In this document: positions 1 through 64,000 of the stretch, one piece after another
How positions within the stretch are numbered: position 1 is the stretch's first letter
How the letters are laid out: each line of letters opens with the position of its first letter
Notes under the pieces: generated by a model
The model's input: only the letters and a program-made list of their open reading frames with translations
Databases searched by the model: none
What the model was told of the DNA's origin: nothing
Position numbers and translations under genes: made by a program
Assembly: GCA_000091205.1 (NCBI GenBank)
Contig: AP006488.2
Source: Cyanidioschyzon merolae
Taxonomy: Eukaryota
Reading direction: 5' to 3' (one strand)
Length of the DNA stretch: 64,000 nt

Positions 1-1039
1 CTAGACGAAGGCTTTTGGATCTGGAGGATGATTGGAGTTCGGTAACGAACGTGGTATGACATGAATTTGAGGCGCCTTTCGAGCACATATGGGTCTTTTC
101 GATGACCGCTCTCCCCGAGCAGTATGATCTAGTTTTGCAGTCTTGGGTAAGCCATGGGCATCGCGTATGCGTTGCTTATCAGAAGAAGCGGTGTATATGC
201 TGTTGGATTGAGAGGTATACGTGATTGCCGAGATCGAGCTCGCTCTCGAGAGGGTACGCTACGAGCGGTCCGGTAACGCTCCTTCTAGCGATTGGCCCGG
301 GGAGGTCCTTGCGCAAGTCGCATCGCTCATCCTGTATATATGTAGCTGTTCACGATGATACCCCGTCACGTCGAACGTGTGCATCCACCTGTCCGCCGTT
401 CACAAGGAATAGAGCGTAACAAGCAGCAGCACGTGCGCTATAGTTGAGGGAGTTGTTGTTTGTGTCCTACTCACTCTTCTTCTTCTGCTACTGCTGCTGA
501 TGCTAAAGGACTATATTGGTATTGGATGCGACGGAACAAGCGGTAGGAATGGACGGGAAATCGATAGCTTCATGGAAGAACTTTCATGGATGAAAAGTGG
601 ACATTAAATGATCGCGCGTTTCCGCCTTCTCGGCACAGTGATATTTTCACCTTAAAAAGAGATATCCAATAGCAGATACCGTAACACTGGAACAGGAGCG
701 GCATCTCGACCAGATGCGCACGAGATCACGGGCGCATGCCTTCACCACAAGGGCTCATGCTTCAGTTTCTAACACGTTCCTCTGACTTTTTCCACGGTAT
801 AAGATCCATGATCCCAACCAGATTTCCTCTGGTGGCGCTCAAGCTACAGAGGAAAATGATAGAGGCCTCTGTGATTCGATCATATGGCTGCTCCAAGAAA
901 TGACGCACCTGTTCACGAGCGAAGACTCTGTCGACGGAAACGCAAACTGTACATGGAGTCCACGCATGTCTAGAGGTTTCCATTGATGGTGTAAAGAATC
1001 CTGGATCCAAACAAGGAATGTCTGGGGTGGCTATGTGTA

Positions 1040-2100
1040 GTAACCTCAAGCGCTCGAACACCTACAGGTTCCTATACTCTTTCAACTCAAGTACGTATCA
1101 TCCTTGAAGTGTCGTATACCACGAGATCAAAATCTCAACGCAATATACCGCACAGATCCAGGACGCATTGCCTCTAGTATATGTTCTTTACTGAACGGTG
1201 CAACGAGGACTGCACTTCTCTTTCTGGTCAGTCGTACCGCAGTACTCAGACCGTGGAAGAACGCTGGAAGAAAGAAGTATATGCGCTCCCCGCAAAAAAA
1301 CTGTCATTGTCAAAGCGTGAACGCGGCCAATTGTGGAAAACAACCTGTTGATTACATTACGGAAAGCAAAAGCGACGATGGTAGCCACCACGGAGTCCCT
1401 GTTTCTCAAGAGCTTGTTCCCGTGATCCTAAAAAAACTGGGGTGCAGTCGCCTAGAAGAGCCCTCATTCATGCACGGCTACATTGCATCGAAATCGCAAC
1501 GACAGCGTTCCTCGAACGCCGCGAACGGTATGAAGAACAGGTACGTTGGTTGGTTTTTTCAGTTGATGGGACTTTCTTCGGATGAAACGGCAAGAGCATA
1601 TGCGGGTATGCGCGGAGCAGGGAGCTCGTTATATTTACGATCAATCTCGAAGAGAGCGACGACGACGTCGACATCTGCTCTAGCTGCACTGAATTCATTT
1701 GGCGACCTCAGTTTCGCTCCTAGAGAAAGCTCATACAACAGCACCAATCACTTTGTCGAATCATTGAAGACTTTTCCTTCGCGTCTGGCCACGGCCTTCT
1801 CTTCAACAACGTGGTATTCAACCATTCTTCTTGCGTACAACCGTTTGATGAAGCTATCGGAGAAGAATTGAATTTCGTTCATCTGTGCTCTCCGTGGTTC
1901 GACAGTTTCTTAGGAGTGTTTTCTATCGTGGAAGGTAATGCTCTTCCACTGGAAGAATCGCAGAAGCGTTCAGCTCACAGTGACACACCCGGGCACATTT
2001 CGTCTTTCGGCCGCAAGTCCTTCTTCTTCAGGGAAGCTCCGCAACTAAAGACACCAATAGGTGCGTTCATTTGAAGAAATAAAAAGTCCAAGGGATGAGC
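1040..2100 (+). repeat. Dispersed repeat family R2, copy 1 (~1 kb, non-coding; boundaries approximate)
   Basis: By eye it aligns block-by-block with ~18590-19660 and ~25540-26640. Shared islands include gatggtagccaccacgg, tcaccagcttgttcg..ggtcctg, agtcgcc.aaaagagtcctaattc, gagaacgacgacat, ttctagctgcactgtattcatt, gctcatacaacagcaccaa and ccgcaagtcc.tct.cttc.ggg. The ORFs across it (1104..1871 and others) are not conserved between copies. Confidence 0.6.
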
Positions 2101-2533
2101 TTGCGAGGGAGGGGGGCGGGAACACACCAGAAGGTCGAGAAGGAGAAAAGACAGCCGAGCGCCTCTGCGATAGAAAAGCATGGACTGCTGGCAGAGCCGC
2201 AAATGGGACGGATGGCACGAGTTCGAGGACTATTTGCATTGATGAACTCAGCTAGCGGCAAGAAATGCATGGAGTTTCTGAACCGAGTCTTCAGCGCCGC
2301 CATCATGATCAGGAGATGTGCGTTGCTGGAGATGATACGCGCAGCTGACGCGAAGCAACTCTATCGGGCAATGTCCCAGGTTCGAGGTACGCTGGAATAG
2401 ACTGAAACCGCTAGCAGGGGCTGGCAATTTTTACTGGAAAGCGTCTGTGAGCAGATAGTCATTTAACCTATCGTCGCGAAACTTTTCCGCTCTACTGACT
2501 TGACTTCGTGGCACACACGCGCAGCGTACTAGG

Positions 2534-3583
2534 ATGAGGTGCGAAACGCGAGCTGTCGTTACTGGACTCTTTGTGTACCCCATAAAGTCGTGTCGAGGTA
2601 TCGCCATAGAGCAGAGCGCGCTCAGTCTTACGGGTTTGGCTTACGATAGGCTCTACGTCATCGGTCGCCCCGGGGTAGAGGACGGAGGCCGTACGGCGCG
2701 CTTCGTGTCTCAAAGACAAGAGCCGCAGCTATGCCAGCTTGTTCCCGAGCTCGACCTCGAGAGCAGCACCTTGAGGGTGCGCTCGAAGGTAAGACCCGAG
2801 CTGGAGCCGCTGGAGCTGCCATTGGAGGTGTCCAAGGAACGCACCGCCGACACTCAAGTGCGCATCTGGAGCGACATCGTACCCGCAATCGACTTTGGCG
2901 GTGAAGACTGGTTCGCTGCTGCGCTGGACGATCAACTGTCGTATCCAGTTCATATCTACCGAATGCCGGCGACGTTCGAGCGGACTGTTGACCCGGAGCG
3001 GGCGTTCCTGTCGCCGTCATTCGACAGCGTGGTGGGCTTTGCCGACGCGTTTCCCGTATTGCTAACCTCGATGCAGTCGCTTGCGGAGTTAAACCGACGA
3101 ATAGCTTCTCAGTCTGGGGTGGCCCACCAAGTGCCCATGAGTCGCTTCAGACCAAATATTGTCATTGACGCGCTGCCGCTCAATGAGGAACGAGTCTCAG
3201 CAGTGCAGCGCAGGTCTCTGGAGCCCTTCGAGGAGGACACCTGGAAACGAATCCAAATCGGAGAGCAGGTCACGCTTCTAGTCGCGAAGCCTTGCAGTCG
3301 TTGCCGAATCACGACGACAGATCAGGATACCGGCCGGGTAGATGATGCATTTCGGGAGCCGCTGCGCACCCTAGAAACTTTTCGCAAACAACCCCTTGGG
3401 CTGATATTTGGTCAGAATTTGGCACCGGAATACCCACGGCGATCTGGACAGCTTCTTCGTGTCGGTGATGTAGTGCAGGTGCTCGAGTGGCAGACCAACG
3501 ATTCTTCACCGTGGTGGTGGCAGCGGCTCTATCGCGGTTTCTGGGGACGTGCGTCCCGCCCTGAGCGTCCAACGGCGTCGTAG
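2534..3583 (+). CDS. MOSC-domain protein (mARC-like; MOSC_N beta-barrel plus MOSC domain)
   Basis: A 349-aa uninterrupted ORF. The N-terminus LFVYPIKSCRG is typical of the MOSC_N beta-barrel. The conserved cysteine context KPCSRCRITTTDQDTG matches the MOSC domain of mARC/MOCOS C-terminus proteins. Confidence 0.8.
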   Translation: MRCETRAVVTGLFVYPIKSCRGIAIEQSALSLTGLAYDRLYVIGRPGVEDGGRTARFVSQRQEPQLCQLVPELDLESSTLRVRSKVRPELEPLELPLEVSKERTADTQVRIWSDIVPAIDFGGEDWFAAALDDQLSYPVHIYRMPATFERTVDPERAFLSPSFDSVVGFADAFPVLLTSMQSLAELNRRIASQSGVAHQVPMSRFRPNIVIDALPLNEERVSAVQRRSLEPFEEDTWKRIQIGEQVTLLVAKPCSRCRITTTDQDTGRVDDAFREPLRTLETFRKQPLGLIFGQNLAPEYPRRSGQLLRVGDVVQVLEWQTNDSSPWWWQRLYRGFWGRASRPERPTAS

Positions 3584-5581
3584 CGAAGGAGCGCGCGACT
3601 GCTGCCTCACAGAGCAGGGACTCGCGGACACCAAAACCAGCTTGAACGTGGCATGCCGTTGATCTGGACAGGTTATGAACGCTCGTGACACCCATCTGGG
3701 CACCATGGTTGTGCAACCTGTACCGGACACGGTTCATTTTGCGCTGCAAGCGACCTGTATGCATTCGGGCGGAGGCGATCCTGCCCGATACGCAAGTCCA
3801 AAGCGTGTCCGCAGCAGCGCTCGGCCCGTGGTGCACACCACGTCGCATACGCTGCGCACTGGATTCACGATACATAGTCTGGCAACGCAGTCAGCAGTGT
3901 AGGCGTCGCATGGGCTGCGCACTGAGGTCACGTCAGTAACATGGGATAGGCTCCGGTTGCACAGGAGACGCATGATCCCCAGCGCAAGCTGCAGTATCCT
4001 CGCCGTCGATGCGGATCATCGCGCGCATACAGGCCTCCATGTGAGCAACTTTGTCAACAGCAATCCCTGGACAAACACACCACAACAGTTCGGCAGCGGT
4101 ACGCAGCGGGACGGGGTATGAAACACCCTCATTCTTGTCCAGAATCGATGCTCGCGGCAGGGAGCGTACATCCACGTGCTGCAGTTCGATAGCGCGCGGC
4201 GTGTGACAAACCCACTGATGCACTCGTCGGCGACGCACAACGCTATTGCTTCGACTGGTGTGAACGCCGTACCGCGCTCGTTGCGTCAAGCGTGAAGCCT
4301 GCACCGTGTCCTCAGGGACCTGTTCCCCGAACCGGGCAACCGCAAGCGTAACCGATGCGCAACGTCCGCAACGCTACGTTGCCCAGCACGGTGTCATATA
4401 CCGAAAGCCGAGTGCATGGTATCGGGATTCGCAGTTTGCACGAACTGAAAAGCGAACGTAAACGTCAGTTTTATGCAGTCATTCACTTCATGTTTTCAGC
4501 GACTGAGTTCATCCCAAATGGTTTATCTCTACGCCTGCACAGAAACGCCACCAAACACTCGCCCTAGCCTGCAAGGCACTGTTGCGATCGCCATCACTAT
4601 GAGATGAGCGAAATGGCCTCCAAACGCATACCGTGGCACGCGCACAGCACGCTTTCGCTGCACCGATATGGATTTCGTTGCTAGCACTCTGTGGCATCCT
4701 GGAATTTGTGTTGATCGCCTCAAAAGCGAACCAAAGCAAGAGATGTGCTGGAAACCTTGGCAAGGGTTCCGCGTACCGACCAGAGCAGTCTGGCGGGAAG
4801 CTCCCGACGATCTGCCGGCAATGTAGGCACTCGATTTTACATCATGCTCGAAGACTCGCTTTTTATCCTGCAGGTGCACGTAGATGTGCGACAAGCGCAT
4901 GAACAGTAGCTGAAACCGCAATTGCCTCACCAGGAAACCTAATAAATTCACAATGCGTCAATGCACAAGCACTCAACTACACATACCATCAGTCTACTAT
5001 CGTACGTTGCATCCATCAAACAAGGCGTCCTCTGAGCGCGCACATGCCCTGGTACCCAAGGCCAGCACGTCCACCCGATCGTTCGATATCCATGCGCATC
5101 CATCCAGGTTGCGTGTCCTTCTAGTGCGTGCCCGCGCTCGCATACGCAACTGCAGCACACGCAGCTGGGAAAAGAATGCCCCCGCGCATGATCATCGCCA
5201 TCATGATCTGTATGCTTGCACAGTCGTATGCGCAGACGCAGCAGCATCACGAAGTCCTATATGGCATACATGAACCCTAAATGATTAAGATCTCTACATC
5301 GCCGGCGATTGATGCGCGCGGCCTCACGTCGACGACGGGCGATGCGATCGCAGGCGAGCGCGTCTGGCCTCCGTCGATGCTCGACGGAAGGCGCCGCAGC
5401 GAGCACGCACACAACGAGCCGCAGCGAATTGCGCAGCGCCTTGGACGATCCCGTAGACACTTGGCGTGTTGGTGTCGATATCCCCAAACGCGCGATAGGC
5501 CTACCGCTCGAGGGCGTGGTCCGTGTCTGTGTGTGTCGAGGTAATTTGTTTCAACATTCCTTACTTAAATTGAAGCGCAAA

Positions 5582-6916
5582 ATGGTGCTGGGCTTTAACG
5601 TTGCTGGAGCTGTGCGAACAACAGCGGTGCGGGAGCGGCCACCGGTCTGCGGTGTAGGGGCTCAGAGCTCGCGCTTTCGCGGTGACACTATGGTAAGCGT
5701 GGCGAGGACTCGCGCGTTTCTCGCGGTGCCGCCTTTGCGCAGTACACGCTTGCCCAAACCAACACGACAGACATGGCTGCACATGCAAACGTCGACGATG
5801 CAGAAAGCGCGCTATGCGGAGAAAGCACCGCGAGGCGTCCACAAAGAAGCTGCCGTCGGTGCTGTCAAGTCGGAGGCGCTTCAGCGCAAAAACATTCAGC
5901 GTCCAGTGATGGTCGGCGTTGCGGCTGACTCTGGGGCGGGCAAGTCTACCTTCTTGCGCCGTGTGATGCGCATGTTCGGCTCCGATATACCCAAAGGTCA
6001 TACGCCGCAGGGTGAGCTTATCACGGTTATCTGCTTGGATGATTGGCATAATCGCGATCGCCAGGGCCGCAAAGAGGATAACATCACGGCTTTGGATGAA
6101 AACTGCCAGAATTTTGACCTGATGGCAGAGCAGCTTGAGGCGCTCAAGAATGGATTCGATATCATGAAGCCTATCTACAACCATGAGACCGGGCGGATCG
6201 ATCCACCCGAGCTCGTTTCTCCGAACCACATCGTGGTTGTCGAGGGTCTACACCCCATGTACGATGAACGAGTGCGCAAACTGCTGGATTTCTCGGTATA
6301 CCTCGACCTGGATGATGAAGTGAAAATCGCGTGGAAGATCCAGCGTGATATGGCAGAGCGTGGCCACACACTGGAGGCCATCCTTGCATCTATAGAGGCC
6401 CGCAAACCCGATTTTGAACGGTTTATCTTGCCGCAACGACAGTATGCGGATGCCGTCATCCAAGTGAAGCCAACCGAGCTCATACCAGAGGACAAAGAAC
6501 GGAAGATTCTGAAAGTTCGCCTCTTGCAACGCGAAGGCGTGCAAGGTTTCAAGACCGCCTACCTCTTTGATGAAGGATCGACGATCGAATGGATCCCATG
6601 CGGACGACGTCTGACCTGCTCCTACCCTGGCATCAAGTTCCACTACGGCCCCGAGAGCTTTTACGGTGCAGACTTTTCGACCATTGAGGTGGACGGCGAG
6701 TTTGCCAAGCTCGAGGAGCTCGTCTACATTGAGTCACATCTGTCAAACACCGGTACCAAATACTATGGTGAGCTCACCCAGCTCATGCTGGCAGCGCAGA
6801 ACACGCCCGGAGCCTACAACGGAACAGCATTATTCCAGACGATCATCGCTTTGAAGATTCGTGAGATCTACGAACAATTAACTGGTCGCAAGGTGGACCC
6901 CGTGGTGCGATCGTGA
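5582..6916 (+). CDS. PRK: Phosphoribulokinase (Calvin-cycle PRK), probably with an N-terminal plastid-targeting extension. The ORF is open from 5309; alternative starts are at 5582 and 5690.
   Basis: The P-loop VMVGVAADSGAGKSTFLRR is followed by near-collinear identity to plant/algal PRK: ITVICLDDWH, KPIYNHETGRIDPPEL, VVEGLHPMYDERVRKLLDFSVYLDLDDEVKIAWKIQRDMAERGHTLEAI, ARKPDFERFILPQRQYADAVIQV, YLFDEGSTIEWIPCGRRLTCSYPGIKF, ESHLSNTGTKYYGE, GTALFQTIIALKIREIYEQL. Confidence 0.9.
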   Translation: MVLGFNVAGAVRTTAVRERPPVCGVGAQSSRFRGDTMVSVARTRAFLAVPPLRSTRLPKPTRQTWLHMQTSTMQKARYAEKAPRGVHKEAAVGAVKSEALQRKNIQRPVMVGVAADSGAGKSTFLRRVMRMFGSDIPKGHTPQGELITVICLDDWHNRDRQGRKEDNITALDENCQNFDLMAEQLEALKNGFDIMKPIYNHETGRIDPPELVSPNHIVVVEGLHPMYDERVRKLLDFSVYLDLDDEVKIAWKIQRDMAERGHTLEAILASIEARKPDFERFILPQRQYADAVIQVKPTELIPEDKERKILKVRLLQREGVQGFKTAYLFDEGSTIEWIPCGRRLTCSYPGIKFHYGPESFYGADFSTIEVDGEFAKLEELVYIESHLSNTGTKYYGELTQLMLAAQNTPGAYNGTALFQTIIALKIREIYEQLTGRKVDPVVRS

Positions 6917-7830
6917 CCATCCTGAACCGAAACGTTGCTCGTTTCGACATTTAGCTCACGTGAGTGCGCTCTATCACGGCAAAGGTAAAGTTGGTTCGGA
7001 ACGACGTTCGTTTCCTCCCGTACTGAGACTTGATTTCGTTGCGGAACACGGCAGTGATACCGTGTTCCCTGAGGACGCGCAGCCATTTTCGCAGGTACTA
7101 TGGCTGTGCGCCGGGCGTCTCAAAAGCACTGCAGACGATCTGTGCAGAGGCTGGCGCTTCCTTTCAGCGGCTGCTATGCACTCAACCTGTGCGATGGAAA
7201 CCTGCTGTACAGCCTCGAGTCGTGCTCCAGGGCGAGAACGCAACTAGACACGCGTCCAAGGTTCGCTTACGCTCGAAAGCATCATCGACTCAAATCTGGA
7301 AGTTGAAGCGAGCGTTTGGGGCCAAACGCAGCCTTGTTCTTCTATAAAAGTGTCACACCAGTAGGAATAAGCAGTCGTGAGAAGATGCATCGCGCAGCGA
7401 GACTGTGTCGCATCAATCGTTATGCGAGGTCCACGAACTCGCTGCCTCGTTTGGAGTCTCCCTTAACCGTTTCCAGTGCAAAAAAGGTATCGTTGCAGTC
7501 GATGAACTTCAGGATAAGCAGCTAGAGCGCTAGGGGACCTCTCGTAACCGATTCGTAACGACGTCACTCGTTTCCGGCGCGACAAGCCACCGTTGCTGCG
7601 TATGGACAGAAGCAACTGCTGCTGCAGGCGCAGAGCTACAGAACAGTTCGAAGCAGGATCACCTGCACTTGGACGTCCTGAGAAACAAGCTGTAGTCTCG
7701 CTGTGAACACTAGGGAGACCGCCAGTTTTGCAGGGCGATCGCACTGCAGATACCAAGCACCAGACACACCGTTAGCTCGACAGCCTGCAACCGACCTTTA
7801 GAATACTCTTCAGAGGCACTAGGCCGTCTC

Positions 7831-9945
7831 ATGGGTGTCTGTTGGAGTGATTCGGAGGAATCCAGTACGAAAAAACGGCCTCGTTCGAGAGTGGTCCCTG
7901 AATTAACGCTGCAACCTCGAGGCAGGACGAGCCCTGAGGAGCGTGCTCAGGGAAACGTTCGCTCCGCAGCCGCAGCTACAACCTTCGTACTGCATAGCGT
8001 GAGCCGGAACGCACTTTCCACTTCGCAGCACGAGCAGCACGAGCAGCAACCGCAGCAACCGCAGCAACCGCAGCAACAGCAGCTATGGGGACACCCGCTA
8101 AAGCCCAAGGCGGCAGAGACCATCTTCAACCTTCCGTCTTGCGACTTGGTGCGATTTCTTGGCCAGGGGATGCTCGGTACCGTGGTATTGGTGCGCGAAC
8201 GCGCGACTGGCAAGTTCTATGCCGTCAAAGTCATGTCGCTGCAACGTGTGCGGCAACGCGGGCAGGAACGCAACGTCCAGCTGGAACTTGAAATAGTGCG
8301 CAACTGCGGGGCACACCCATTTATCGTGAAAGTCGAGGCCGGGTACCAGACTCGCCAGGCGCTGGTGCTGGTGCTCGAGTATGTCAGCGGAGGCGACATG
8401 TACAACCTACTAGAGCGCTACCGATGCATTCCAGAGGACGCACTTCGTTTCTATGTCGCTGAGTTAGCGCTGGCACTCGGGCATTTGCATGCGCGCGGTT
8501 ATGTCTGCCGCGACCTCAAAGTGGAGAATGTACTTATCGATAGCCGAGGTCATGTGCGTCTAACGGACTTTGGCTTGGCAGGTCGCGATGCCGACGGCTG
8601 CACTGATCGCAGTGGCACACCGATCTACCAGGCACCAGAGGTGCTGCGAGGCGAACGCCATGGCCGTCAAGTCGACTGGTGGGCACTCGGCATTCTCGCC
8701 TACTTCTTGCTGGCAGGTACACCGCCCTATTACGCGCCAACCGAGCGGGAGGTCTATCGCATGATTCTGGACGAACGCTCCGAGCCAGCGTGGCAAGGTG
8801 GTTACATGACCGGGGCCAGTGCGGTATGCAAGGATTTCCTGCGTCGTCTTATGGATCGAAATCCGCGGACTAGGCTCGGCAGCGGGGCCAGCGGCACAGC
8901 TGACGACGTCGACGAGGTCTTGGCACATCCGTTCTTCTCTGGGGTCTCTCGACGGTGGCTCACGGAACGCGGGAATGTGTCACCCACACTGCTTAGTATG
9001 ATGAGGGACGATGATCAGCCTGGCATTGATGTGGATAAATTCTTACGATATCAAGTGGTTCCACCGCTGGAGCCGGCAAAGCAACCAGCAGCGGATTTTG
9101 AACCTGTAGATGAGGATGTTCTACGAGCGGATGAGAATTTGTACGCTGCGCTGACGGGTGATAATCGCCCCCAGGCCCAGCATCTTGCCAATATGGTTCA
9201 AACCTCCACTGAATCGATGGCTAGGGCGAAGCTGACCACTGAGAACGCGTTCGTTCCCGGTTACAAGGTGTATTTCTGGGGGGAGCACCATGGCGATGTG
9301 GTCGCCAACAGAGCGACCCGCCGCAGCCCATGGAGGTCGGGGTCCAGGCACGGGTTGGGACGACGCTCACCTCTAGCTCACGCAAGAGCCAGTGAAGTTG
9401 CTGTGCCACCTCTCGCCGTCCAGCGGACATACTCGATGCCTGCCTGGATTGGAACAGTTGACCAGGACAGGGCCGAGCGGTCTCCGACGGAGCGTCGCCC
9501 GTATAGCGGTCGCACCGATCAGAACAGCGCCGTTGCTCAGGCGTTCGGAATCACATCCACGACTGGCAGCAGTATTCAGCGTCACCGAGAGCATGACTTG
9601 AAAGCATTTCGTTCAGCGAAGACGCTCGGAAAGCTGTGGATGCGACTGGGTAGGCAGCAACGCTTGGCGATCCGCTCTGACGGAGATGCGGAAGAGTTGG
9701 TGCTACCCACGTCCGTATCCAGCTCTGACGTTAGCGCTATGCATGGAAACGTGGATAACGACGCAGACGAGGAGTCGAGTGGCATATGGGAAATTTCGGA
9801 GGCACAGGAGACGCCCCATGCGGGCGCGAGTCGATCACGTACTTCGATCGGCTTGAATTTTAGCCGCACCCGTCAGTATCTCTTCGAGCGGACCTGGACG
9901 GGCACCGATGATGACGAAGGTCGCGTCTACCGCCTAGCGGGGTAG
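7831..9945 (+). CDS. AGC-family Ser/Thr protein kinase with an N-terminal Q-rich tract and a long low-complexity C-terminal tail
   Basis: A 704-aa ORF. Kinase subdomains: LGQGMLGTVVLV (Gly loop), FYAVKVM (VAIK), HARGYVCRDLKVENVLID (HRD), LTDFGLA (DFG), GTPIYQAPEV (APE), DWWALGIL. An AGC-type C-terminal extension follows (VLAHPFFSGVSRRW). A polyQ stretch QHEQHEQQPQQPQQPQQQQ precedes the catalytic domain. Confidence 0.8.
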   Translation: MGVCWSDSEESSTKKRPRSRVVPELTLQPRGRTSPEERAQGNVRSAAAATTFVLHSVSRNALSTSQHEQHEQQPQQPQQPQQQQLWGHPLKPKAAETIFNLPSCDLVRFLGQGMLGTVVLVRERATGKFYAVKVMSLQRVRQRGQERNVQLELEIVRNCGAHPFIVKVEAGYQTRQALVLVLEYVSGGDMYNLLERYRCIPEDALRFYVAELALALGHLHARGYVCRDLKVENVLIDSRGHVRLTDFGLAGRDADGCTDRSGTPIYQAPEVLRGERHGRQVDWWALGILAYFLLAGTPPYYAPTEREVYRMILDERSEPAWQGGYMTGASAVCKDFLRRLMDRNPRTRLGSGASGTADDVDEVLAHPFFSGVSRRWLTERGNVSPTLLSMMRDDDQPGIDVDKFLRYQVVPPLEPAKQPAADFEPVDEDVLRADENLYAALTGDNRPQAQHLANMVQTSTESMARAKLTTENAFVPGYKVYFWGEHHGDVVANRATRRSPWRSGSRHGLGRRSPLAHARASEVAVPPLAVQRTYSMPAWIGTVDQDRAERSPTERRPYSGRTDQNSAVAQAFGITSTTGSSIQRHREHDLKAFRSAKTLGKLWMRLGRQQRLAIRSDGDAEELVLPTSVSSSDVSAMHGNVDNDADEESSGIWEISEAQETPHAGASRSRTSIGLNFSRTRQYLFERTWTGTDDDEGRVYRLAG
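8025..8085 (+). repeat. CAG/CAA/CCG trinucleotide repeat tract encoding the polyQ/QP stretch of the kinase
   Basis: cagcacgagcagcacgagcagcaaccgcagcaaccgcagcaaccgcagcaacagcag, read directly from the sequence. Confidence 0.85.
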
Positions 9946-10804
9946 CACGAGTGTCGGGCAACCAAGAAATACCCATATGTTCATGTTTTTCCCAAAAGCT
10001 GTGTGCAGGCAGGAAACGTTACGAGCACTGCGTTTGTCGCAAAACAGCGAACGGCGACACCGAGCCACCCTTCGGTATGCTCTGATCGATCCAGGCTGTG
10101 TCGCCTTCTTCTGCCACGACGATGGGGTCGGAGGTATCTAGAACTAGATATCCGTGAGTTCAGTGTATTCAGCAAAGCTGGGAGCGCACCTGCTTCCCCA
10201 ACCATCATGGGACGCTCATAAGGACACCAGCCACGGCTACAGCACAGGGCCAAGCTACTGGACTACTCTACCAGCAGATGCAGCGGTAGAGCTGACGGAC
10301 TCTGGCGCGCGCTGTCCGGGTGTACACTCATATGCAACACAAAACCCTGGTAGCCACTGGTGGATCCATTAATCGTATCCTTATTCACGACCCCGAGACG
10401 TGTTTGGAGTTCGTGAAACGCAAAAGCCGCTGTATACTGGAGCGATGGACTTCAGGATTTGGCCACCAGCATCAGTGGCGAACCTATGTGGATATGAATT
10501 GCTGTATTCATTCCACATCTTAAAGAGCTTTCTAACCATCGCCGCACACTGGAACAGTGGCTTGGCCGGGAAATACCTCTGCTTTTTCGCCTTTGTGATC
10601 AGTTTGTGGCGGCGGTAGCAGTGGCTGCGAATCCAGCGTCTGAGGCATGTTTGTTCGTGCAGGGTCGCTAGAGCAATCCAGCCTCTACCCCCTATGAGAG
10701 CGCTTCTCTAGGACTAGAGAAAATACCTCATATTCAGGGCGGAGGCGTGGTCTATTTCCGGGTTGTAGGCAAAAGCAGTGGATCCGGAGTAACCCAGCCC
10801 GAGA

Positions 10805-10950
10805 CATCGATTCGCTGATAATCATAACAGCGTTTCTCTGGGATCCAATATCGTTTAAATGAAGCAGGGATCATCGATTCGCTGATAATCATAATAGCGT
10901 TTCTATGGGATGCAATTTCGTTTAAATCAAGCAGGGATCATCGATTCCAC
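10805..10950. repeat. Tandem repeat: 67-bp unit x ~2.2 copies (minisatellite-like), intergenic
   Basis: The unit catcgattcgctgataatcataacagcgtttctctgggatccaatatcgtttaaatgaagcagggat starts at 10805. The second unit is at 10872 with ~6 mismatches. A partial third unit at 10939 diverges after catcgattc. Confidence 0.85.
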
Positions 10951-11813
10951 GATGACCATCGAGGTGTTTCCACGGGGCGCATAGATGCACGCTCCCAGAT
11001 GGGCTCGATACTGTACGACTGCCTCTGGCACACACACTGCGAACGCAAGGCGCCAATCCTGCATAGGAGAAAAGGTTTTGTGGCGTTTCGTCTAGCTACC
11101 CAGCGTTTACAAGGTACCTCTCACGAGCTCAAGTAAAGGGTTACCTGACGCGGCTCCAGGTGCTTATCCGGGGCGGCAAAAGAGTGGTTCCTCGCGCTGC
11201 ATCTCAGCGTGAAGATTTCTTGGTGGAAAACGCGTTGGCGCAGCGCGCTCCGTCGTTTGCTTCTCCGCGAGGTGCAGCATCGATATCCTTCAAACCCTGA
11301 TGACTCCCTGGCCGGACTGGCGGGAGGCGTTCCCGAGCTGGGCGCGGCAGTTCCGATACGGTGTTTGGATATTGCTGGCAGTCTTGCTATTTATCCATAT
11401 TTTGGCGTTCTGGGGTACTTTGTGGCTGCTTCAGAACCAGTCCAACCGCACAGAGCGACCAAAGCAGGAATAGAGAACGCTGCTCAGTACTGGGCGGCCT
11501 TATGGCACTCTACCAGAGATGCGAGCGGGCATACTTCGGATGAAAATGGTTACCAAGTTGCTGCAACAGGTCTTTGTGCTGGAGCAAGCGCGTGCTAGGC
11601 CTGGGCCAGGGGATTGAACGCGGAAATACTTTAAAACTCTCAAAATTGCGAGCGAGCCGTTGCACATACGGTGCGGAGCCGGAGGTCACGCCCTAAATTA
11701 GTGTCTAACAGGCTGTGGATGCGATCTGAAAAGCGCTTTGCACCGCTGTGCAGGCTTTTGCCCTCGCAATGCGCTCCGCTTCGACTCATGGTTCGCGTTT
11801 CACATCCTGCTTT

Positions 11814-12761
11814 TCAAGGAGTCCTGTTATGGCCAACCCATCTGCCGAGCAGACATGGGGCATTCGCTGAACGTTGACGAGCTTCTGCGGTGATCACTCG
11901 AAAGCCCGCTCGCTTGTAAAGAGAGAGTGCCCCAGCGTTTTCTCTCTCTACGTGGAGATAGATTGTGCGATGCTGCCACGCTCTGGTCTGCGACTCGCAC
12001 TGCGCCAATAGATATCGGGCAATGCCGCGTCGACGATAGTCCGGATGCGTCGCAAGGTTGTACAAGTACACGCGCCGCACGATTCCCTGGTTACAATTGC
12101 GGCCGTGTGCGCGTCCGGAAACATTCTTACCCGCTATACGTTCGAGAAGATCAAGCAACGCGGCCGTGAATGACGTCACCTGGACTCGCACAGGTTCGAG
12201 CGACATTTCCACTATACCGACAACCATCTCTGCAACTGGCTCCGAAGCGCCCCCTGGTGCATGCAGACTATCGCGCGGCGGTCGCGGCGTAAGCGCTTTG
12301 TCTTTCGAGCATACAGACGCCTTTGCTATGAAAAGTCGGTGGTTATTTGGCCGAAACTTCATGCGTAAGCGGAAACCTAGCCAAGCCTCTAGCGTCAACA
12401 AAAAGAGCTCCCACTCTTCTCGCCAGCCGCGGTAGAAGGACTCAGGTGCGCCAGCTGAAGACTGATTATCTTTCACTTGGTGCGCAGAATCCTGTGTGGC
12501 GTTACTGCGGAAACAGATTGCGTAAACCTGAGCGGCCTTCCAGACCTCATCAGCCGTGCAGGCCTCCTGCACACGAACTAACGAACCGCTGCCTGTTGTC
12601 GACAGCAACGGTGCGCCCTGAATTGCAGCTTCCGGTACCTTGACCAACGGTTTCTTCGATTTATTCTCCGTCGCCAGTGTGCATTTGGCCGCTTTATACT
12701 GAGCACACAATCGGGCTCTGATAATAGAGCTCTGGAACGCTGCGAATAGCTTGCGAGCCAT
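11814..12761 (-). CDS. GNAT-family N-acetyltransferase, with a long N-terminal extension that may be an organellar targeting region
   Basis: The C-terminal region carries GNAT motif A/B: IVRRVYLYNLATHPDYRRRGIARYLL ... IYLHVERENAGALSLYKRAGFRV (R-x-x-G-x-A acetyl-CoA-binding motif). Confidence 0.7.
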   Translation of the reverse strand: MARKLFAAFQSSIIRARLCAQYKAAKCTLATENKSKKPLVKVPEAAIQGAPLLSTTGSGSLVRVQEACTADEVWKAAQVYAICFRSNATQDSAHQVKDNQSSAGAPESFYRGWREEWELFLLTLEAWLGFRLRMKFRPNNHRLFIAKASVCSKDKALTPRPPRDSLHAPGGASEPVAEMVVGIVEMSLEPVRVQVTSFTAALLDLLERIAGKNVSGRAHGRNCNQGIVRRVYLYNLATHPDYRRRGIARYLLAQCESQTRAWQHRTIYLHVERENAGALSLYKRAGFRVITAEARQRSANAPCLLGRWVGHNRTP

Positions 12762-15700
12762 GGTAAACGGAGATCACCAGACGAATCTTAGGCTGAAGAC
12801 GCCTCGCACTGGGTGCGCACGCGCGCGCTCCTCTGGATGTCTGGATTGTCCAGTCCTTCTTGTTTCTCCCGTGATCTCGGTTTGCGTGGCCCCTGGCCCT
12901 CTGATGTGTCGTGTAGCTCTATTGGTATACTTGTCCAGCTTTTGGGACAATCAAAAGATTCGGTTTCTTTGTCATCTGATCCACACCAGACCTTGAAAGT
13001 TTTATCTGTGACTGTTTTCTTTTGTTATCTTACATTTGGGGTTTCAAATTTGCCGATTTCTCCTGTTACTCCAGCACCATTGTCATCCGTGGAACGATAT
13101 TGGGAGCATTTTGCAAGTACCGATTTCACAGCTTCTTGCCACTTTCTCCGGATTTATTGCATAGACGGAAGTTGCGATCTACGCCTCGCTCACCATTATC
13201 ATATTCGATGTATACAGGCTCGATACGCGGTTGGTAGGCGTGAGATTTGGCTCTGGTCAGCAGCACCCATATATCCAGAACATTGCCTGCTTCAATCGCC
13301 GTCCTGTGGCAGGTGAATGCTTGCTTCCTCGCTCGGTGAAAATCCTCTACGGGCGCAGAGGGCTCTCCTCGATGTGCTCCTCCATTTTCGCGTCCGACGC
13401 CGTATTCTATGATCGCGAGCATCTTTTGGACGCCCCCTCGGTAAGTGCTCTGTCCGCTGCACACGTGATTGCACATTGTTCAACTCGATATTCTAGCATC
13501 CGATTCCGTGCACGCTCCTCGTTTTTCTACGTACCCTTCTTAAAAAGCTGACCCATACAGGCAACGGGCATCGATATAACTTAGCCATATGCGAGAATCT
13601 TGTCCACAATTTCCAACCGCTTGCGGCGATGCGGCGTAGGCTCCAGAGACTCACTTTTGCTTCGCTCGCTAGTTTGCCAGACCGTTCCTTCACTCGTGCC
13701 CGTCCGCTGGGACGATTATGACAGGCGCGGAGTTGAGCTTCACGACCGCACATGAAAGTCGGAGTGATCGAAAGTTACTCCACCAAAGCGTTGGCCGTTT
13801 CCATAGGGATGTCGGCCAGCTATTTGAGTCTCACGGAAGCGCAAATCTAGACGCACGTAGTCCTTCGTTCGAGGCCGATGTAGACCGCATTTTGGTGAAT
13901 CTGTGCGAGACCATGCGTGTGCGAATCTCACCGCTCGTCCGAGTGTTTCGTATTCTGATCCTTCTTGCGTTTCTAGCCCTCATAAGAGTTTGATATCTGT
14001 GGGAACTTCGAGTTGTTGACGAACGATTCCCACTTGCAATTGACTTCGACGGAGCACAGTTCGCCACCTGGCTGTTGCGCAAACCTCTAGTTCGCCCATT
14101 TATTCTCCGCATATGCATCTTTCTTTGTCTTATGTCGCTCCTTGTTTGTCTCCTAGTTCATGCATACCTTCGATTCTTCGGGCAAAAATGCATACTTAGC
14201 TTCATGAACTCGATATCATCGAGCAGTCCTTCCTCTTCTTCGACGCTCTTGTTCTGCATTTGATGCAAATTTCGTACCTCAGCGTGAATGCCAACCCAGA
14301 ACGAATCGAAAAAGACGCGCAGTGAAGCGCTTGTCAGAGCGATCTAGAGGCGCGTTTGCAAAAGTCTATTATACTCTTCCAATGGAAAACTGGAAAAGCA
14401 CTCCAAATGCAGAACCATCATCGCTTTTGTGGGCGGGATATCCCCCGGCAGCAGATCCGTCTTGTCCCTCACATCTTCGTCTTCCATGGACATTCAACGG
14501 AGATGTGTCGCGCTATCTACATCCTCCGCGCCGACGGGCTTCGACGAAGCTCCTGCCATGAGGAGCTCTCTCATGCCGTTGCACCTTGTGATCGAGTCAT
14601 CGCCCGCTGGTCTCTACGTCATAGAATCCTTTGTCCGCCTGTGTCGCTGCGCGCTGAAACACCTCAGGATTGGCATGAGAACTTTCACATCATGGTGCAC
14701 CTTTGCGCCATCGAAGTCGTTTTGATTCACAAATCAAGAGCGGCCTTTGACATCGCAAAGACGCTCAGCAGGGAAACGAAATGCGTGCGGGGTTGGTGAC
14801 GGAAGGAAGCGAATGACGTGCATTCGGTATGTGCTCGGGTAGACTGAGGACAAGAAAAGCCGTCGGTTTCTGTAGCACCTCTAATAAGTCCTCCATTTTG
14901 ACATGGGCTCCGACACACCCGAAGAACAAGGTCATGAGCGTGAAGTACGTACGTTCCGGGAGTATGCTCTGAAGAAGCACTTGTTCTATGACGTTGTCAA
15001 CATGTTTCGGCTACGGCAAATACGTTCCGGGATGTACCTTAACGACCGCTGCGTTGTGGTGTAGCGATGAGCGCGTCTCCTCGTCCGACAGAACACCCAA
15101 GCTATGAGCGTCGGTTAACTGGGTATTACATCCAAGCGTGACGAGTTTTGCTGGGGACGGTATCTACCTCCGTGCCAAACACTCTAGGATTTCTTGAATG
15201 CTCTCACAGAATCATTATCCTAAAATGCCGGGTGCGCTCAGAATGTGCATGCTACTTGATGGATAGAGTGTCTCTACTTACGCTTTACGGATTGTCCATC
15301 TCTGTTTCTCATGCATAATCGTAATTCAGCAATCCACAAACGTTAGGGAATATTGTCAAACAAGCGTCAACGATCCCAAGGGCCGCGGTCGCCGCAACAA
15401 AAGAGTCGAGCACCAGTCCATTTCGAGGAGGATCCAAGCTCTCGAACAAGCATTTGCCTTTCTGAATCTGCGCATAGTAGCCCGAAAACGTTTTCAGTCT
15501 GGTCGAACCATGAAGAATACGTTGGGGCGCATAAGTTGGTCCATCTCCTATTCTTTGCTCTTTTCCAAATGGAAGATGATTTATAGAAAGCAATTTTGTT
15601 TCTGATGATACAAGTACTGGAAGAAAAATCCGTATCGTAGATGTCCAGGAATTTCGAACTCTCGATGCTTTTTTGATGCAAAGCTATGGTGCAGTTTCCA

Positions 15701-16572
15701 TTGGACACGATTTCCGCGATGGCTCAATTCCAAGACACTGTTCCGTGCTAACAGAAAACAAAGAAGGCTCTGGGAGCGTATCCAGTGAGAGGTTTCCTGC
15801 CGCCTTTAAATGCAGTTTTCTCGATGGCTACATACTGAAAAGGATTTGTCATTCGAATGGAGTCGGGTATTTCAAGCGATACCTTCAGAGTACGTTCGGC
15901 ATGAGCCAGTCAAGGAGTCTTTATATATCGACGTCAAATGCTTCCCTTCTTCCACCTCGCGTCACGAACTGCTGCATTCACGAGTTGCTGTTCAATGAAA
16001 AGATCAAAACATGGGTAATACGCAATTTGAGCATGCTACTCGTAAGGAATAGAGAATCATAGACGCCTGTGCGTATGCATTTGATCATCATTTGGGTTAT
16101 TTGACGAACCTTTGTTCAACGGCGCCACGATGCATCTTAAAGGCGGCGACTTGCTGAATTCTAGCGGCGAAGATTCAATGGAGCCGTTCCGAACATATGA
16201 CCAATAATCCCAGAGCTAGGTATGCATCCGTATGCCATAATTGCTGTATCTTGAATGTCTAAGCTGTGCAAATAACAAAAGTTGGGAATAAACGAAATGC
16301 AGGAACAGAGCGAGCGCTTTACGATTCCACAGTCAACTGACACGGGTGTGGAGGCGTGCTCGCGGTTCCGCCATCGCGTCCGTCTGCTGGAACCCGAACC
16401 CTAAATCCATCGGTTTATCGAGCTCCGTCACGATCACTTTTATCATCAGCTCATTTTCCATAACGATTTCCTTGAGACCATATGCTTCGCACCCTTGCAG
16501 TGTTGCAGCAGAACTATGTGGTCTTCCGTTCATTGATGAGAAGACGCCCCGCAGCGGATAACAGATGAAGCG

Positions 16573-16584
16573 CCCCCCCCCCCC
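16573..16584. repeat. Homopolymer C12 tract
   Basis: cgcccccccccccc read directly; lies in an ORF-poor region. Confidence 0.9.
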
Positions 16585-17525
16585 GGTTACGCTACAGCGT
16601 CGATATCTTCAGGTTTCGAGGCTTTAGAGGTACATAACGACCCACTGGCCTCCATAGAGCAGCATGCATTTGGCTGTATTCACAGCATGCCAGCTGGTCA
16701 TCCTCGGCATGGAGCATGCGCAAGCTTTTTGGCAACAGCCGTATCGGCGGGATATATTTCGCGGGGATTTTTCTGCCGGAGCAGAAATTCTTGTGAAATT
16801 TTCACATGATCGTGGCGGCGTCGGGAGCGCACACTGATCGACAGGCGAATAAACGCTGAAGGTACGAAACAAGCGTAGATTCTGCTGCGTCCGTTGCTTC
16901 TGTCGCCAGTGCAGCAGGTAGTGTGCACGAGCAAGCTACCTTTTCGATCGAACCAGATTCATGGCTCGCTCGGGCGCTCGCCAGCATCCAGCTGTAGTCT
17001 TACTTTTCATGGGACAGTAGCTCCGCTCTCTGTTAAGAAACAACTGCTTATATTCCCAGTCGAAGAGGTGTTCGATGACCATGGCTCTTGGGAATTTAGT
17101 CCATTGCACAAGAACCAAGTGAGGATCTTTATTCCGCGCTAGTTTTGTTGAAACGGACTCCTGCGAACAAAAAATGCACAACCATATTGCTACACATCGA
17201 TTACTGACTGAGGCGGATCACAAACTGAGGCTGCTTGCATGAACTTTCAGCGTCGCATGCCGGCGTCAGACTGAAATAGAACACTGAACTGCTCGCTGCG
17301 TTTGTGCCTTTTGTTTTTACAGACATTTTTATACTTACAGCTTCGACATTCGCCTTTTATCAATGATTGCTTGCGTATCCACACGTGGTTTCCAGAGTCT
17401 CGGTCGAGCTCCCCGAGTGGATAATTCGAGTCTCTGCCTCTGTACCTAGCTTCATTATCGTCATCGAAATCATTTGCTAAGCACTTGTAGAGAACTTTGT
17501 GAAAGAAACGAAATCACAAGCCGAT

Positions 17526-18116
17526 TCATACTTGCAAGCGTCCACTCTTCCCTTTCCTTGAGTGAACCATGCTAAAATCACACGCTGCTCTTGGTATAGG
17601 TCTTTCTGTTTCAAAGTAACTCGTCCCGCAGCGATTCGGCCGACCAGATTGAGGAGCAAAGAGTACACGACGCTGGTCTAGAACGACTTTCAAAGGTCGT
17701 GCCGAAAGTTCGTTGATATTTAACGTAATGTGATCGATTCCGTTCGAAAAGCATGCTCTCCCCTCTTCGTGACGATTAACGATACGGGATTCGATACCGT
17801 CGTGGTACATCTCTCGAAATACGTCCTTAGAGGTTTCGGTCCTTTCTGCAAGCATGAATAAGGGTCGAGGGCTTAGAATTCAGTCACGGCGGCGATCGCT
17901 TTTTTCGGGGAGTGCGTCAACGCTCTTCACGACGGAAGCACAAGCGGATAGGAAGTACTTGGCATGGAGACCAGCATCGATATTCCTTCCAATGTTTTGT
18001 TCAGTCACGAACAACGGCGCATGCCACAAATCTGCTACAGAATCGAACAGTGTGGGTTCGCATACGCAACATGCCGAGCGCTTGTACAAAGTAGATTTCC
18101 CAAAAGAAGCCCTCAA
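17526..18116 (-). CDS. Candidate methylmalonyl-CoA epimerase / glyoxalase-family (VOC) gene in two exons (18116..17888 and 17845..17526) joined across a putative 42-nt intron (17846..17887). Tentative.
   Basis: Minus ORF 17526..17855 encodes EMYHDGIESRIV..GIDHITLNINEL...RRVLFAPQSGRPNRCGTSYFE. This resembles the C-terminal half of methylmalonyl-CoA epimerase (ELLHPLG..GGMHHICIEVDNI...KPVIFLHPKDCGGVLVELEQ). The upstream minus ORF 17880..18116 ends with ...VDALPEKSDRR, which resembles ...SEAVPLPEHG. Splicing GTGACT...TTGCAG (phase 1) joins the two ORFs in frame as ...EKSDRR-Q-RTETSKDVFREMYHDG. Confidence 0.35.
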
Positions 18117-18589
18117 TCCCAGGTTACAGCTCAGGACGCGGAAATGGTAAAGAGCTTCCAGGGGAGCCTTCTGTACCCATAGCGGGCATGTAGCGAGTGA
18201 CGACGCAAGCTTTCACGTGTCACAGCGCGACCTTTGGAAGAGTAGGCTCGAGGAGGAATCGGATACCTGAGCATAGCCGAGTGTCATCGCTGCGAAGGGT
18301 GCACCGAGGCCGAATAGGAAGAAAATGATTATGGTACACGAGGCGAAGATCGCAACTTCTTCAAGTGCATGAGCTGCAATGACAACAGTCGGTAGCGGTC
18401 TCATCGTGGCGTATGCGCAACAATAGAAATCCTTCGACTGCTGGCAAAGGAGCTGGAGAAACAAAATTAACTGGCTACTGAAAATGGGAAATGAGAAACG
18501 CAAAGGAAGCAGTCGCGGTAAAAGTTCGCAGCCGCTCTTGTTGAAGACACTGGGAAGAAACCAAAACTTTCACGGGGACTCCTGTTTTG

Positions 18590-19660
18590 GCTAGGAGCAA
18601 CCTTTACATTTTATTCTGACCCGGTTGCAGAATATTATGGTCCTCAAATCAATCCTGTCCCACCCTGGCAGCGCTCTATAGCCTGAGATCTGAATCACTA
18701 TGCAATGCACCGTACATATGAATGGCGTATTGCTACTAGGATATCTATTCGTTCCTGAACAGTTCAAAGAGGACCGCATTCCTCCTTTAGGCTAGGTATA
18801 TCACAGTACTCAGATAGCCGACGAAGACGTAAGGGAGGAAGTAAACGCGCCCTGCGAAAAAAGCCGATACTCCCAAACACTCCTTGCCCGTTCATTGCAG
18901 AGAACGACCCGTTGATTAGTTTAAGGAAAGCAAAAGCCACAATAGTAGTCATCGCGGGTGTCTCTGTTCATCACCAGCTTGTTCGTATGGTCCTGGAAAG
19001 ACTTGGATACAGTCGCAAAAAAAAGAGTTCTAATTCGCCCAGGGGCATCTTTCAGGGAAATCGCAACCAAAGCGTAGCTAGGGAGTCACGATCCGCATGA
19101 AGACCAGGTACGTCGGATTTTTTCAGTCGATGAGACTTGCTTTTGATGAAACGGTCGGAAAGTATATGGGTATTCGTGGAGCGGGGAGCCCGTTGTACGT
19201 AAGGTTGAGCTGGTAGAGAACGACGACATTATCACCTGTTCTAGCTGCACTGTATTCATTCGGTCGCCTCAGTTTCAAACATAATTGAGGCTCAAACAAT
19301 AGCAACAACAGATTCGTCGAGTCACTAAACACTTTTCCCTAACGTCTGGCGACATCGCTCTATGGAACGGAGTTGTGTTGCATCGTTCCCCTTGTGTTTG
19401 AGCTTTTTGCCGAATCTATTGGGGTGGAGCTGATTGTCATTCCTCCTTTCTCATCGTAGCTCTACCCGATCGAACGAGTGTTTTAAGCCGCGAGACGTAA
19501 TGATCGCTCTACAGGGTGAATCGCTGAAGCTTTCAGCACGGTGACGAGTCGGGTCACTTGTCAACTTTCTTCCGCAAGTCCCTCTCCTTCCGGGCAGGTC
19601 CTCTTCGAAGGTCATAGAGAAAAGCGTTCACTTGAAGAAACATAAAATTCAAGGTAAAGT
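18590..19660 (+). repeat. Dispersed repeat family R2, copy 2 (boundaries approximate)
   Basis: Collinear with copy 1 through the blocks gagatctgaat, agtactcagat, aaagcaaaagcc, tcaccagcttgttcgtatggtcctgg, cagtcgcaaaaaaaagagttctaattc, ttttttcagtcgatgagacttgcttttgatgaaacggtcgg, gagaacgacgacattatcacctgttctagctgcactgtattcattcggtcgcctcagtttc, ccgcaagtccctctccttccggg, gcgttcacttgaagaaacataaaattcaagg. Confidence 0.6.
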
Positions 19661-20363
19661 TTTTGACTTGAAAGTCGAGGTTCCTGGAGGCGCGTTTTCG
19701 CTGGTTTCGACACAAAACGGAACAAATCCTCTTCTCCCCGACCACCACGCAAAGAAGATCAAGTGAAGAAGAGGAAGAATGGAGGAGATGGGCGGAAAAA
19801 GATGTTTGCCCTTCAGAGCAATGAGGAGACGAGTGATACAGAGGTCATGATTTTTAGCAACTTTGTATTGATGAGTTCACCCAGCGGCTCTGCACGCATG
19901 AGGTTCGTGAATCGAGACTTCAATGCCTCCAGGCAATATCGGACGCCTTGTGGAGCTGAAGACGAGACCCCCAGAGCTGACGTGAGCGAACGTTGTGGCG
20001 ATCTCTGGTGCTCGAAGCGTAGAAGGTGAAGCTGAAGCCGATACCAACTGGCCGATCGAAAAAGTCTAAGAGGCGTCTGCGAGTGGATATGCATTTACCC
20101 TGCACGGCCGTAAGGCATTATTTGTTTCAATAACATTTGTATCACGACCAAGGTAACAGAACTTTCGCTCAGTACCGACGAAAATCGATCCTCAAAACGC
20201 AGCCCAAACAACACACCCCTGGTCAAGCTCAAAATCTTGCGGACTGTGGCACAGTCGCCTTTAATCCTGAAAGTTCTTTGGTACCGCGGCGGCAGATGCA
20301 GGGTCGGCAACATCCGTTGCACACGAAGGTGTTGCTCATTCACGAAAAGGTCTTGCATTGCTT

Positions 20364-23300
20364 CTATGACTCTGCTTCTGCCTGATGTCGGCTAACACTA
20401 CTACCTAGAGCAGCAAGTGTGGTTCGAGCGGCATTGGAAGCTATATGGACTGCAAGATCCGGACCGTAGTGATATTCTAACGACCAATCATCCAGCGGAT
20501 CTGCTGGGAATACAAGCTCTTGATCACGTACCACGCGAAACCCAGCCAGCGCCGGATCGGGAAAAATGCCGCTCTGTGCAGGAGGCTTCCTCTCCGAATC
20601 TAAGCCTCCGATACCTGCGAACATGTTCAGTTGAGCAGCCTTATTCGTGAACGAACCACCGGGCGACGTTCCCGTAGACAGCGGTATACCGAGCTGCATC
20701 GGTGAACCAGGCTGGAGCCCAGACAATCTCGCGGCAAACGCCGACGGCACGCTTCCGGTTGTGAGCCCGATGTTGGACGAGCGTGAGGGTATTCGCGGTG
20801 GTAACGAGTCCGAGTAGCCTTCGGATTCGGCAGATGATACCGGCGGTGGTCGACTGAGTCGCCCGCCATCCGAAGCTTGACTCAAAGCGCGCTGCTCTCG
20901 CATGATCGCCTCAGCAAGCACTTCGTTGATCATCTGCAGCTCGCGTCGCTCAGAAAGATACCGCCCTCTGCGAATTTCAGGAGACGTTGATGTCGGAGCA
21001 ACAAACGCTACACTCCGCCGTGGATTCCAAGCGACCACTGGTGCTGGATGGGGCCACAACGGATGATAACCGGTCCGCAGCCACTCGACGCCACATTCGA
21101 ACCCGATTTCATACAAGGCTCGAATTTGCTCTTCGCTCAAATATCCCGCATATTCATAGTCCGTTAGCGTCGAGTCTTCCCTCAGTATATCGTGAATGGA
21201 CTTCATACCTTCGAGGAATGAGTGCAGCTCCCTTGCAAGACAAATTTTGGACCAGCAATCTAAGCGAAATCGCTGCAAAATATCCCTCAGTTTTTCAGAC
21301 CTGCGATCTCGAGCAGAAAGCAGCGCAGCACCGCATATCTCAATGCGGATCCGCGTGTCGAGACCGAGTTTCGGCAACGCACAGGTCCATGTCTCTCGGA
21401 AGGCATCATACGAAGTCTCGTATCCTTCAACAATCTCCCTGTACCCATGGCCGTCATCCACAGAGACGCGAATGTTTGCAGCCTCCCCACGTTGAGCCAG
21501 AGCATTCAGATCCACTACACCAACGAAATGGATCGTGAACTGCCGCATCGGGCTCCAGATGCTCCGCGCGGGATCCTGTCCGGCGTCTGGACCGACCGCG
21601 TCACTCCATATCTGTACGGTGAGTGTCTCACAGGCCGCCTTCCTGGACCCTGGATTCGAGTCGACAACTTGAAAATCTGTGCTAAAGCAGGTTACACGTG
21701 CGCATCGCAAAGGATCATCGCCGCCGCTGCCGTCGTCCTCAATCATCTGGAAGGTGTGTTCGCCTCCCGCTACAACCGTCACATCGAACATTTCGGGATT
21801 TTCCAGTCCAGCATCCGCGTCAAAATTCTGATCATCCATCAGGGCCGCAAAATCGTTCGCTATGCCGCTTCGACATCCCGGGGAGGATGCGAGAGGAACG
21901 ATCGCACCGGATGCTGCGAACACAGGCACATCGTCGACTCCGCCATAGACGCATATCCAGCGATTGCCAGCGTATGCCTCACCGGATGGCAAGTGGCGCC
22001 AAGTTCCCGGTGGTAGCCACAGGACGCGGCGAGCGCACCCCACAGAGGGCAGGATCGGTTCGAGGAAAGGCGCCACCAGCAGCTCATCCCCGAAAAAGTA
22101 CTGCGTACAGCACGCAGTGTACGCGAGCGGATTCTGCGTCGGATACTGGTAATACAATGGACGGCAAAGTGGGGTGCTTTTGAGCGAGGCCTTGACGCAC
22201 TGCGAGTATATATAGGGGATGAGGCGATGGCGGTAACGCAGCGCTGCCGTCGCCGCCACAGCATACGTTTTCTCGTAAGACCACGGCCAGCGTCGTATGA
22301 ATTCTGACTTGTGGCCATGGAGGCGAAGAATCGGTGAATATACGCCCAGCTGGACCCAGCGAACGTAAAGCTCGCCATCCGGCTGAACACCTCCCATAAA
22401 CCCGCCTATATCATGAGACCAGAAGAAGAACCCCACATTCGCTGCTGTTGCAGTGATCACTGGTTGCACCGCTAGTGATTCCCAGGTGCTGTGCGTATCA
22501 CCGGAGAATCCCACCGGGTAACGATGGTTCCCGAGACCTCCGTATCGAGAAAGGATCAGTGCTCGGGGCTCAGCACGCCCAAATTCTCGTGCAGAGTCCA
22601 GGCAGTGCAGATGATTCAGGTATATGAGCGGGTCCAGGCCAGCGACGCCTGACTGCGTTCCTTGCTGCCAATCGATCCACCAAAAATCCACGCCTATTCG
22701 TTCATGTGGATTATGCAGGAACTCAAAGTAGGCCTTCATGAAAGATGGCGAGGCGACGTTCAGGTACAGCGGTGTTCCACTGGAAGCATCGACGCCGAGC
22801 GCAGTGGCCATTGCCGTATACATTGATTCATGAGCATGGACTCCATCAGCGGGGTGAACATTTAACCCGATCCGAACACCCAATTGTTTCAGGGCCCTGA
22901 GTGCCTCGAGCGGGTCTGGGAACAGCTCTGGATTCCAAGTGTAACCGGTCCAACCGGGCAAGTGCCAATCCATATCCAGTATGCACACGGACAGTGGAAT
23001 GTTTCGACCATTTTTCCATTCATTGACCCACTGGATAATCTCCGATTGGGAGTAAGGCCACCAGCGAGACCACCAGTTGCCGAGAGCATATCGCGGCAGG
23101 AGTGGAACTTTTCCTGCGATGCTGGTGAACGTCTGCAGTGCACGGGAGTACTGGTCGCCATACGCAAATACATAGAGATCCACTGATCTCGGATCTCGCG
23201 CTCGCTCACAGATCCAGCCATGAGCATCGAAGATAGGTGATGTCGAGTCGTCAACAATCGCCCAACCTCGTCTCGAAATGATGCCGTTCCCAAGATCGAC

Positions 23301-24212
23301 ATACCTGCCAAAGTGGTACTCCCGTTGGGAGCGCTTATCGTACGCCCACCCGTTTGCCCCATCCAGTGTCCGGCATGTACCGCCACAGTTACCAATGCTG
23401 GGATCGGAGATTCCGAAGACAAACTCAAATGGATTCACCTCACCAACGGGCTGCGTTATCCAACCAGCAAGGTTGAAATCGCTTTGCAGGCCCGCAATCG
23501 GACCAATGTCATTGAGGATGATCCGCAGGGCTCCATTCTCGAAAGCACCATGAGACTTCGCGGGATCGTATAACAGCGTGAAGACTTTGGTTCTGATCAG
23601 GAGCAGGCCATCTTGCCTTCGACGAACGCTCATTTCAAACTCCTGCCCAAGATCGCGCCGCCAAAACCTCATCGTCGGGCGATCCTCGAAGCGATTGTGC
23701 GGCGGATTGAGCGGTACACACTCGCAACGCACTGCATATTCGTTTAAAACTGTAAATCGAGCTTGAAATTCGCTGATCCGATTCGGATCAATCCACTTCC
23801 CACTGACGATCCTCTCTTTCGGAGCCAGGGGCGAGCCCCAGCGCGCGAGGCAGAGTGCGGAGCTCGAAGAAGGCTGCAGCAAGTGCAGCGGCACACTCAA
23901 TAGCCCTGCTGCCTCCGCAGTTTCATTACAGGGGGCAACCGCGAAAGCCGCTGTTCCCGTACTAGCTCTAGCTGGTTCATCGGCGGCAGCGTTTGGGAGC
24001 GAGCTCACAGCGGGCAGTCCCAAGATACCCCGACGCCTACGATGCGATCGTTGAGAGAGCGCACCCAGGGAGCCCGTCAAACCAGCAGGGCTTAAAGGAG
24101 GCGTTGACTGCTGTCTTGGGGTGTCTCCATAACTTCCAATATTGTAGCTGTACCTACAATCCTCTTTAGAGATTTTGGAGTCACCGTTCAAACCCTGTTC
24201 CGAGGAAAACAT
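20364..24212 (-). CDS. Glycoside hydrolase family 31 (alpha-glucosidase/alpha-xylosidase-like) with long Ser/Pro-rich, low-complexity N- and C-terminal regions
   Basis: A 1282-aa uninterrupted ORF. GH31 catalytic core signatures: GVDFWWIDWQQG (WiDmNE-type nucleophile region) and FFWSHDIGGFMGG (acid/base region), plus the GNHRYPVGFSGDTHSTWESL context. The start codon may be internal to the ORF. Confidence 0.8.
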   Translation of the reverse strand: MFSSEQGLNGDSKISKEDCRYSYNIGSYGDTPRQQSTPPLSPAGLTGSLGALSQRSHRRRRGILGLPAVSSLPNAAADEPARASTGTAAFAVAPCNETAEAAGLLSVPLHLLQPSSSSALCLARWGSPLAPKERIVSGKWIDPNRISEFQARFTVLNEYAVRCECVPLNPPHNRFEDRPTMRFWRRDLGQEFEMSVRRRQDGLLLIRTKVFTLLYDPAKSHGAFENGALRIILNDIGPIAGLQSDFNLAGWITQPVGEVNPFEFVFGISDPSIGNCGGTCRTLDGANGWAYDKRSQREYHFGRYVDLGNGIISRRGWAIVDDSTSPIFDAHGWICERARDPRSVDLYVFAYGDQYSRALQTFTSIAGKVPLLPRYALGNWWSRWWPYSQSEIIQWVNEWKNGRNIPLSVCILDMDWHLPGWTGYTWNPELFPDPLEALRALKQLGVRIGLNVHPADGVHAHESMYTAMATALGVDASSGTPLYLNVASPSFMKAYFEFLHNPHERIGVDFWWIDWQQGTQSGVAGLDPLIYLNHLHCLDSAREFGRAEPRALILSRYGGLGNHRYPVGFSGDTHSTWESLAVQPVITATAANVGFFFWSHDIGGFMGGVQPDGELYVRWVQLGVYSPILRLHGHKSEFIRRWPWSYEKTYAVAATAALRYRHRLIPYIYSQCVKASLKSTPLCRPLYYQYPTQNPLAYTACCTQYFFGDELLVAPFLEPILPSVGCARRVLWLPPGTWRHLPSGEAYAGNRWICVYGGVDDVPVFAASGAIVPLASSPGCRSGIANDFAALMDDQNFDADAGLENPEMFDVTVVAGGEHTFQMIEDDGSGGDDPLRCARVTCFSTDFQVVDSNPGSRKAACETLTVQIWSDAVGPDAGQDPARSIWSPMRQFTIHFVGVVDLNALAQRGEAANIRVSVDDGHGYREIVEGYETSYDAFRETWTCALPKLGLDTRIRIEICGAALLSARDRRSEKLRDILQRFRLDCWSKICLARELHSFLEGMKSIHDILREDSTLTDYEYAGYLSEEQIRALYEIGFECGVEWLRTGYHPLWPHPAPVVAWNPRRSVAFVAPTSTSPEIRRGRYLSERRELQMINEVLAEAIMREQRALSQASDGGRLSRPPPVSSAESEGYSDSLPPRIPSRSSNIGLTTGSVPSAFAARLSGLQPGSPMQLGIPLSTGTSPGGSFTNKAAQLNMFAGIGGLDSERKPPAQSGIFPDPALAGFRVVRDQELVFPADPLDDWSLEYHYGPDLAVHIASNAARTTLAALGSSVSRHQAEAES

Positions 24213-24326
24213 GATGCAACGAAAGTGGCTAAGCGCATTGACGTCGACTGCGAACAGGCGCAGTGGAACATCTTCGATTCCTTAGAGCTGCTCCTCTTTG
24301 CTGGGGCGCTGCGAAGGGGTTACACG

Positions 24327-24824
24327 ACAATGCTGCTGCATCTGAGATGCTTGTGGCAAGCAGCATCTCGTGTACCGGAGCAGAAAGTCTCCGCGGCCAG
24401 TTTCAAACGGTTGCTGTCCACAGGAAGTTTTGCTAAAGAGTCTGCTGCATCGGGGACTGAAACCATGCGAGGCGCCGGAGGCTTCTCTCTTTCAGTCACA
24501 GAAGAGTGCGTGAGGCGATTGAGGGAACTTGCCACGCGTGCACCGAAGCACTTGCCTTTTGCGCTGCGGGTTACAGTCAACAGCGGGGGCTGTGCAGGTT
24601 TCCAGTACGAGTTTAAGCTTGAACACAGTGGACCCGCAGCGGAGGACGTTGTTTTCGAGAAAGACGGCGTTCGCGTTTATGTGGACGCGATCAGTGCTCC
24701 GTTGCTTTCTGGCGCAACAATCGACTATGAAGATGAGCTCATACGGTCAGCATTCAAGGTAGAGGGGAATCCTAACGCCGAAGCAAACTGCAGCTGCGGA
24801 ACAAGCTTTGCGCCCCGTTTTTAA
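24327..24824 (+). CDS. ISCA: Iron-sulfur cluster assembly protein, IscA/HesB family (A-type carrier). Likely mitochondrial or plastid. The ORF is open from 24225.
   Basis: FALRVTVNSGGCAGFQYEFKLE ... VRVYVDAISAPLLSGATIDYEDELIRSAFKVEGNPNAEANCSCGTSFA gives the three cysteine ligands in the canonical C-x-many-C-x-C-G-x-SF arrangement. Confidence 0.85.
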   Translation, partial: TMLLHLRCLWQAASRVPEQKVSAASFKRLLSTGSFAKESAASGTETMRGAGGFSLSVTEECVRRLRELATRAPKHLPFALRVTVNSGGCAGFQYEFKLEHSGPAAEDVVFEKDGVRVYVDAISAPLLSGATIDYEDELIRSAFKVEGNPNAEANCSCGTSFAPRF

Positions 24825-25539
24825 CGTGTTTCAGGAAAATATCGTTCGAAACAATCGAGTCGCTGAACTTCCATGCGACGTGGCATGAGCCGTCTTCATA
24901 GTCGCTGTACGTATCCCGCGTGTCGGCTATTGAAGTCTTCAGCTCTACATGGATGTTGCGACGCAGCTGCTTTGGCTTATGGCAATGGGGTCCCTTCAAT
25001 CGTCGAAGTTGTCGTCAACCAAATCGCTCTGACCCACAACCAGCTTCTTTCCGATTGCAAATTATGCGCTGAGACAGCATAGAGTCTTAGAAGAACTCTT
25101 GATAAGCATATTCAATTTCGACGAAAGGGCTGAGCGCCTGCGTTGGCCATCAAGCGCTGAGGTCAACAAGGCTGGGTACCATTGAGGCACCTGACAGATT
25201 CACTCGCACGGGCTTTTTGCTATCCTTGCTTTCAAAAGGAAGACTTTTAGAAGGGTCCACACGTTGATCCAGTAGAACTAGGACTCGCATTCGTCTGTTG
25301 GAGGAGAACACCTACAAGCAAGGAAAGCCCTCCAGTCTGCGTAGTTCCCTGTTCTGCTTTGCAGGCCCATTTTGTATGCTGTTGTAAATTTGTCCATAAT
25401 ACCATGGAACCATGCTTGCGCATATACAGAAAGCTAATGAAGCTGGCGCATAGCACCTTTGCTCCACATTAGTACTGTTCAGGGGTCGCAGCATTTGCTA
25501 TGACGTAGCGGCGTCGCTCAAGCGCGTTCGCCTGCAATC

Positions 25540-26640
25540 GGAGCCACTGCAACGCTGCAGACATCGCTGCAACATGGATAAGGGCGCTCGGCGAAGCTCA
25601 TAGCGTCTTTCAACTCAATCCGGTAACACCCGGCAGCGGTTTATAGCAAGAGATCTAAATGTCTGTGAAGTGTACCGTACAGATCACAAACGATTTGCCT
25701 GTGAGACATATTCTTCCGGAAAAGTGCATGGAGGACTGCATTGCTCGTTCAGGTCCGTCATACCAGAGTACTCAGATGGTAGAGGAACACTGAAAGAAAC
25801 AAAGATATACATGCTGTGCCAAAAACCGATGTCCTCAAAGACTGCTTGCGGTCCATGGTAGAAAGCGACCGGTCGATCAACTTACGGTTAGCAGCTGCCA
25901 CGATGGTAGCCACCACGGGAGTCGATGCTTCTCACCAGCTTGTTCGTGTGGTCCTGAAAACACTGGGGTGCAGTCGCCGAAAAGAGTCCTAATTCACGCA
26001 CGACTATCTTCGATTGAAAACGCAACGACACCGTTCTGAAAACTTAGCGATCAGCACGAAGCACATGGACGTCGATTTGTTCTTTCAGTTAATGAGAATT
26101 GCTTCCGACGAGACTGTCGCTGCCTATGTGAGTTTTCGCGGAGAGTGAGCCCATTGCATGTACGATCGAGCTCGTGGAGAACGACGACATGTTCATCTTT
26201 TCTAGCTGCAGTATATTCATTTTGCGGCCTCGGTTTCGCTCACAGAGGAGGCTCATACAACAGCACCAACCAGTTCGTCAAATCGTTGGAGAAAGTTCTC
26301 TAACGTCTCGCGACGACCCTCCACCGGAAATTGTGATGTCTCAGCATCCTTCCTGCATTCGAGCCTTTGCCGATGCTATCGGGTAGAGCTGCCCGTTTAA
26401 AATGGTATCGCACCAGAAACAGGGTCTCGTCTCCAGCACCGCACATGGTCTGGTATTCAAAGCAGCGTTAAACTCGCGGCCTACAAACTGCTTGCATGCA
26501 TTGACGTTATTGGAATGCATCAATGCGAGGATTCCTCGAACTCCTGCCCTCCGTGCCACCAGTGTGTCGTTATAGTTCCCTCGGGCATATACTTTTCTCG
26601 TCTACCTCCTTCTTCTTCAGCTTTTTCGTCACTTCCTCTT
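25540..26640 (+). repeat. Dispersed repeat family R2, copy 3 (boundaries approximate)
   Basis: Collinear with copies 1 and 2: caagagatctaaatg, agagtactcagatggtag, gatggtagccaccacgggagtc, tcaccagcttgttcgtgtggtcctgaaaacactggggtgcagtcgccgaaaagagtcctaattc, gagaacgacgacatgttcatcttttctagctgcagtatattcatt, gctcatacaacagcaccaaccagttcgtcaaatcgttggagaa, cctccttcttcttcag. Confidence 0.55.
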
Positions 26641-26939
26641 CATCGCTCGATGGTCGGCGAGAGGAGGTTTTTTCGTTCTTTCCCAGCAACCGACGATGAC
26701 AGGCCTCCTGGATCCTCGAATTCCATGTTCATTCCTATCCGGCGGATTTTATATTTCTTCAAAATGAACGCACTTCGTTATGCTCATAGGCAAGGACCTG
26801 CCCAGACGGAGACGGACTTGCGAAGAAAGACAAAATGTCCTCCCATGTCGCCGGGTGCTGAACGCTTCAGCGATTCACACAGTAGAGCGATCATAATTTA
26901 TCTCGATAGAAAACACTCCTTCGATGCGGTTCAAACACG

Positions 26940-27150
26940 AAGCGTACGGAGGAATGAAATACACTTCAACCCTCCGAGAGATTCTGCAAAAGCTCGAACG
27001 CAAGGGTAAAAGTGGAACACCATGTTGTCCACTGGAGGAACGTCGAAAGACGTCGGGTGAATGTCTTCAACGATTCGTTTTAGAGGGTGTTGTTGTTCTA
27101 TGAGCCTTCTCTTCGAGTGAAACTCAGGCCGCCATGTGAATCTCAACTGT
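26940..27150 (-). repeat. R2 repeat fragment in inverted orientation relative to copy 3
   Basis: The reverse complement of 26940-27150 (ggcctgagtttcactcgaagagaaggctcatagaacaacaacaccctctaaaacgaatcgttgaagac...ccttgcgttcgagcttttgcagaatc) aligns to copy-3 positions ~26222-26390 (ggcctcggtttcgctcacagaggaggctcatacaacagcaccaaccagttcgtcaaatcgttggagaa...ccttcctgcattcgagcctttgccgatgc). Confidence 0.55.
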
Positions 27151-27612
27151 TAGAACAATTGATACCCTTGCTCGCTTCGAGTTCACCACAAGCTGTTGGT
27201 AAACAGAGACGCCAGTGGTGGCTACTAACGTCGCTTTTGCTTTCTGCGTGGTGATCGACAAGTCGTTTTCTACCATTTGCCGAAAAGACGCTCTAAAAAT
27301 ATCGGATTTGGCACTGGGCGCAAATAATTGTTTCCTTCAGTGTTCTTGAACAATCTCAGTACAGTGGTTCTTCCGAACTGAACGAGGAATGCTGGCCTCT
27401 ATGCGCTGTTTAGTTAAGAATATATCCTACAGGAAATTAATCCATGAGCTATAGGGTATATTGCATAGTGATGTAGATCTTCTGCTCTATACTGCAAGAA
27501 AGCATTCGATTGGACACAGCGAGGAAAAATAGAATCGTATTGCACAGCGGCAAGGAGGATTCTCAGTCTTAGGCACTGTTTACGCGTGGGGACTCCAACT
27601 TCGGTGTGAAGG

Positions 27613-28278
27613 ATGGAGCGCGCTGTACTCTATTCATATTGGAGGTCATCATCTTCATACCGAGTGCGCATTGTACTAAACCTGAAAAAGGTGGACTACG
27701 AGTACCGCCCTATAAACCTTCTGAAGCTCTCGCAGGGCGAGCAACCGCCTGCAGAGTTTCTGCGCTTGAACCCTGGAGGCCAAGTGCCTACGCTTTTGAT
27801 TGATGGTCACGTACTCACGCAGTCCGTTGCAATTTGCGAATATCTCGAGGAAGCAGTAACTGGGGGTGTGAAGCTTCTGCCTGAGGACCCCGCTCAACGT
27901 GCTCAAGTCAGGCGCGTTGTGGAGATTGTGAACTCTGGCATACAGCCGCTCCATAATAGTGCAGTACTTGACTACCTTAGCTCAAAATTCGGTGACGCCG
28001 CCAGAACAGAGTGGTCGAAGCATTGGATCCATAAGGGGCTGATCCAACTAGAGACGATATTGCAACACTCTGTAGGGCAAGGGCCGTACAGTTTCGGGAA
28101 ACAGCTGACACTCGCTGACGCGTTTCTTGTACCACAGATCGGTCATGCTGAGCGTTTCGGCGTCAACATGGAGGAGTTCCCCACATTGCGAAAAATATAC
28201 CATACTTTGATAGAACTGCCGGAGTTCGCTGCTGCGCATCCATCACGACAGCCGGACGCAGAAGAACATCTCGCTTAA
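27613..28278 (+). CDS. GSTZ: Glutathione S-transferase zeta class / maleylacetoacetate isomerase
   Basis: The N-terminus AVLYSYWRSSSSYRVRIVLNLKKVDYEY...INLL matches the zeta-class signature (SSCS[WY]RVRIAL). The GST N-domain is GQVPTLLIDGHVLTQSVAICEYLEE. Length is 221 aa. Confidence 0.85.
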   Translation: MERAVLYSYWRSSSSYRVRIVLNLKKVDYEYRPINLLKLSQGEQPPAEFLRLNPGGQVPTLLIDGHVLTQSVAICEYLEEAVTGGVKLLPEDPAQRAQVRRVVEIVNSGIQPLHNSAVLDYLSSKFGDAARTEWSKHWIHKGLIQLETILQHSVGQGPYSFGKQLTLADAFLVPQIGHAERFGVNMEEFPTLRKIYHTLIELPEFAAAHPSRQPDAEEHLA

Positions 28279-28887
28279 TCGCGCCGTCAAACTCATTTTA
28301 CTCGATTTATCGAAACTGTCCGAATAGCTGGAGGCAGAGCGTGTGTCTACCGGGCAAAGGACAAAGGAGCTGCCTTGTGACAACAAGAACCAAATACATC
28401 TGCTTCACGTGAAAAATTCAGCTCCGCAACGACCTCTCCATGCGTCTTGCGGAGCGTCTTCCCTTTGTAACCCAAGCCTGCTATGCGGCGGACCGATGCT
28501 ACTGCGGTAACTTGAGTGACGGAAAGGCATGTTAACGTATAAGGAGGAACGGTTTGCGCACTACACTGCTGGTGGGGACAAAGATTGCGATAAGGCTTTT
28601 CAAAAAGCGAACCTTTAGCACGAGTTTCGGCCGCTTCGACTCTTTCAAAGGATCGTAGGCGTCTTCTTGCACGCCAACGCGGCCAAATGATAGCCATATC
28701 TTGGAAATGCTCACATACCAAAGGGTGCCCACCACCTCGCCGAGAACTTCCAGAGATCTCCTAGAGCAACCGCTTCACCCGCCTGCGGCCTCAGCAGTGT
28801 CGATCTCATTCGCAGTGCTGCACAAGCTGCCGGACGGCTTTACGGTCGTATAAACTGCGGTTTCTGTTTCTCGCGCATAGTCTCTGT

Positions 28888-31800
28888 TTACCTCTTAGGG
28901 TCGCGAGAGATAAGGAATACATCCAGCTGAGCATCTGACGCAAACTTTCGCAGCGCAACTGACTTGAAGATGTGTCCGCTCCAGACTGCAAAGTCTGACG
29001 GTATTTTCGATGTATCGACACATGCGAGCGAACTATAAGCGTTGTTCTTGGGAACCAGAACCTCGCCGCGCACACCATGCTCGCAAGGAACGATCGCTAG
29101 AGTATCCGCGGCGAGCAGGAGAGATTCTTCCTTCTGGACATAATCGTTGGTTTGCGGAGGCCGCTGCGCGGCCGTAATATTCAGCGCAGTCAAGCCAGTG
29201 CGTTGCCCTCCATCTCCGTTATCTAGGGTGCGCCAGAAGAGGCACACAAACAAGTCGTCGAGATCAAAAGGTTTTCTCGTTGTTCCCGGCTCACTTGGGA
29301 ATATTTCAGGAAGGAATACCTCGAAATCTGTACCGGAGACGAAGCTCAAGAGCTCCGGATCATCACCGCTGTGGCTCGTCTCAGGTTTTGAATGTAGCAG
29401 CAGATTTGCCTTGTCATACTGCTGCAGTGCAAGTTTCGGAGATGCGAAAGTGAACAATGGCTCGTACCAAAGATACTGTCCTCGATGGCAAGCGTGCAGA
29501 TGTTGAATTTCTAGTGTCATTCCGTTTGGATTGACGTTTTGAATCTGTAGCCCGATAATGGTACCATCACAGTTTCCATAAGAAACAGCGGATCCTTGTC
29601 CTGTGATGGAACTTGGGCTGGTCGTCTCCAAAGCTAAGTGCTCAAGGTGGCATGGTAGAACGCTAACCGAGTCTTCAGCAAGGACCCCAATTCTGACAGG
29701 CAACAGCTTTGACCTGCGAGCCGTTGGTGTTTCAGAGGTCGAAAAAATCAGAAGTCGAAGAAAACGTGGAGCTATCCTCAAGTCCATACTCCGTTCGGAT
29801 ATATGGTGACGACACCAGAGCGCAACCTTGAATTCGAGGGAGTCGCCATGCTGCAACGTGCATCGAACTGAAACCACGCGGCGACCATGCTGTACAGTGA
29901 CCTCCGTGCTTGATGACGTGCACTGCATGACGCGCATCGACAGGTCAGACTCTGGGCTCCAGCTCAGAGATATGTTGTGAATATCCACCAGTGAAGAATT
30001 CGCAAGCGTTATGCTTGTGTGCCAAATCTCGCCGTTCATCACAGTTTTCGGAATCAGCGGAGTGTTCAAAGTAAGAAGAGGTGCAGGCGGACCAACCTCA
30101 ACTGCTAGGTGACCGCACGATTCGCGTGAAGATGCCCCCAAACCTTTCCTCAAATCCTTTGAATTCATGGCTTTTGGCGATTCATTAAGCTCGTAAAACG
30201 CGTAGCATATTAGACTAGGCTCGAAGAGAGGCGAATGCACCCTCCAGCTGATGCCCTCGACCTCGAATGCCCCGCTCTCTGATATTGCAAATACGCCACG
30301 TAGAAGCCCGTCACTGTTGTGTGAGATGCGGACGGTCTCTGCGGTCTCTACTGGCACACAAAGTCTCGCTGAAGATCCAGATTCACGCAGTAAATGATTC
30401 ATAGAAACTCTACGCATTCGGAGTATGATATCGTCCAGCTCGATTGGCGCTCGCAGCGGATTCTCCAGCCGACACGTTACGACAATTTTTTCTCCAGCGG
30501 AGACCCGGAGCATGCCGTGGACGTGGCGCTCCTGTCCGCCAAGCAAATCCATCACAGTATCGAGAGAAGTGAGCTCTGCATCCCAATGCTGTTGATCAAT
30601 ACTGGCTCCAGCCGCTTCCAATGTGCGCTGTGCTTCGCGGAATGCATCCAGTGCTCCCCACATTGCCTTCCACTCACTCAATTGTGGAGACTCGAGAATG
30701 CGGTTTTCCTCCGCAAAAACGATGCTTCGATGATCAAGAAGCGGGAAACGACAGCTAGATGCTCGAGTTGCTTCACCGAGAGCCGATGCGACTAACACGG
30801 TTTCCCGAAGGACAGCGATATCGTCAACCCTTGAGGGCTTCAAATCCGAGAGAAAGGCTGTGTAACGTTGGTATGCATCGGAAATGTTTCCGCACATCCA
30901 CGCGGTGCGTCCAGTGCAAAGATTCACGTACGCTTCTATCCAGGACCAAGATTTTTTTGCCAAGTGATCGCAAATCCGGGCGAACAATCTATGCCCCTCG
31001 TCAAAAAATTTCGCAGCGGTGAAACACTCCGCCGCCATAGAGAGGCACATCTGACATGTACGATGGCGTCGCGGTCGTCGCAGGACTCTGAAGCATTCTC
31101 CAGCGAGCTCCAAGCAGGCAGCTGTACACAATTTGCGCAAACGTCCCAGTGCATTTGGAGCTTTGCGCAACCAGTCTATTTCGGGTAGACTTTCTTCTAG
31201 AAGCAAATCCGCCGCACGTGATAGATTATTGTATTCGATGCAGGTGGTTGCCAACAGAGTAAGCGTTCTTACCGCATCTAGAAACCTTCCAGCATTTCGG
31301 TAGTTTTCCGTTGCATGTTGTAAGAGTTCCATTACTTCCAAACTTTCGTTGGAACCTTTGAGGATAAGCGCGATCGCTTGGCATTCAGAAGCAGCCGCTG
31401 AATATATCAAACTGTGATCGGCCCTGAAATCCGATGAGAGCATTCGAAAGACGGCTAGCGCCTCTGAATATTTCTCCTGAGCAACGAGCATATACCCTAA
31501 GAAAAAAGCTCTCATTTCAGCCGAATTCCATAAATAGATATAAGGCATAACGCGGGGACTAAGTCCCAGTCGATGACCAGGGATGACCCCTTCGCGAGTC
31601 TTTGACTGTCCGGAAGAGAACCAGGCTCTGAACTGGTTGCGGACGATTCTTCCCGCGCGATCTCTTTGATCCACGCGTGACTCGATTTCACTCTGAATAA
31701 TCGAATGAATCCATCGCCCGAAATAAAGTGAAATATATTCACGAAGATCCGCAGATCTCGACCATTCTGCAGCATCCACCATAATTCGGGTGCCCCGTGA

Positions 31801-32655
31801 TCCATCTTGAGTGCTGAACTCTATTTCAGTCCGCTTCATGCCATCGCTACCGGCTGATGATTCCGCAGAAATTTCCAAAATGAATAGAGGTCGTCGTGAA
31901 TCCAGCGTACCTGTATGAAAGCGACAACCCGAAGCATCGTCACGAAGAAGACAATTTAAAATGTCATCTTCGGAGTCATTCACGCTCGCAAACACGACCT
32001 GGGCGATGGGATGATCAAAAATGAAGTGCGGTAATCCAAATGGCGCTAGACTCAGTACACTGAGGATCAACGATGACGCATTGCCCAGAGACAGCTGCTC
32101 GCGTTTTTGCTTTCGCAACGCCGCTTGCCAGCACCGAAGTACATCTCGAGGCGGCAGAGCACCGGAGGAAATGGGGCTGTTCCAAGCAAGCGCGTTATGA
32201 GACTCGGAGGAAGGGTCGTCTTCCCTCAAATTTAAGTACTGCACAGCGTCATGAACACTTAGAAAGCGAAGAAACGGTGTCGGCGTTGCCCTCGAGTCTT
32301 CCGACCCTGCCTTCGAGAGATTCGTTTGTTTATCGGTTTCCGTCAAGGAGACACCAAAGATTCGCGGTGCAGCCTGAACTGCAAGCTCAGCAATAGAAAC
32401 ACTGCCCAATGAACGCGCATCGACAAGCTCATTTCTCTGAAACAGCTCGGCGAAAAGCCTCTCAAGCAGAGTTTCCACGCCTGGCGTTGCAGCGACCAGA
32501 ACCAAGGGCGCTGTGCGGAGCTTGAGAAAGCTCTGCAGAGATTCGGACAACATTAGGTGCTCGAATTTCAAGAAATAATTCACTTCATGAAGGAGCACAA
32601 CAACGTATTCTATAGCTTTGCTAGGAACAGTTTGACTATGTTTGGTTAACGGCAC
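28888..32655 (-). CDS. Large conserved protein, tentatively a TRAPP complex subunit of the TRAPPC11 (foie gras/Gryzun) type
   Basis: A 1255-aa uninterrupted ORF. The N-terminal region EYVVVLLHEVNYF...APLVLVAAT and a block MRAFFLGYMLVAQEKYSEALAVFRMLS resemble the TRAPPC11 foie-gras domain (ALVVVFYELDW...; [23 protein letters not shown]). This rests on memory-based comparison only. Confidence 0.4.
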   Translation of the reverse strand: MPLTKHSQTVPSKAIEYVVVLLHEVNYFLKFEHLMLSESLQSFLKLRTAPLVLVAATPGVETLLERLFAELFQRNELVDARSLGSVSIAELAVQAAPRIFGVSLTETDKQTNLSKAGSEDSRATPTPFLRFLSVHDAVQYLNLREDDPSSESHNALAWNSPISSGALPPRDVLRCWQAALRKQKREQLSLGNASSLILSVLSLAPFGLPHFIFDHPIAQVVFASVNDSEDDILNCLLRDDASGCRFHTGTLDSRRPLFILEISAESSAGSDGMKRTEIEFSTQDGSRGTRIMVDAAEWSRSADLREYISLYFGRWIHSIIQSEIESRVDQRDRAGRIVRNQFRAWFSSGQSKTREGVIPGHRLGLSPRVMPYIYLWNSAEMRAFFLGYMLVAQEKYSEALAVFRMLSSDFRADHSLIYSAAASECQAIALILKGSNESLEVMELLQHATENYRNAGRFLDAVRTLTLLATTCIEYNNLSRAADLLLEESLPEIDWLRKAPNALGRLRKLCTAACLELAGECFRVLRRPRRHRTCQMCLSMAAECFTAAKFFDEGHRLFARICDHLAKKSWSWIEAYVNLCTGRTAWMCGNISDAYQRYTAFLSDLKPSRVDDIAVLRETVLVASALGEATRASSCRFPLLDHRSIVFAEENRILESPQLSEWKAMWGALDAFREAQRTLEAAGASIDQQHWDAELTSLDTVMDLLGGQERHVHGMLRVSAGEKIVVTCRLENPLRAPIELDDIILRMRRVSMNHLLRESGSSARLCVPVETAETVRISHNSDGLLRGVFAISESGAFEVEGISWRVHSPLFEPSLICYAFYELNESPKAMNSKDLRKGLGASSRESCGHLAVEVGPPAPLLTLNTPLIPKTVMNGEIWHTSITLANSSLVDIHNISLSWSPESDLSMRVMQCTSSSTEVTVQHGRRVVSVRCTLQHGDSLEFKVALWCRHHISERSMDLRIAPRFLRLLIFSTSETPTARRSKLLPVRIGVLAEDSVSVLPCHLEHLALETTSPSSITGQGSAVSYGNCDGTIIGLQIQNVNPNGMTLEIQHLHACHRGQYLWYEPLFTFASPKLALQQYDKANLLLHSKPETSHSGDDPELLSFVSGTDFEVFLPEIFPSEPGTTRKPFDLDDLFVCLFWRTLDNGDGGQRTGLTALNITAAQRPPQTNDYVQKEESLLLAADTLAIVPCEHGVRGEVLVPKNNAYSSLACVDTSKIPSDFAVWSGHIFKSVALRKFASDAQLDVFLISRDPKR

Positions 32656-35336
32656 CGGTGGCGCTTGAATCCCATGGATTAAAGTGGTATATGGCCGCTA
32701 CACCCATCTCCGACTTTAATGGGACACTGCAGAGTTCGTTTTGTTCCTGCCTTTTGGTTTTGCTCAGAATATTTTTAGAAGAGCAGCCTCTAAATTCCAA
32801 ATGCAGCAATGTAGGTGTAGAGGTTTATGCGAATGTATTAAGATTCTTTGTGGTCTTTTCGGAATGGCTTCTTCAACATATTTGCGGTGGATTTCGTTGC
32901 GCTACAGGGAACAAGATGATTTGGGACGCACTCGAATAGGAGTTTCCAGAATAATAGATATCCCTGTTCAAAACATAAGCATAAGTCTCTAGTTTCTCTG
33001 ATCCGTAAGCGTAGGACGCTCAAATCACGCATTCTTCAAGTTTTCGATCATTCTGTCCCTATGACAACTCGCGGGCGCTGCAAATGTGAACGCTGAATTT
33101 ATGAGGAAACAGAGACTCGACGACGCCCCATGAGAAGTTGTTCGCAAATTCGTGCCGAACCTTCACTGCATTTGTTATGTCAATAATCCATTTCAAATGA
33201 AAGACGAAATCTTACGCCCTTTTTGGCCCTTAACGCCACGGAATTCGACGGCAACATGACAACAATCACAGGATGTGCTTCCAGAGGCTACCGTCCCTTC
33301 TGTTTGAATAAAAAAGCGCCATTGACTCGGACTTGGGTCATCGCGGCAATCGTTTTCAGTGGAGATAGCGACAGCGTTTGCATGAAGGAAACGTATACAG
33401 ATAGATATTTTTCGACTTATCTGCGCTCTATTTTCATTCCGGTTTTCGTTTCATTTAGGGTGACGTCGCGCTCCTAGAATACTTTTCCGAGTGTGAAATC
33501 GCGCGTTTGCGTCTGCGGCCAAGAGAGTTCCTGCGGAGAGCATCGCCCAGAAGAAGCGCGTGCTCGTAAAGTACGCTATCGGGCCTGGAAACAGAGGGAG
33601 CGTTGAGGCAATCCTCATGCACCCCTCAAGAGCAAATACGGAACAATGAAGCCAGCCTTGATGCTCTGCGGGGCGGTGCTCTGACGAAAGCTGTGGTGAA
33701 TCTGTGGGATAACCTCACCGCAGACATCAATCATCGCTGCGAAAGGCGCATCGAGGGTGTGTTCGCGGAATATGAACAAGGCCAGCGAAGCAGAGATCGC
33801 CATTCCCGCTTGTGCGTGAAGCGCATCGGCGAAAGCCGCTAGCTTCGAAATCGGTAATTAAACGCTGCTATCAACATCCTTCGACTACGGACATTAGATG
33901 TGGAAAGACGGAAAAAGCCAAAGTATTCAGAGCAAGAGTTCTGTGTTGAATAAAACCAAAAAGCGTTCTACGAGCAAAGAATTCAAATAAACACCCTGTC
34001 GCAGACGCCTCCAAGCCCTTTTTCCATCGGCCGCCTGCTATAAGTTCCAGTTTTTTCCCAAGCGCACCTCGAGCCTGAGAGGTTGCCCCTTGAAGCGGGA
34101 TCGCGTCAGCTCTGCGGGTCTCGTCTTCAGCACCGAAAATCATCTGATATTGACGCGGCGCTGATGTCTCGGTTCACGAACTCCTCGCGTTTATTGCCGT
34201 TGATGAAACGAGCCAATGCAAAGATTGCGCATATTCGTGCCTTCTGTCCGAAAACAGTCTCGTCATCATTCCGTCAGGCAAGCACCTTCTTTCGTCTATC
34301 TCTTCTCCTCTTATTTGCCTCGTCACTTGCCCTGCTTCGCTCGATGATCAGCGACGGAAGCACTGTTTTCGTTTTTTGTCGAATCCGGGAAGGAGGGGAC
34401 TCCAGAATTCTCGACCTCACTGTCCATACCTCCCACCTGGCTTTATAATTCTCAAAGTGAGCACTTTGAAGGCCCATGCTTTAAACCGCGAAAAAGCATT
34501 TTTTTCAACACACATTGGGGCGGGGCACGATTGAGGTCAAAGTCTTTAAGAGGTAGCTCCGAGTTCGCAAAGGGGGAACTCGGTGGATTCTTTGCCAAGC
34601 GATGCACAGTGCTCTGTGGTCGGAGCACGATGCCTTGCTGCTAGCAAAATTTCCGGCCACAGCAAAACCAAGATCATTTCAGCTCCTCTCCGAACACTTT
34701 TGCACTCTCAAAAGATCACCGATTCTTTCAATCTTTGTAACAGGTGAGAATCTATTACGAAATTAAATATTACTAATAGGGTAAAAGATATTCTGGAAGC
34801 TCGGCCCACACGTCTAATCACATCGATCGCTCATTGTGTCACAATCGAGTTGTCCTAGCGAAGCTAATGAGGGATATTCGAGAATGTCTCACGCTGAAAC
34901 ATCTTCGAGTTCAAGTTCTTCAGGAGCCGAGGGCATTCGGCATTCAACAAAAGCGGTTCTGAGCGAAGAATATATTTAAGTTGCTTTTCAACGTGCGACG
35001 GGGGCTATGCTCGAACAAAAATCGGACTCGTCTAGACTGTACGAAACTCGCCAAGGGTATGCGTTATCTATCGAGTCTTTCGTTTCTCGGGCATCTTCTA
35101 GTGGCGGATACATCGCGAAACTGCATCTATCTGGAGCATGTAGCAATATCCTCACTTTTCAAGCAAACAAAACTGGCTATTGTCTCATTTCCTATATTCT
35201 GAACTGGCTGAGCTCGCTCGTGAGTTGCAGTTAGACATGAACTGATTTCCGTAAAGCTGTTGCGCCATGAGTACAAGCGTCATAGGACGCGACGCGAAGC
35301 GGAATAGAGCTTTTACTCCTGTAGAGCTCTGCGTCG

Positions 35337-35810
35337 TCATGAAAGGAGTTTCGAGAAGCTTTCGATGACGAAAATCTCGAAACGACTTCCCGGAAGTGCT
35401 CTTTCGCGTCCGCCCGAAGTAGTGTGATTAAGCACGTGGCCGTTCTGTGAGTTATTTGGAACGTCGGACTCTTCGAACAAGTTTGCTAGCCAGTCTGCAC
35501 CAACAGATACGCTTAAATATATATTTCGCTGAAGAAGTGCACCTAAGCGTTTTGCTAGCCTGCGAGAAGCATCACTGCACAGGGAGTAGTCCAGCTGAGG
35601 CAGAAGCAGCGTGGGTTCTATTATAGTATTCGCGTTTCTTCTGTCACCTGAGAATAGTTGCAACGCTGTCGAACTCAAAGCAAGCCTGGAAGCTTCTCCG
35701 GAACGAATGTCTCTTCCAAGCCAAAGCCACAAAGTTTCTGGTCCGATACTCACTGACTGAAAGCAGAAGACGGAACCTTCGAACTCCTCCGTTGTGAACC
35801 TAACGTCCAT
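35337..35810 (-). CDS. Hypothetical small protein, possibly a proteasome assembly chaperone 3 (PAC3/PSMG3)-like fold
   Basis: A 157-aa ORF. There is weak pattern similarity to PSMG3: TEEFEGSVFCFQSV / TEVVCGVPTQVVCTAF, and TLLLPQLDYSLCSDASRRLAKRLGALLQRNIYLSVSV / VLLGQDEPLIHVFAKNLVAFVSQEAGNRAVLLAVAV. Low confidence. Confidence 0.25.
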   Translation of the reverse strand: MDVRFTTEEFEGSVFCFQSVSIGPETLWLWLGRDIRSGEASRLALSSTALQLFSGDRRNANTIIEPTLLLPQLDYSLCSDASRRLAKRLGALLQRNIYLSVSVGADWLANLFEESDVPNNSQNGHVLNHTTSGGRERALPGSRFEIFVIESFSKLLS

Positions 35811-36385
35811 ACTTCTAAACAGAAAGGTATCGATTTCTGTTTTTGTTATGGCCTGCTACACGCCAAACAGATAACGCGCAATCCTCACGTTAACGCTAGA
35901 AAGACTAAATTTCAAATCCATTCAATATGAATGGCTTGAAGCATCCAACATAGAGCTTACCGAGTTGCGCGTCAAATAGTCCTTCTTTGTACCAAGCTGA
36001 TTGAGATGTTGGACAAGAGCCTAGTACTAATATAGCCAAAGACTCGATATTTCCAGATATCATAGTGAGGCAAGTTATATTGGTTGCGCAATTTCCGACA
36101 TTGTTTACGGATATGATAAAATAGACCGAGATGAATCGCTTCATGTGGTCAAAAATTAGAAAGCTCGCTGGATTTTAATCTGCAGACGGCAAGGCATTTT
36201 GATGCGGATCTTCGAATTTCCTCGAGTGCGCTGCCGACAAATTGTGGGCGCTGCTAATGGGATTTCTGATCGAACTTAGCGTTACAGGTTCCCCAGAGGA
36301 ATACGAAAAAGTCATTGAAACCTTTACAATTTTTCCTATGGATCGCCGACGCAGGTCCGGCGGAGCTCCGGAAAAAGTCTTTTAT

Positions 36386-37516
36386 TTACAGTGGATTCTT
36401 TTCAACGAGCTCGGCCGGGAGACTACGGATTCGAATCTTCAAGAACTGTTCGATTTGCTGTAATTGAAGTTTGTTTTCCTTGGTGATAATAGTGATTCCA
36501 ATGCCCCTTCGGCCAAATCTTCCACACCTTCCGACTCGGTGCACATAGATGCTCGGTTTCAACGGCACATCGAAGTTGATGACGAGTACAACCCCAGGAA
36601 TATCCAAGCCCCTGCTTGCAACATCAGTTGCCACGAGAACGTTCGTCGTTCCCGAACGAAACTTATCAATCGCTGCGACCCGCTTGTCCTGAGGCTTTCC
36701 CCCATGAATGCCCTGAACTTCAAAGCCACGGAGTGAGATTTTCTTCTCTAACCAATCTGCTTTCTTCGACTCGTTCGTGAATATTATGCACTGAGATCTG
36801 ACCAGGTATCGTGAAAAAATATCGAAGACTGCACTGAGCTTCCATTTTTCTTCAGGAACTTCAACACGATAGTGCTGAATGCCAGCGTGCCAGTATGCTT
36901 CCGTGCTGCCTGTTGTAATGAAGTGCATGTCCCTTCGAAGGAAATCATGCAGACTCTCCATACCTGACATTGATGCAGTTGCAGATACGACAACGACTTG
37001 ACAAGTTTCTGGCATTATTCTGCAAATACGGGACACTTGTTTCTCAAGGCCAGCCGAAAGCATCTCGTCAATTTCATCTATGACCAGCAAGCGCACCGTG
37101 TTAGCACTCATCGTTCCTGTATTTGAGAACTGTTGCAGAATTTTCCCAGGTGTGCCGCTCCATACGTGCGCGGCTCCTTTGACCTGGACTGCACCATGGC
37201 ATACCGAGCAACGCAGGCACACGTATTTAGAACCAATACGCTCGATCAAAACTGCTGTTTGCTGCGCAAGCTCTTTAGTCGGTGAAAGCAGAACAGCTTG
37301 GAGGCAGTTTTCTGCTGGGTTCACAACGTGGTTTACTGCTATGGCCAGCAGTGTGGTTTTCCCGCTTCCGCTGTGATCCTGCAATATAATATTCTCTTCT
37401 TTTATGATAAAAGGAAGGGCTTTGGCCTGGATTCCTGAAGGAATAAAAAAGGAGCACCGTAGTAGGCCACACTGAACTGCTGGTTTTAAGCCGAAATCAA
37501 GAAAAGATTGCTGCAT
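36386..37516 (-). CDS. eIF4A-like DEAD-box ATP-dependent RNA helicase; motif II reads DEID. The ORF is open to 37609, but the likely start is the Met at 37516, right at the edge of repeat R1.
   Basis: Q-motif region FLDFGLKPAVQCGLLRCSFFIPSGIQAKALP. Motif I DHSGSGKTT. Ia PTKELAQQ. II LVIDEIDEML. III VSATAS. V/VI ILVATDVASRGLDIPGVVLVINFDVP and HRVGRCGRFGRRG. These are close to eIF4A (HRIGRGGRFGRKG). Confidence 0.85.
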   Translation of the reverse strand: MQQSFLDFGLKPAVQCGLLRCSFFIPSGIQAKALPFIIKEENIILQDHSGSGKTTLLAIAVNHVVNPAENCLQAVLLSPTKELAQQTAVLIERIGSKYVCLRCSVCHGAVQVKGAAHVWSGTPGKILQQFSNTGTMSANTVRLLVIDEIDEMLSAGLEKQVSRICRIMPETCQVVVVSATASMSGMESLHDFLRRDMHFITTGSTEAYWHAGIQHYRVEVPEEKWKLSAVFDIFSRYLVRSQCIIFTNESKKADWLEKKISLRGFEVQGIHGGKPQDKRVAAIDKFRSGTTNVLVATDVASRGLDIPGVVLVINFDVPLKPSIYVHRVGRCGRFGRRGIGITIITKENKLQLQQIEQFLKIRIRSLPAELVEKNPL

Positions 37517-37530
37517 GTCAGCAGACTGCG

Positions 37531-39658
37531 GAGGCAAATCGTCCCGCCACCACCTCTCCACAAATATGAGCACGCTTTCGCTTCTGGCAGAGGCAGCCCC
37601 AGGTTTCACACACTACTCAAGCTCCGGCGTTGTCCGAAACACACTATCCTACACACTGCTCCCCAGCAGCAGGCGCGGAGACTGATGATCGTCTGGTCGG
37701 CCGCACGGCGCGCGGTGCCATGCACTGGAATCGGTAGGCAGCAGGTACCACAGCCTGCAGCGTATACGATTAGAAACGGCTATACTGAGCTATGGAAAAC
37801 GAGGTCTATGTTTTGTTGCAGCGAACCTCAGCCATAAATTGAGTATTCCCCATGAAAACCAGGAACGACCGTTCCAGGCAGAGCTTGCAGACGTTTGTTG
37901 TTTCGACGGTAGGTTTACCACGACGCGCATAAAAGTATTCCGCTCAGGTGCGGGCCACAAACACAGCCTCGAGCACAGTGCTCCTGCGAGCCGCGAGCGC
38001 CTTGATAACGTGTTGAGTAACGGGAGCAACGCGAACACAGCGGCGATGTGAACAGAACGTGCAGTCCTGCGGCCTGTCGCGCGCGAGATAGCGCTGTAAG
38101 AGTCGCGGTGTCGGGCTTTTTCGCGGACGCTCGCGTGAGGCCGAGTCTCGTGCAGCGCCCAGCGACAGACCACGTGCACTCGTGCACTCGACTGCGCGCT
38201 GCTGCCTGCATGTGCAGCACCAGCTCGGATACCAGCGTCAATGCCAGAGCTATCGAAACGCCAGGCTAGGATGGGCCAGTGAAGCGCTCGCTCTGTGCCT
38301 GCCTTTTGAACATTTCCCCGACTTTTCCTCGATACACGGCCTCGACATTCAATGTGCGGCTCTAACTGCTACTCGACTCAATGTTAGAGTTAGAATCCTC
38401 GGTCGTGTGTTCAGGGCGGCTCGTTTGACTCCTTTCTCCTGGCATTCGTGGCGCCAACGGAATCAAGATGACTCGGGGCGCCGTCGAACACGCGTTGGTG
38501 GCATATCCGAAAATATGGTTTTCCGGTTCGAGCGCCCAAGCGTCCACGCTTGTCCTTGCCTAAAATGTAGCCTGCCCGGATCACGCATGCTTCGCGTACT
38601 CAATGGACCTGCTTGGAGGCCACCCGTGGGCACTGCAATTTGTGCAGATGGATTTGCGAGGCGGACAACTCGACGTCGTGCCCTGGCGACATGCTCGCAG
38701 GCTCATGCCGGGCGTTCACTTTACTTGACACGCCGAATGGTGGATTCGGTTCGAGAGACCGATCGTGCGCTGCTTGCGGCCGTCGACGACTCGGCATTCG
38801 ACAGCAGCATGGTACCACTCAGGGCTGGTACGCTCGCAGATGTTCCTGTCTCCCCTGTTCGGACTGCAACGAGACATGCACCGGGCCTCGAGGCACCGCA
38901 TGGATCGCTCTCAGCAGAGCGTGCGTCACTGCTGAGCACGAAGCGAGTGCAGAGGGGTCGACACTTCTGGATCGACAGTTCTTGATCGAGCTCGTCTGTA
39001 CTGATATCCCAGAACTTGCATCGTCATCGACAACATTGCGTTCCGCAAATGCTTTGTCGAACGGAGCAACGAACGCATTCGTATGCAGCGGTTAGCGTAC
39101 TCGCCGAGTGATCGCCAAGAAGAAGCGGATCATCATCGCAGGGTCCGGCATCTGAAGCTGAGCCCGAGGGGGGCATTGACGGGTGTCGTCTGTAGCCATA
39201 GAAGGCATGCACTGAGCGACGGAGCTGGTGTCCTCGTCCCCCAGAGCAGCCCACGGAGGGGCAGGCGCAGTGGACACACAGGAATCGCGGATCACGGTGA
39301 TGGGTCCGCGCTGCAAAGCGCTTACCTGGGCTGTTTATAGAAGAGGTGCACGAATCGAGTGCGGCATGGACCCGAACTGCTGCCTGATGATGAAATGCGT
39401 TCGCGAGAGCGGGAAGCAGTAGAATCGGGGCTTGCGCGTTGCTATCAGCAGACCTCGACTGCTGAGACTGAACCATGAGGCACCGGAGAGACCTGCTCAT
39501 TTCAGGCGGGGGATGAGATAGAGAGCGATGAAAAGGTATCGGTTGCTGGAAAGCCCGGAGAGACTTGTAATGATGACAGTGGGAACTGACCGATTGTTTA
39601 TGGTGCACACCTGCTTTAGCGAAGTGGGACGCGTTCCACTTGAGTCTGACATGGGTAT
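37531..39658 (+). repeat. Repeat R1 copy A (full-length, ~2.13 kb); near-identical to 54995..57095, and its right ~1.39 kb matches 59721..61108
   Basis: ORF-track proteins in A and B are identical or differ by one residue at a constant +17464 offset: 37790..38179 = 55254..55643; 38182..38985 = 55646..56449 with a single H/L difference; 38613..39095 = 56077..56559. The flanks diverge at gaggcaaatc (left) and after gacatgggtat (right). Confidence 0.9.
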
Positions 39659-40914
39659 AGCTGCAAACCCATGAACGATTCAAGCTTTTGCCCGATCGAC
39701 GCACAAATGCCAGTATTTTAGACCTCATCGGTCAAGTGGCTTGCCTTACCTGTGGGGAGATACCCAGGGGAACGCGACGCGGATACACTCGCAGGTGCTC
39801 AGACAGCCGGTATTCTAGCGTCAATTCGAGTTCCCGGAATCGCTACGAGCTTTGGGGGTTGTAATTTTCTTCCAGCGTCGCTTATGACTGTTCGATTTGT
39901 ACCATCTCCAGGCATCGCTGCGGAGGGAGCATAAAATGCAGCCAAACGAGTTGCAAGATGTGCGAAACTGGCGGGCTTCGTTCCTGGCGTTGGCGCCTGA
40001 TGGTGCTAACGCACTCCCGTCAGAGATGCCCGAGCATATTCTTAATTTTGTCTTTTTCGGCTCTATTCGCCGCTCAAAACTGGATCGCGCGTTTGGAGGA
40101 AGTCACCGCATCGGTTGTACCATTGCCATGAAGGTTGCGACAGCGGTTTAGGGAGCACTTTCCACGGCTCGTGGCGGTGCAGTTGCTACCCAAGCTCCCG
40201 GGACTGTTTCATTGAAAACTGTTATCTGCGCTGAAGGCGCTGTTGCTTTGAAATGGGAGGACTTCCGCTGCAGTTACAGCCGCTTCGGTTTTGGTGTACA
40301 ACGAAGACGTAGGCAAAACCACCTCGCTGAAACTTGCTGTGGCAGCGAACCCTGCGAGCTAAGCATAAACGAAAGCTGTTTTGAAAATACGTCGCCGCGT
40401 CTTGTCTAAGACGCAGGGGATAGGCGGATGTCCGAGGGACGTATTCGAAGGACTTGCACGTTCACGAATGAGTGCATAGTATCGAATAATTGTGTCTTTG
40501 TAACCAGTATTATGAGTAATCTTCCGCCTGACCGTCAAACGTATCCAAAACAAACGAGGCGGATCCTCAGGTATAATACGTATCTTCGAAAGCGTATTAG
40601 AAGTCTTAACGCAGTAACAAGCCTTAACCGGTGCGCTGGTGAATTACTACAGAGTTTTCGTACCTTACCGGCTTTCTTACTATTTGAATAGATCCATAGT
40701 GGCCGCCTTTCGTTTCTTTGTCATATGGCGGCTTTCTCGCACACTGCGTGCATTCTCTCTGGAACCAATTAAAAATGGCGCCTTCGCTTGACCGCACGCG
40801 ACTGTTTTGGACCACTCGAAGTAAGAAGAAATCTCCACAAGTCCCAGAGCAGAGATTCTGCCAATGAATTGCCGATTCGTATGCCATAATCTCCACCTGC
40901 AGCGTTCCGTAACT

Positions 40915-42768
40915 TCATCTGTTGTCGCGTCCAGGCATGGCGCCTCCGTTTCCAAATAGTACGTGCCAAGCTTCCTCAGCGTCGCCGGAGACAAGATCGA
41001 CGATTGCAAACTCGGTCGGACTGGTACGATTGCAAAATTTTCCAGGGCATACGATGCAACATCCATGCGCCTCGCAAGCGAAATTGCTTTCAGATCCACC
41101 AATAACTAAAAGATCAGGACGCATTGGTTTCAGTTCTTGAACAAGACTATAATCTATAGGAATCTTCGAGCCAGAGGGATCATATGGGAATAAGGTGTCC
41201 TGCCGTATGATTTCTGCGCTGCATTCTTCCATACGTGGAATCTTGCTCCCTCCACAGAGGCACGAAAGGCGCATTTCATCCAGAATAGGCAAGTTCATGA
41301 TAGCGACTCTCATAGAGTCTCGTCGGTCGAGTTCGATGCGGAACGAAGTCGGGTTACCAATTTTGACTATCGGATCCGCAGAAAATTCGTATGGTTTTTG
41401 AGGAAAGACCGGTAAATGATGCATCAAGTCATCAATCGCTGGAGAGATCAGGAAGGTAGTTGACCGCATTTCTCGTGCAATATTTTGCAGCGCTTGGAGC
41501 ACCCTTTCTCCTTGCACGAATTTGTCCACAAGATTCAGTGTTGCGTCGCCCGCATCTGGATTCTCCTCAACAAGTGGGCCCATTATGCATACTGCATCAG
41601 GTTCCAGTTCCGCAACCTTTTTCTTCAAGAAATCGAATATGTCCCAGTCCGGGTCTTCAGGTTGAATATAGGGGCCTACCATGAGGAGAATCCTCCATTT
41701 CGGTCGTAAGCTGCTTGGTTTCATAGATACTACCCGCTTTCTCTGTCGAGGCACCTCTTCCGTTACAAACATATCATCTACAATTTGATGGACCTCAAAG
41801 ATATGCCCGGGTAGATCGAGGCCAACGAAACCGGCGACTTTGCCTGGATATAGCAAGTATGTATGCAGCTTTGACAGTTCAAGCTGCACCATCACACCTT
41901 CGTCGTCTTCAAGAAACACCTCTCGGTTACGTTCATGCCCTTGAATCGAAAACAACACTTGTCCGACAATGAAACGCCCATCAACAGGTTCTCCCGATGT
42001 TTCCATAAGACTCTCAATGCGTCCGGAACTTTGGAGGGCGTCAAAGGCGTCATGAATTCGCTTTCGTTGTGATTCCTTTCTTTTCTCTAGACAATCGAAC
42101 ATCAGCTTTTCAGGCCACACCTCAAGATCAAGCCCCGGCGGCGGACGAGTGATACGGAAGGATGGTCGCAGGTTTGCGCGAGAGGAATTTACGACAACCC
42201 CATCAACGCCATGCGAAGAAAGATCAACAAAAGGGTCCCGATGTGGAAACAGATCTAGAAACTCCTCCTGGGACTGCGTGCTTTCGGGCATGAATCCATG
42301 TTTTGGATGGGAACTCTCCGTCAGTGTGTCGCTCGAAAGATACGGATTTTCAGGTGAAACTGGGGCAGTTTGACGCTGCACCTCTGGGAGCGAGTGCTCC
42401 TCCGGCTTATCGACTGGCAGCGGTGCTCTCCGGCGAACCGCCTCCGCGATAAGTTCAGTAGACTCGGAAACTCTTGCCCGAGAGCACTTGCTCTTTTTGG
42501 CAGAGGCAGCGAGTTTCGAAGTGAACTCTTCAACTGTGTCCTCAGAAAGCTCCTTCCTCGTGTTCAAAAGGTACAGTTCGAGCTTCGCCGCAGTCGCTTC
42601 CAGGTCGATTCCGAGCTCTGAGCAGGTGCTCGCGAGCCTCGAGAGTGCAGCCCTAGCGCTCGAGACCGAGGCGTTCGCTAAGGAAGGATACCTTCTGAGC
42701 AGAAACTCCACAGCAACCGAAGTAGCCATGAGGTGAAAACAAGCCGAAAGTTTCGCACTTCTTGACAC
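40915..42768 (-). CDS. POLA2: DNA polymerase alpha subunit B (POLA2/Pol12 family; inactive calcineurin-like phosphoesterase fold)
   Basis: A 617-aa ORF. An N-terminal helical domain is followed by a C-terminal region with the motif LLMVGPYIQPEDPDWDIFDFLKKKVAELEPDAVCIMGPLVEE and a downstream D..LLVIGGSES block, as expected for the DNA_pol_E_B family. Confidence 0.7.
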   Translation of the reverse strand: MSRSAKLSACFHLMATSVAVEFLLRRYPSLANASVSSARAALSRLASTCSELGIDLEATAAKLELYLLNTRKELSEDTVEEFTSKLAASAKKSKCSRARVSESTELIAEAVRRRAPLPVDKPEEHSLPEVQRQTAPVSPENPYLSSDTLTESSHPKHGFMPESTQSQEEFLDLFPHRDPFVDLSSHGVDGVVVNSSRANLRPSFRITRPPPGLDLEVWPEKLMFDCLEKRKESQRKRIHDAFDALQSSGRIESLMETSGEPVDGRFIVGQVLFSIQGHERNREVFLEDDEGVMVQLELSKLHTYLLYPGKVAGFVGLDLPGHIFEVHQIVDDMFVTEEVPRQRKRVVSMKPSSLRPKWRILLMVGPYIQPEDPDWDIFDFLKKKVAELEPDAVCIMGPLVEENPDAGDATLNLVDKFVQGERVLQALQNIAREMRSTTFLISPAIDDLMHHLPVFPQKPYEFSADPIVKIGNPTSFRIELDRRDSMRVAIMNLPILDEMRLSCLCGGSKIPRMEECSAEIIRQDTLFPYDPSGSKIPIDYSLVQELKPMRPDLLVIGGSESNFACEAHGCCIVCPGKFCNRTSPTEFAIVDLVSGDAEEAWHVLFGNGGAMPGRDNR

Positions 42769-43193
42769 GCCTCATCCAATATCTTTCGCGCCATTATTGA
42801 TTTCGAGATCCAGTTTACGCGCAAAGAGTGCATGCGATCGATGGACGATTCCACGAGACTTGAAGCAATCTGCTTCAAACAATTTTTGCTGATCGAAAAT
42901 GTTTAGCCACTTTCGACCCCTGCATTCCACTGCTCACACTTTGAGACTCCACACATGCAGCACTATCCCGCATCCAAGAAATGAGTGTATAAATTACTCC
43001 GCGACTTTTACGCAATCTCCAGTATCCATTGGTTTTGCAAGATGGCTGCGAGCAACAAAAGCAAAATCAATGGGGCGTTCTGGGGCAGATGCTCGGGAAC
43101 TGACTGCTCCGAGTACAACCGCCACAGCATTTATTCGCAGCGAGGAAAGCCATTATTGTGGTGGGAGATACCTCGTTCTCTACCGTTTAGAAT

Positions 43194-44645
43194 TCAGGGA
43201 ATGCTGGTTAGGCGAACGAGAGCACGCACGAACGAGTGCACATCGCTAAAGGAGTTGTACAGAGGAACCGGGGCAACGCGCAAAATATTCGGTTCACGTG
43301 CATCGCAGATGAATCCCTCGTTCGCGAGCCTTTCGCACAGCTCCTTGGCAGTGGCGGAGCAGTTCAACTTGAGGGAAAGTTGGCACCCACGGCTGTTTGG
43401 GTCCTGAGGTGTGATGATCAAAACTTTTTCTTTCACTAGTTGCTCCAACAAAAGCTCCAAATATCCTGTAAGCAGCACGGACTTTTGGCGAATTGCTTGC
43501 ATTCCACCGGCCATCCGAAAAATCTCCAACGAGGCCACAACAGGGGCAAGTGCGAGGATCGGTGGATTACTCAACTGAAAGCTCTTCGCGCCGCTCGGCA
43601 GTGAGAGTGCACGCGGCGTTTCAAAGCGACACGAGCGCTCGAGGCCCCACCATCCGCACAAGCGAGGCAATCGCTCTAAATCCGTGGCACAGGTATGCTT
43701 TTCGTTCACGAAGCATCCGGCTACCGCACCGGGTCCACCATTCATGTACTTGTAGCAACACCAGCAGGCAAAGTCTGGCGCCCACTCATGCAATTTCAGG
43801 ACGACGTTCCCGACTGCATGGGCCAGATCAAATCCAATCTTTATATCTTTTGATGTCTTTCGCACGATGTTCACAAGCTCCTCCATCGGTAGCAGCTGAC
43901 CGGTCAAGTACTGCACGCCAGGGAGCAAGACCAGAGCAATTTCATCTGAATATTCGTTCAAAACAGACTCGAGTTGATTCAAATCGATAAGCCCGGCGTC
44001 CTCAGAGCCCGCTCCTACCTCTAGTATTGCCGTTGCCGGATCATAACCGTGGTAGGCGACCTGTGACAGCACAACACATCGATCTGATGGAAAAGAATGC
44101 TTCTCGATGAGGATGCGATGACGCTTAGCCGTTGGGCGATAGAAAGCAATCATCATTAGATGAAGGTTAACTGTTAGCGAGTTCATGTACACAACCTCAT
44201 GAGGTAGCGCGCCAACGATCTCCGCACCGCCTACATTTAGTGGCCTCTCGTCGAAAGTGTACCATGGGTCCGGCCCTTCGAAGTGTCCCCGAACGCCCAG
44301 ACGGGCCCACAGCTCAAGGTGTTCAGAAACAAGTCTATAAGCACGCTTGGGTAAAAGGCCTAAAGAGTGACCACAGAGGTAAACGGCCGCTTTTTCGTCG
44401 TGCTGATCGCAGATTCCGCCACGTAGGTGGTTCTTTGGTGCATCACTTGCCAATTCTAAAGAAGGACAACTTGAAGAAAGTGTACCTGTCGGTCCCCGGC
44501 CTGGACAGTAGAACTCCTGCCTGAAGACTGCGAGCACGTCGTTCTCGTCCAGACTCTCAGCGCCTTTTTCGTCCACTAGCTCTGCTACTGTCTTGCAGCT
44601 CTCCCGCGTTGCTGCGAAAAGCTGCTGCAAAACAGAGGCGTGCAT
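43194..44645 (-). CDS. KYNU: Kynureninase (PLP-dependent; tryptophan catabolism / de novo NAD pathway)
   Basis: AVYLCGHSLGLLPKRAY...HLELWARLGVRGHFEGPDPWYTFDE and DFACWCCYKYMNGGPGAVAGCFVNEKH match the kynureninase signatures (YLDGNSLGLMPK ... [27 protein letters not shown]). Length is 483 aa. Confidence 0.85.
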   Translation of the reverse strand: MHASVLQQLFAATRESCKTVAELVDEKGAESLDENDVLAVFRQEFYCPGRGPTGTLSSSCPSLELASDAPKNHLRGGICDQHDEKAAVYLCGHSLGLLPKRAYRLVSEHLELWARLGVRGHFEGPDPWYTFDERPLNVGGAEIVGALPHEVVYMNSLTVNLHLMMIAFYRPTAKRHRILIEKHSFPSDRCVVLSQVAYHGYDPATAILEVGAGSEDAGLIDLNQLESVLNEYSDEIALVLLPGVQYLTGQLLPMEELVNIVRKTSKDIKIGFDLAHAVGNVVLKLHEWAPDFACWCCYKYMNGGPGAVAGCFVNEKHTCATDLERLPRLCGWWGLERSCRFETPRALSLPSGAKSFQLSNPPILALAPVVASLEIFRMAGGMQAIRQKSVLLTGYLELLLEQLVKEKVLIITPQDPNSRGCQLSLKLNCSATAKELCERLANEGFICDAREPNILRVAPVPLYNSFSDVHSFVRALVRLTSIP

Positions 44646-46313
44646 TTTGTTTAAAATGAAGAGCTTCCTGGGAAAGCTCCAGGAACGGTCTGAAGTACGC
44701 GCAGTGCGCGTTCAAACAGCCAACTAAACGTCATTATTTGCGAGATGAGGAATTCATGTCGAAAATTAAGCGTCTCTCCATAGGCCTCAGATTGGAACGG
44801 AATACTGAACTCTTCATTCTGTTTCCAGTATTCGTTTTTTCGATTTTTTGATGTACAGTCGCGACCTTCGAAGTGCAGCATTTAAACCCGACGGACTGAA
44901 GCTCACATTTAGTTTTCTGGGCTTTTTTTCTGGAATGGCTTTTTCGACTCTGTGTGGCTAGAGCTCGTTTCGCGGCCGTCACAAAGATAATTCGCGAATC
45001 CCTCGAACACGGGTTCGTAAAACATACAATGTAATCATCCAATTCATTCGTATAAGCCTCTTATCTTCGCATTTAGATGTAGCGCTCCTTAATCACAAAT
45101 TCTTCAAGATTTTATTTTTTTTGTTTCGAGGCAACTCTTGCGTGCGGCAAATCTCATAGATGCATTGGGAACTAACACATCTCGAAGTTGCACCCCAAAG
45201 ACTTCTTCACAAGCTTATGCCGGAAGCTCAATGAACCTGTCGAGTATAATCATTGATTTCGTCCGAAACACAAGTCCTCCTCATTTCGTTGCCGTCGGCG
45301 AGACTGCATTCGACTGCAGTATGATATCTCTGTCGAGATGTGCTCCCAGAAGCTCCTATGTCTTCCGTTTGCATGGAAAAGAATGTTGGACCCGAGCTTT
45401 TCTCATTGCAGCGATCGCCTCCACTTGAGAGGGCGTTACAGCTTTGAACGAAAGGAGCGTACCTGGATCGAAATTTCTCGATTTGTTCTCCAGCATTTAG
45501 TGCGCATTCGGTCCCTTTTCATAACAAGCATCACCGCTTTCTACAAATCCTCTGTCGAATGGAACAATGCGTGCTTCGGCATGCAGCGGTCAGAGTACTC
45601 GCGAAGCAGATCGCACGGAATAAGCCCAAAATCGTAGGTACAGCACCTGACTCGGCAACGGAGGATGGCATCGACGGGAGCCCTCTACTACCGTCATAGA
45701 TATATACTGGGCGATGAGGCAAGCGTTCGCACGCCAGACGCCGGCCACCGGAGAAGAGCCGTGGTGGACTTATGTGAACAACTGACCACGGTCAAATGAA
45801 ACCGCTGCGATGGGCGCTCAGAGGCCGCATATGAAAAAGATAAAAATGGCAAGTAATTCTCAGATGGCAACTTCCATCTGCATAGGAAGTGCGTTAGCAG
45901 CAGCCGTAGGCAGCAAAATCGAGGCTTTGACACTGCCATCTACATGCCCCCAATGCTGGAAACCGAGCAGGAGGAACAGGAGTGGCCAGTTCGTTCAAAG
46001 ACGGAGGTAAGGGAGTGGAAAGGAAATCTATCGCGGAAAAATATCCGCAAAAGGCTCATGGCACGCCACTGGAAACACACCAAACCATTAGTCTATGCGT
46101 CCGCCGTAGAAAAGCGGACCCCTTCCGTTTCATTCTAATATAGGTGAGGCGAGTTCCGCCGGGCGGCGAGGTGCGTCAAGCTTCGTGAACTCGAACAGTC
46201 GCCCCGCAGAATTGCAATAACGTCTACGAGTTGCCCGAGTCCATATAATCATAATCGAATAACAGCAGATCCTCCGTTTATGTCAACAACCTAAAACTCC
46301 TAAACGTCCTTTG

Positions 46314-46619
46314 CTATTCGAGCTTGGCCAGAATTTCATCATCACGATAGATCATGAAGTCTTTGCCGTCAAGCTTGATCTGCGTGCCGCCAAACTCAGG
46401 AAGAAGTACAGTATCACCAACCTTACAAGACACGGGCAACACCTGGCCCTCTCGGGTGTAGGATCCAGGCCCAACTGCAACCACTTTGCCCTCGTTCAGC
46501 GCCTTTGCCGTCGCGCTCTCCGGAAGGAGAACACCAGCCGGTGTTGTCTTCTTCGGTACTATTTTTTCTACAAGCACGCGATCTAGAAGTGGAAGAATGC
46601 GTCTAGAGAGCGCTGACAT
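46314..46619 (-). CDS. CPN10: Chaperonin 10 (Cpn10/GroES/HSP10)
   Basis: A 101-aa ORF: RRILPLLDRVLVEKIVPKKTTPAGVLLPESA...GKVVAVGPG...GDTVLLPEFGGTQIKLDGKDFMIYRDDEILAKL is the canonical GroES fold sequence. Confidence 0.9.
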   Translation of the reverse strand: MSALSRRILPLLDRVLVEKIVPKKTTPAGVLLPESATAKALNEGKVVAVGPGSYTREGQVLPVSCKVGDTVLLPEFGGTQIKLDGKDFMIYRDDEILAKLE

Positions 46620-49600
46620 TCCTCAACAATCTACTTTGAACTTTATCTTCCACTTGATAGAGTAGAAACACCCTGGCAACGCAGAGTGCACCGAAGAAGC
46701 TCCTGAAGTGCAGCGTTCGCGAACCTTCCTGATCGCCACGGGGGTGTTCTGTGCCTGGCAGGGAGCCCGAGCGGCTCCGCGGGCACCTCCTTTTTGCACA
46801 TCGACGCTTGCTGCCGTATTTTGCCTGGACAGGCGTCGCAAGGTACATAAAATTGGATTATGGACATCGACGAACAATACAGATCTTGAGATCTACTCGA
46901 AATCCTGACAACAGTTTCCTAAGGCTCTGATCTGCTCACTTGATCGAACCGCTGTGCGGCGTAAGCTCACAATGAACTGTAATGGGAAAACAAGATACCG
47001 AAAGAAGAACGGTACGAGCGTGCGCAAGAGAGAGATTCAGGTGTCTAGACACATGAAACCGTTGTATCGGATGTACCGCGGAGAGCTCTCGATATCAAGC
47101 TCTCCATATAGACAGGGTGCAAACGCTTGATACGTTTCCTATTGACTGCGCGTTCACATCGATTGGCGCTGAAAGCTCGTCGGGCCGTTTTCAGCGGCAT
47201 GCGCTCTTGGATGTATGGGAACACAGCATGCGACGACGGTTTGATGATGGAAAGAGGCATCTGGTAAAGATCCGATGACTGAAATGGAACACGCTGGAGA
47301 TCTTTTATAAACTTAGAAGACTGCTGCACGAGCGAGTATTCGAAGCCATGCTCACAAACACGAAATTTAGACTTGATTATATTGAACGGTGGAAAGCCAA
47401 TAAAGATCACCAATTGCCTAGAAATATCGTTTCTAACGGATATGTTGGGCGCAGCAGCTTTCTGGATCGCCTGACGGTACCGTAAAAGTGCCGTGCTCCA
47501 GGCGGGAATCCATGCTGCTGCTTCCTGGACATTGATTGTCTCTCACTGCAAACATCTCGCATTTCAGCGAAATGCTCACTTCTTGTGGCAAACGATTCTC
47601 TCATAAATCCGTCTCACGCAAAGCCGCTGGACGCTTCGGAAGTGCGAGTCATTTCCGAATGTTGATCGAGACGCTCAAGTCCCCGTGCACAGAGTGCTCG
47701 CGGGCCCTGCTGCTGGTGGAATCACAACATACCAAGCCTTTTGCCTTCGATTGCAACGTCGTTTTGCGCTCGTGCACCTCCCCGTATCCCTTCTGTTGCG
47801 TATGTGTCTGTTTCACCAGCCGCTCCTCTACTAGCTTTGAGCACGTGCCCGTGTTCGTTAGGTGCGAATGTCATGAAGCCTTTATCAATGGGTATTCTTC
47901 GGACCCGGTTCTTGCGCTCGTAGTACGCGTTCACCCGAGGAGCAAAAGAGTAGCGTCTGTGCCCGACAGCTGCTCCAGCACTATTGGCGAGCACCAAGTG
48001 ATATGGCCTGCCGGTCACTTCCTTTCCCATCTCATTGAACATGTTGGGGCATGCACGCTACCCGCGTCACTGCGACCAAAACTCTCGCCGCCCCGGCACG
48101 GTCTCATCTGCTCGTTCCAAATATCGTCCGCTGGAGACATTTGGACGCTCATCTGATCGCTGAATGAGGCGCTGAAAGCATCCACCTCTGCTCGATATCA
48201 ATGCCAGAGCGTCCAGGTGGGTCCCGATGTGCACATTCCATTTGATGGTACTTATTCTGACCTCCATCATGCATGGGTCCCGATTATACAGAACCCCTGG
48301 AAAAGTGAGTGGCCGCATCTGCTTTCCGTTCAGGTCCTTGACCTAGTACTATTGGTGAAGATACGTGGCGGCAACCGTGAGTATTTAAAACCCGATATAC
48401 TCACCCTCTTTGAAATCTTTCTTTTCTTATACCTTGAACAGTTGCAAGTGTGTCTCGTTGCTCGATTGCGGCCTAGATTTCACATAGTCCATGCAGAATG
48501 GCATTCCGTCGATCCCTGTCTTCAATGTGAATCCCATTAAATTTTCTCCCCGTAGGAGCGAAAACTTGAAGGAGCTCCGCCCGTGCTTTGCGCGAAGCTG
48601 TTCGAATGCTGCAGACTTGGTTGCAGAGAACATACATGGCGCCTTTGGGAGGGCATGAAGCACACTACAAAACTGGTTGCGGGCATAGAATGGTCCTCGA
48701 TGCGACTTATGCGACGTACACCGACAAAACCCGTGAGGAAGTGATGCCGCTCGGATTCGAGGCTAAAGACTGGTATGCCACGAAAAGCTCTGTTTATGAA
48801 ATCGATTTGGCGCAAGAAGCTTGGAGGGCCGGCATCACCTTTCAACCATCCTTAAAGATACAACATCCTAAGTGAAGAGATCTGATGCAACACGATGGGC
48901 GTCGGAGTTCTGGTTTGACGCTCACTTTCTTAGCGACACCCCCCACGGATACGCTCGAAAGCTGAATACATACGCAACTGCCAGCCCGCCATTCGCTTCC
49001 ATCGACATCCAAGGCACTTCTTCCATTAGCTCCCTGTTTCCGCTACCAGTGAGATTAGTATATTGCGCGCAAACGATGAGCAGCATGAAGCGCTCGGAAA
49101 TGACTCGGATCTGCCATTGGGTTCGAAGGATGGCTTTACATGTTAGGGTACCCGCGCTGAAGATGTTCAGAACGCCGGCGTCTCGCAGCTTCGTGCCAAA
49201 GTATTGCAGGGAGCGCGCGTACAAACTTTTGGTCCGAAGATCATGCTCTTTTGCATCCTCAGTCGCAAGGATCAGTTGCTATGTCGCGCGAATCTTTGAT
49301 CCGAAAATTTCCAGGGGAATATGGACTGCTGGTAGCCCGCGCCCGGGACTCGAACGAGCAGTTGCCAGACCAGGTGCGTCGAGGCGACGGAAACTTGCCG
49401 ATCCTTCTCCGGAAAAGAAGCATCGCGATCAACAGCCGAAACACAAAACTTACGCAAAGATTTAAACTTATTTCAGTGCTGGAATAGACTCAACTAAAAT
49501 GCAGGAAGGCATATTGAACGTTCTCGGAAATCTGCTCGCCAAACTCTCCATCATTCGCGGAAGACAGGTAGCATTCAAGCTTTTCTGGGCAGTTGAATTC

Positions 49601-50147
49601 TCCAAATATATTCCATCGCTTCCAAGAGTGACGATCAACCAAGTACGTGCCCTGCTAGGTCCTACGGCTTCTCGCAAGGAACGCGTCAAATCGAAAGCGA
49701 CTGGAAAGTTCTGGAGCCCCAGCGGCTGCCCGCTGCTTCACATTTATCGACGGGCCTCTAGGAACCCGAGTCGCAGATGAGCCGACAATTCTCGAAGGAT
49801 TGGCACGTCCGGAGCACGCGCCCTTGCGCTATCTGACGAGGATAGCGCAGGCCCTCTGCAGTAAATGTATGAACCACCCCTGTCTCTCACACGCTGCTTT
49901 TGATTTTCATAAGCACGTGAACAATCCACCAAGTTCTTCAAATATGGATCGTAGACAAAACGTGAAGTCCTACGTTGTCTAATAAAGTTCCATTCTAAAT
50001 GTTGGTCTTAAACATTCCGCGCGATCTTTTGAATTCCCCATCGAATGCGATGGCGCCATCCAAAACGAAGAGGTACCGATCGTCGCTGAGCCTATGCCTA
50101 GGACGTGAAGCGGTACCTAGCAACACTGTGCGACACGCGCCAGTATA

Positions 50148-52025
50148 TTGCTCGTGTATATTGAAGACTTCAAAAAGCCCCACAAACATTTTGGAATGAG
50201 CAGCTTGTACACCCGAAGCGTGACACCCAGTGAAGCGAGTACGAAGGATCATATGACCGAATTGGATAGCGAACGTCCGGTGGAAGACTACTCCCTGGGA
50301 TCTTTCGGGCGCCGAACGCTCGCAGAGCGGAACGAAGAAGGGACTAGCGCCTCTTACTCGGGACGTTATGATTCTCCCGAGACGGATAACGAGTGGCTCG
50401 AGTCGCAGCGTCTCGCCGAGGCCGTAACGGAACGGTCTCCAATACGGTTTCGGGTGCGCAACGCGAACTTGCTTCAAACGGCGCTGTCTCTGAAACCTGA
50501 GTCCGAGTCACAAACAGACAGGGTTGCTTTAGATCCTCCCGCTTTCTCAGACGGACAAGAGAACACTCATGCAGCTGAGCGCCCGAAGCAAAGCACATAC
50601 GCGCTTGGCAGCTGCGGTCGAGATTTGGGCGGCCTTGCCGGGCGAAACTCGACGTCTGCAGACGAGCCCTCGTTGGACGAAGCGTCCGATAAGACAAACA
50701 GGGAAGATGATCCGGACTCACTGCACTTGCAGGTCTCTGATGGTTCCAACCCCCAGCCGCTTTTGTCGAAAATGACGGTACTTTCGGATGAAGAGCCACA
50801 GCCTCGACGTATTACCAGCGAAGCGACGTCGCTCTCGATAGCCGGCACAGCAGCTGATGAACATCGTGGCATTGCACCACCTCTGATGGGCTCAAATTCC
50901 GTAGTTGCCAGTGCGGTAATGTCGAAGTCGTCGACAGTTTCCACATCAAGCACCCCCGTGAGCAGCAATTCCAACAACCGGCTCTCGTCGCGGCGGACTC
51001 TTTCTTGTGGTGAATGCGACAATTCACGGGAACAGCACAGTGAACGTGTTCGAAACTCGGCAAAATTGCAGGCGGATTCCTCCGATACGCCTGGATCGAG
51101 GCACGCAGACCTCCTTTGCGAAGAAGACGAGATTCTATCAGCTGTTCATGTAGATTGCTCCTCCACAGCGAACGTTGCCTGGCGAACGCTAACTCAGGCG
51201 GATGCTCATCAGCGTACCGCGAATGACGATCCACACTTAGACGCAGAGAATACGTCTCTCTCAACGATATTTCCGGATATACGCTCAGCAGAAGCAGTAG
51301 AATCGCTGCGGCAACAAATTCAAGATCTAGAGGCTCAACGAGCTCGTCTGTTGAGTGAACTCGATCTGATGCGTCTGAACATGGAACGTCGTTTCAGCGT
51401 AGTCGAGAGGGAAATCGCGGAGACAAAACTGAGCATTATTCGTTCTCTTTCCTCCGAGGGACGCTCCGAAAGGTTAGAGGTTTCCGAGTCTGCCGTTTCA
51501 GAGTTCCCAGCCGCGACGCAGATTGCGGTTCACGCGGATGGGTCTCGAATCGGGATACCCCACGAAAAATCCTGCGACGATCAAATTGCCGCCAATTCTT
51601 CGATGGAGCGTAACTGCATTCGAGAGCACCTTCTAGAGAGTAATTACTCGTTGACAGCAGCCCAAGTATCGTCGCTGGCTCCATCGAGGGTTTCTGATGG
51701 AGCAAAAAACCTGCGCATGACCATTGTCCAAGAGCTGCATAAGACGGATATATATGGAAACATGCTCAAAGCGTGGCAGACTGTCTTCAAGCCGGCAGGA
51801 AAGCATGTGGACTGGAACCTCTTTCGGATCGCAGTAATCAAGATATTGCGGAATCACTGGTTGGCCGATCGAAAGGTTAGCGACGCCGAAAAGCTCATGA
51901 CAACGTTCACTGAGCCTCCCGACGAAATCATTTATGCCGTATGGAAGGATATTGTCGGCGAACAAATGGGTGCAACGATGCAGTGGAAGCACTTTGTCGA
52001 TTTGTACGGAAGCATGGGAGTATGA
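50148..52025 (+). CDS. Hypothetical protein: S/T-rich low complexity with a coiled-coil segment (LRQQIQDLEAQRARLLSELDLMRLNMERRF)
   Basis: A 625-aa uninterrupted ORF with no recognisable domain. The start codon is uncertain. Confidence 0.4.
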   Translation: MLVYIEDFKKPHKHFGMSSLYTRSVTPSEASTKDHMTELDSERPVEDYSLGSFGRRTLAERNEEGTSASYSGRYDSPETDNEWLESQRLAEAVTERSPIRFRVRNANLLQTALSLKPESESQTDRVALDPPAFSDGQENTHAAERPKQSTYALGSCGRDLGGLAGRNSTSADEPSLDEASDKTNREDDPDSLHLQVSDGSNPQPLLSKMTVLSDEEPQPRRITSEATSLSIAGTAADEHRGIAPPLMGSNSVVASAVMSKSSTVSTSSTPVSSNSNNRLSSRRTLSCGECDNSREQHSERVRNSAKLQADSSDTPGSRHADLLCEEDEILSAVHVDCSSTANVAWRTLTQADAHQRTANDDPHLDAENTSLSTIFPDIRSAEAVESLRQQIQDLEAQRARLLSELDLMRLNMERRFSVVEREIAETKLSIIRSLSSEGRSERLEVSESAVSEFPAATQIAVHADGSRIGIPHEKSCDDQIAANSSMERNCIREHLLESNYSLTAAQVSSLAPSRVSDGAKNLRMTIVQELHKTDIYGNMLKAWQTVFKPAGKHVDWNLFRIAVIKILRNHWLADRKVSDAEKLMTTFTEPPDEIIYAVWKDIVGEQMGATMQWKHFVDLYGSMGV

Positions 52026-52575
52026 GCAGCACTTTTTCATAAGTTGAATGGCAACATCAGAGCGGCATCTCAGGAAATGCCTTTCTGGTGAGGCGAGGCA
52101 AAGCAGTTTGCGCACATGGTCTCGGCGCTCAGGAACCACGCATCAGCAGGTTTTTGCAGGTGCGTGCCGTTGCTTCGCATCAGGACTGTATGCAAACATT
52201 CATGCCGTCCCCCATCTGAGGACATCGCAGGTTTCCATGAACGAAGCCCCTCCCGGCCGCTTCAAGGTGCCTTTGCGTGGCTTCCAGAATCGGGCGGACA
52301 TCCTCATGTTCACATTTACGTAGAAAGGGTAACCAGTGAATCGATAGAAGAGTGCTGCTGTGCTCTAGAGCAAGTATGACAATGTACGGCTTTCGGGGAA
52401 TCGTTTAGACGACCCAAAAAGAAGAGAGCTTGGCTGGCATGTGCAACCTGGGTACATGAGCTATATGCAGCCGCCCACCGGCGACCAAGTTATCCCTCTC
52501 GGACGCTGATCCAGAGGTACCGATGCTAACTTTTAGATCCATCCCAGATACGTTTGCAGATTTGGCCAAAAGTCC

Positions 52576-54906
52576 CTATTCAGGGTCACGTCGGATTCCC
52601 AAGGCTCTATCGATTGCAGCAAGCAGATCTACGTCACTCCGATGACGGCCTTGAGCGCCCTTACCAGGCTTACCGTGCAGGGGCTCTGCATCGGTATCTG
52701 CTTTTGAACCATTGCTGGCCTCTCTTGGGGCATCTAAGCGCTGCAACGGGCGTGCATCCAGCCCCTGCCTTTGTGTTCGCGATGCAAATGATGCCGGGCT
52801 CGGAATGCTCGATGAGGAATGCTCAGAGGCAACCGCTTCTGTAATCCGATCTGGAGGACGCGGCGGTTGCGTGGACGCCCTTTGAGTGATCAAGAGTTGC
52901 CGAACCATCTCGCCCAGTGCCTTGCGCTGGCTCTCGTTCATCGGATGGAGGGTGCTCAACAGCGACGTTGCCGACATTCTTGCCCGTGAATTCTGTGGCA
53001 TCTCACGAGCGAATACGACAGCTTGCGCAATGGCTCTCAGGCGCTCTTGCATGAGACGTTGCTCCAGGGCCTCGAGTGCTTGCTGCTGCATCTCTGGAGT
53101 TAGGTTCGGCATCACGAGTACTCGTTCCTTAGCAGCTTCGGTCATTTGTAAGAAGAACGGGTCCCGTCGCAGCCACTCTACAAGGTCAGGAGCAATCCGA
53201 TGTCGCATAGTTTCCTGAACCACCTCCCGGCCTGGAGTCAAAAGTCCCGTTCCATGCCCCGCATTCGCTCCACTAGCGGGCTGTGCGCTCTGCCTGGAAA
53301 CAGCACCGAGAGGGCTCGGCATGCTTGCACGATACTGGAGGGAGCTCAACCGCTGTGGGATTCCCGCAGAGGCTTGACTCGATTTGCTCTCAGCAGCCGC
53401 GTTCGCCACCTGATTTCGTTCTGTGGAAGCTGCGTTGGAGGCCTCGTCCGGCACACTGTTTCGCCGTTGCACAAGATCAGAGAGTTGGCTTCGAATCGAT
53501 GATGGCCCGTTGGACGCCGAGGAAAGCGACGCGGCGACTGCTCTCTGCGTGCTCGTAGGCGCTTGATGGAGACGCGGTAGCAACTGGCGACTTGGGTCAG
53601 TCCAAAATGTGCCGGGCTGAGCAAAAAAGCTTTGACCGTGGAAGATCCCATTCGTGGTTCTGTTCTGCGAGAGCTGCCGAGGGTCTATGAGCCATGATGA
53701 GCCGAAAGAACGTTTGCTCTGTAACCGCAAAATCGCATGGGCAATCGTATTCGTTGATGCTGGCAGAAGCTCCTCTTTTGTAGAGAGCTGCTCTTTGGCG
53801 GGGTGCACGTAGCCTCTCGCACTGGTTACCTTTTTCTTCATAGCCGGCGGTAAAGTCATCTGCATGATTCTCTCCCAAGACATGTTCAGATACAGAAGAC
53901 GCGCAAGGGGATCCAACCGATCCGGCATGCTCTCTGTCTCAGCGCTATTCGGTTTTGACGCATATGGTATCCGCGGCCAAAAATACTTGCGGTGAAAGGC
54001 TCGGCATTTGGCGGCCTCTGTGGCAACATTGCCCGCCGTGATCCGGGAGTTGGTCTCAGCGATACCAGCGTTCCTCGTCACTTTGACAGTTGAAAGTGCA
54101 GCAAAGCTCCGATACAAGCTCAAATCTGCGTCTACCGGAGCAGTGTGATGCTGCTGATCACGATTGCCGCTGATCGCACGCGCAGACTGCATTCCGTGCA
54201 TGAAGAGCAACTGCGAGTCGTACACTTTCCCTACACGCTTTGCATGTCTGCCGAAACGCGTTTTTGGTGCACCATCCTCGTCATCCAGAAGCTGAGAGAA
54301 ATAGATTTCAGGAAACTCAAACGAAAGCACGACATTATGCAGATCGCTGTCGCACATATTGCGCTGGAACTGCGTGGCGACGTTCGTCACCTGCTTGGCA
54401 CACTCATTGAGGAGCGGAACCCATCGATCTGGGCAGCAGCGTAATATATGCTCATAGACCCGGGACTCGATTACAGGGCGGCGGCAGTTTTTGCACACAT
54501 ACAATACAGGGCTGCGAGTCATAAAAATGTCGACATCCTCCAGCGCAACGCTGGGAGGCATGGATAGCTTCTGCGCGAGCTTCGCATCGTCTACGCTATC
54601 TCCCTCGACGGTGCTATCCAAGTACCAAGAATCGAGTCTATCCTTCAGAAACCCAACAAAATCCACGTTTATCTCTTGTCCACACGGAAGTGTTGCACAC
54701 AGTTCCTCAGAGAGGAAACTTATCCTCCTTTTCTTCTCAAGCGGGTACTCGTGGCTTTTCGAAATTTGTGGCGGAGGAGGACGTTTCCGCTGTACTTTAT
54801 CAGCAAAGCAGCGAGCAAGCGCACGGGCAGAAACGCAAACATCGGCTTCATCGGACAGTTCTAGGAGCTCGTGCATGATTTGCTTTTCTGAAGCGTCAAA
54901 ACCCAT
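52576..54906 (-). CDS. Protein with an Sgf11-type C2HC zinc finger (SAGA deubiquitination-module Sgf11/ATXN7L3-like) and a long Q/S/A-rich low-complexity C-terminal half
   Basis: CKNCRRPVIESRVYEHILRCC fits C-x-N-C-x-R-x-[IV]-x2-SR-[FY]-x2-H-[LI]-x-[KR]-C, as in ATXN7L3 ([20 protein letters not shown]). The ORF is 776 aa. The start lies 89 bp from the left edge of repeat R1 copy B. Confidence 0.45.
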   Translation of the reverse strand: MGFDASEKQIMHELLELSDEADVCVSARALARCFADKVQRKRPPPPQISKSHEYPLEKKRRISFLSEELCATLPCGQEINVDFVGFLKDRLDSWYLDSTVEGDSVDDAKLAQKLSMPPSVALEDVDIFMTRSPVLYVCKNCRRPVIESRVYEHILRCCPDRWVPLLNECAKQVTNVATQFQRNMCDSDLHNVVLSFEFPEIYFSQLLDDEDGAPKTRFGRHAKRVGKVYDSQLLFMHGMQSARAISGNRDQQHHTAPVDADLSLYRSFAALSTVKVTRNAGIAETNSRITAGNVATEAAKCRAFHRKYFWPRIPYASKPNSAETESMPDRLDPLARLLYLNMSWERIMQMTLPPAMKKKVTSARGYVHPAKEQLSTKEELLPASTNTIAHAILRLQSKRSFGSSWLIDPRQLSQNRTTNGIFHGQSFFAQPGTFWTDPSRQLLPRLHQAPTSTQRAVAASLSSASNGPSSIRSQLSDLVQRRNSVPDEASNAASTERNQVANAAAESKSSQASAGIPQRLSSLQYRASMPSPLGAVSRQSAQPASGANAGHGTGLLTPGREVVQETMRHRIAPDLVEWLRRDPFFLQMTEAAKERVLVMPNLTPEMQQQALEALEQRLMQERLRAIAQAVVFAREMPQNSRARMSATSLLSTLHPMNESQRKALGEMVRQLLITQRASTQPPRPPDRITEAVASEHSSSSIPSPASFASRTQRQGLDARPLQRLDAPREASNGSKADTDAEPLHGKPGKGAQGRHRSDVDLLAAIDRALGIRRDPE

Positions 54907-54994
54907 TGGACACTAACAACGCGATTGCGCTAGGAAACGAGCGCTTCCCGCGCCGCGGCGGGCCTCCCGACAGTGCCCCGTTGCTGCCCAGTTC

Positions 54995-57095
54995 GAGGCA
55001 AATCGTCCCGCCACCACCTCTCCACAAATATGAGCACGCTTTCGCTTCTGGCAGAGGCAGCCCCAGGTTTCACACACTACTCAAGCTCCGGCGTTGTCCG
55101 AAACACACTATCCTACACACTGCTCCCCAGCAGCAGGCGCGGAGACTGATGATCGTCTGGTCGGCCGCACGGCGCGCGGTGCCATGCACTGGAATCGGTA
55201 GGCAGCAGGTACCACAGCCTGCAGCGTATACGATTAGAAGCGGCTATACTGAGCTATGGAAAACGAGGTCTATGTTTTGTTGCAGCGAACCTCAGCCATA
55301 AATTGAGTATTCCCCATGAAAACCAGGAACGTCCGTTCCAGGCAGAGCTTGCAGACGTTTGTTGTTTCGACGGTAGGTTTACCACGACGCGCATAAAAGT
55401 ATTCCGCTCAGGTGCGGGCCACAAACACAGCCTCGAGCACAGTGCTCCTGCGAGCCGCGAGCGCCTTGATAACGTGTTGAGTAACGGGAGCAACGCGAAC
55501 ACAGCGGCGATGTGAACAGAACGTGCAGTCCTGCGGCCTGTCGCGCGCGAGATAGCGCTGTAAGAGTCGCGGTGTCGGGCTTTTTCGCGGACGCTCGCGT
55601 GAGGCCGAGTCTCGTGCAGCGCCCAGCGACAGACCACGTGCACTCGTGCACTCGACTGCGCGCTGCTGCCTGCATGTGCAGCACCAGCTCGGATACCAGC
55701 GTCAATGCCAGAGCTATCGAAACGCCAGGCTAGGATGGGCCAGTGAAGCGCTCGCTCTGTGCCTGCCTTTTGAACATTTCCCCGACTTTTCCTCGATACA
55801 CGGCCTCGACATTCAATGTGCGGCTCTAACTGCTACTCGACTCAATGTTAGAGTTAGAATCCTCGGTCGTGTGTTCAGGGCGGCTCGTTTGACTCCTTTC
55901 TCCTGGCATTCGTGGCGCCAACGGAATCAAGATGACTCGGGGCGCCGTCGAACACGCGTTGGTGGCATATCCGAAAATATGGTTTTCCGGTTCGAGCGCC
56001 CAAGCGTCCACGCTTGTCCTTGCCTAAAATGTAGCCTGCCCGGATCACGCATGCTTCGCGTACTCAATGGACCTGCTTGGAGGCCACCCGTGGGCACGGC
56101 AATTTGTGCAGATGGATTTGCGAGGCGGACAACTCGACGTCGTGCCCTGGCGACATGCTCGCAGGCTCATGCCGGGCGTTCACTTTACTTGACACGCCGA
56201 ATGGTGGATTCGGTTCGAGAGACCGATCGTGCGCTGCTTGCGGCCGTCGACGACTCGGCATTCGACAGCAGCATGGTACCTCTCAGGGCTGGTACGCTCG
56301 CAGATGTTCCTGTCTCCCCTGTTCGGACTGCAACGAGACTTGCACCGGGCCTCGAGGCACCGCATGGATCGCTCTCAGCAGAGCGTGCGTCACTGCTGAG
56401 CACGAAGCGAGTGCAGAGGGGTCGACACTTCTGGATCGACAGTTCTTAATCGAGCTCGTCTGTACTGATATCCCAGAACTTGCATCGTCATCGACAACAT
56501 TGCGTTCCGCAAATGCTTTGTCGAACGGAGCAACGAACGCATTCGTATGCAGCGGTTAGCGTACTCGCCGAGTGATCGCCAAGAAGAAGCGGATCATCAT
56601 CGCAGGGTCCGGCATCTGAAGCTGAGCCCGAGGAGGGCATTGACGGGTGTCGTCTGTAGCCATAGAAGGCATGCACTGAGCGACGGAGCTGGTGTCCTCG
56701 TCCCCCAGAGCAGCCCACGGAGGGGCAGGCACAGTGGACACACAGGAATCGCGGATCACGGTGATGGGTCCGCGCTGCAAAGCGCTTACCTGGGCTGTTT
56801 ATAGAAGAGGTGCACGAATCGAGTGCGGCATGGACCCGAACTGCTGCCTGATGATGAAATGCGTTCGCGAGAGCGGGAAGCAGTAGAATCGGGGCATGCG
56901 CGTTGCTATCAGCAGACCTCGACTGCTGAGACTGAACCATGAGGCACCGGAGAGACCTGCTCATTTCAGGCGGGGGATGAGTTAGAGAGCGATGAAAAGG
57001 TATCGGTTGCTGGAAAGCCCGGAGAGACTTGTAATGATGACAGTGGGAACTGACCGATTGTTTATGGTGCACACCTGCTTTAGCGTAGTTGGACG
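54995..57095 (+). repeat. Repeat R1 copy B (full-length, ~2.1 kb)
   Basis: See copy A. Its right end diverges slightly earlier than in A and C, after tagcgtagttggacg. Confidence 0.9.
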
Positions 57096-57305
57096 TCTCT
57101 AATTTTGTCTCATATAGATATAAATCAAGTTTACCCATTTCGGAGACAAGATTTGCTTGCGGATCGCAGCCGCCGCTCCCTATTCGTTGACACCGGGCCA
57201 TACGCTGCCCACTAGAGTTTGCGAAAAGCTAGTTCGAGCCCGTACGTCTGCTAGGAACTGACTCAAACAGGCAGTTGATATCGGTTTCCTAGATCTCGCA
57301 GGGCT

Positions 57306-58970
57306 ATGTCACCTGCGTTGTCTAAAGACGCACATAGTCCGGTGCGACGGGTGCGCAAAGTGGCGGGCAAGTTCTGGAACAAGGGAACATATGGGGCTTG
57401 CTCGGATCAAGTGGAGCAGGAGCGCCGGCGCTCGCAGCTCGAGCATCGCGGACGGCAAATACCACGAAAGCGTTGTCTTAGAGACAGAAAAGGCAGAATA
57501 GGGAGGTTTCGGAAACACTATTTGTCAACTGAAGAGCTTTCACGACTTGCTGCTTACCAAAACTCCGGAACTGATCTTAGTATCACGTATCGTTATGTCC
57601 TGTCACCGATCTACGCGCGGTTGGTAGAGCTGCTACCAAAGAGCATCGCGCCCAATTCCGTGACGCTCGCTGGGTTGGTTTTTACAGTAACAGGGCATCT
57701 CGCGGTCGTCTTCCTTGCCTGCGATGGAGGTATACGAGATATCAAATCTCTTGCACAGTGGGTGCTGCACGCAAAACTTGGATTAACTGGCGAACCAAGC
57801 AATATTTTGAAACGCTCCCCGAACGATTCGTATGTCGTTTCTTCGCTGCTGAGTATGCCGGAATCATGCGCCAGTGGTAGCTCAGCGAGAATCGCATATG
57901 GATTCAGTGCGTTCTGTCTCGGCATGTATCAGCTTCTTGACAATCTGGATGGTAGGCAAGCCCGCCGGACGGGTTCCTCTTCCCCTCTAGGCCATTTTTT
58001 TGATCATGGATGTGATGCACTGAATGTTACATTTGCCGGCCTCACGTTCGCGCTGACTGCTCAATTTGGTTGGTCTCTTTGGACGACAGTGCTGCTTCTC
58101 TTCGTTGGAATGATGCCTTTTTTCTTCGCTACTTTGGAGGAATATTTTAGTGGTGCGCTTGTGCTACGCGAGATTAACGGCCCAAACGAAGGCTTGCTTC
58201 TCATGCAGCTTCTCACGTGGCTGACGGCTATATGGGGCCCGGCGTTCTGGAAAAGATTAGTGGTGGTTCCAGTCTTTCCGAGCAGCATTTTCTCCAAGCA
58301 TATATGCTTGCCGTCGGCTGTGATTTCTATCCTAAGCAGTGGCGGTTACCTGGAAATTGCTCTAAGTCGCTCCGAATGGTCCATGTATCATGAGATGCTC
58401 CGAAATAGACGAGCGGTTGCCTTACCGCTCAATCGTCTGTTTTTTCTTTTCACATTGCTTCCAGTGCTACCCACAGTAATCTCGAATTTTATCACAATCT
58501 TTAGGAACGGCAGTCAACTCTCAGAGTCTCAAAGAAAACTTCGACGGAGGCATCTCGTTCGTCTCGCGGTGGCCTATTCTTTTCCATTTTTTACGCTAGC
58601 CATTGCGATGATTGGCTGGCCATTGTGCTCGCCCGCTGTGGTGCTTGCCAATGGACTATTGTATCATTGGCTCTGCGGGTTGACCTTTTTTTACATCTGT
58701 AGCAGACTGATACTGGCACATTTAACAAGTTCAGTGTATGGAAGTGCTTTCCCTGCTCTGATCCCCTTGTGGGCTGGTTTTCTGAACGCTTTACTTGGCC
58801 GACCTCTGCCAGAGTTCCTAGTGCTCCTGACGTCATTTCTCTTCATTCTGTTCATAGTGTCGCGTCGCGTTGTTGGGGTGGTCCGCGAAATAAGCACGTT
58901 CTTGGGAATCCGACCGTTCTCGATTGTTGGCGCCTCTTCTGAAAGGATGCACGGTACGGATAGCCGCTAA
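57306..58970 (+). CDS. Choline/ethanolamine phosphotransferase (CDP-alcohol phosphatidyltransferase family; CPT1/EPT1/CEPT1-like)
   Basis: The CDP-alcohol phosphotransferase motif DNLDGRQARRTGSSSPLGHFFDHGCDAL fits D-G-x2-A-R-x8-G-x3-D-x3-D. The N-terminal YRYVLSPIYARLVELLPKSIAPNSVTLAGL resembles CEPT1. Several TM helices follow. Length is 554 aa. Confidence 0.8.
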   Translation: MSPALSKDAHSPVRRVRKVAGKFWNKGTYGACSDQVEQERRRSQLEHRGRQIPRKRCLRDRKGRIGRFRKHYLSTEELSRLAAYQNSGTDLSITYRYVLSPIYARLVELLPKSIAPNSVTLAGLVFTVTGHLAVVFLACDGGIRDIKSLAQWVLHAKLGLTGEPSNILKRSPNDSYVVSSLLSMPESCASGSSARIAYGFSAFCLGMYQLLDNLDGRQARRTGSSSPLGHFFDHGCDALNVTFAGLTFALTAQFGWSLWTTVLLLFVGMMPFFFATLEEYFSGALVLREINGPNEGLLLMQLLTWLTAIWGPAFWKRLVVVPVFPSSIFSKHICLPSAVISILSSGGYLEIALSRSEWSMYHEMLRNRRAVALPLNRLFFLFTLLPVLPTVISNFITIFRNGSQLSESQRKLRRRHLVRLAVAYSFPFFTLAIAMIGWPLCSPAVVLANGLLYHWLCGLTFFYICSRLILAHLTSSVYGSAFPALIPLWAGFLNALLGRPLPEFLVLLTSFLFILFIVSRRVVGVVREISTFLGIRPFSIVGASSERMHGTDSR

Positions 58971-59720
58971 GAACAGTGCTGGCACTTGGTTTAAGTTCTG
59001 GCTTTGGATTCAGATGAGAAGCCGTCACTGTTTGTAATGAAACAGGATTGCAGGCTCGCACATCTACGCGAGCGGAAAGCCCGCGACGAATGCGGAGAAG
59101 GCTCAAATTTCCGTTACTTGTTTGAGAGTGCTCTGACAGGGACGGAAATGGGTGTTTGAAGGGAGGTCATACATTCTGAGCTGCGCATCATGATGTGAAA
59201 CAGCGGATCCCGTGGTTGTTCTCGGCAAAGCATCTGCATCCCTGAGGGTGCAAACGCTTCCAAGGACCAAGCGGAAACTGTACTCTCGCTTACCGCTGCA
59301 TGCTACGATTGAAACCTTGAAGTGCATACAATGAGGTGCCTAGCATAAAAGGAATATACTTTATTGGATGATGTGCGTCTGCGCCAGGTTGTTCTGCAGA
59401 ACGCCTTGTGCTGGGCTGCCGATACGCCTGGAGTGTGCAGCGCTTTGAGCCGCTTTGCTCTATCCTTATCCATAGCAAGCGCCCAGCTGAGACTTTGGTG
59501 AGGATAGTATTCAAACAGCTCCCACGGATTCCTCATTCGCAGTTCGAAAGTATCCTGCTCCATGTCAGAGCCAAGTCAGCGCCGTTTGAATATATCTAAT
59601 GCCAGAGAACTCTAGGTGCCTGAGCTGAATCGCGGAGTCGGTATCTGCTGCGCTTGCCTGCTATGCATGTCTTTGAGGCCGTGGTATCATGCTGGCATTC
59701 TAAATCCCTAAATTACTGGA

Positions 59721-61108
59721 ATGGGCCAGTGAAGCGCTCGCTCTGTGCCTGCCTTTTGAACATTTCCCCGACTTTTCCTCGATACACGGCCTCGACATTC
59801 AATGTGCGGCTCTAACTGCTACTCGACTCAATGTTAGAGTTAGAATCCTCGGTCGTGTGTTCAGGGCGGCTCGTTTGACTCCTTTCTCCTGGCATTCGTG
59901 GCGCCAACGGAATCAAGATGACTCGGGGCGCCGTCGAACACGCGTTGGTGGCATATCCGAAAATATGGTTTTCCGGTTCGAGCGCCCAAGCGTCCACGCT
60001 TGTCCTTGCCTAAAATGTAGCCTGCCCGGATCACGCATGCTTCGCGTACTCAATGGACCTGCTTGGAGGCCACCCGTGGGCACGGCAATTTGTGCAGATG
60101 GATTTGCGAGGCGGACAACTCGACGTCGTGCCCTGGCGACATGCTCGCAGGCTCATGCCGGGCGTTCACTTTACTTGACACGCCGAATGGTGGATTCGGT
60201 TCGAGAGACCGATCGTGCGCTGCTTGCGGCCGTCGACGACTCGGCATTCGACAGCAGCATGGTACCTCTCAGGGCTGGTACGCTCGCAGATGTTCCTGTC
60301 TCCCCTGTTCGGACTGCAACGAGACTTGCACCGGGCCTCGAGGCACCGCATGGATCGCTCTCAGCAGAGCGTGCGTCACTGCTGAGCACGAAGCGAGTGC
60401 AGAGGGGTCGACACTTCTGGATCGACAGTTCTTAATCGAGCTCGTCTGTACTGATATCCCAGAACTTGCATCGTCATCGACAACATTGCGTTCCGCAAAT
60501 GCTTTGTCGAACGGAGCAACGAACGCATTCGTATGCAGCGGTTAGCGTACTCGCCGAGTGATCGCCAAGAAGAAGCGGATCATCATCGCAGGGTCCGGCA
60601 TCTGAAGCTGAGCCCGAGGAGGGCATTGACGGGTGTCGTCTGTAGCCATAGAAGGCATGCACTGAGCGACGGAGCTGGTGTCCTCGTCCCCCAGAGCAGC
60701 CCACGGAGGGGCAGGCACAGTGGACACACAGGAATCGCGGATCACGGTGATGGGTCCGCGCTGCAAAGCGCTTACCTGGGCTGTTTATAGAAGAGGTGCA
60801 CGAATCGAGTGCGGCATGGACCCGAACTGCTGCCTGATGATGAAATGCGTTCGCGAGAGCGGGAAGCAGTAGAATCGGGGCTTGCGCGTTGCTATCAGCA
60901 GACCTCGACTGCTGAGACTGAACCATGAGGCACCGGAGAGACCTGCTCATTTCAGGCGGGGGATGAGATAGAGAGCGATGAAAAGGTATCGTGTGCTGGA
61001 AAGCCCGGAGAGACTTGTAATGATGACAGTGGGAACTGGCCGATTGTTTATGGTGCACACCTGCTTTAGCGTAGTTGGACGCGTTCCACTTGAGTCTGAC
61101 ATGGGTAT
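59721..61108 (+). repeat. Repeat R1 copy C (left-truncated, ~1.39 kb; corresponds to A positions 38271..39658)
   Basis: ORFs at 59812..59997, 59857..60435, 60063..60545 and 60474..61058 are identical or near-identical to the A and B equivalents. C shares the B-specific variants (ATRLAPGLE; HKLPCPRV; GHGNLCRW; TSQGW). Confidence 0.9.
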
Positions 61109-61202
61109 CTCGGTCGCGTCAATGGCGTTCTCCGCTAAATTGCGTAGCGTTTCCGCCGTGGATGATTCGTCGCAAAACAAGTAACCGTTCTCAGGACACA
61201 AT

Positions 61203-61469
61203 ATGCACCCTGCCGGACAGCAGTTGTCAGAGCGCTTATTTTACTGCTTCATGTTTCTGACTTCTTTGGTTTGTCTGATCGAAACCTGGCGAACAGACGA
61301 TCTCCGCAGATTCGCGCTCTTTTTCGCTATTGGTAGCACGCTAGCGCTCTTAGCCTGTGTCCCTGACTGGCCAGTCTATCGAAAAAAAGCTATCACTTGG
61401 AGAGAAATCCCAGCAGCAGTGAGCGTACCGACGAGCTCTTCCGCTTCAAAAGCGTCGACGCCGCGATGA
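61203..61469 (+). CDS. SPCS1: Signal peptidase complex subunit 1 (SPCS1/SPC12 family)
   Basis: An 88-aa ORF with two TM helices. GQQLSERLF...FAIGSTLALLACVPDWPVYRKKAITW resembles human SPCS1 (GQKLAEQMF...[21 protein letters not shown]). Confidence 0.65.
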   Translation: MHPAGQQLSERLFYCFMFLTSLVCLIETWRTDDLRRFALFFAIGSTLALLACVPDWPVYRKKAITWREIPAAVSVPTSSSASKASTPR

Positions 61470-63274
61470 AAATAGGGCGAGAACGCTCGGCTCTGTGCCG
61501 TTCAAGGAAGCGTGCCCGTATGGAAAGGTTCACGTCTTTGGTCACGGGTATCTGCGGCCGTTACGGCAAAATAAACCAACACGTACATACGCGGGGACTC
61601 CAACACCATAAGGCAGCGCTACATTTTTCACCTGCATACGAGCCCAATTTGTAAGCAGTACGTCACGAGAACCATTTGCTCGATGACATGCTAGAAATGC
61701 GAAGCGATGCATGGATGGGGATGCCTTAGAAATATCAGAAAAAAGCGCTTTAATCCAGTCATCCTGCATGTACAGTACGAGCAGCGTCAACGCAACGTCA
61801 ATGCGTGCGGACAACCTATGTTGTGGGAGGCATTTGCGCGCCTGATGCTCTGCACCGGTAACCTCAGCAACATGTACACAATGACATAGCGACTACGGAG
61901 CCGTGCCTCCGGTTCCGTGTGTGCGCTAGGGTCTCCGTCTCCTCTTGGTTCTGAAGTTCCGACAGACACCCTCATTAGTGACGCGTAGTCTGTAAAGGCG
62001 ATCATTGATAGACAACGCACTGTGCTGAAGGACCTCGGGGGACGCGATGCTCATCTGCGTGGCCAAATTAGAAGCGATAAAGCTGAGGCCTATGAAAGGT
62101 CCCGGAGCTCAGTGAACCCCTTGTGATCATCACGCGCTAATACGAATCCGCTCTCCTGGAGATGAAAGCTCCCTTACACAGTAAAGCATCGAAGGTGCTG
62201 TCTCGCTTTCTGAGGCCCGCTCTACTCGGGGCTCCAATCCCAATAAGAAAAACCAAGTCTCACGCTCGGGCAGCAAATGCAACGTTGTTGTAAATGCTTC
62301 TATATGATGCAGGGCCTGCAATTTGATGGTATCAGATTGGGATCACCGTCACTGCAGCTGCCAGAGAACGTGAGATATATGCGCTCAAAAAGATTATTCA
62401 GGAATGTAGAAGGTTTCCAGCGGCTTCTGGGCATCTGCGCTTGATCTGTTGCCGCAAAATGGAGCAGAGCACTGCTCACTAAGCTGGAGCATACCATGAT
62501 AATACCCAGCAATGCGGCCGAGAGTAGCCAAGAATACATATGGATGAGAGCAGTCGAGCGTCTGTCCGCACTTCCAGCTCAAGAGAGCGGTGTCGCCAGG
62601 CACACCTCGAGTCAGAAATTCTTGCAGCTGCACGGGCATCTGATTTGAACGTAGGCATCTGCAGCGAGAGTCTAAAAAAAAAATTTTCAAATATCACATA
62701 CCACGCAGCTCCGTGATCCTCGGACTCGATGCTCTGCACGATGCACGCTGCTTGTTGTAAATGCAAGGTGGGCATCTCGTTTGAGCTCTTTGGGGCTGCC
62801 TAGCACTCTTATTTCCAGACGGATTCCCAGTTTTCCTTGTTACGTTTCTCACAATTTCGCCGAATAGTTCGAAGATCATGCCAAGGCAGACATTCACATG
62901 CTATATAGCGCTTTTCGTTGGGACGGAAGCGACAAATACCACCTCCCCATGGTGGGTATCCAGGAGTGCGCTTTTCCTTCAAGCTCCATGCCTTTTAGAG
63001 CATGCGCGTAAGAGACGCAGGCTGTCGAGGCCCATGTGAACGTGCGCTTCAGAGGGAGACTATTTGGCACGGGTCGGCGTGGTGATCCGCTTCGAAACGT
63101 CGTTTATTGGAGTTATTGACTTCACGCCCGAATCTGACCGAAAGTCTCCGCGCGGTACGTTTGAGCGAAAAACCGCCCCCTGGAGCACTTTCCGGAACCT
63201 GCTGCACTAACATACTCGTGGTTCTAGTGTAGAGGAGAACGCGCTCGAAAAGAGCGAGACCGCGTTTCTCGAAT

Positions 63275-64000
63275 ATGTATGAGGCAAGCCCCAAACGACT
63301 GCCCTTGAGTGAGGTTGTGAAGCAGGCGCCGCAGCAACTAGGTCATAAGCGTCTCGTGTGCAAGCCCCAAGAGCAGCAAGTTGCAGTTGTCCTTGCTGCA
63401 GGAAGTGGCACGCGTTTCCATTCAGAGACTCCAAAGGTGATCTACCCTTTAGATGGTAAACCGCTTGTCCGACACGTCGTTGAGGCCGTCGAACAGGTGG
63501 ACGTGCCCACCGTGGTTATCATCGGTCACGAAGGTAGTCGGGTGATGAAAGCTTTGGCGGATAAAAACGTAATATTCATAGAGCAAACTGAACGCGTAAG
63601 TTTTAACCACTGCAACTCTATGAACGGAGCGTGTGCTCGTTCAAGTCGCCCTATCAGGCCAGCAAGGCTTGCGCTGCGACAGCAGCTTTTGCTCTTCTAA
63701 CAAACACTTATTGCTCACGCTGTAGATTGGAATACTAACCATGCGCGTTAACACATGCACTTCGCACGCCGAGTCAGCTTGGCACCGCTCATGCTGTATA
63801 CCTTGCTCAGTACGCACTTCCGGAGCAATTTGACGGAGATATCATCGTTCTCTATGCTGACGTTCCCGGAGTCGATAAGGATCTGCTGCAGGCAGTCCTG
63901 GAGCGCAAACAAAACCATCGCCGTGCTGACCCCACCTTTGGTGCGCTGGTTGTTACCGGCAGCCGTTCACTCTCTCTCATGTCTGCATCAGGAAACTATG
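63275..64000 (+). CDS. glmU: Bacterial-type GlmU-like sugar-1-phosphate nucleotidyltransferase (UDP-GlcNAc pyrophosphorylase N-domain). Two exons: 63275..63595 and 63778..>64000. Partial at the window end.
   Basis: Exon 1: VVLAAGSGTRFHSETPKVIYPLDGKPLVRHVVEAV...VVIIGHEGSRVMKAL..NVIFIEQTER. Exon 2: LGTAHAVYLAQYALPEQFDGDIIVLYADVPGVDKDLLQAVLE. Together they are collinear with E. coli GlmU ([36 protein letters not shown]...[42 protein letters not shown]). Reading continuity requires removing 63596..63777. Confidence 0.8.
63596..63777 (+). other. Spliceosomal intron (182 nt, phase 0) in the GlmU-like gene
   Basis: The donor is GCG|GTAAGT at 63596. A perfect TACTAAC branch-point consensus sits at 63733-63739. 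The acceptor CAG ends at 63777. Splicing restores a continuous GlmU-homologous reading frame. Confidence 0.8.

Follow-up and report, generated by a model that had tools for sequence, protein, structure and literature searches.

The window, by which we mean the whole 64-kb stretch of DNA that was analysed, holds several copies of a dispersed repeat, R2, with a unit length of ~1.4–1.5 kb. Four of the copies (c1–c4) bear a transposase, and a fifth, c5, has the 3' part only. All of them are intergenic and lie between annotated-type genes, just as an earlier note on this DNA had stated, and the proteins encoded beside the repeats are identical to Cyanidioschyzon merolae 10D entries BAM79486–BAM79492. 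The copies are listed below together with a transposase relic and a separate Fanzor1 pseudogene; Fanzor1 is a eukaryotic TnpB-like RNA-guided nuclease.

1080..2498, plus strand: c1, full unit, deletion class A
18642..20134, plus strand: c2, full unit, deletion class B
25608..26386 (end approximate), plus strand: c3, 3'-truncated
26389..27545, minus strand: c4, inverted, nearly complete, deletion class B
33943..34501 (approximate), minus strand: c5, 5'-truncated, with a class B junction
15475..15837, minus strand: more diverged transposase relic of the same type (tblastn with P0001, P0002 and P0003, E 2e-7 to 1e-3)
47562..49335, minus strand: Fanzor1 pseudogene outside the R2 unit (P0063 residues 118–675, E=3.7e-37)

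Self-BLASTN of the window aligned the R2 copies at 67–72% identity, with E down to 1e-101. Positions 1078–1799 against 25606–26321 gave 71.9% identity (E=1e-101), 1115–2093 against 18677–19654 gave 67.5% (E=1e-81) and 18644–19432 against 25610–26391 gave 69.8%; the inverted match of 1693–2089 to 27141–26744 had 69.1%. Overall, pairwise identity is ~70%, and that between a copy and the consensus is ~76–84%. These values bear out the similarity and collinearity that the earlier note had seen among the loci at ~1040–2100, ~18590–19660 and ~25540–26640, but the extents needed revision: the unit, given as ~1 kb, is longer by the measurement above; the third locus had been run on to 26640, whereas c3 stops at ~26386; and the inverted fragment at 26940–27150 is real but is in fact a near-complete copy, c4, reaching from 27545 to 26389. 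Nor are the loci limited to four, c5 (~34501–33943) and the relic at 15475–15837 also being present. The flanks of the R2 copies are unrelated, their boundaries are sharp and common, and both orientations occur. The left end of c1 begins TTTCAACTCAAG, and its right end terminates in CCGCTCTACTGA.

The 5' ~1 kb of R2 is a transposase pseudogene of the IS630/Tc1-mariner type (DDE_3, DD34E), disrupted by frameshifts. It occupies ~1143–2047 in c1, with several frameshifts, and ~18704–19600 in c2; in c3 it is the only content (~25669–26288), and in c4 it runs from 27467 to 26848 with ~220 bp deleted internally. The latter two copies are arranged tail-to-tail, c3 adjoining the 3' end of c4, and the 3' truncation of c4 falls at this junction. 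A 255-aa ORF in c1 (1104..1871) is in the transposase frame only in part and has lost the catalytic residues, and none of the 13 copies examined has an intact transposase ORF. The earlier statement that no ORF is conserved holds for uninterrupted reading frames, but collinear, frameshifted protein homology is found in all copies.

Identification of the transposase needed a consensus and independent proteins, because raw single-frame translations gave only one weak match to DDE_3 in Pfam (E=0.024). The stitched consensus matches Pfam DDE_3 at 41.9 bits (E=1.2e-10; cutoff 28.6 bits) over profile positions 4–133 of 146, a score that is possibly inflated as the consensus was joined across frames by hand. 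Against NCBIfam IS630, the R2 consensus scores 60.7 bits (E=1.6e-16), under the curated cutoff of 100 bits; that cutoff is passed by the intact relatives P0002, P0003 and the L013 ORF (115–134 bits). In tblastn, P0001–P0003 and P0005 match c1–c4 collinearly with frame changes, and this support holds despite the stitching because the queries are independent database proteins. The published PUl-1 transposase is matched by P0002 with E=8e-21 and by the R2 consensus with E=4e-6; a PDB search with P0002 matched no Tc1/mariner structure. The D...D34E triad is legible in the consensus (SVDETCF; LLDNVVFHH, 34 residues, RIEGVFS), its spacing is legible in P0002 too, and the motif PPYSPxxNPIE is present. 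Single copies in the window have a broken triad; c1, for instance, has NN in place of DN. By alignment to intact relatives (P0001 74–197, P0002 192–274), the relic at 15475..15837 starts slightly ahead of the first catalytic Asp and ends slightly beyond the catalytic Glu.

The 3' ~350–450 bp of R2 is a Fanzor1 gene that has lost its interior and belongs to the published CMe-1 lineage of C. merolae; roughly codons 1 to 10–55 are joined to the last 95–125. The profile of this module aligns with the C-terminal end of P0063, a protein of 676 aa (99.9% probability, E=6e-34), and the P0063 family profile matches solved Fanzor1 structures (9cf0, E=1.6e-19; 8gkh, E=2e-7). The module alone had no match in Pfam, its profile had none in the PDB and the partial ORF2 of L010 had none in either, so the link to Fanzor was reached solely via the full-length family profile. 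Many Fanzor homologues carry Pfam PF26935, which is named merely DUF8286. In nucleotides, the module aligns to the CMe-1A consensus from ~834 to ~975 or ~1070 and at ~2751–3084; as protein, it corresponds to CMe-1 residues 1–55 and ~607–734, the C-terminal part starting at residue 616, 636, 640 or 645 depending on the copy. The RuvC-III motif, RDxNAAxN, is mutated in c1 and reads NRDFNAAxNI in c2, c4 and c5; PF07282 matches on the motif below threshold.

Copy by copy, the stub of c1 lies at 2122–2419 (CMe-1 residues 616–716); c2 has the Fanzor leader and initial codons at 19638–19704 and a C-terminal piece at 19823–20085 (residues ~640–728); c4 has residues 1–38 at 26732–26609 and residues 636–689 at 26580–26422; and c5, which is without transposase, comprises the leader and N-terminus (34501–34360), the C-terminal piece (34246–34018) and the right end. 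With residues ~56–640 or ~10–606 gone, the R2 copies retain Fanzor HMM positions ~550–596 of 615 only, and complete RuvC-I, RuvC-II and Zn-ribbon regions are absent from them. With most Fanzor residues deleted, these parts are stubs, not genes. Only ~30–60 bp of R2 lie beyond the Fanzor stop. The unit that had been described as non-coding is, then, the remains of a transposase gene and a Fanzor1 gene. The separate Fanzor1 at 47562..49335 is nearly full-length and frameshifted (HMM positions 103–585 of 615); it is of the same passenger-gene kind and belongs to a lineage other than CMe-1.

A census found 22 loci (~9 sites) beyond the window, on other contigs, and all 22 consist of a transposase relic followed by a C-terminal Fanzor piece only, in two deletion classes. 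In class A, roughly the first 10 codons are fused to residue ~607–616 onward, and in class B, codons 1–55 are fused to residue ~640–651 onward; no parent with transposase and full-length CMe-1 Fanzor was among the 22 loci. Intact relatives occur in metagenome contigs as 3.64-kb elements with terminal inverted repeats (TIRs), a transposase and then Fanzor. The two genes follow each other directly on one strand in L009, L010 and L012–L015, and the last four contigs share a common 3.64-kb element with sharp bounds, 98–99.8% identity and imperfect TIRs of ~30 bp that adjoin TA. A search for TIRs inside the window copies gave nothing convincing: the termini of the window family, 5'-CAGTG...CACTG-3', offer merely a 5-bp hint, and a TA precedes the conserved left block by 5–6 nt in four of nine copies. 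The idea that the R2 left end and the CMe-1A right end form a TIR pair was tried and rejected: p=0.02 was reached by only one copy of four, and 25 of the 411 internal control windows did equally well.

Differences between the copies number 204, 203 and 227 at codon positions 1, 2 and 3 (p=0.42). Because the substitutions are even over the three positions, the copies have decayed neutrally, and the same test rules out that they are active lineages diverging under purifying selection. The uneven conservation, with near-identical islands, of the earlier note was overstated, the longest stretch identical in three copies being 10 bp; what survives of it is marginal, column-shuffle tests giving p=0.02–0.23 by window size. 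As functional motifs, the conserved islands have small backing, at most marginally so.

The Fanzor1 family CMe-1A/CMe-1 of C. merolae was described by Bao & Jurka (2013, PMC3627910), who left CMe-1A unclassified and without TIRs. It is the most abundant repeat of the species, with ~150–250 copies making up ~5% of the genome, and Nozaki et al. (2007, PMC1955436) probably had the same repeat before them in their "253-copy 3.2-kb interspersed element". The R2 3' module is 68–75% identical to CMe-1A per copy and ~75–76% for the R2 consensus, and the decay of the two is comparable, CMe-1A being reported at ~80% identity to its own consensus. Of the 3,169-bp CMe-1A consensus, ~530 bp align to R2 at 68–76% identity. 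Where R2 has the IS630/Tc1-type transposase pseudogene, CMe-1A has a 5' region of ~830 bp, the first 635 bp of which correspond to TE-N2_CMe, and no transposase remnant; R2 is without ~1.7 kb of the Fanzor ORF, and the 3' termini part ways after ~CMe-1A position 3140. On these alignments, R2 is related to CMe-1A via the Fanzor gene yet is not a CMe-1A copy; it lacks both the 5' 830 bp of CMe-1A and its central 1.7 kb.

Fanzor1-carrying Mariner/Tc1 transposons are known from Pythium ultimum (PUl-1 and PUl-2; 3.6–3.8 kb, 24–33-bp TIRs, TA target-site duplication (TSD); PMC3627910), and a Mariner/Tc1-Fanzor1c association has been described in PMC10530073. R2 shares with the Pythium elements a transposase followed by Fanzor1 on one strand, the transposases being homologous, and the L012–L015 relatives agree with them in size, in their ~30-bp TIRs and in TA-compatible ends. 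The R2 window copies differ in being internally deleted, with Fanzor ends only, and wholly degraded to pseudogenes; neither TIRs nor TSDs could be shown for them, and transposase identity is only ~27–28%. Links to the DDE transposases of bacterial IS630 and eukaryotic Tc1-mariner (ITm) elements are the passing of the IS630 cutoff by the relatives, Pfam matches to DDE_3 and HTH_Tnp_Tc3_2, the DD34E spacing and PPYSPxxNPIE, whereas the host of R2 is eukaryotic and the element has a Fanzor passenger. The C. merolae genome paper listed eight "class II transposase-related elements", nearest to bacterial transposases with weak E-values (PMC1955436), a description that fits decayed IS630-like relics although no family, structure or link to the Fanzor repeat was given.

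We consider it very probable that R2 represents old, dead copies of an IS630/Tc1-mariner cut-and-paste transposon that once carried Fanzor1 as a passenger gene, and the earlier view of an old, dispersed transposable-element family is supported to that extent. The same arrangement could come from two separate elements being repeatedly juxtaposed, a Tc1/IS630-like transposon preferring, or being targeted to, insertion sites beside CMe-1A Fanzor fragments, and with CMe-1A so abundant in the genome (PMC3627910; PMC1955436), chance adjacency is not negligible. The modules can also occur apart: the L004 copy covers consensus positions 90–1136 without the stub, and c5 is the stub alone. Such a scenario is nevertheless unlikely, given that c1, c2, c4 and all ~9 census sites have the same order, orientation and spacing (~150–400 bp), that the CMe-1A homology always sets in ~37 bp ahead of the Fanzor start codon (ATG), that no CMe-1A sequence lies 5' of the transposase, and that the intact relatives hold both genes within one TIR-bounded unit. 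Segmental duplication of host intergenic DNA would accommodate four copies within ~27 kb, but the unrelated flanks, the two orientations, the ~9 further sites on other contigs and the sharp common boundaries, along with a content of transposase and Fanzor, make its probability practically negligible.

The earlier note had proposed either a SINE, MITE or solo LTR or a family of structured ncRNA loci. A non-coding element could draw on the lack of a long intact ORF common to the copies and on the intergenic position of every one of them, yet collinear homology to IS630/Tc1 transposase and Fanzor extends across nearly the whole unit, and a length of 1.4–1.5 kb exceeds that of a MITE (taken as having TIRs and being under ~800 bp) or a SINE. 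With a tRNA-like or Pol III head and Rfam matches both absent, and nothing LTR-like in the unit, we hold this reading to be highly improbable. Structured RNAs, such as Fanzor guide (omega/fRNA) loci preserved for the RNA they encode, are also very unlikely, even though published Fanzor guide RNAs come from the 3' noncoding stretch at the right end, with conservation that runs into the final part of the ORF (PMC10530073), and two independent deletion classes have both kept that region. Rfam gave 0 matches at the gathering threshold and none inside any copy at E<=1, and compensatory substitutions between the copies found no support in RNAalifold, which returned a covariation term of +1.08, that is, a penalty, and a weak energy, with low power from five decayed sequences. 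Decay is uniformly neutral, the sequence past the Fanzor stop is only ~30–60 bp, and there is no adjoining intact Fanzor of the CMe-1 lineage to employ a guide RNA.

For the Fanzor-carrying transposon that we prefer, the ancestor would have consisted of a TIR, a ~300-aa DD34E transposase, a ~700-aa Fanzor, a short 3' tail and a TIR, a full-length layout that we infer for the C. merolae lineage from more distant relatives. In that lineage, Fanzor would have lost internal sequence at least twice independently, giving class A and class B, and both deleted forms, having kept the transposase and both ends, would each have spread to multiple sites, presumably by the cut-and-paste mechanism to which family membership points. 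Thereafter, all copies would have drifted neutrally to ~70% pairwise identity. As both independent deletion classes keep the segment, the last ~300 bp of Fanzor may be needed in cis, and the 3' end may have been kept since it overlaps a cis-acting right-end or guide-RNA sequence. If this is true, the retained Fanzor end would serve as right end, as guide-RNA template or as both, enabling continued movement. It is possible, if rather doubtful, that R2 preserves the autonomous ancestor of the CMe-1 Fanzor lineage and that CMe-1A comes from a Fanzor-carrying IS630/Tc1-mariner element; the family would then have split into a "Fanzor-only" CMe-1A branch and a "transposase with Fanzor stub" R2 branch.

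Overall, R2 belongs to a known class, the Fanzor-carrying Mariner/Tc1 transposons, as an old and dead member, and what is mildly new is that the abundant, unclassified CMe-1A repeat is linked to an IS630/Tc1-type transposase. Turning an apparently non-coding repeat, or possible ncRNA, into an annotated fossil transposon is mostly housekeeping. The published count of eight class II elements looks low (PMC1955436), however, because the 64-kb window alone has five IS630/Tc1-type relics, and the transposon inventory of C. merolae, a species cited as nearly transposon-free (PMC1955436), is incomplete. A dozen sites at which CMe-1A Fanzor ends follow an IS630/Tc1-type transposase, together with the intact relatives from metagenomes, give the repeat a testable classification, and the repeated loss of the Fanzor body during continued spread fits Fanzor being a dispensable passenger for Mariner/Tc1 transposition.

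The R2 family represents the fossil remains of a transposon of the IS630/Tc1-mariner superfamily whose passenger, a Fanzor1 gene of the CMe-1 lineage, had been largely removed by internal deletion before the last burst. Mariner/Tc1 elements with Fanzor1 are a known kind (PMC3627910, PMC10530073). In a self-BLASTN of the window, the R2 loci proposed earlier are indeed similar and collinear (67-72% identity, E 1e-101 to 1e-81), each full copy runs ~350-450 bp further 3' than had been thought, and what the earlier note took for an inverted fragment is inverted but amounts to a nearly full copy. A fifth, partial copy, absent from that note, lies near 34 kb:

c1, 1080-2498, plus strand, full unit
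c2, 18642-20134, plus strand, full unit
c3, 25608 to ~26386, plus strand, 3'-truncated
c4, 27545-26389, minus strand, internal deletion of ~220 bp, cut short at the 3' end where it abuts c3 tail to tail
c5, ~34501-33943, minus strand, only the 3' part present

The window is eukaryotic and intron-poor, coding for TRAPP Trs85, DNA polymerase alpha subunit B, a protein kinase, a GH31 enzyme and GST, and C. merolae 10D entries BAM79486-BAM79492 are identical to its proteins.

The family had been described as non-coding; as judged by protein homology, its 5' ~1 kb is instead a transposase pseudogene and its 3' ~350-450 bp a Fanzor stub. Frame translations of the copies contain landmarks (HTH, 'SVDETCF', 'LAAL..G...GSYNS', 'LLDNVVFHH' and 'PP.S.W...IEGVFS') that are collinear but frame-shifted, and a transposase consensus stitched across frames matches Pfam DDE_3 with 41.9 bits (cutoff 28.6, E=1.2e-10) and the NCBIfam 'IS630 family transposase' at E=1.6e-16. 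Database relatives used as independent tblastn queries (P0001-P0003 and P0005) match c1-c4 collinearly with frame changes; the first three contain DDE_3 and are 36-41% identical to the consensus, and P0005, with a weak HTH_Tnp_Tc3_2, is 56% identical over about a third of it. The NCBIfam IS630 cutoff is passed by P0002, P0003 and an ORF of the metagenome contig L013. The catalytic spacing of both the consensus and P0002 is DD34E, and PUl-1, a published Fanzor-carrying 'Mariner' element, has a transposase homologous to P0002 (E=8e-21). An intact transposase ORF is found in none of 13 R2 copies, and the differences between copies are spread evenly over codon positions 1, 2 and 3 (204, 203 and 227; p=0.42), which argues for neutral decay after insertion. 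On the minus strand at 15475-15837 (tblastn E 2e-7 to 1e-3) there is a relic of this type of IS630/Tc1 transposase that has diverged further; it overlaps the ORF 15367..15708.

The identity of the stub emerges from more complete relatives. Its motif 'FVNRDFNAAxNI' leads to ~57 short unannotated metagenome ORFs, some of which continue upstream through 'VDEFRTS'. Where a contig carries an intact relative, a long ORF lies downstream of the transposase in the same orientation, and its full-length homologues measure 580-750 aa. A profile of the window's 3' module matches the C-termini of these homologues with 99.9% probability (E=6e-34), and the full-length family profile finds the solved Fanzor1 structures 9cf0 (E=1.6e-19) and 8gkh (E=2e-7). 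A Fanzor1 family of C. merolae is already in the literature under the name CMe-1A, as a 3,169-bp consensus with ~150 copies at ~80% identity to it, lacking TIRs and left without classification (Bao & Jurka, PMC3627910). With this consensus as the reference, the R2 module falls at ~834-975/1070 and ~2751-3084. Along the CMe-1 protein, c4 matches residues 1-38 and 636-689; the homology starts again at ~640-645 in c2 and c5, and at 616 in c1. The only surviving Fanzor HMM positions in R2 copies are ~550-596 of 615. The stub is therefore a Fanzor that has undergone internal deletion, and two different deletion junctions exist. Directly beyond c5 on its right side, and tail to tail with it, is a fragment with weak RuvC-III-like similarity, 'NR*LNAAINI' (33849-33986, plus strand, E=0.26-0.47); the arrangement resembles the c3/c4 junction at ~26386-26389 and may be due to chance.

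The left boundary of R2 is sharp, beginning '...GTG TTTCAACTCAATT' in 12 copies, and the right boundary is at '...TTTTCCGCTCCACTGA', roughly CMe-1A position ~3140. The termini 5'-CAGTG...CACTG-3', with TA upstream in some copies, are suggestive only; a longer TIR pairing the R2 left end with the CMe-1A right end did not hold up when tested. An insertion of ~22 nt in the left region ('...AATCGAATGCTTTTTC...', at ~27500 in c4) is common to c4, L017, L035 and L025 and absent from c1, c2, c3, L004, L022, L031, L032 and L037 (L numbers denoting database or metagenome loci); this subfamily marker and the Fanzor deletion classes are distributed differently among the copies, a hint of recombination between them. 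The TATA-like motif 'GGTTTATAGCAGAAG' occurs at both R2 consensus ~119-131 and CMe-1A 846-858, ~25-50 nt upstream of the start codons of the transposase and of Fanzor, respectively. It could act as a core promoter common to both; the match, 13 nt long, is not significant alone (E=0.17).

A family of structured ncRNA loci had been offered as one of the possible explanations of R2 and its near-identical islands. Fanzor guide RNAs are known to originate in the 3' non-coding stretch next to the right end, and conservation reaches into the 3' part of the ORF (PMC10530073). For this reason we folded the 3' piece that five copies retain; its covariation term came out as a penalty (+1.08; low power) and gives no support for a maintained structure. 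The copies contain no Rfam match at the gathering threshold or at E<=1, and no tRNAs were found in them. The islands themselves barely exceed noise: identity varies between windows only marginally more than in shuffled data (p=0.02-0.23), and no stretch longer than 10 bp is identical in three copies.

Elsewhere, a 3.64-kb element is common to four metagenome contigs (L012-L015; e.g., L013 734-4376) at 98-99.8% identity within unrelated flanks, and consists of transposase, Fanzor and a 185-bp tail between imperfect ~30-bp TIRs ('TATACTC...GGAACACC') abutting TA, the left end reading 'GT TA TACTC' in all four; this intact element appears to have been recently active. Scanning metagenomes with the R2 transposase gave 22 loci at ~9 distinct sites, four of the loci being the window's own c1 (99.5% identity). 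In all 22 the transposase is decayed, and of Fanzor only a C-terminal piece follows it. Fanzor resumes at residues 607-616 in class A and comprises residues 1-55 plus 640-651 onward in class B, so both deleted forms were themselves mobile. No full-length parent of the R2 lineage was found among these loci.

The window holds further features. A frameshifted, nearly full-length Fanzor1 pseudogene (47562-49335, minus strand; HMM positions 103-585 of 615) has no detected transposase relic beside it and is only ~23-29% identical to CMe-1 and 27-44% to P0063, a 676-aa protein of the full-length family, and thus represents a second Fanzor lineage in the C. merolae genome. One repeat family is young, its copies (37531-39631 and 54995-57095, 2.1 kb each, and 59721-61108, 1.4 kb) being 99.2-99.6% identical; it has ORFs of 267 aa (plus) and 234-237 aa (minus) without a Pfam match, and is unrelated to R2 and CMe-1A by BLASTN. 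A 76-bp direct duplication lies at 10805-10947 (offset 67 bp, 93% identity).

The comparison with published work, which covered papers only, turned up no statement that in C. merolae the CMe-1 Fanzor is physically joined to an IS630/Tc1-type transposase. In total, the window carries five IS630/Tc1-type transposase relics, three of them with a Fanzor stub, as well as the stub-only c5, the separate Fanzor pseudogene and the young 2-kb repeat. As the genome paper counted only eight class II elements genome-wide (PMC1955436), either the transposable element inventory of C. merolae looks undercounted or this region is a transposable element cluster.

Follow-up and report, generated by a model that had tools for sequence, protein, structure and literature searches.

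The stretch of nuclear DNA of the red alga Cyanidioschyzon merolae analysed here, called the window (64,000 nt), contains three copies of a repeat, R1, whose ends lie close to the start codons of four genes. This raises the question whether the repeat inserts preferentially into promoters or 5'UTRs, whether it carries promoter activity itself, or whether it came to lie next to these genes in another way.

The start codons of all four flanking genes agree with those of the Cyanidiococcus orthologues, and the gene order in the window is fully conserved with this species. The start of the DEAD-box helicase predicted at the ATG 37514-37516 on the minus strand was confirmed by a full-length match, residues 1-376 of the product aligning to residues 1-376 of the Cyanidiococcus orthologue. 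Therefore, the longer start at 37609 (GTG, 407 aa, P0001) is an artefact of a bacterial gene caller. The Sgf11-like protein aligned with residues 6-775 to residues 5-771 of the 771-aa neighbour of CEPT in Cyanidiococcus. The start codons of the helicase, Sgf11-like, CEPT and SPCS1 genes are located 14, 88, 210, and 94 nt from the ends of R1, and the spacings of 89, 211, and 95 bp given by the original prediction for the last three genes hold. For wider context the 407-aa helicase and the MOSC protein were also looked up, with no record returned for either. The features discussed below are listed in Table 1.

Table 1. Genes, R1 segments and diverged E copies in the window, in order of position
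Feature	Position	Strand	Evidence and remarks
Old E copy O4/O5	12906..16390	-	two pieces, 16390-15556 and 13512-12906, with ~2-kb insert between
Old E copy O3	17226..18648	+	nhmmer E-value 6e-56
Old E copy O2	32666..33943	+	nhmmer E-value 6e-63; left end ~150 nt from Trs85 ATG (32553)
DEAD-box helicase CDS, 376 aa	36386..37516	-	ATG 37514-37516; Pfam DEAD and Helicase_C
Unique DNA, 14 nt, from helicase ATG to left junction of R1-A	37517..37530	.	sequence and self-BLAST
L in copy A	37531..38261	+	last ~30-70 nt grade into left terminus of E; shared only with copy B
E element in copy A, young core and natural right terminus	38262..39658	+	E-family HMM match begins at 38262
Old E copy O1	44746..46179	+	nhmmer E-value 4.5e-88; occupies the intergenic region between Cpn10 and KYNU
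Sgf11-like zinc-finger gene, 776 aa	52576..54906	-	ATG 54906; weak Pfam Sgf11 match, E-value 0.034
L in copy B	54995..55724	+	begins 88 nt from Sgf11-like ATG; 99.7% identical to L of copy A
Young E core in copy B	55725..57095	+	self-BLAST, HMM
Diverged E right terminus in copy B	57096..57122	+	in register with A and C; 16/26 identical
CEPT, CDP-alcohol phosphatidyltransferase, 554 aa	57306..58970	+	Pfam; residues 1-539 aligned to 1-538 of orthologue
Diverged E left-terminal region in copy C	59631..59720	+	homologous to positions 651-740 of R1 and to O3 at old-copy divergence
Young E core and right terminus in copy C	59721..61108	+	self-BLAST, HMM
SPCS1, SPC12 family, 88 aa	61203..61469	+	Pfam SPC12, E-value 5.6e-13; start aligned 1 to 1 with orthologue

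R1 is 2.1 kb in full length. The copies R1-A (37531-39658), R1-B (54995-57095), and R1-C (59721-61108) are all in direct orientation within 24 kb, have sharp edges in the alignments and are mutually 99.2-99.6% identical. In the self-BLAST, A 37531-39631 matched B 54995-57095 with 99.43% identity over 2101 nt, A 38271-39658 matched C 59721-61108 with 99.21%, and B matched C across 1361 nt with 99.63%. The left end of R1 is identical to the nucleotide in A and B, and the right end in A and C. The repeat starts with GAGGCAAAT and finishes with CATGGGTAT; the flanks are not alike and no leftover similarity was found in the flanking DNA outside R1. The mismatches between A and B are unevenly distributed, 2 in 1103 nt of the left part versus 10 in 998 nt of the right part (P 0.017), which indicates a mosaic history.

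Repeat collapse or misjoining in the source assembly could in principle have produced the R1 copies or their junctions. Metagenome assemblies do break at R1 or cross it chimerically: the contigs L005 and L029 join the left side of B to the right side of A, and L020 joins the left side of A to the right side of B; if real, such joins would indicate a duplication, deletion, or circle of 17.5 kb. In some contigs SNPs are mixed between the copies, which have 15 variant sites, and SNP phasing among them in short-read assemblies is unreliable. Nevertheless, each of the six junctions was reproduced in several independent metagenome assemblies from different samples, and there are contigs of ~15 kb, the length of the A-B spacing. 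The recurrence of the junctions shows that the arrangement in the window is not a misassembly, and we regard an artefact as extremely improbable. R1 was found at position -14 of the helicase gene in 10 out of 10 contigs from 10 samples, with no empty-site allele at locus A among them. When JGI metagenomes were scanned with 22-mers, nine contigs were recovered, every one with the right flank of A, B, or C, and all Logan and ENA contigs with R1 open reading frames could likewise be assigned to these copies. Thus, neither the protein look-ups nor the 22-mer scan revealed a further young copy besides A, B, and C.

R1 consists of two parts, L, comprising the left ~700 nt, and an E part of ~1.4 kb (positions ~700-2128). 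With nhmmer, five more diverged segments matching positions ~703-2126 of R1 were identified in the window (E-values 1e-19 to 4.5e-88), whereas positions 1-700, that is L, have no other copy there. The old segments are 51-57% identical to R1 and among themselves, and the seven E loci of the window have a common left end (at about position 700 of R1) and a common right end (position 2128). The left end of O1 is situated ~138 nt from the ATG of KYNU (44645), and the right end of O4/O5 ~166 nt from the ATG of a GNAT gene (12761). A phmmer search with the R1 open reading frame returned at least 29 diverged metagenome relatives (29-51% identity); the ten that were checked occur only in metagenomes. 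The E and F2 HMMs, the latter for a second, unrelated old family ending 38 nt from the ATG of the MOSC gene and 110 nt from that of a GST gene, found nothing in ~100 kb of syntenic loci from Cyanidiococcus, Cyanidium, and a third cyanidiophyte. Likewise, a sensitive blastn and tblastn comparison of R1 with the syntenic loci of relatives gave no match; between these species, intergenic sequences cannot be aligned at all. By blastn, tblastn and HMM, E is absent from the orthologous sites in relatives. E is an old family of interspersed repeats, non-coding and lineage-specific, whose diverged copies have common termini. We had considered copy C as a 5'-truncated, LINE-like R1, but its start is the natural left end of the E family and this candidate was rejected. 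L could be a member of a rare family without other copies in the window; a protein search with a 169-aa stop-free segment of L returned nothing, even the query's own sequence being missing.

E and F2 together account for ~44% of the window's non-coding DNA. When R1 is left out, the distance from polA-B to the helicase gene is 1270 nt in the window versus 1363 nt in Cyanidiococcus, and the distance from CEPT to SPCS1 is 844 versus 807 nt, R1 at these sites being additional to the DNA of this species. Cho et al. (2023, PMC9812998) reported that repeats have expanded the intergenic regions of C. merolae in comparison with Cyanidiococcus. Our case resembles theirs, as lineage-specific repeats enlarge the intergenic regions of a compact, nearly intron-free cyanidiophyte genome, but the families differ from the ones described there.

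The ends of the near-identical tracts are informative about how the three copies became so similar. In copy B, 27 nt of diverged element continue past position 57095. This terminus is identical to A and C at only 16 of 26 positions, which is the level of the old copies (16-17/26), whereas the preceding 2101 nt of B contain 12 differing sites (Fisher P 6e-15, terminus versus remaining tract). The 90 nt left of C could be aligned locally to positions 651-740 of R1 with a z of 4.2-4.4, a value that was matched by 1-2 out of 500 shuffles. At the right end of B and at the left end of C the near-identical tract is hence bounded in register within a diverged homologue. Since near-identity stops in register inside older E copies, this is the signature of a conversion and not of an insertion. 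It indicates copying that was probably guided by homology between resident E copies, rather than fresh transposition.

We consider it probable that an old E repeat was recently copied among three sites and that L was carried along between A and B. Resident E copies at three sites, of the same orientation and within 24 kb of each other, would recently have been made 99.2-99.6% identical by ectopic gene conversion, or by recombination involving a copy of the element, and not by three new insertions. In the event connecting A and B, the copying would have run out through the left end of E, taking L along, and the tract would have ended at a non-homologous junction, either 14 nt from the start codon of the helicase gene or 88 nt from that of the Sgf11-like gene. 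Some points speak against this course. Homologous recombination between copies that were only ~55-62% identical is mechanistically awkward. Furthermore, the exact natural right terminus common to A and C is a better fit to a transposition intermediate or an extrachromosomal copy than to a simple conversion tract.

An alternative is that R1 is a discrete mobile element, with an outward promoter or targeted to promoters or 5'UTRs, which inserted independently at each of the sites A, B, and C. The left end shared by A and B and the right end shared by A and C fit this explanation, as does the lack of R1-like sequence in the orthologous intergenic regions of relatives. In addition, the ends of six repeat blocks lie 14-191 nt from ATGs versus 166-1917 nt from stop codons, and the F2 ends near the MOSC and GST start codons fit as well. 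Yet R1 has no target site duplication (TSD), terminal inverted repeat (TIR), TG..CA ends, helitron end, poly(A), transposase, or reverse transcriptase (RT), and it could not be placed in any of the element classes considered. For an LTR or solo LTR, TG...CA termini together with a TSD of 4-6 bp were not present at the R1 ends; an LTR-type unit consisting of B, CEPT, and C was rejected because CEPT, which lies between B and C, is syntenic in relatives. For a TIR transposon or MITE, no inverted repeat involving the R1 ends and no TSD in the flanks were detected. The R1 ends fit a Helitron (5'-TC, 3'-CTRR, between A and T) in neither orientation. For a non-LTR element or SINE, no poly(A) or simple-repeat tail and no RT or EN domain were found, and the start of C is the natural left end of the family. 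Moreover, L stands outside the E family, the young copies are just three and all local, and their junctions are in register within older resident copies. Of the adjacent genes, two lie at the left end of E and three at its right end, which means that E has no directional promoter. The nearness to ATGs could be explained equally well by very short functional 5' regions such as that of a divergent gene pair 117 nt apart, and the statistic for the ATG side is post hoc with n=6. We therefore consider independent insertions of a mobile element unlikely, and the preferential insertion into promoters or 5'UTRs suggested by the original prediction is not supported, R1 having neither insertion hallmarks nor coding capacity. 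At the right ends the closeness to CEPT and SPCS1 is inherited from old resident copies, and an unrelated old family shares the pattern; at the left ends the part abutting the helicase and Sgf11-like genes is L and not E.

A function of the repeat itself could also keep its copies alike. E or R1 would then be a family encoding a fast-evolving protein (the 267-aa open reading frame at 38182-38985) or a long non-coding RNA; concerted evolution would keep the copies similar, and an own transcription unit would explain the placement next to genes. This open reading frame is unbroken in A and B and has the 29 diverged relatives, 29-51% identical, mentioned above, and selection could underlie the homogenisation of the three copies. 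DNA repeats of this similarity yield such translated matches regardless, however, and the starts of the open reading frame vary among the metagenome relatives. The codon usage is non-genic: the codon score is -0.09 to -0.01 versus 0.07-0.15 in real genes, and GC2 is 0.575 versus ~0.45. No open reading frame is conserved in the old copies, whose stop-free runs do not exceed 126-160 aa in varying frames, and the substitutions in E have no clear 3-nt periodicity. Pfam searches with the R1, E, and F2 open reading frames gave zero matches, as did Rfam for the window at the gathering threshold and for 37300-40300 at the E-value threshold; a tRNA scan found none. A functional family of this kind appears very improbable.

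Homology-guided copying of E, together with L, has counterparts in other genomes. Non-allelic (ectopic) or cDNA-mediated gene conversion is known between dispersed repeats such as yeast Ty, human Alu and L1, and segmental duplications. As in these cases, a near-identical tract lies in register within diverged repeats, the copies have the same orientation and are close together, and one end would have been resolved by homology and the other, carrying the unique flank, by end joining. Unlike in classical ectopic conversion, the resident copies appear to have been just ~55-62% identical. Repeats can also capture or transduce their flanks, as in L1 5' and 3' transduction, Pack-MULEs, and the capture of gene fragments by Helitrons. 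Here too a unique flank would have been copied with a repeat to a second locus, directly upstream of another gene; in contrast to these elements, R1 is without poly(A), TSD, TIR, and helitron termini, and the junction at the outer end of the copied flank is blunt and non-homologous. Transposons that target promoters include Tf1 in S. pombe, the P element, and mPing. R1 is similar in that repeat ends are found upstream of start codons, at distances of tens to ~200 nt, but differs by the lack of insertion hallmarks and of a set of independent young insertions; moreover, ends near start codons occur in E as well as in the unrelated old family F2, and compact promoters can account for them. The mechanisms themselves (interspersed repeats, ectopic conversion, flank co-duplication) are already well known.

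What remains to be explained is the closeness to start codons. The short distances are non-trivial, but the fact that four out of six R1 ends face starts simply reflects gene orientation, since B is flanked by divergent genes and A and C by genes on the same strand. It had also been proposed to look for other copies 5' of genes: further young copies do not exist among the sequences searched, but the old repeats are nearer to start than to stop codons. For six repeat blocks the bias towards the ATG side has an Irwin-Hall P of 0.006, or of 0.025 with L taken as native to locus A, in a post hoc comparison. The start codons of the divergent GH31 and Fe-S genes are 117 nt apart in both species, which suggests that very compact promoters could explain repeats near start codons. 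The old repeats would fill dispensable intergenic space right up to such promoters.

The prediction that the promoter and 5'UTR of the helicase gene lie inside the repeat stands in an extended form. With 14 unique nt upstream of the ATG, either the 5'UTR and the promoter are within R1 or transcription reads through R1. The 202 nt upstream of this start codon (to ~37720) contain no other ATG. In front of two minus-strand genes L is found as a duplicated 5' region in the same orientation, at -14 of the helicase gene and at -88 of the Sgf11-like gene, and from this position we infer that L may be promoter-active. That E and F2 are promoter-proximal modules, which either integrate at nucleosome-free 5' ends or are kept or homogenised for a promoter, insulator, or terminator function, seems distinctly unlikely; if it were true, the copy of L and E before the helicase or the Sgf11-like gene would be a recent natural promoter swap co-regulating an RNA helicase and a SAGA-like factor. 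No endogenous promoter, TATA box, or TSS has been mapped even in the model species C. merolae (PMC12770821), and literature searches on cyanidiophytes found neither 5'UTR nor TSS data. The promoter architecture of the Cyanidiophyceae is essentially unmapped, and ~700 nt of common upstream DNA (99.7% identity) before two unrelated genes constitute a natural promoter-swap experiment. The case also illustrates how lineage-specific repeats enlarge the intergenic regions of a streamlined eukaryote and break short-read assemblies.

As L is present in A and B only, the upstream DNA of either the helicase or the Sgf11-like gene must be a copy of that of the other; one gene would have retained its native upstream region, while that of the other would have been replaced by the copy. 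By structure, either A or B may be the home of L, and neither the SNP mosaic nor the contigs with mixed SNPs give the event a direction. A could be the donor, as all young sequence of the three copies is present in it and a junction at -88 is less disruptive than one at -14. On the other hand, B is weakly favoured as the home of L by the GC content and by the intergenic length (1038 versus 1580 and ~1000 nt in relatives).

The original prediction placed the boundaries of R1, a repeat of about 2.1 kb, next to gene starts, and this was confirmed by self-BLAST, orthologue-checked start codons and recurring junctions. A 37531-39631 matches B 54995-57095 with 99.43% identity and A 38271-39658 matches C 59721-61108 with 99.21%; B and C are 99.63% identical. 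All copies are in direct orientation with sharp edges in the alignments, and 15 sites vary among them. Each of the six R1 junctions was seen again in independent assemblies. The metagenome contigs of about 15 kb correspond to the A-B spacing, which means that R1 interrupts short-read assemblies. Two independent metagenome contigs (L005, L029) join the left flank of B via R1 to the right flank of A, and L020/L034 join the left flank of A to the right flank of B. These contigs are probably assembler path choices; such joins would also be expected if unequal crossing-over had duplicated, circularised or deleted the 17.5-kb A-B segment.

The ORFs in the window (GC ~52%) are long, intron-free and located on both strands, and the gene order is fully conserved in the Cyanidiococcus contig JANCYV010000006.1 (GH31, Fe-S, GST, Trs85, helicase, DNA pol alpha subunit B, kynureninase, Cpn10, 513-aa protein, Sgf11-like, CEPT, SPC12, NTP-transferase). 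The helicase start predicted at CAT 37514-37516 (minus-strand ATG) held, as two orthologues, each also of 376 aa, align with the 376-aa product over its whole length; the 407-aa version starting at GTG 37609 is a prokaryotic gene-caller artefact. Among named relatives, the helicase is most similar to those of Cyanidiococcus yangmingshanensis (56% identity) and Cyanidium caldarium (43%), with one further cyanidiophyte at 55%, and exact matches come from the JGI, ENA and Logan metagenomes only. The window was accordingly assigned to the nucleus of an uncultured red alga of the Cyanidiophyceae. For the Sgf11-like, CEPT and SPCS1 genes the orthologue alignments begin at residue 1 (or 5/6), in agreement with the predicted starts. 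SPCS1 matches Pfam SPC12 (E 5.6e-13) and the Sgf11-like protein matches Pfam Sgf11 weakly. The Cyanidiococcus orthologue of the NTP-transferase (IspD-like; 63275-63700, continuing on contig L031) was matched in two separated blocks, suggesting an intron or a frameshift in one of the few split genes of the region.

A genome-wide check of R1 copies beside genes had been proposed; the metagenome searches gave no young copies beyond A, B and C, which leaves only the old family E open to survey. A 22-mer from the right end of R1 found nine JGI contigs, all with right flanks of A, B or C, and every Logan/ENA contig with an R1 ORF maps to one of these copies. At the helicase, R1 was present at -14 in 10/10 contigs from 10 samples, and no empty site was found among them.

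Pfam, Rfam and tRNA searches of R1 gave no matches, and its ends showed no TSD, TIR, TG..CA, helitron end or poly(A). The flanks outside the copies share no residual similarity, and no counterpart was found in the syntenic loci of relatives. In codon usage the R1 ORFs are non-genic (scoring -0.09 to -0.01 versus 0.07-0.15 in real genes), with a GC2 of ~0.57 versus ~0.45. When the window was searched by nhmmer with R1-A, the young copies being masked, five diverged matches were obtained, every one to positions ~703-2126 of R1. The two on the minus strand represent a single E copy interrupted by an insert of ~2 kb (13513-15555, separating 16390-15556 from 13512-12906), which holds a 147-aa ORF (14356-14799) without Pfam match. 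Because the matches cover about the same span as R1-C (positions 741-2128), C is a full E unit and not a truncated R1. The additional left ~700 nt, L, are carried by A and B only, with no further copy in the window. R1 is a composite of L and the core of the old lineage-specific intergenic repeat E. Identity of the old E copies is 51-57%, both to R1 and among themselves, a star-like divergence suggestive of an old burst; a common ORF, clear codon periodicity or a Pfam domain was not found in them. A HMMER search with the 267-aa R1 ORF yielded 29 diverged ORFs (10/10 looked up were from metagenomes only), implying that this alga has numerous further old copies of E.

Repeat copies in the window, their nhmmer matches and the start codons they face
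Copy	Position	Strand	nhmmer match (E)	End	ATG	Distance (nt)
R1-A	37531-39658			left	helicase	14
R1-B	54995-57095			left	Sgf11-like	88
E in B				right	CEPT	183-210
R1-C	59721-61108			right	SPCS1	94
O1	44746-46179		44788-46145 (4.5e-88)	left	KYNU	~138
O2	32666-33943		32710-33897 (6e-63)	left	Trs85	~150
O3	17226-18648		17248-18624 (6e-56)
O4/O5	12906-16390	-	16331-15551 (1e-45); 13490-13045 (1e-19)	right	GNAT	~166
F2	1017-2495	+		right	MOSC (2534)	38
F2	18576-20170	+
F2	25594-26396	+
F2	27502-26384	-			GST (27613)	110
F2	34469-33930	-

The probable origin of R1 is a recent conversion or duplication built upon the old repeat E, by which the upstream region of one gene was brought to a second gene. 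The 27 nt following the near-identical part of B (57096-57122) align to the right terminus of E with 16/26 positions identical to A and C, as in old E copies (16-17/26), in contrast to 12 differences in the preceding 2101 nt (P 6e-15). Likewise, the 90 nt on the left side of C show homology to positions 651-740 of R1 and to the old copy O3 at old-copy divergence only (local alignment z 4.2-4.4, reached by 1-2/500 shuffles). Near-identity thus stops in register inside diverged E, a pattern of homology-guided copying and not of new insertions: B and C would be resident E copies whose cores were replaced, through ectopic gene conversion or by recombination with an element copy. This reading has two weak points: recombination at ~55-62% identity is inefficient, and the exact natural right terminus common to A and C hints at an element-copy intermediate. 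The A-B differences (2/1103 on the left, 10/998 on the right, P 0.017) suggest more than one event, the latest of which would have spanned L plus the beginning of E.

At both loci L has a non-homologous left junction without microhomology, so L is native at one locus and was received by the other. In favour of A as donor, all young sequence is contained in A, and a gene that received L at -88 would keep more of its native 5' sequence than one that received it at -14. B as the home of L fits the GC content better, and the repeat-free intergenic length there would be 1038 nt, compared with 1580 and ~1000 nt in relatives.

With only 14 unique nt upstream, the helicase has its 5'UTR and promoter in L or is transcribed by read-through of the whole of R1. 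On the gene strand L has no ATG in its first 188 nt, compatible with a 5'UTR, and L may be promoter-active. Identical DNA now lies upstream of both the helicase and the Sgf11-like gene, a putative natural promoter swap in a group with uncharacterised promoters: even in C. merolae no endogenous promoter or TSS had been mapped (PMC12770821). The mechanisms are already known; the lineage is new. Of the original prediction, the helicase upstream region within R1 and the proximity of repeats to start codons stood, whereas the in-register ends inside E do not support R1 as an element that inserts into promoters.

R1-B lies between divergent genes and R1-A and R1-C between same-strand genes, so that four of six R1 ends must face starts and only the distances, measured to verified or likely start codons, are non-trivial. 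Distances to stop codons are 166-1917 nt. The ratio d(ATG)/(d(ATG)+d(stop)) has a sum of 1.26 across six repeat blocks (Irwin-Hall P 0.006; 0.025 with L taken as native to A), in a post hoc test on a small sample. A directional E promoter is unlikely, as either E end can face the start codon. A simple null accounts for the bias: the repeats may just fill everything except very short functional 5' regions. Possibly they prefer open promoter chromatin. GH31 (minus, ATG 24212) and the Fe-S assembly gene (plus, ATG 24330, not GTG 24225) are divergent with 117 nt between their starts, as in Cyanidiococcus, and 24212-24330 appears to be an extremely compact bidirectional promoter. Together with the mean intergenic length of 320 bp in Cyanidium (PMC9812998), this pair indicates that functional 5' regions can be well under 100 nt. 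A putative 71-aa ORF (39936-40151, plus), 278 nt right of R1-A, is repeatedly called in metagenomes and has no significant Pfam match; were it real, R1-A would face a gene start at its right end too.

The second old repeat family, F2 (~1.55 kb), is non-coding, without Pfam domains, and its copies are ~65-75% identical and frequently adjoin E copies (O2, O3). E and F2 make up ~44% of the non-coding DNA of the window and neither family matched anything in the ~100 kb of syntenic sequence searched from three relatives. This load parallels the repeat-driven intergenic expansion reported for C. merolae relative to Cyanidiococcus (PMC9812998). Right of the window end, L031 carries a further F2 copy (window-equivalent ~68538-69995, minus) between two copies, 6271 nt apart, of another young repeat (2250 nt, 99.87% identical; reverse-complemented 4819-7068 and 11090-13339, window-equivalent ~64539-66788 and ~70810-73059); the second reaches the end of the contig and may stem from an assembly loop. 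A short intergenic tandem duplication follows the protein kinase gene (10805-10880 and 10872-10947, 93% identical, period 67 nt).

Follow-up and report, generated by a model that had tools for sequence, protein, structure and literature searches.

The window analysed here, a stretch of 64,000 nucleotides from Cyanidioschyzon merolae (contig AP006488.2, assembly GCA_000091205.1), ends within a gene that begins at position 63275 and was identified as BAM79501.1 (XP_005535787.1, UniProt M1UPV6), a protein of 306 aa from the 536,163-bp chromosome of C. merolae 10D that is deposited under the name "similar to UDP-N-acetylglucosamine pyrophosphorylase". By sequence comparison, the spliced model of the window equals the deposited protein over the whole in-window part, junction included. 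Three neighbouring ORFs exactly matched BAM79486, BAM79488 and BAM79500 of the same strain, the last of which is the ethanolaminephosphotransferase (EPT) gene that adjoins BAM79501.1 and is known in the literature as CMF133C (PMC4928187). A literature search for CMF134C, CMF135C and CMF136C found no publications. The neighbouring ORFs were plainly of eukaryotic type and encoded a GH31 glucosidase, a TRAPP subunit, DNA polymerase alpha subunit B, a protein kinase, a DEAD helicase and a member of the phosphoribulokinase/uridine kinase family. For years the public annotation of C. merolae 10D has included this gene with its product name and spliced coding sequence, and as gene, name and intron are already annotated, their presence at this locus is known and ordinary.

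The start codon is preceded by an in-frame stop at 63230-63232, and the features of the gene are listed in Table 1. Exon 2 goes 377 nt past the end of the window to its stop codon, giving 306 aa in total, as read from BAM79501.1 and from L001, a metagenome contig that matches the last 3 kb of the window at 99.6% identity and reaches 7 kb beyond it. The continuation on L001 agrees with BAM79501.1 except for two residues near the C-terminus, which reads ...EGANTLEE(A/V)(Q/H)ELERRLRTQSSSGR and aligns to the interdomain linker helix of GlmU. L001 and three more environmental contigs from different samples (L002-L004) share three differences from 10D within 63275-64000, namely the nonsynonymous I83V (63521 A>G) and the intronic sites 63658 and 63668, so a closely related wild genotype seems to be widespread in the sequenced samples.

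Table 1. Features of the BAM79501.1 gene inside the window.
Feature	Position	Strand	Description	Basis
Exon 1	63275..63595	+	107 codons (1-107)	Identical to GenBank protein; TIGR01173 match
Exon 1 contents			Clade-specific N-terminal extension (residues 1-35); signature L40-A-A-G-S-G-T-R47-F-x4-P-K54; uracil-binding Q104	Alignments
Intron	63596..63777	+	182 nt, phase 0, between R107 and L108	Junction present in deposited protein
5' splice site GTAAGT	63596..63601	+	One of only 2 plus-strand GTAAGT in the window	Matches published GUAAGU
Branch site ACTAACC	63734..63740	+	Only ACTAACC in the window, either strand	Matches published ACUAACC
3' splice site CAG	63775..63777	+		Read from sequence
Exon 2	63778..64000	+	First 223 of 600 nt; starts L108-G-T-A-H-A and includes Y133-A-D135	

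Apart from this gene, the window holds a dispersed repeat in three copies (37531-39631, 54995-57095 and 59721-61108; 2.1, 2.1 and 1.39 kb) that are more than 99% identical, with a GC content of about 55-57%. The repeat carries overlapping ORFs of 267 aa (plus strand) and 234 aa (minus strand) with no Pfam match, and about 2.2 kb separates the end of its third copy from the GlmU-like gene downstream. A minus-strand ORF of 315 aa at 11814-12761 encodes a C-terminal GNAT acetyltransferase domain and may be either GNA1, the GlcN-6-P N-acetyltransferase of the UDP-GlcNAc pathway, or an unrelated GNAT. The stretch 13316-20364 and others of 5-7 kb contain no ORF of at least 150 aa and no Rfam or tRNA match, in a genome that is otherwise gene-dense and intron-poor. 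An Rfam scan at gathering thresholds and a tRNA scan of all 64 kb found no RNA genes.

The protein was compared with profile and structure libraries. The best NCBIfam match of the full protein was the glmU model TIGR01173 (153.2 bits over profile positions 3-240 of 452; 111 bits for the in-window part), with ten lineage-specific GlmU models next in rank and archaeal and other transferases only after a large drop. The score lies far under the curated equivalog cut-off of TIGR01173 (366.85 bits) because half of the model is absent from the protein. Pfam returned only PF12804, PF00483, PF01128 and PF02348, which are general nucleotidyltransferase families, and a search of the protein for PF01704 (UDPGP, UAP1-type) gave no match. 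With TIGR01173 as best match and PF01704 absent, the view of the preliminary description that the N-domain is of the GlmU type and not of the UAP1 type holds. In a PDB sequence search the 17 matches down to E = 1.2e-17 were all GlmU (best 2e-29), residues 36-302 being aligned with GlmU residues 12-248. The AlphaFold model, for which 69 sequences were aligned (pLDDT 93.5, pTM 0.92), gave the same picture when searched against the PDB with Foldseek, where the top 37 matches were all GlmU with E down to 1e-24, non-GlmU nucleotidyltransferases began at about 1e-14 and GMPP structures appeared only at about 1e-13. The gamma and epsilon subunits of eIF2B and GDP-mannose pyrophosphorylase are eukaryotic proteins that also join a nucleotidyltransferase to a beta-helix; they were considered as the true family and rejected, GlmU being far stronger in both sequence and fold.

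The active-site residues of the uridyltransferase were also retained. The signature L-x2-G-x-G-T-x-M-x4-P-K is found as L40-A-A-G-S-G-T-R-F-H-S-E-T-P-K54, with F replacing M. Through the PDB sequence alignment, the E. coli GlmU residues R18, K25, Q76, G81/T82, D105, Y139-G140-R141, E154, N169 and N227, of which all but Y139 and R141 bind UTP, Mg2+ or GlcNAc in that enzyme, were mapped on R47, K54, Q104, G109/T110, D135, Y181-G182-R183, E199, N223 and N286 of C. merolae. All of the mapped active-site residues were invariant or nearly so in alignments of 15 and 69 sequences. The departures from classical GlmU are S44 in place of K15 and, in C. merolae and Cyanidiococcus, A111 in place of the G of GTGHA.

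A clue to function of the Rosetta-stone kind came from Rhodelphis marinus (P0189, 866 aa) and Cyanophora paradoxa (P0192, 925 aa), in which the same domain is fused downstream of the phosphoacetylglucosamine mutase AGM1. In two further eukaryotes (P0198 and P0204) the GlmU-N domain likewise forms the C-terminal half and phosphoacetylglucosamine mutase the N-terminal half of one protein. On a compact eukaryotic contig (L091) the fusion is encoded at 6001-9228 as one uninterrupted 3.2-kb ORF of 1075 aa, flanked by MCM8 and kinase genes, and it is therefore not an artefact of gene models. AGM1 makes GlcNAc-1-P and precedes the step of UDP-GlcNAc synthesis. As AGM1 supplies this sugar phosphate, the fusion is strong circumstantial evidence that the domain uses GlcNAc-1-P. 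In the literature searched, the coverage of which is incomplete, we found no description of the AGM1 fusion, of this distribution of the domain or of GlmU-type enzymes in red algae, nor any biochemical paper on clade members.

BAM79501.1 is thus predicted to be a GlcNAc-1-phosphate uridylyltransferase converting UTP and GlcNAc-1-P into UDP-GlcNAc and PPi. That reaction closes the hexosamine pathway of eukaryotes, where the acetyl group is already added at the GlcN-6-P stage, so that the acetyltransferase half of a GlmU would be redundant. Judged from conserved residues and the fusion, specificity for GlcNAc-1-P is most likely. That the same gene, with the same intron, activates another sugar-1-phosphate such as Glc-1-P, GalNAc-1-P or MurNAc-1-P is improbable. 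Such a specificity would be in keeping with S44 and A111, with the N-terminal extension and an insertion specific to the clade after the motif IVEKK, and with the uncharacterised nature of the stand-alone bacterial homologues of about 250 aa, which are called 'NTP transferase domain' proteins. However, the GlmU residues that contact GlcNAc and uracil are all retained, the AGM1 fusion ties the domain to the supply of GlcNAc-1-P, and in the fold search GlmU structures score about 10 orders of magnitude better than all further nucleotidyltransferases.

The protein stops at residue 306, in the linker helix, and its orthologues all end at the same point. No hexapeptide repeats (PF00132, PF14602) were matched in the protein or its orthologues, and no beta-helix or hexapeptide domain was encoded by plus-strand ORFs in the approximately 4.5 kb downstream. 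BAM79501.1 is a stand-alone GlmU pyrophosphorylase domain with the start of the linker helix, and not a bifunctional GlmU; the C-terminal left-handed beta-helix acetyltransferase domain, which the preliminary description had proposed to look for, is absent from both protein and downstream DNA. Besides, a Galdieria sulphuraria protein of 347 aa (P0355) carries the name 'Bifunctional protein GlmU', and several JGI metagenome proteins of the clade (330-400 aa) are named bifunctional uridyltransferase/acetyltransferase, with no hexapeptide-repeat domain recorded in any of them. As the clade proteins have a single domain, 'Bifunctional protein GlmU' is a misnomer for proteins of 347 aa, and such names are probably annotation carry-over.

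Bacterial bifunctional GlmU (TIGR01173; E. coli, PDB 1HV9/2OI6) has the same Rossmann-like pyrophosphorylase domain, the LxxGxGTxxxxxxPK signature, the active-site residues and the start of the linker helix, whereas BAM79501.1 is without the C-terminal left-handed beta-helix domain for acetyl transfer and trimerisation, adds an N-terminal extension of 35 aa and the insertion after IVEKK, and is encoded by a nuclear, eukaryotic gene with an intron. The E. coli truncation GlmU-Tr331 (PDB 1FWY/1FXJ, 'N-acetylglucosamine 1-phosphate uridyltransferase') has essentially the same domain content and was the second-best fold match (E = 2.9e-23); its crystallisation with UDP-GlcNAc (1FWY) shows that the N-domain is able to bind the product when the beta-helix domain is incomplete. 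GlmU-Tr331 is, however, a laboratory truncation that keeps the first beta-helix turns, whereas BAM79501.1 is a natural stand-alone protein. Some bacterial GlmU-N-like proteins (about 245-260 aa; Zixibacteria, Syntrophaceae, Gemmatimonadetes and others) also stand alone and have the same single-domain architecture; they are deposited as 'NTP transferase domain-containing protein' or 'UDP-N-acetylglucosamine pyrophosphorylase'. These were the best bacterial matches (33-41% identity), but they have neither the N-terminal extension nor the insertion. The eukaryotic UAP1/AGX1/QRI1 enzymes (PF01704 UDPGP) belong to a different family, which presumably catalyses the same reaction at the same place in the hexosamine pathway.

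Of 1.84 billion cluster representatives that were searched, only 22 had E < 1e-30; in a profile search about 49 clusters scored 196-506 bits, against at most 163 bits for bacterial proteins. Named high-scoring members came from Cyanidiococcus yangmingshanensis, Galdieria yellowstonensis, G. sulphuraria, G. partita, Gracilaria domingensis, Rhodelphis marinus and Cyanophora paradoxa. When 257 domains were placed in a neighbour-joining tree based on 246 columns, 37 eukaryote-type sequences were monophyletic with 93% bootstrap, the stand-alone bacterial proteins falling outside; the sister of this clade was unsupported (10% bootstrap). The clade shares an N-terminal extension motif, L-x2-[VI]-[SP]-L-x2-[FY]-V (KRLPLSEVV in C. 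merolae), as well as the insertion after IVEKK, which is shortened in C. merolae, and BAM79501.1 belongs to this group of stand-alone or AGM1-fused GlmU-N proteins by its position in the tree, the motif and the insertion. The AGM1 fusions carry this motif too, within their linker. The structural model is confident near residues 11-20 of the extension (residues 1-35, window 63275-63379), with a block pLDDT of 96. A plastid transit peptide was considered for residues 1-35 and rejected, as the motif is conserved across the clade and is internal in the fusions; the extension looks like a structural element or a linker relic instead.

The nearest non-eukaryotic relatives are bacterial GlmU-type proteins with 28-41% identity from many phyla, some of them single-domain proteins of about 250 aa and others complete GlmUs. 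In a contig scan with one peptide pattern, the best 80 bacterial loci listed (28-38% identity) likewise came from many phyla without a pattern, and no cyanobacteria were among them, which is weak evidence given the single pattern; a cyanobacterial, that is endosymbiont, source of the domain is not indicated by these comparisons. We infer that eukaryotes acquired this bacterial-type domain long ago, as it is common to red algae, Rhodelphis and a glaucophyte, and that the gene is not a recent transfer. The bacterial or endosymbiont origin put forward at first thus stands for the type of the domain and for its nearest relatives, which are bacterial GlmU-type proteins, but not for an import specific to this lineage or for a cyanobacterial signal. 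Phylogeny had also been named as a check on that origin, and its outcome is divided: the eukaryotic clade with 93% support speaks against the original view, whereas its limitation to a few lineages, short of a eukaryote-wide distribution, speaks for it.

A full bifunctional GlmU, recently integrated from a bacterium or from the plastid ancestor and later interrupted by an intron, is very unlikely. Its appeal lies in an N-domain that is collinear with GlmU, in GlmU as the best family match and in the bacterial GlmU-type proteins as nearest non-eukaryotic relatives. The bifunctional part is already refuted by the end of the ORF at codon 306, the lack of a hexapeptide domain in the next 4.5 kb and the equal shortness of the orthologues. 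A recent import is countered by the eukaryote-only clade (93% bootstrap) that unites red algae, Rhodelphis and Cyanophora, by an identity of at most about 41% to any bacterium and by the lack of cyanobacteria among the best 80 bacterial loci listed.

The intron separates Q104 from G109 and lies within the uracil-binding loop. Its donor reads CGC/GTAAGT, and the branch point is contained in TACTAAC at 63733-63739, where the branch A (63738) precedes the 3' splice site by 39 nt. The read-through frame meets an in-frame TAA at 63698-63700 and ends as a 141-aa ORF, while splicing restores the frame through the nucleotidyltransferase motif EQxER-LGTAHA (...FIEQTER/LGTAHAVYLAQ...). As the deposited protein has exactly the junction EQTER/LGTAHA, the 182-nt intron is real and already annotated, and the pre-mRNA of BAM79501.1 is probably spliced at 63595/63778. 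The length and the coordinates 63596/63777 proposed in the preliminary description are borne out by the sequence and by the deposited junction; of its splice signals GTAAGT, TACTAAC and CAG were read correctly, and only the exon side of the donor, given as GCG, was wrong.

According to a preprint (10.64898/2026.05.17.725761), C. merolae and its relatives have the consensus GUAAGU / ACUAACC / AG, 39 introns are present in 38 genes of C. merolae, of which 26 had been annotated earlier, intron-containing genes are orthologous across sister species and premature stops are frequent in introns. The BAM79501.1 intron has all three signals, its removal restores frame and homology in agreement with the deposited coding sequence, and with its premature stop and its orthologous introns in sister species it resembles the other introns of C. 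merolae; it is in phase 0, whereas the commonest phase reported for the group is phase 2. The earlier remark that introns are rare here and have a strict yeast-like branch point agrees with this published consensus and count. A GTAAGT followed by ACTAAC within 600 nt occurs only once in the 64-kb window, both strands counted, against about 3.9 in mononucleotide shuffles, and a splice-signal scan of the window found no further candidate introns. The tiny intron set and strict splice signals of C. merolae are a studied model system.

Both hexamers are also depleted about 2.5-fold relative to dinucleotide-preserving shuffles: GTAAGT occurs 6 times on both strands of the window (expected 15.2 +/- 3.4) and ACTAAC 7 times (expected 15.7 +/- 3.8), the latter with no copy on the minus strand. 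The depletion may come from selection against cryptic splice sites where introns are few, or from mere composition bias.

Relatives allowed the age of the intron to be bounded. At the same codon boundary, introns of 193 nt and 181 nt are present in a Cyanidiococcus-like contig (L005) and in a third cyanidialean lineage (L009/L010), respectively. Both introns start with GTAAGTT, end with TAG and have ACTAACC at 43 nt from the 3' end, and both genes keep the same upstream neighbour, a CDP-alcohol phosphatidyltransferase. The three introns can be aligned only at the splice signals, and exon 2 is in frame with 62-66% amino-acid identity in the two other lineages. Being common to three cyanidialean lineages, the intron dates at least to their common ancestor. 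No intron is present at the ER/LGT site in the genes of Gracilaria (L006) and of a Galdieria-like alga (L007), nor in the many metagenome members of the clade that consist of a single ORF; an earlier gain followed by loss elsewhere may account for this. For a gene of bacterial ancestry, the later gain of the intron that was proposed at first follows by logic. That the intron is retained, so that only the 141-aa read-through product is made or the gene is a decaying pseudogene split by an insertion, is hardly credible despite the inefficient splicing reported for C. merolae (about 10-70% spliced reads for the 26 annotated intron genes in long-read data, PMC8831791) and the separate 141-aa and 132-aa ORFs listed by metagenome gene callers, as exon 2 is kept in frame at 62-66% identity in two lineages whose introns are unalignable bar the signals, both exons encode catalytic residues and the 141-aa product would be without D135, E199, N223 and N286.

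Taken together, we consider it probable, at roughly 85%, that the locus holds an annotated stand-alone enzyme of the GlmU-N type, a probable GlcNAc-1-P uridylyltransferase, with one strict-signal intron and an origin in an old eukaryotic acquisition. The single phase-0 intron would be removed from the pre-mRNA, and unspliced RNA would yield only the truncated product of 141 aa. Two useful corrections follow for the family, which is single-domain and not bifunctional, and which is an old, lineage-wide eukaryotic family and not a recent transfer.

A wider reading for Archaeplastida is offered tentatively, and we regard it as rather less than an even chance. In red algae, Rhodelphis and glaucophytes, UDP-GlcNAc would be made by a GlmU-derived uridylyltransferase domain that was acquired once, early in Archaeplastida, was first fused to AGM1 and maybe displaced the canonical UAP1; a later split of the fusion in the red algae would have left its linker as the N-terminal extension. 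If true, a bacterial domain would have been recruited early into the hexosamine pathway of Archaeplastida. The AGM1 fusion and the restricted distribution of the domain make a small, possibly unreported point on how this pathway was rebuilt in Archaeplastida.
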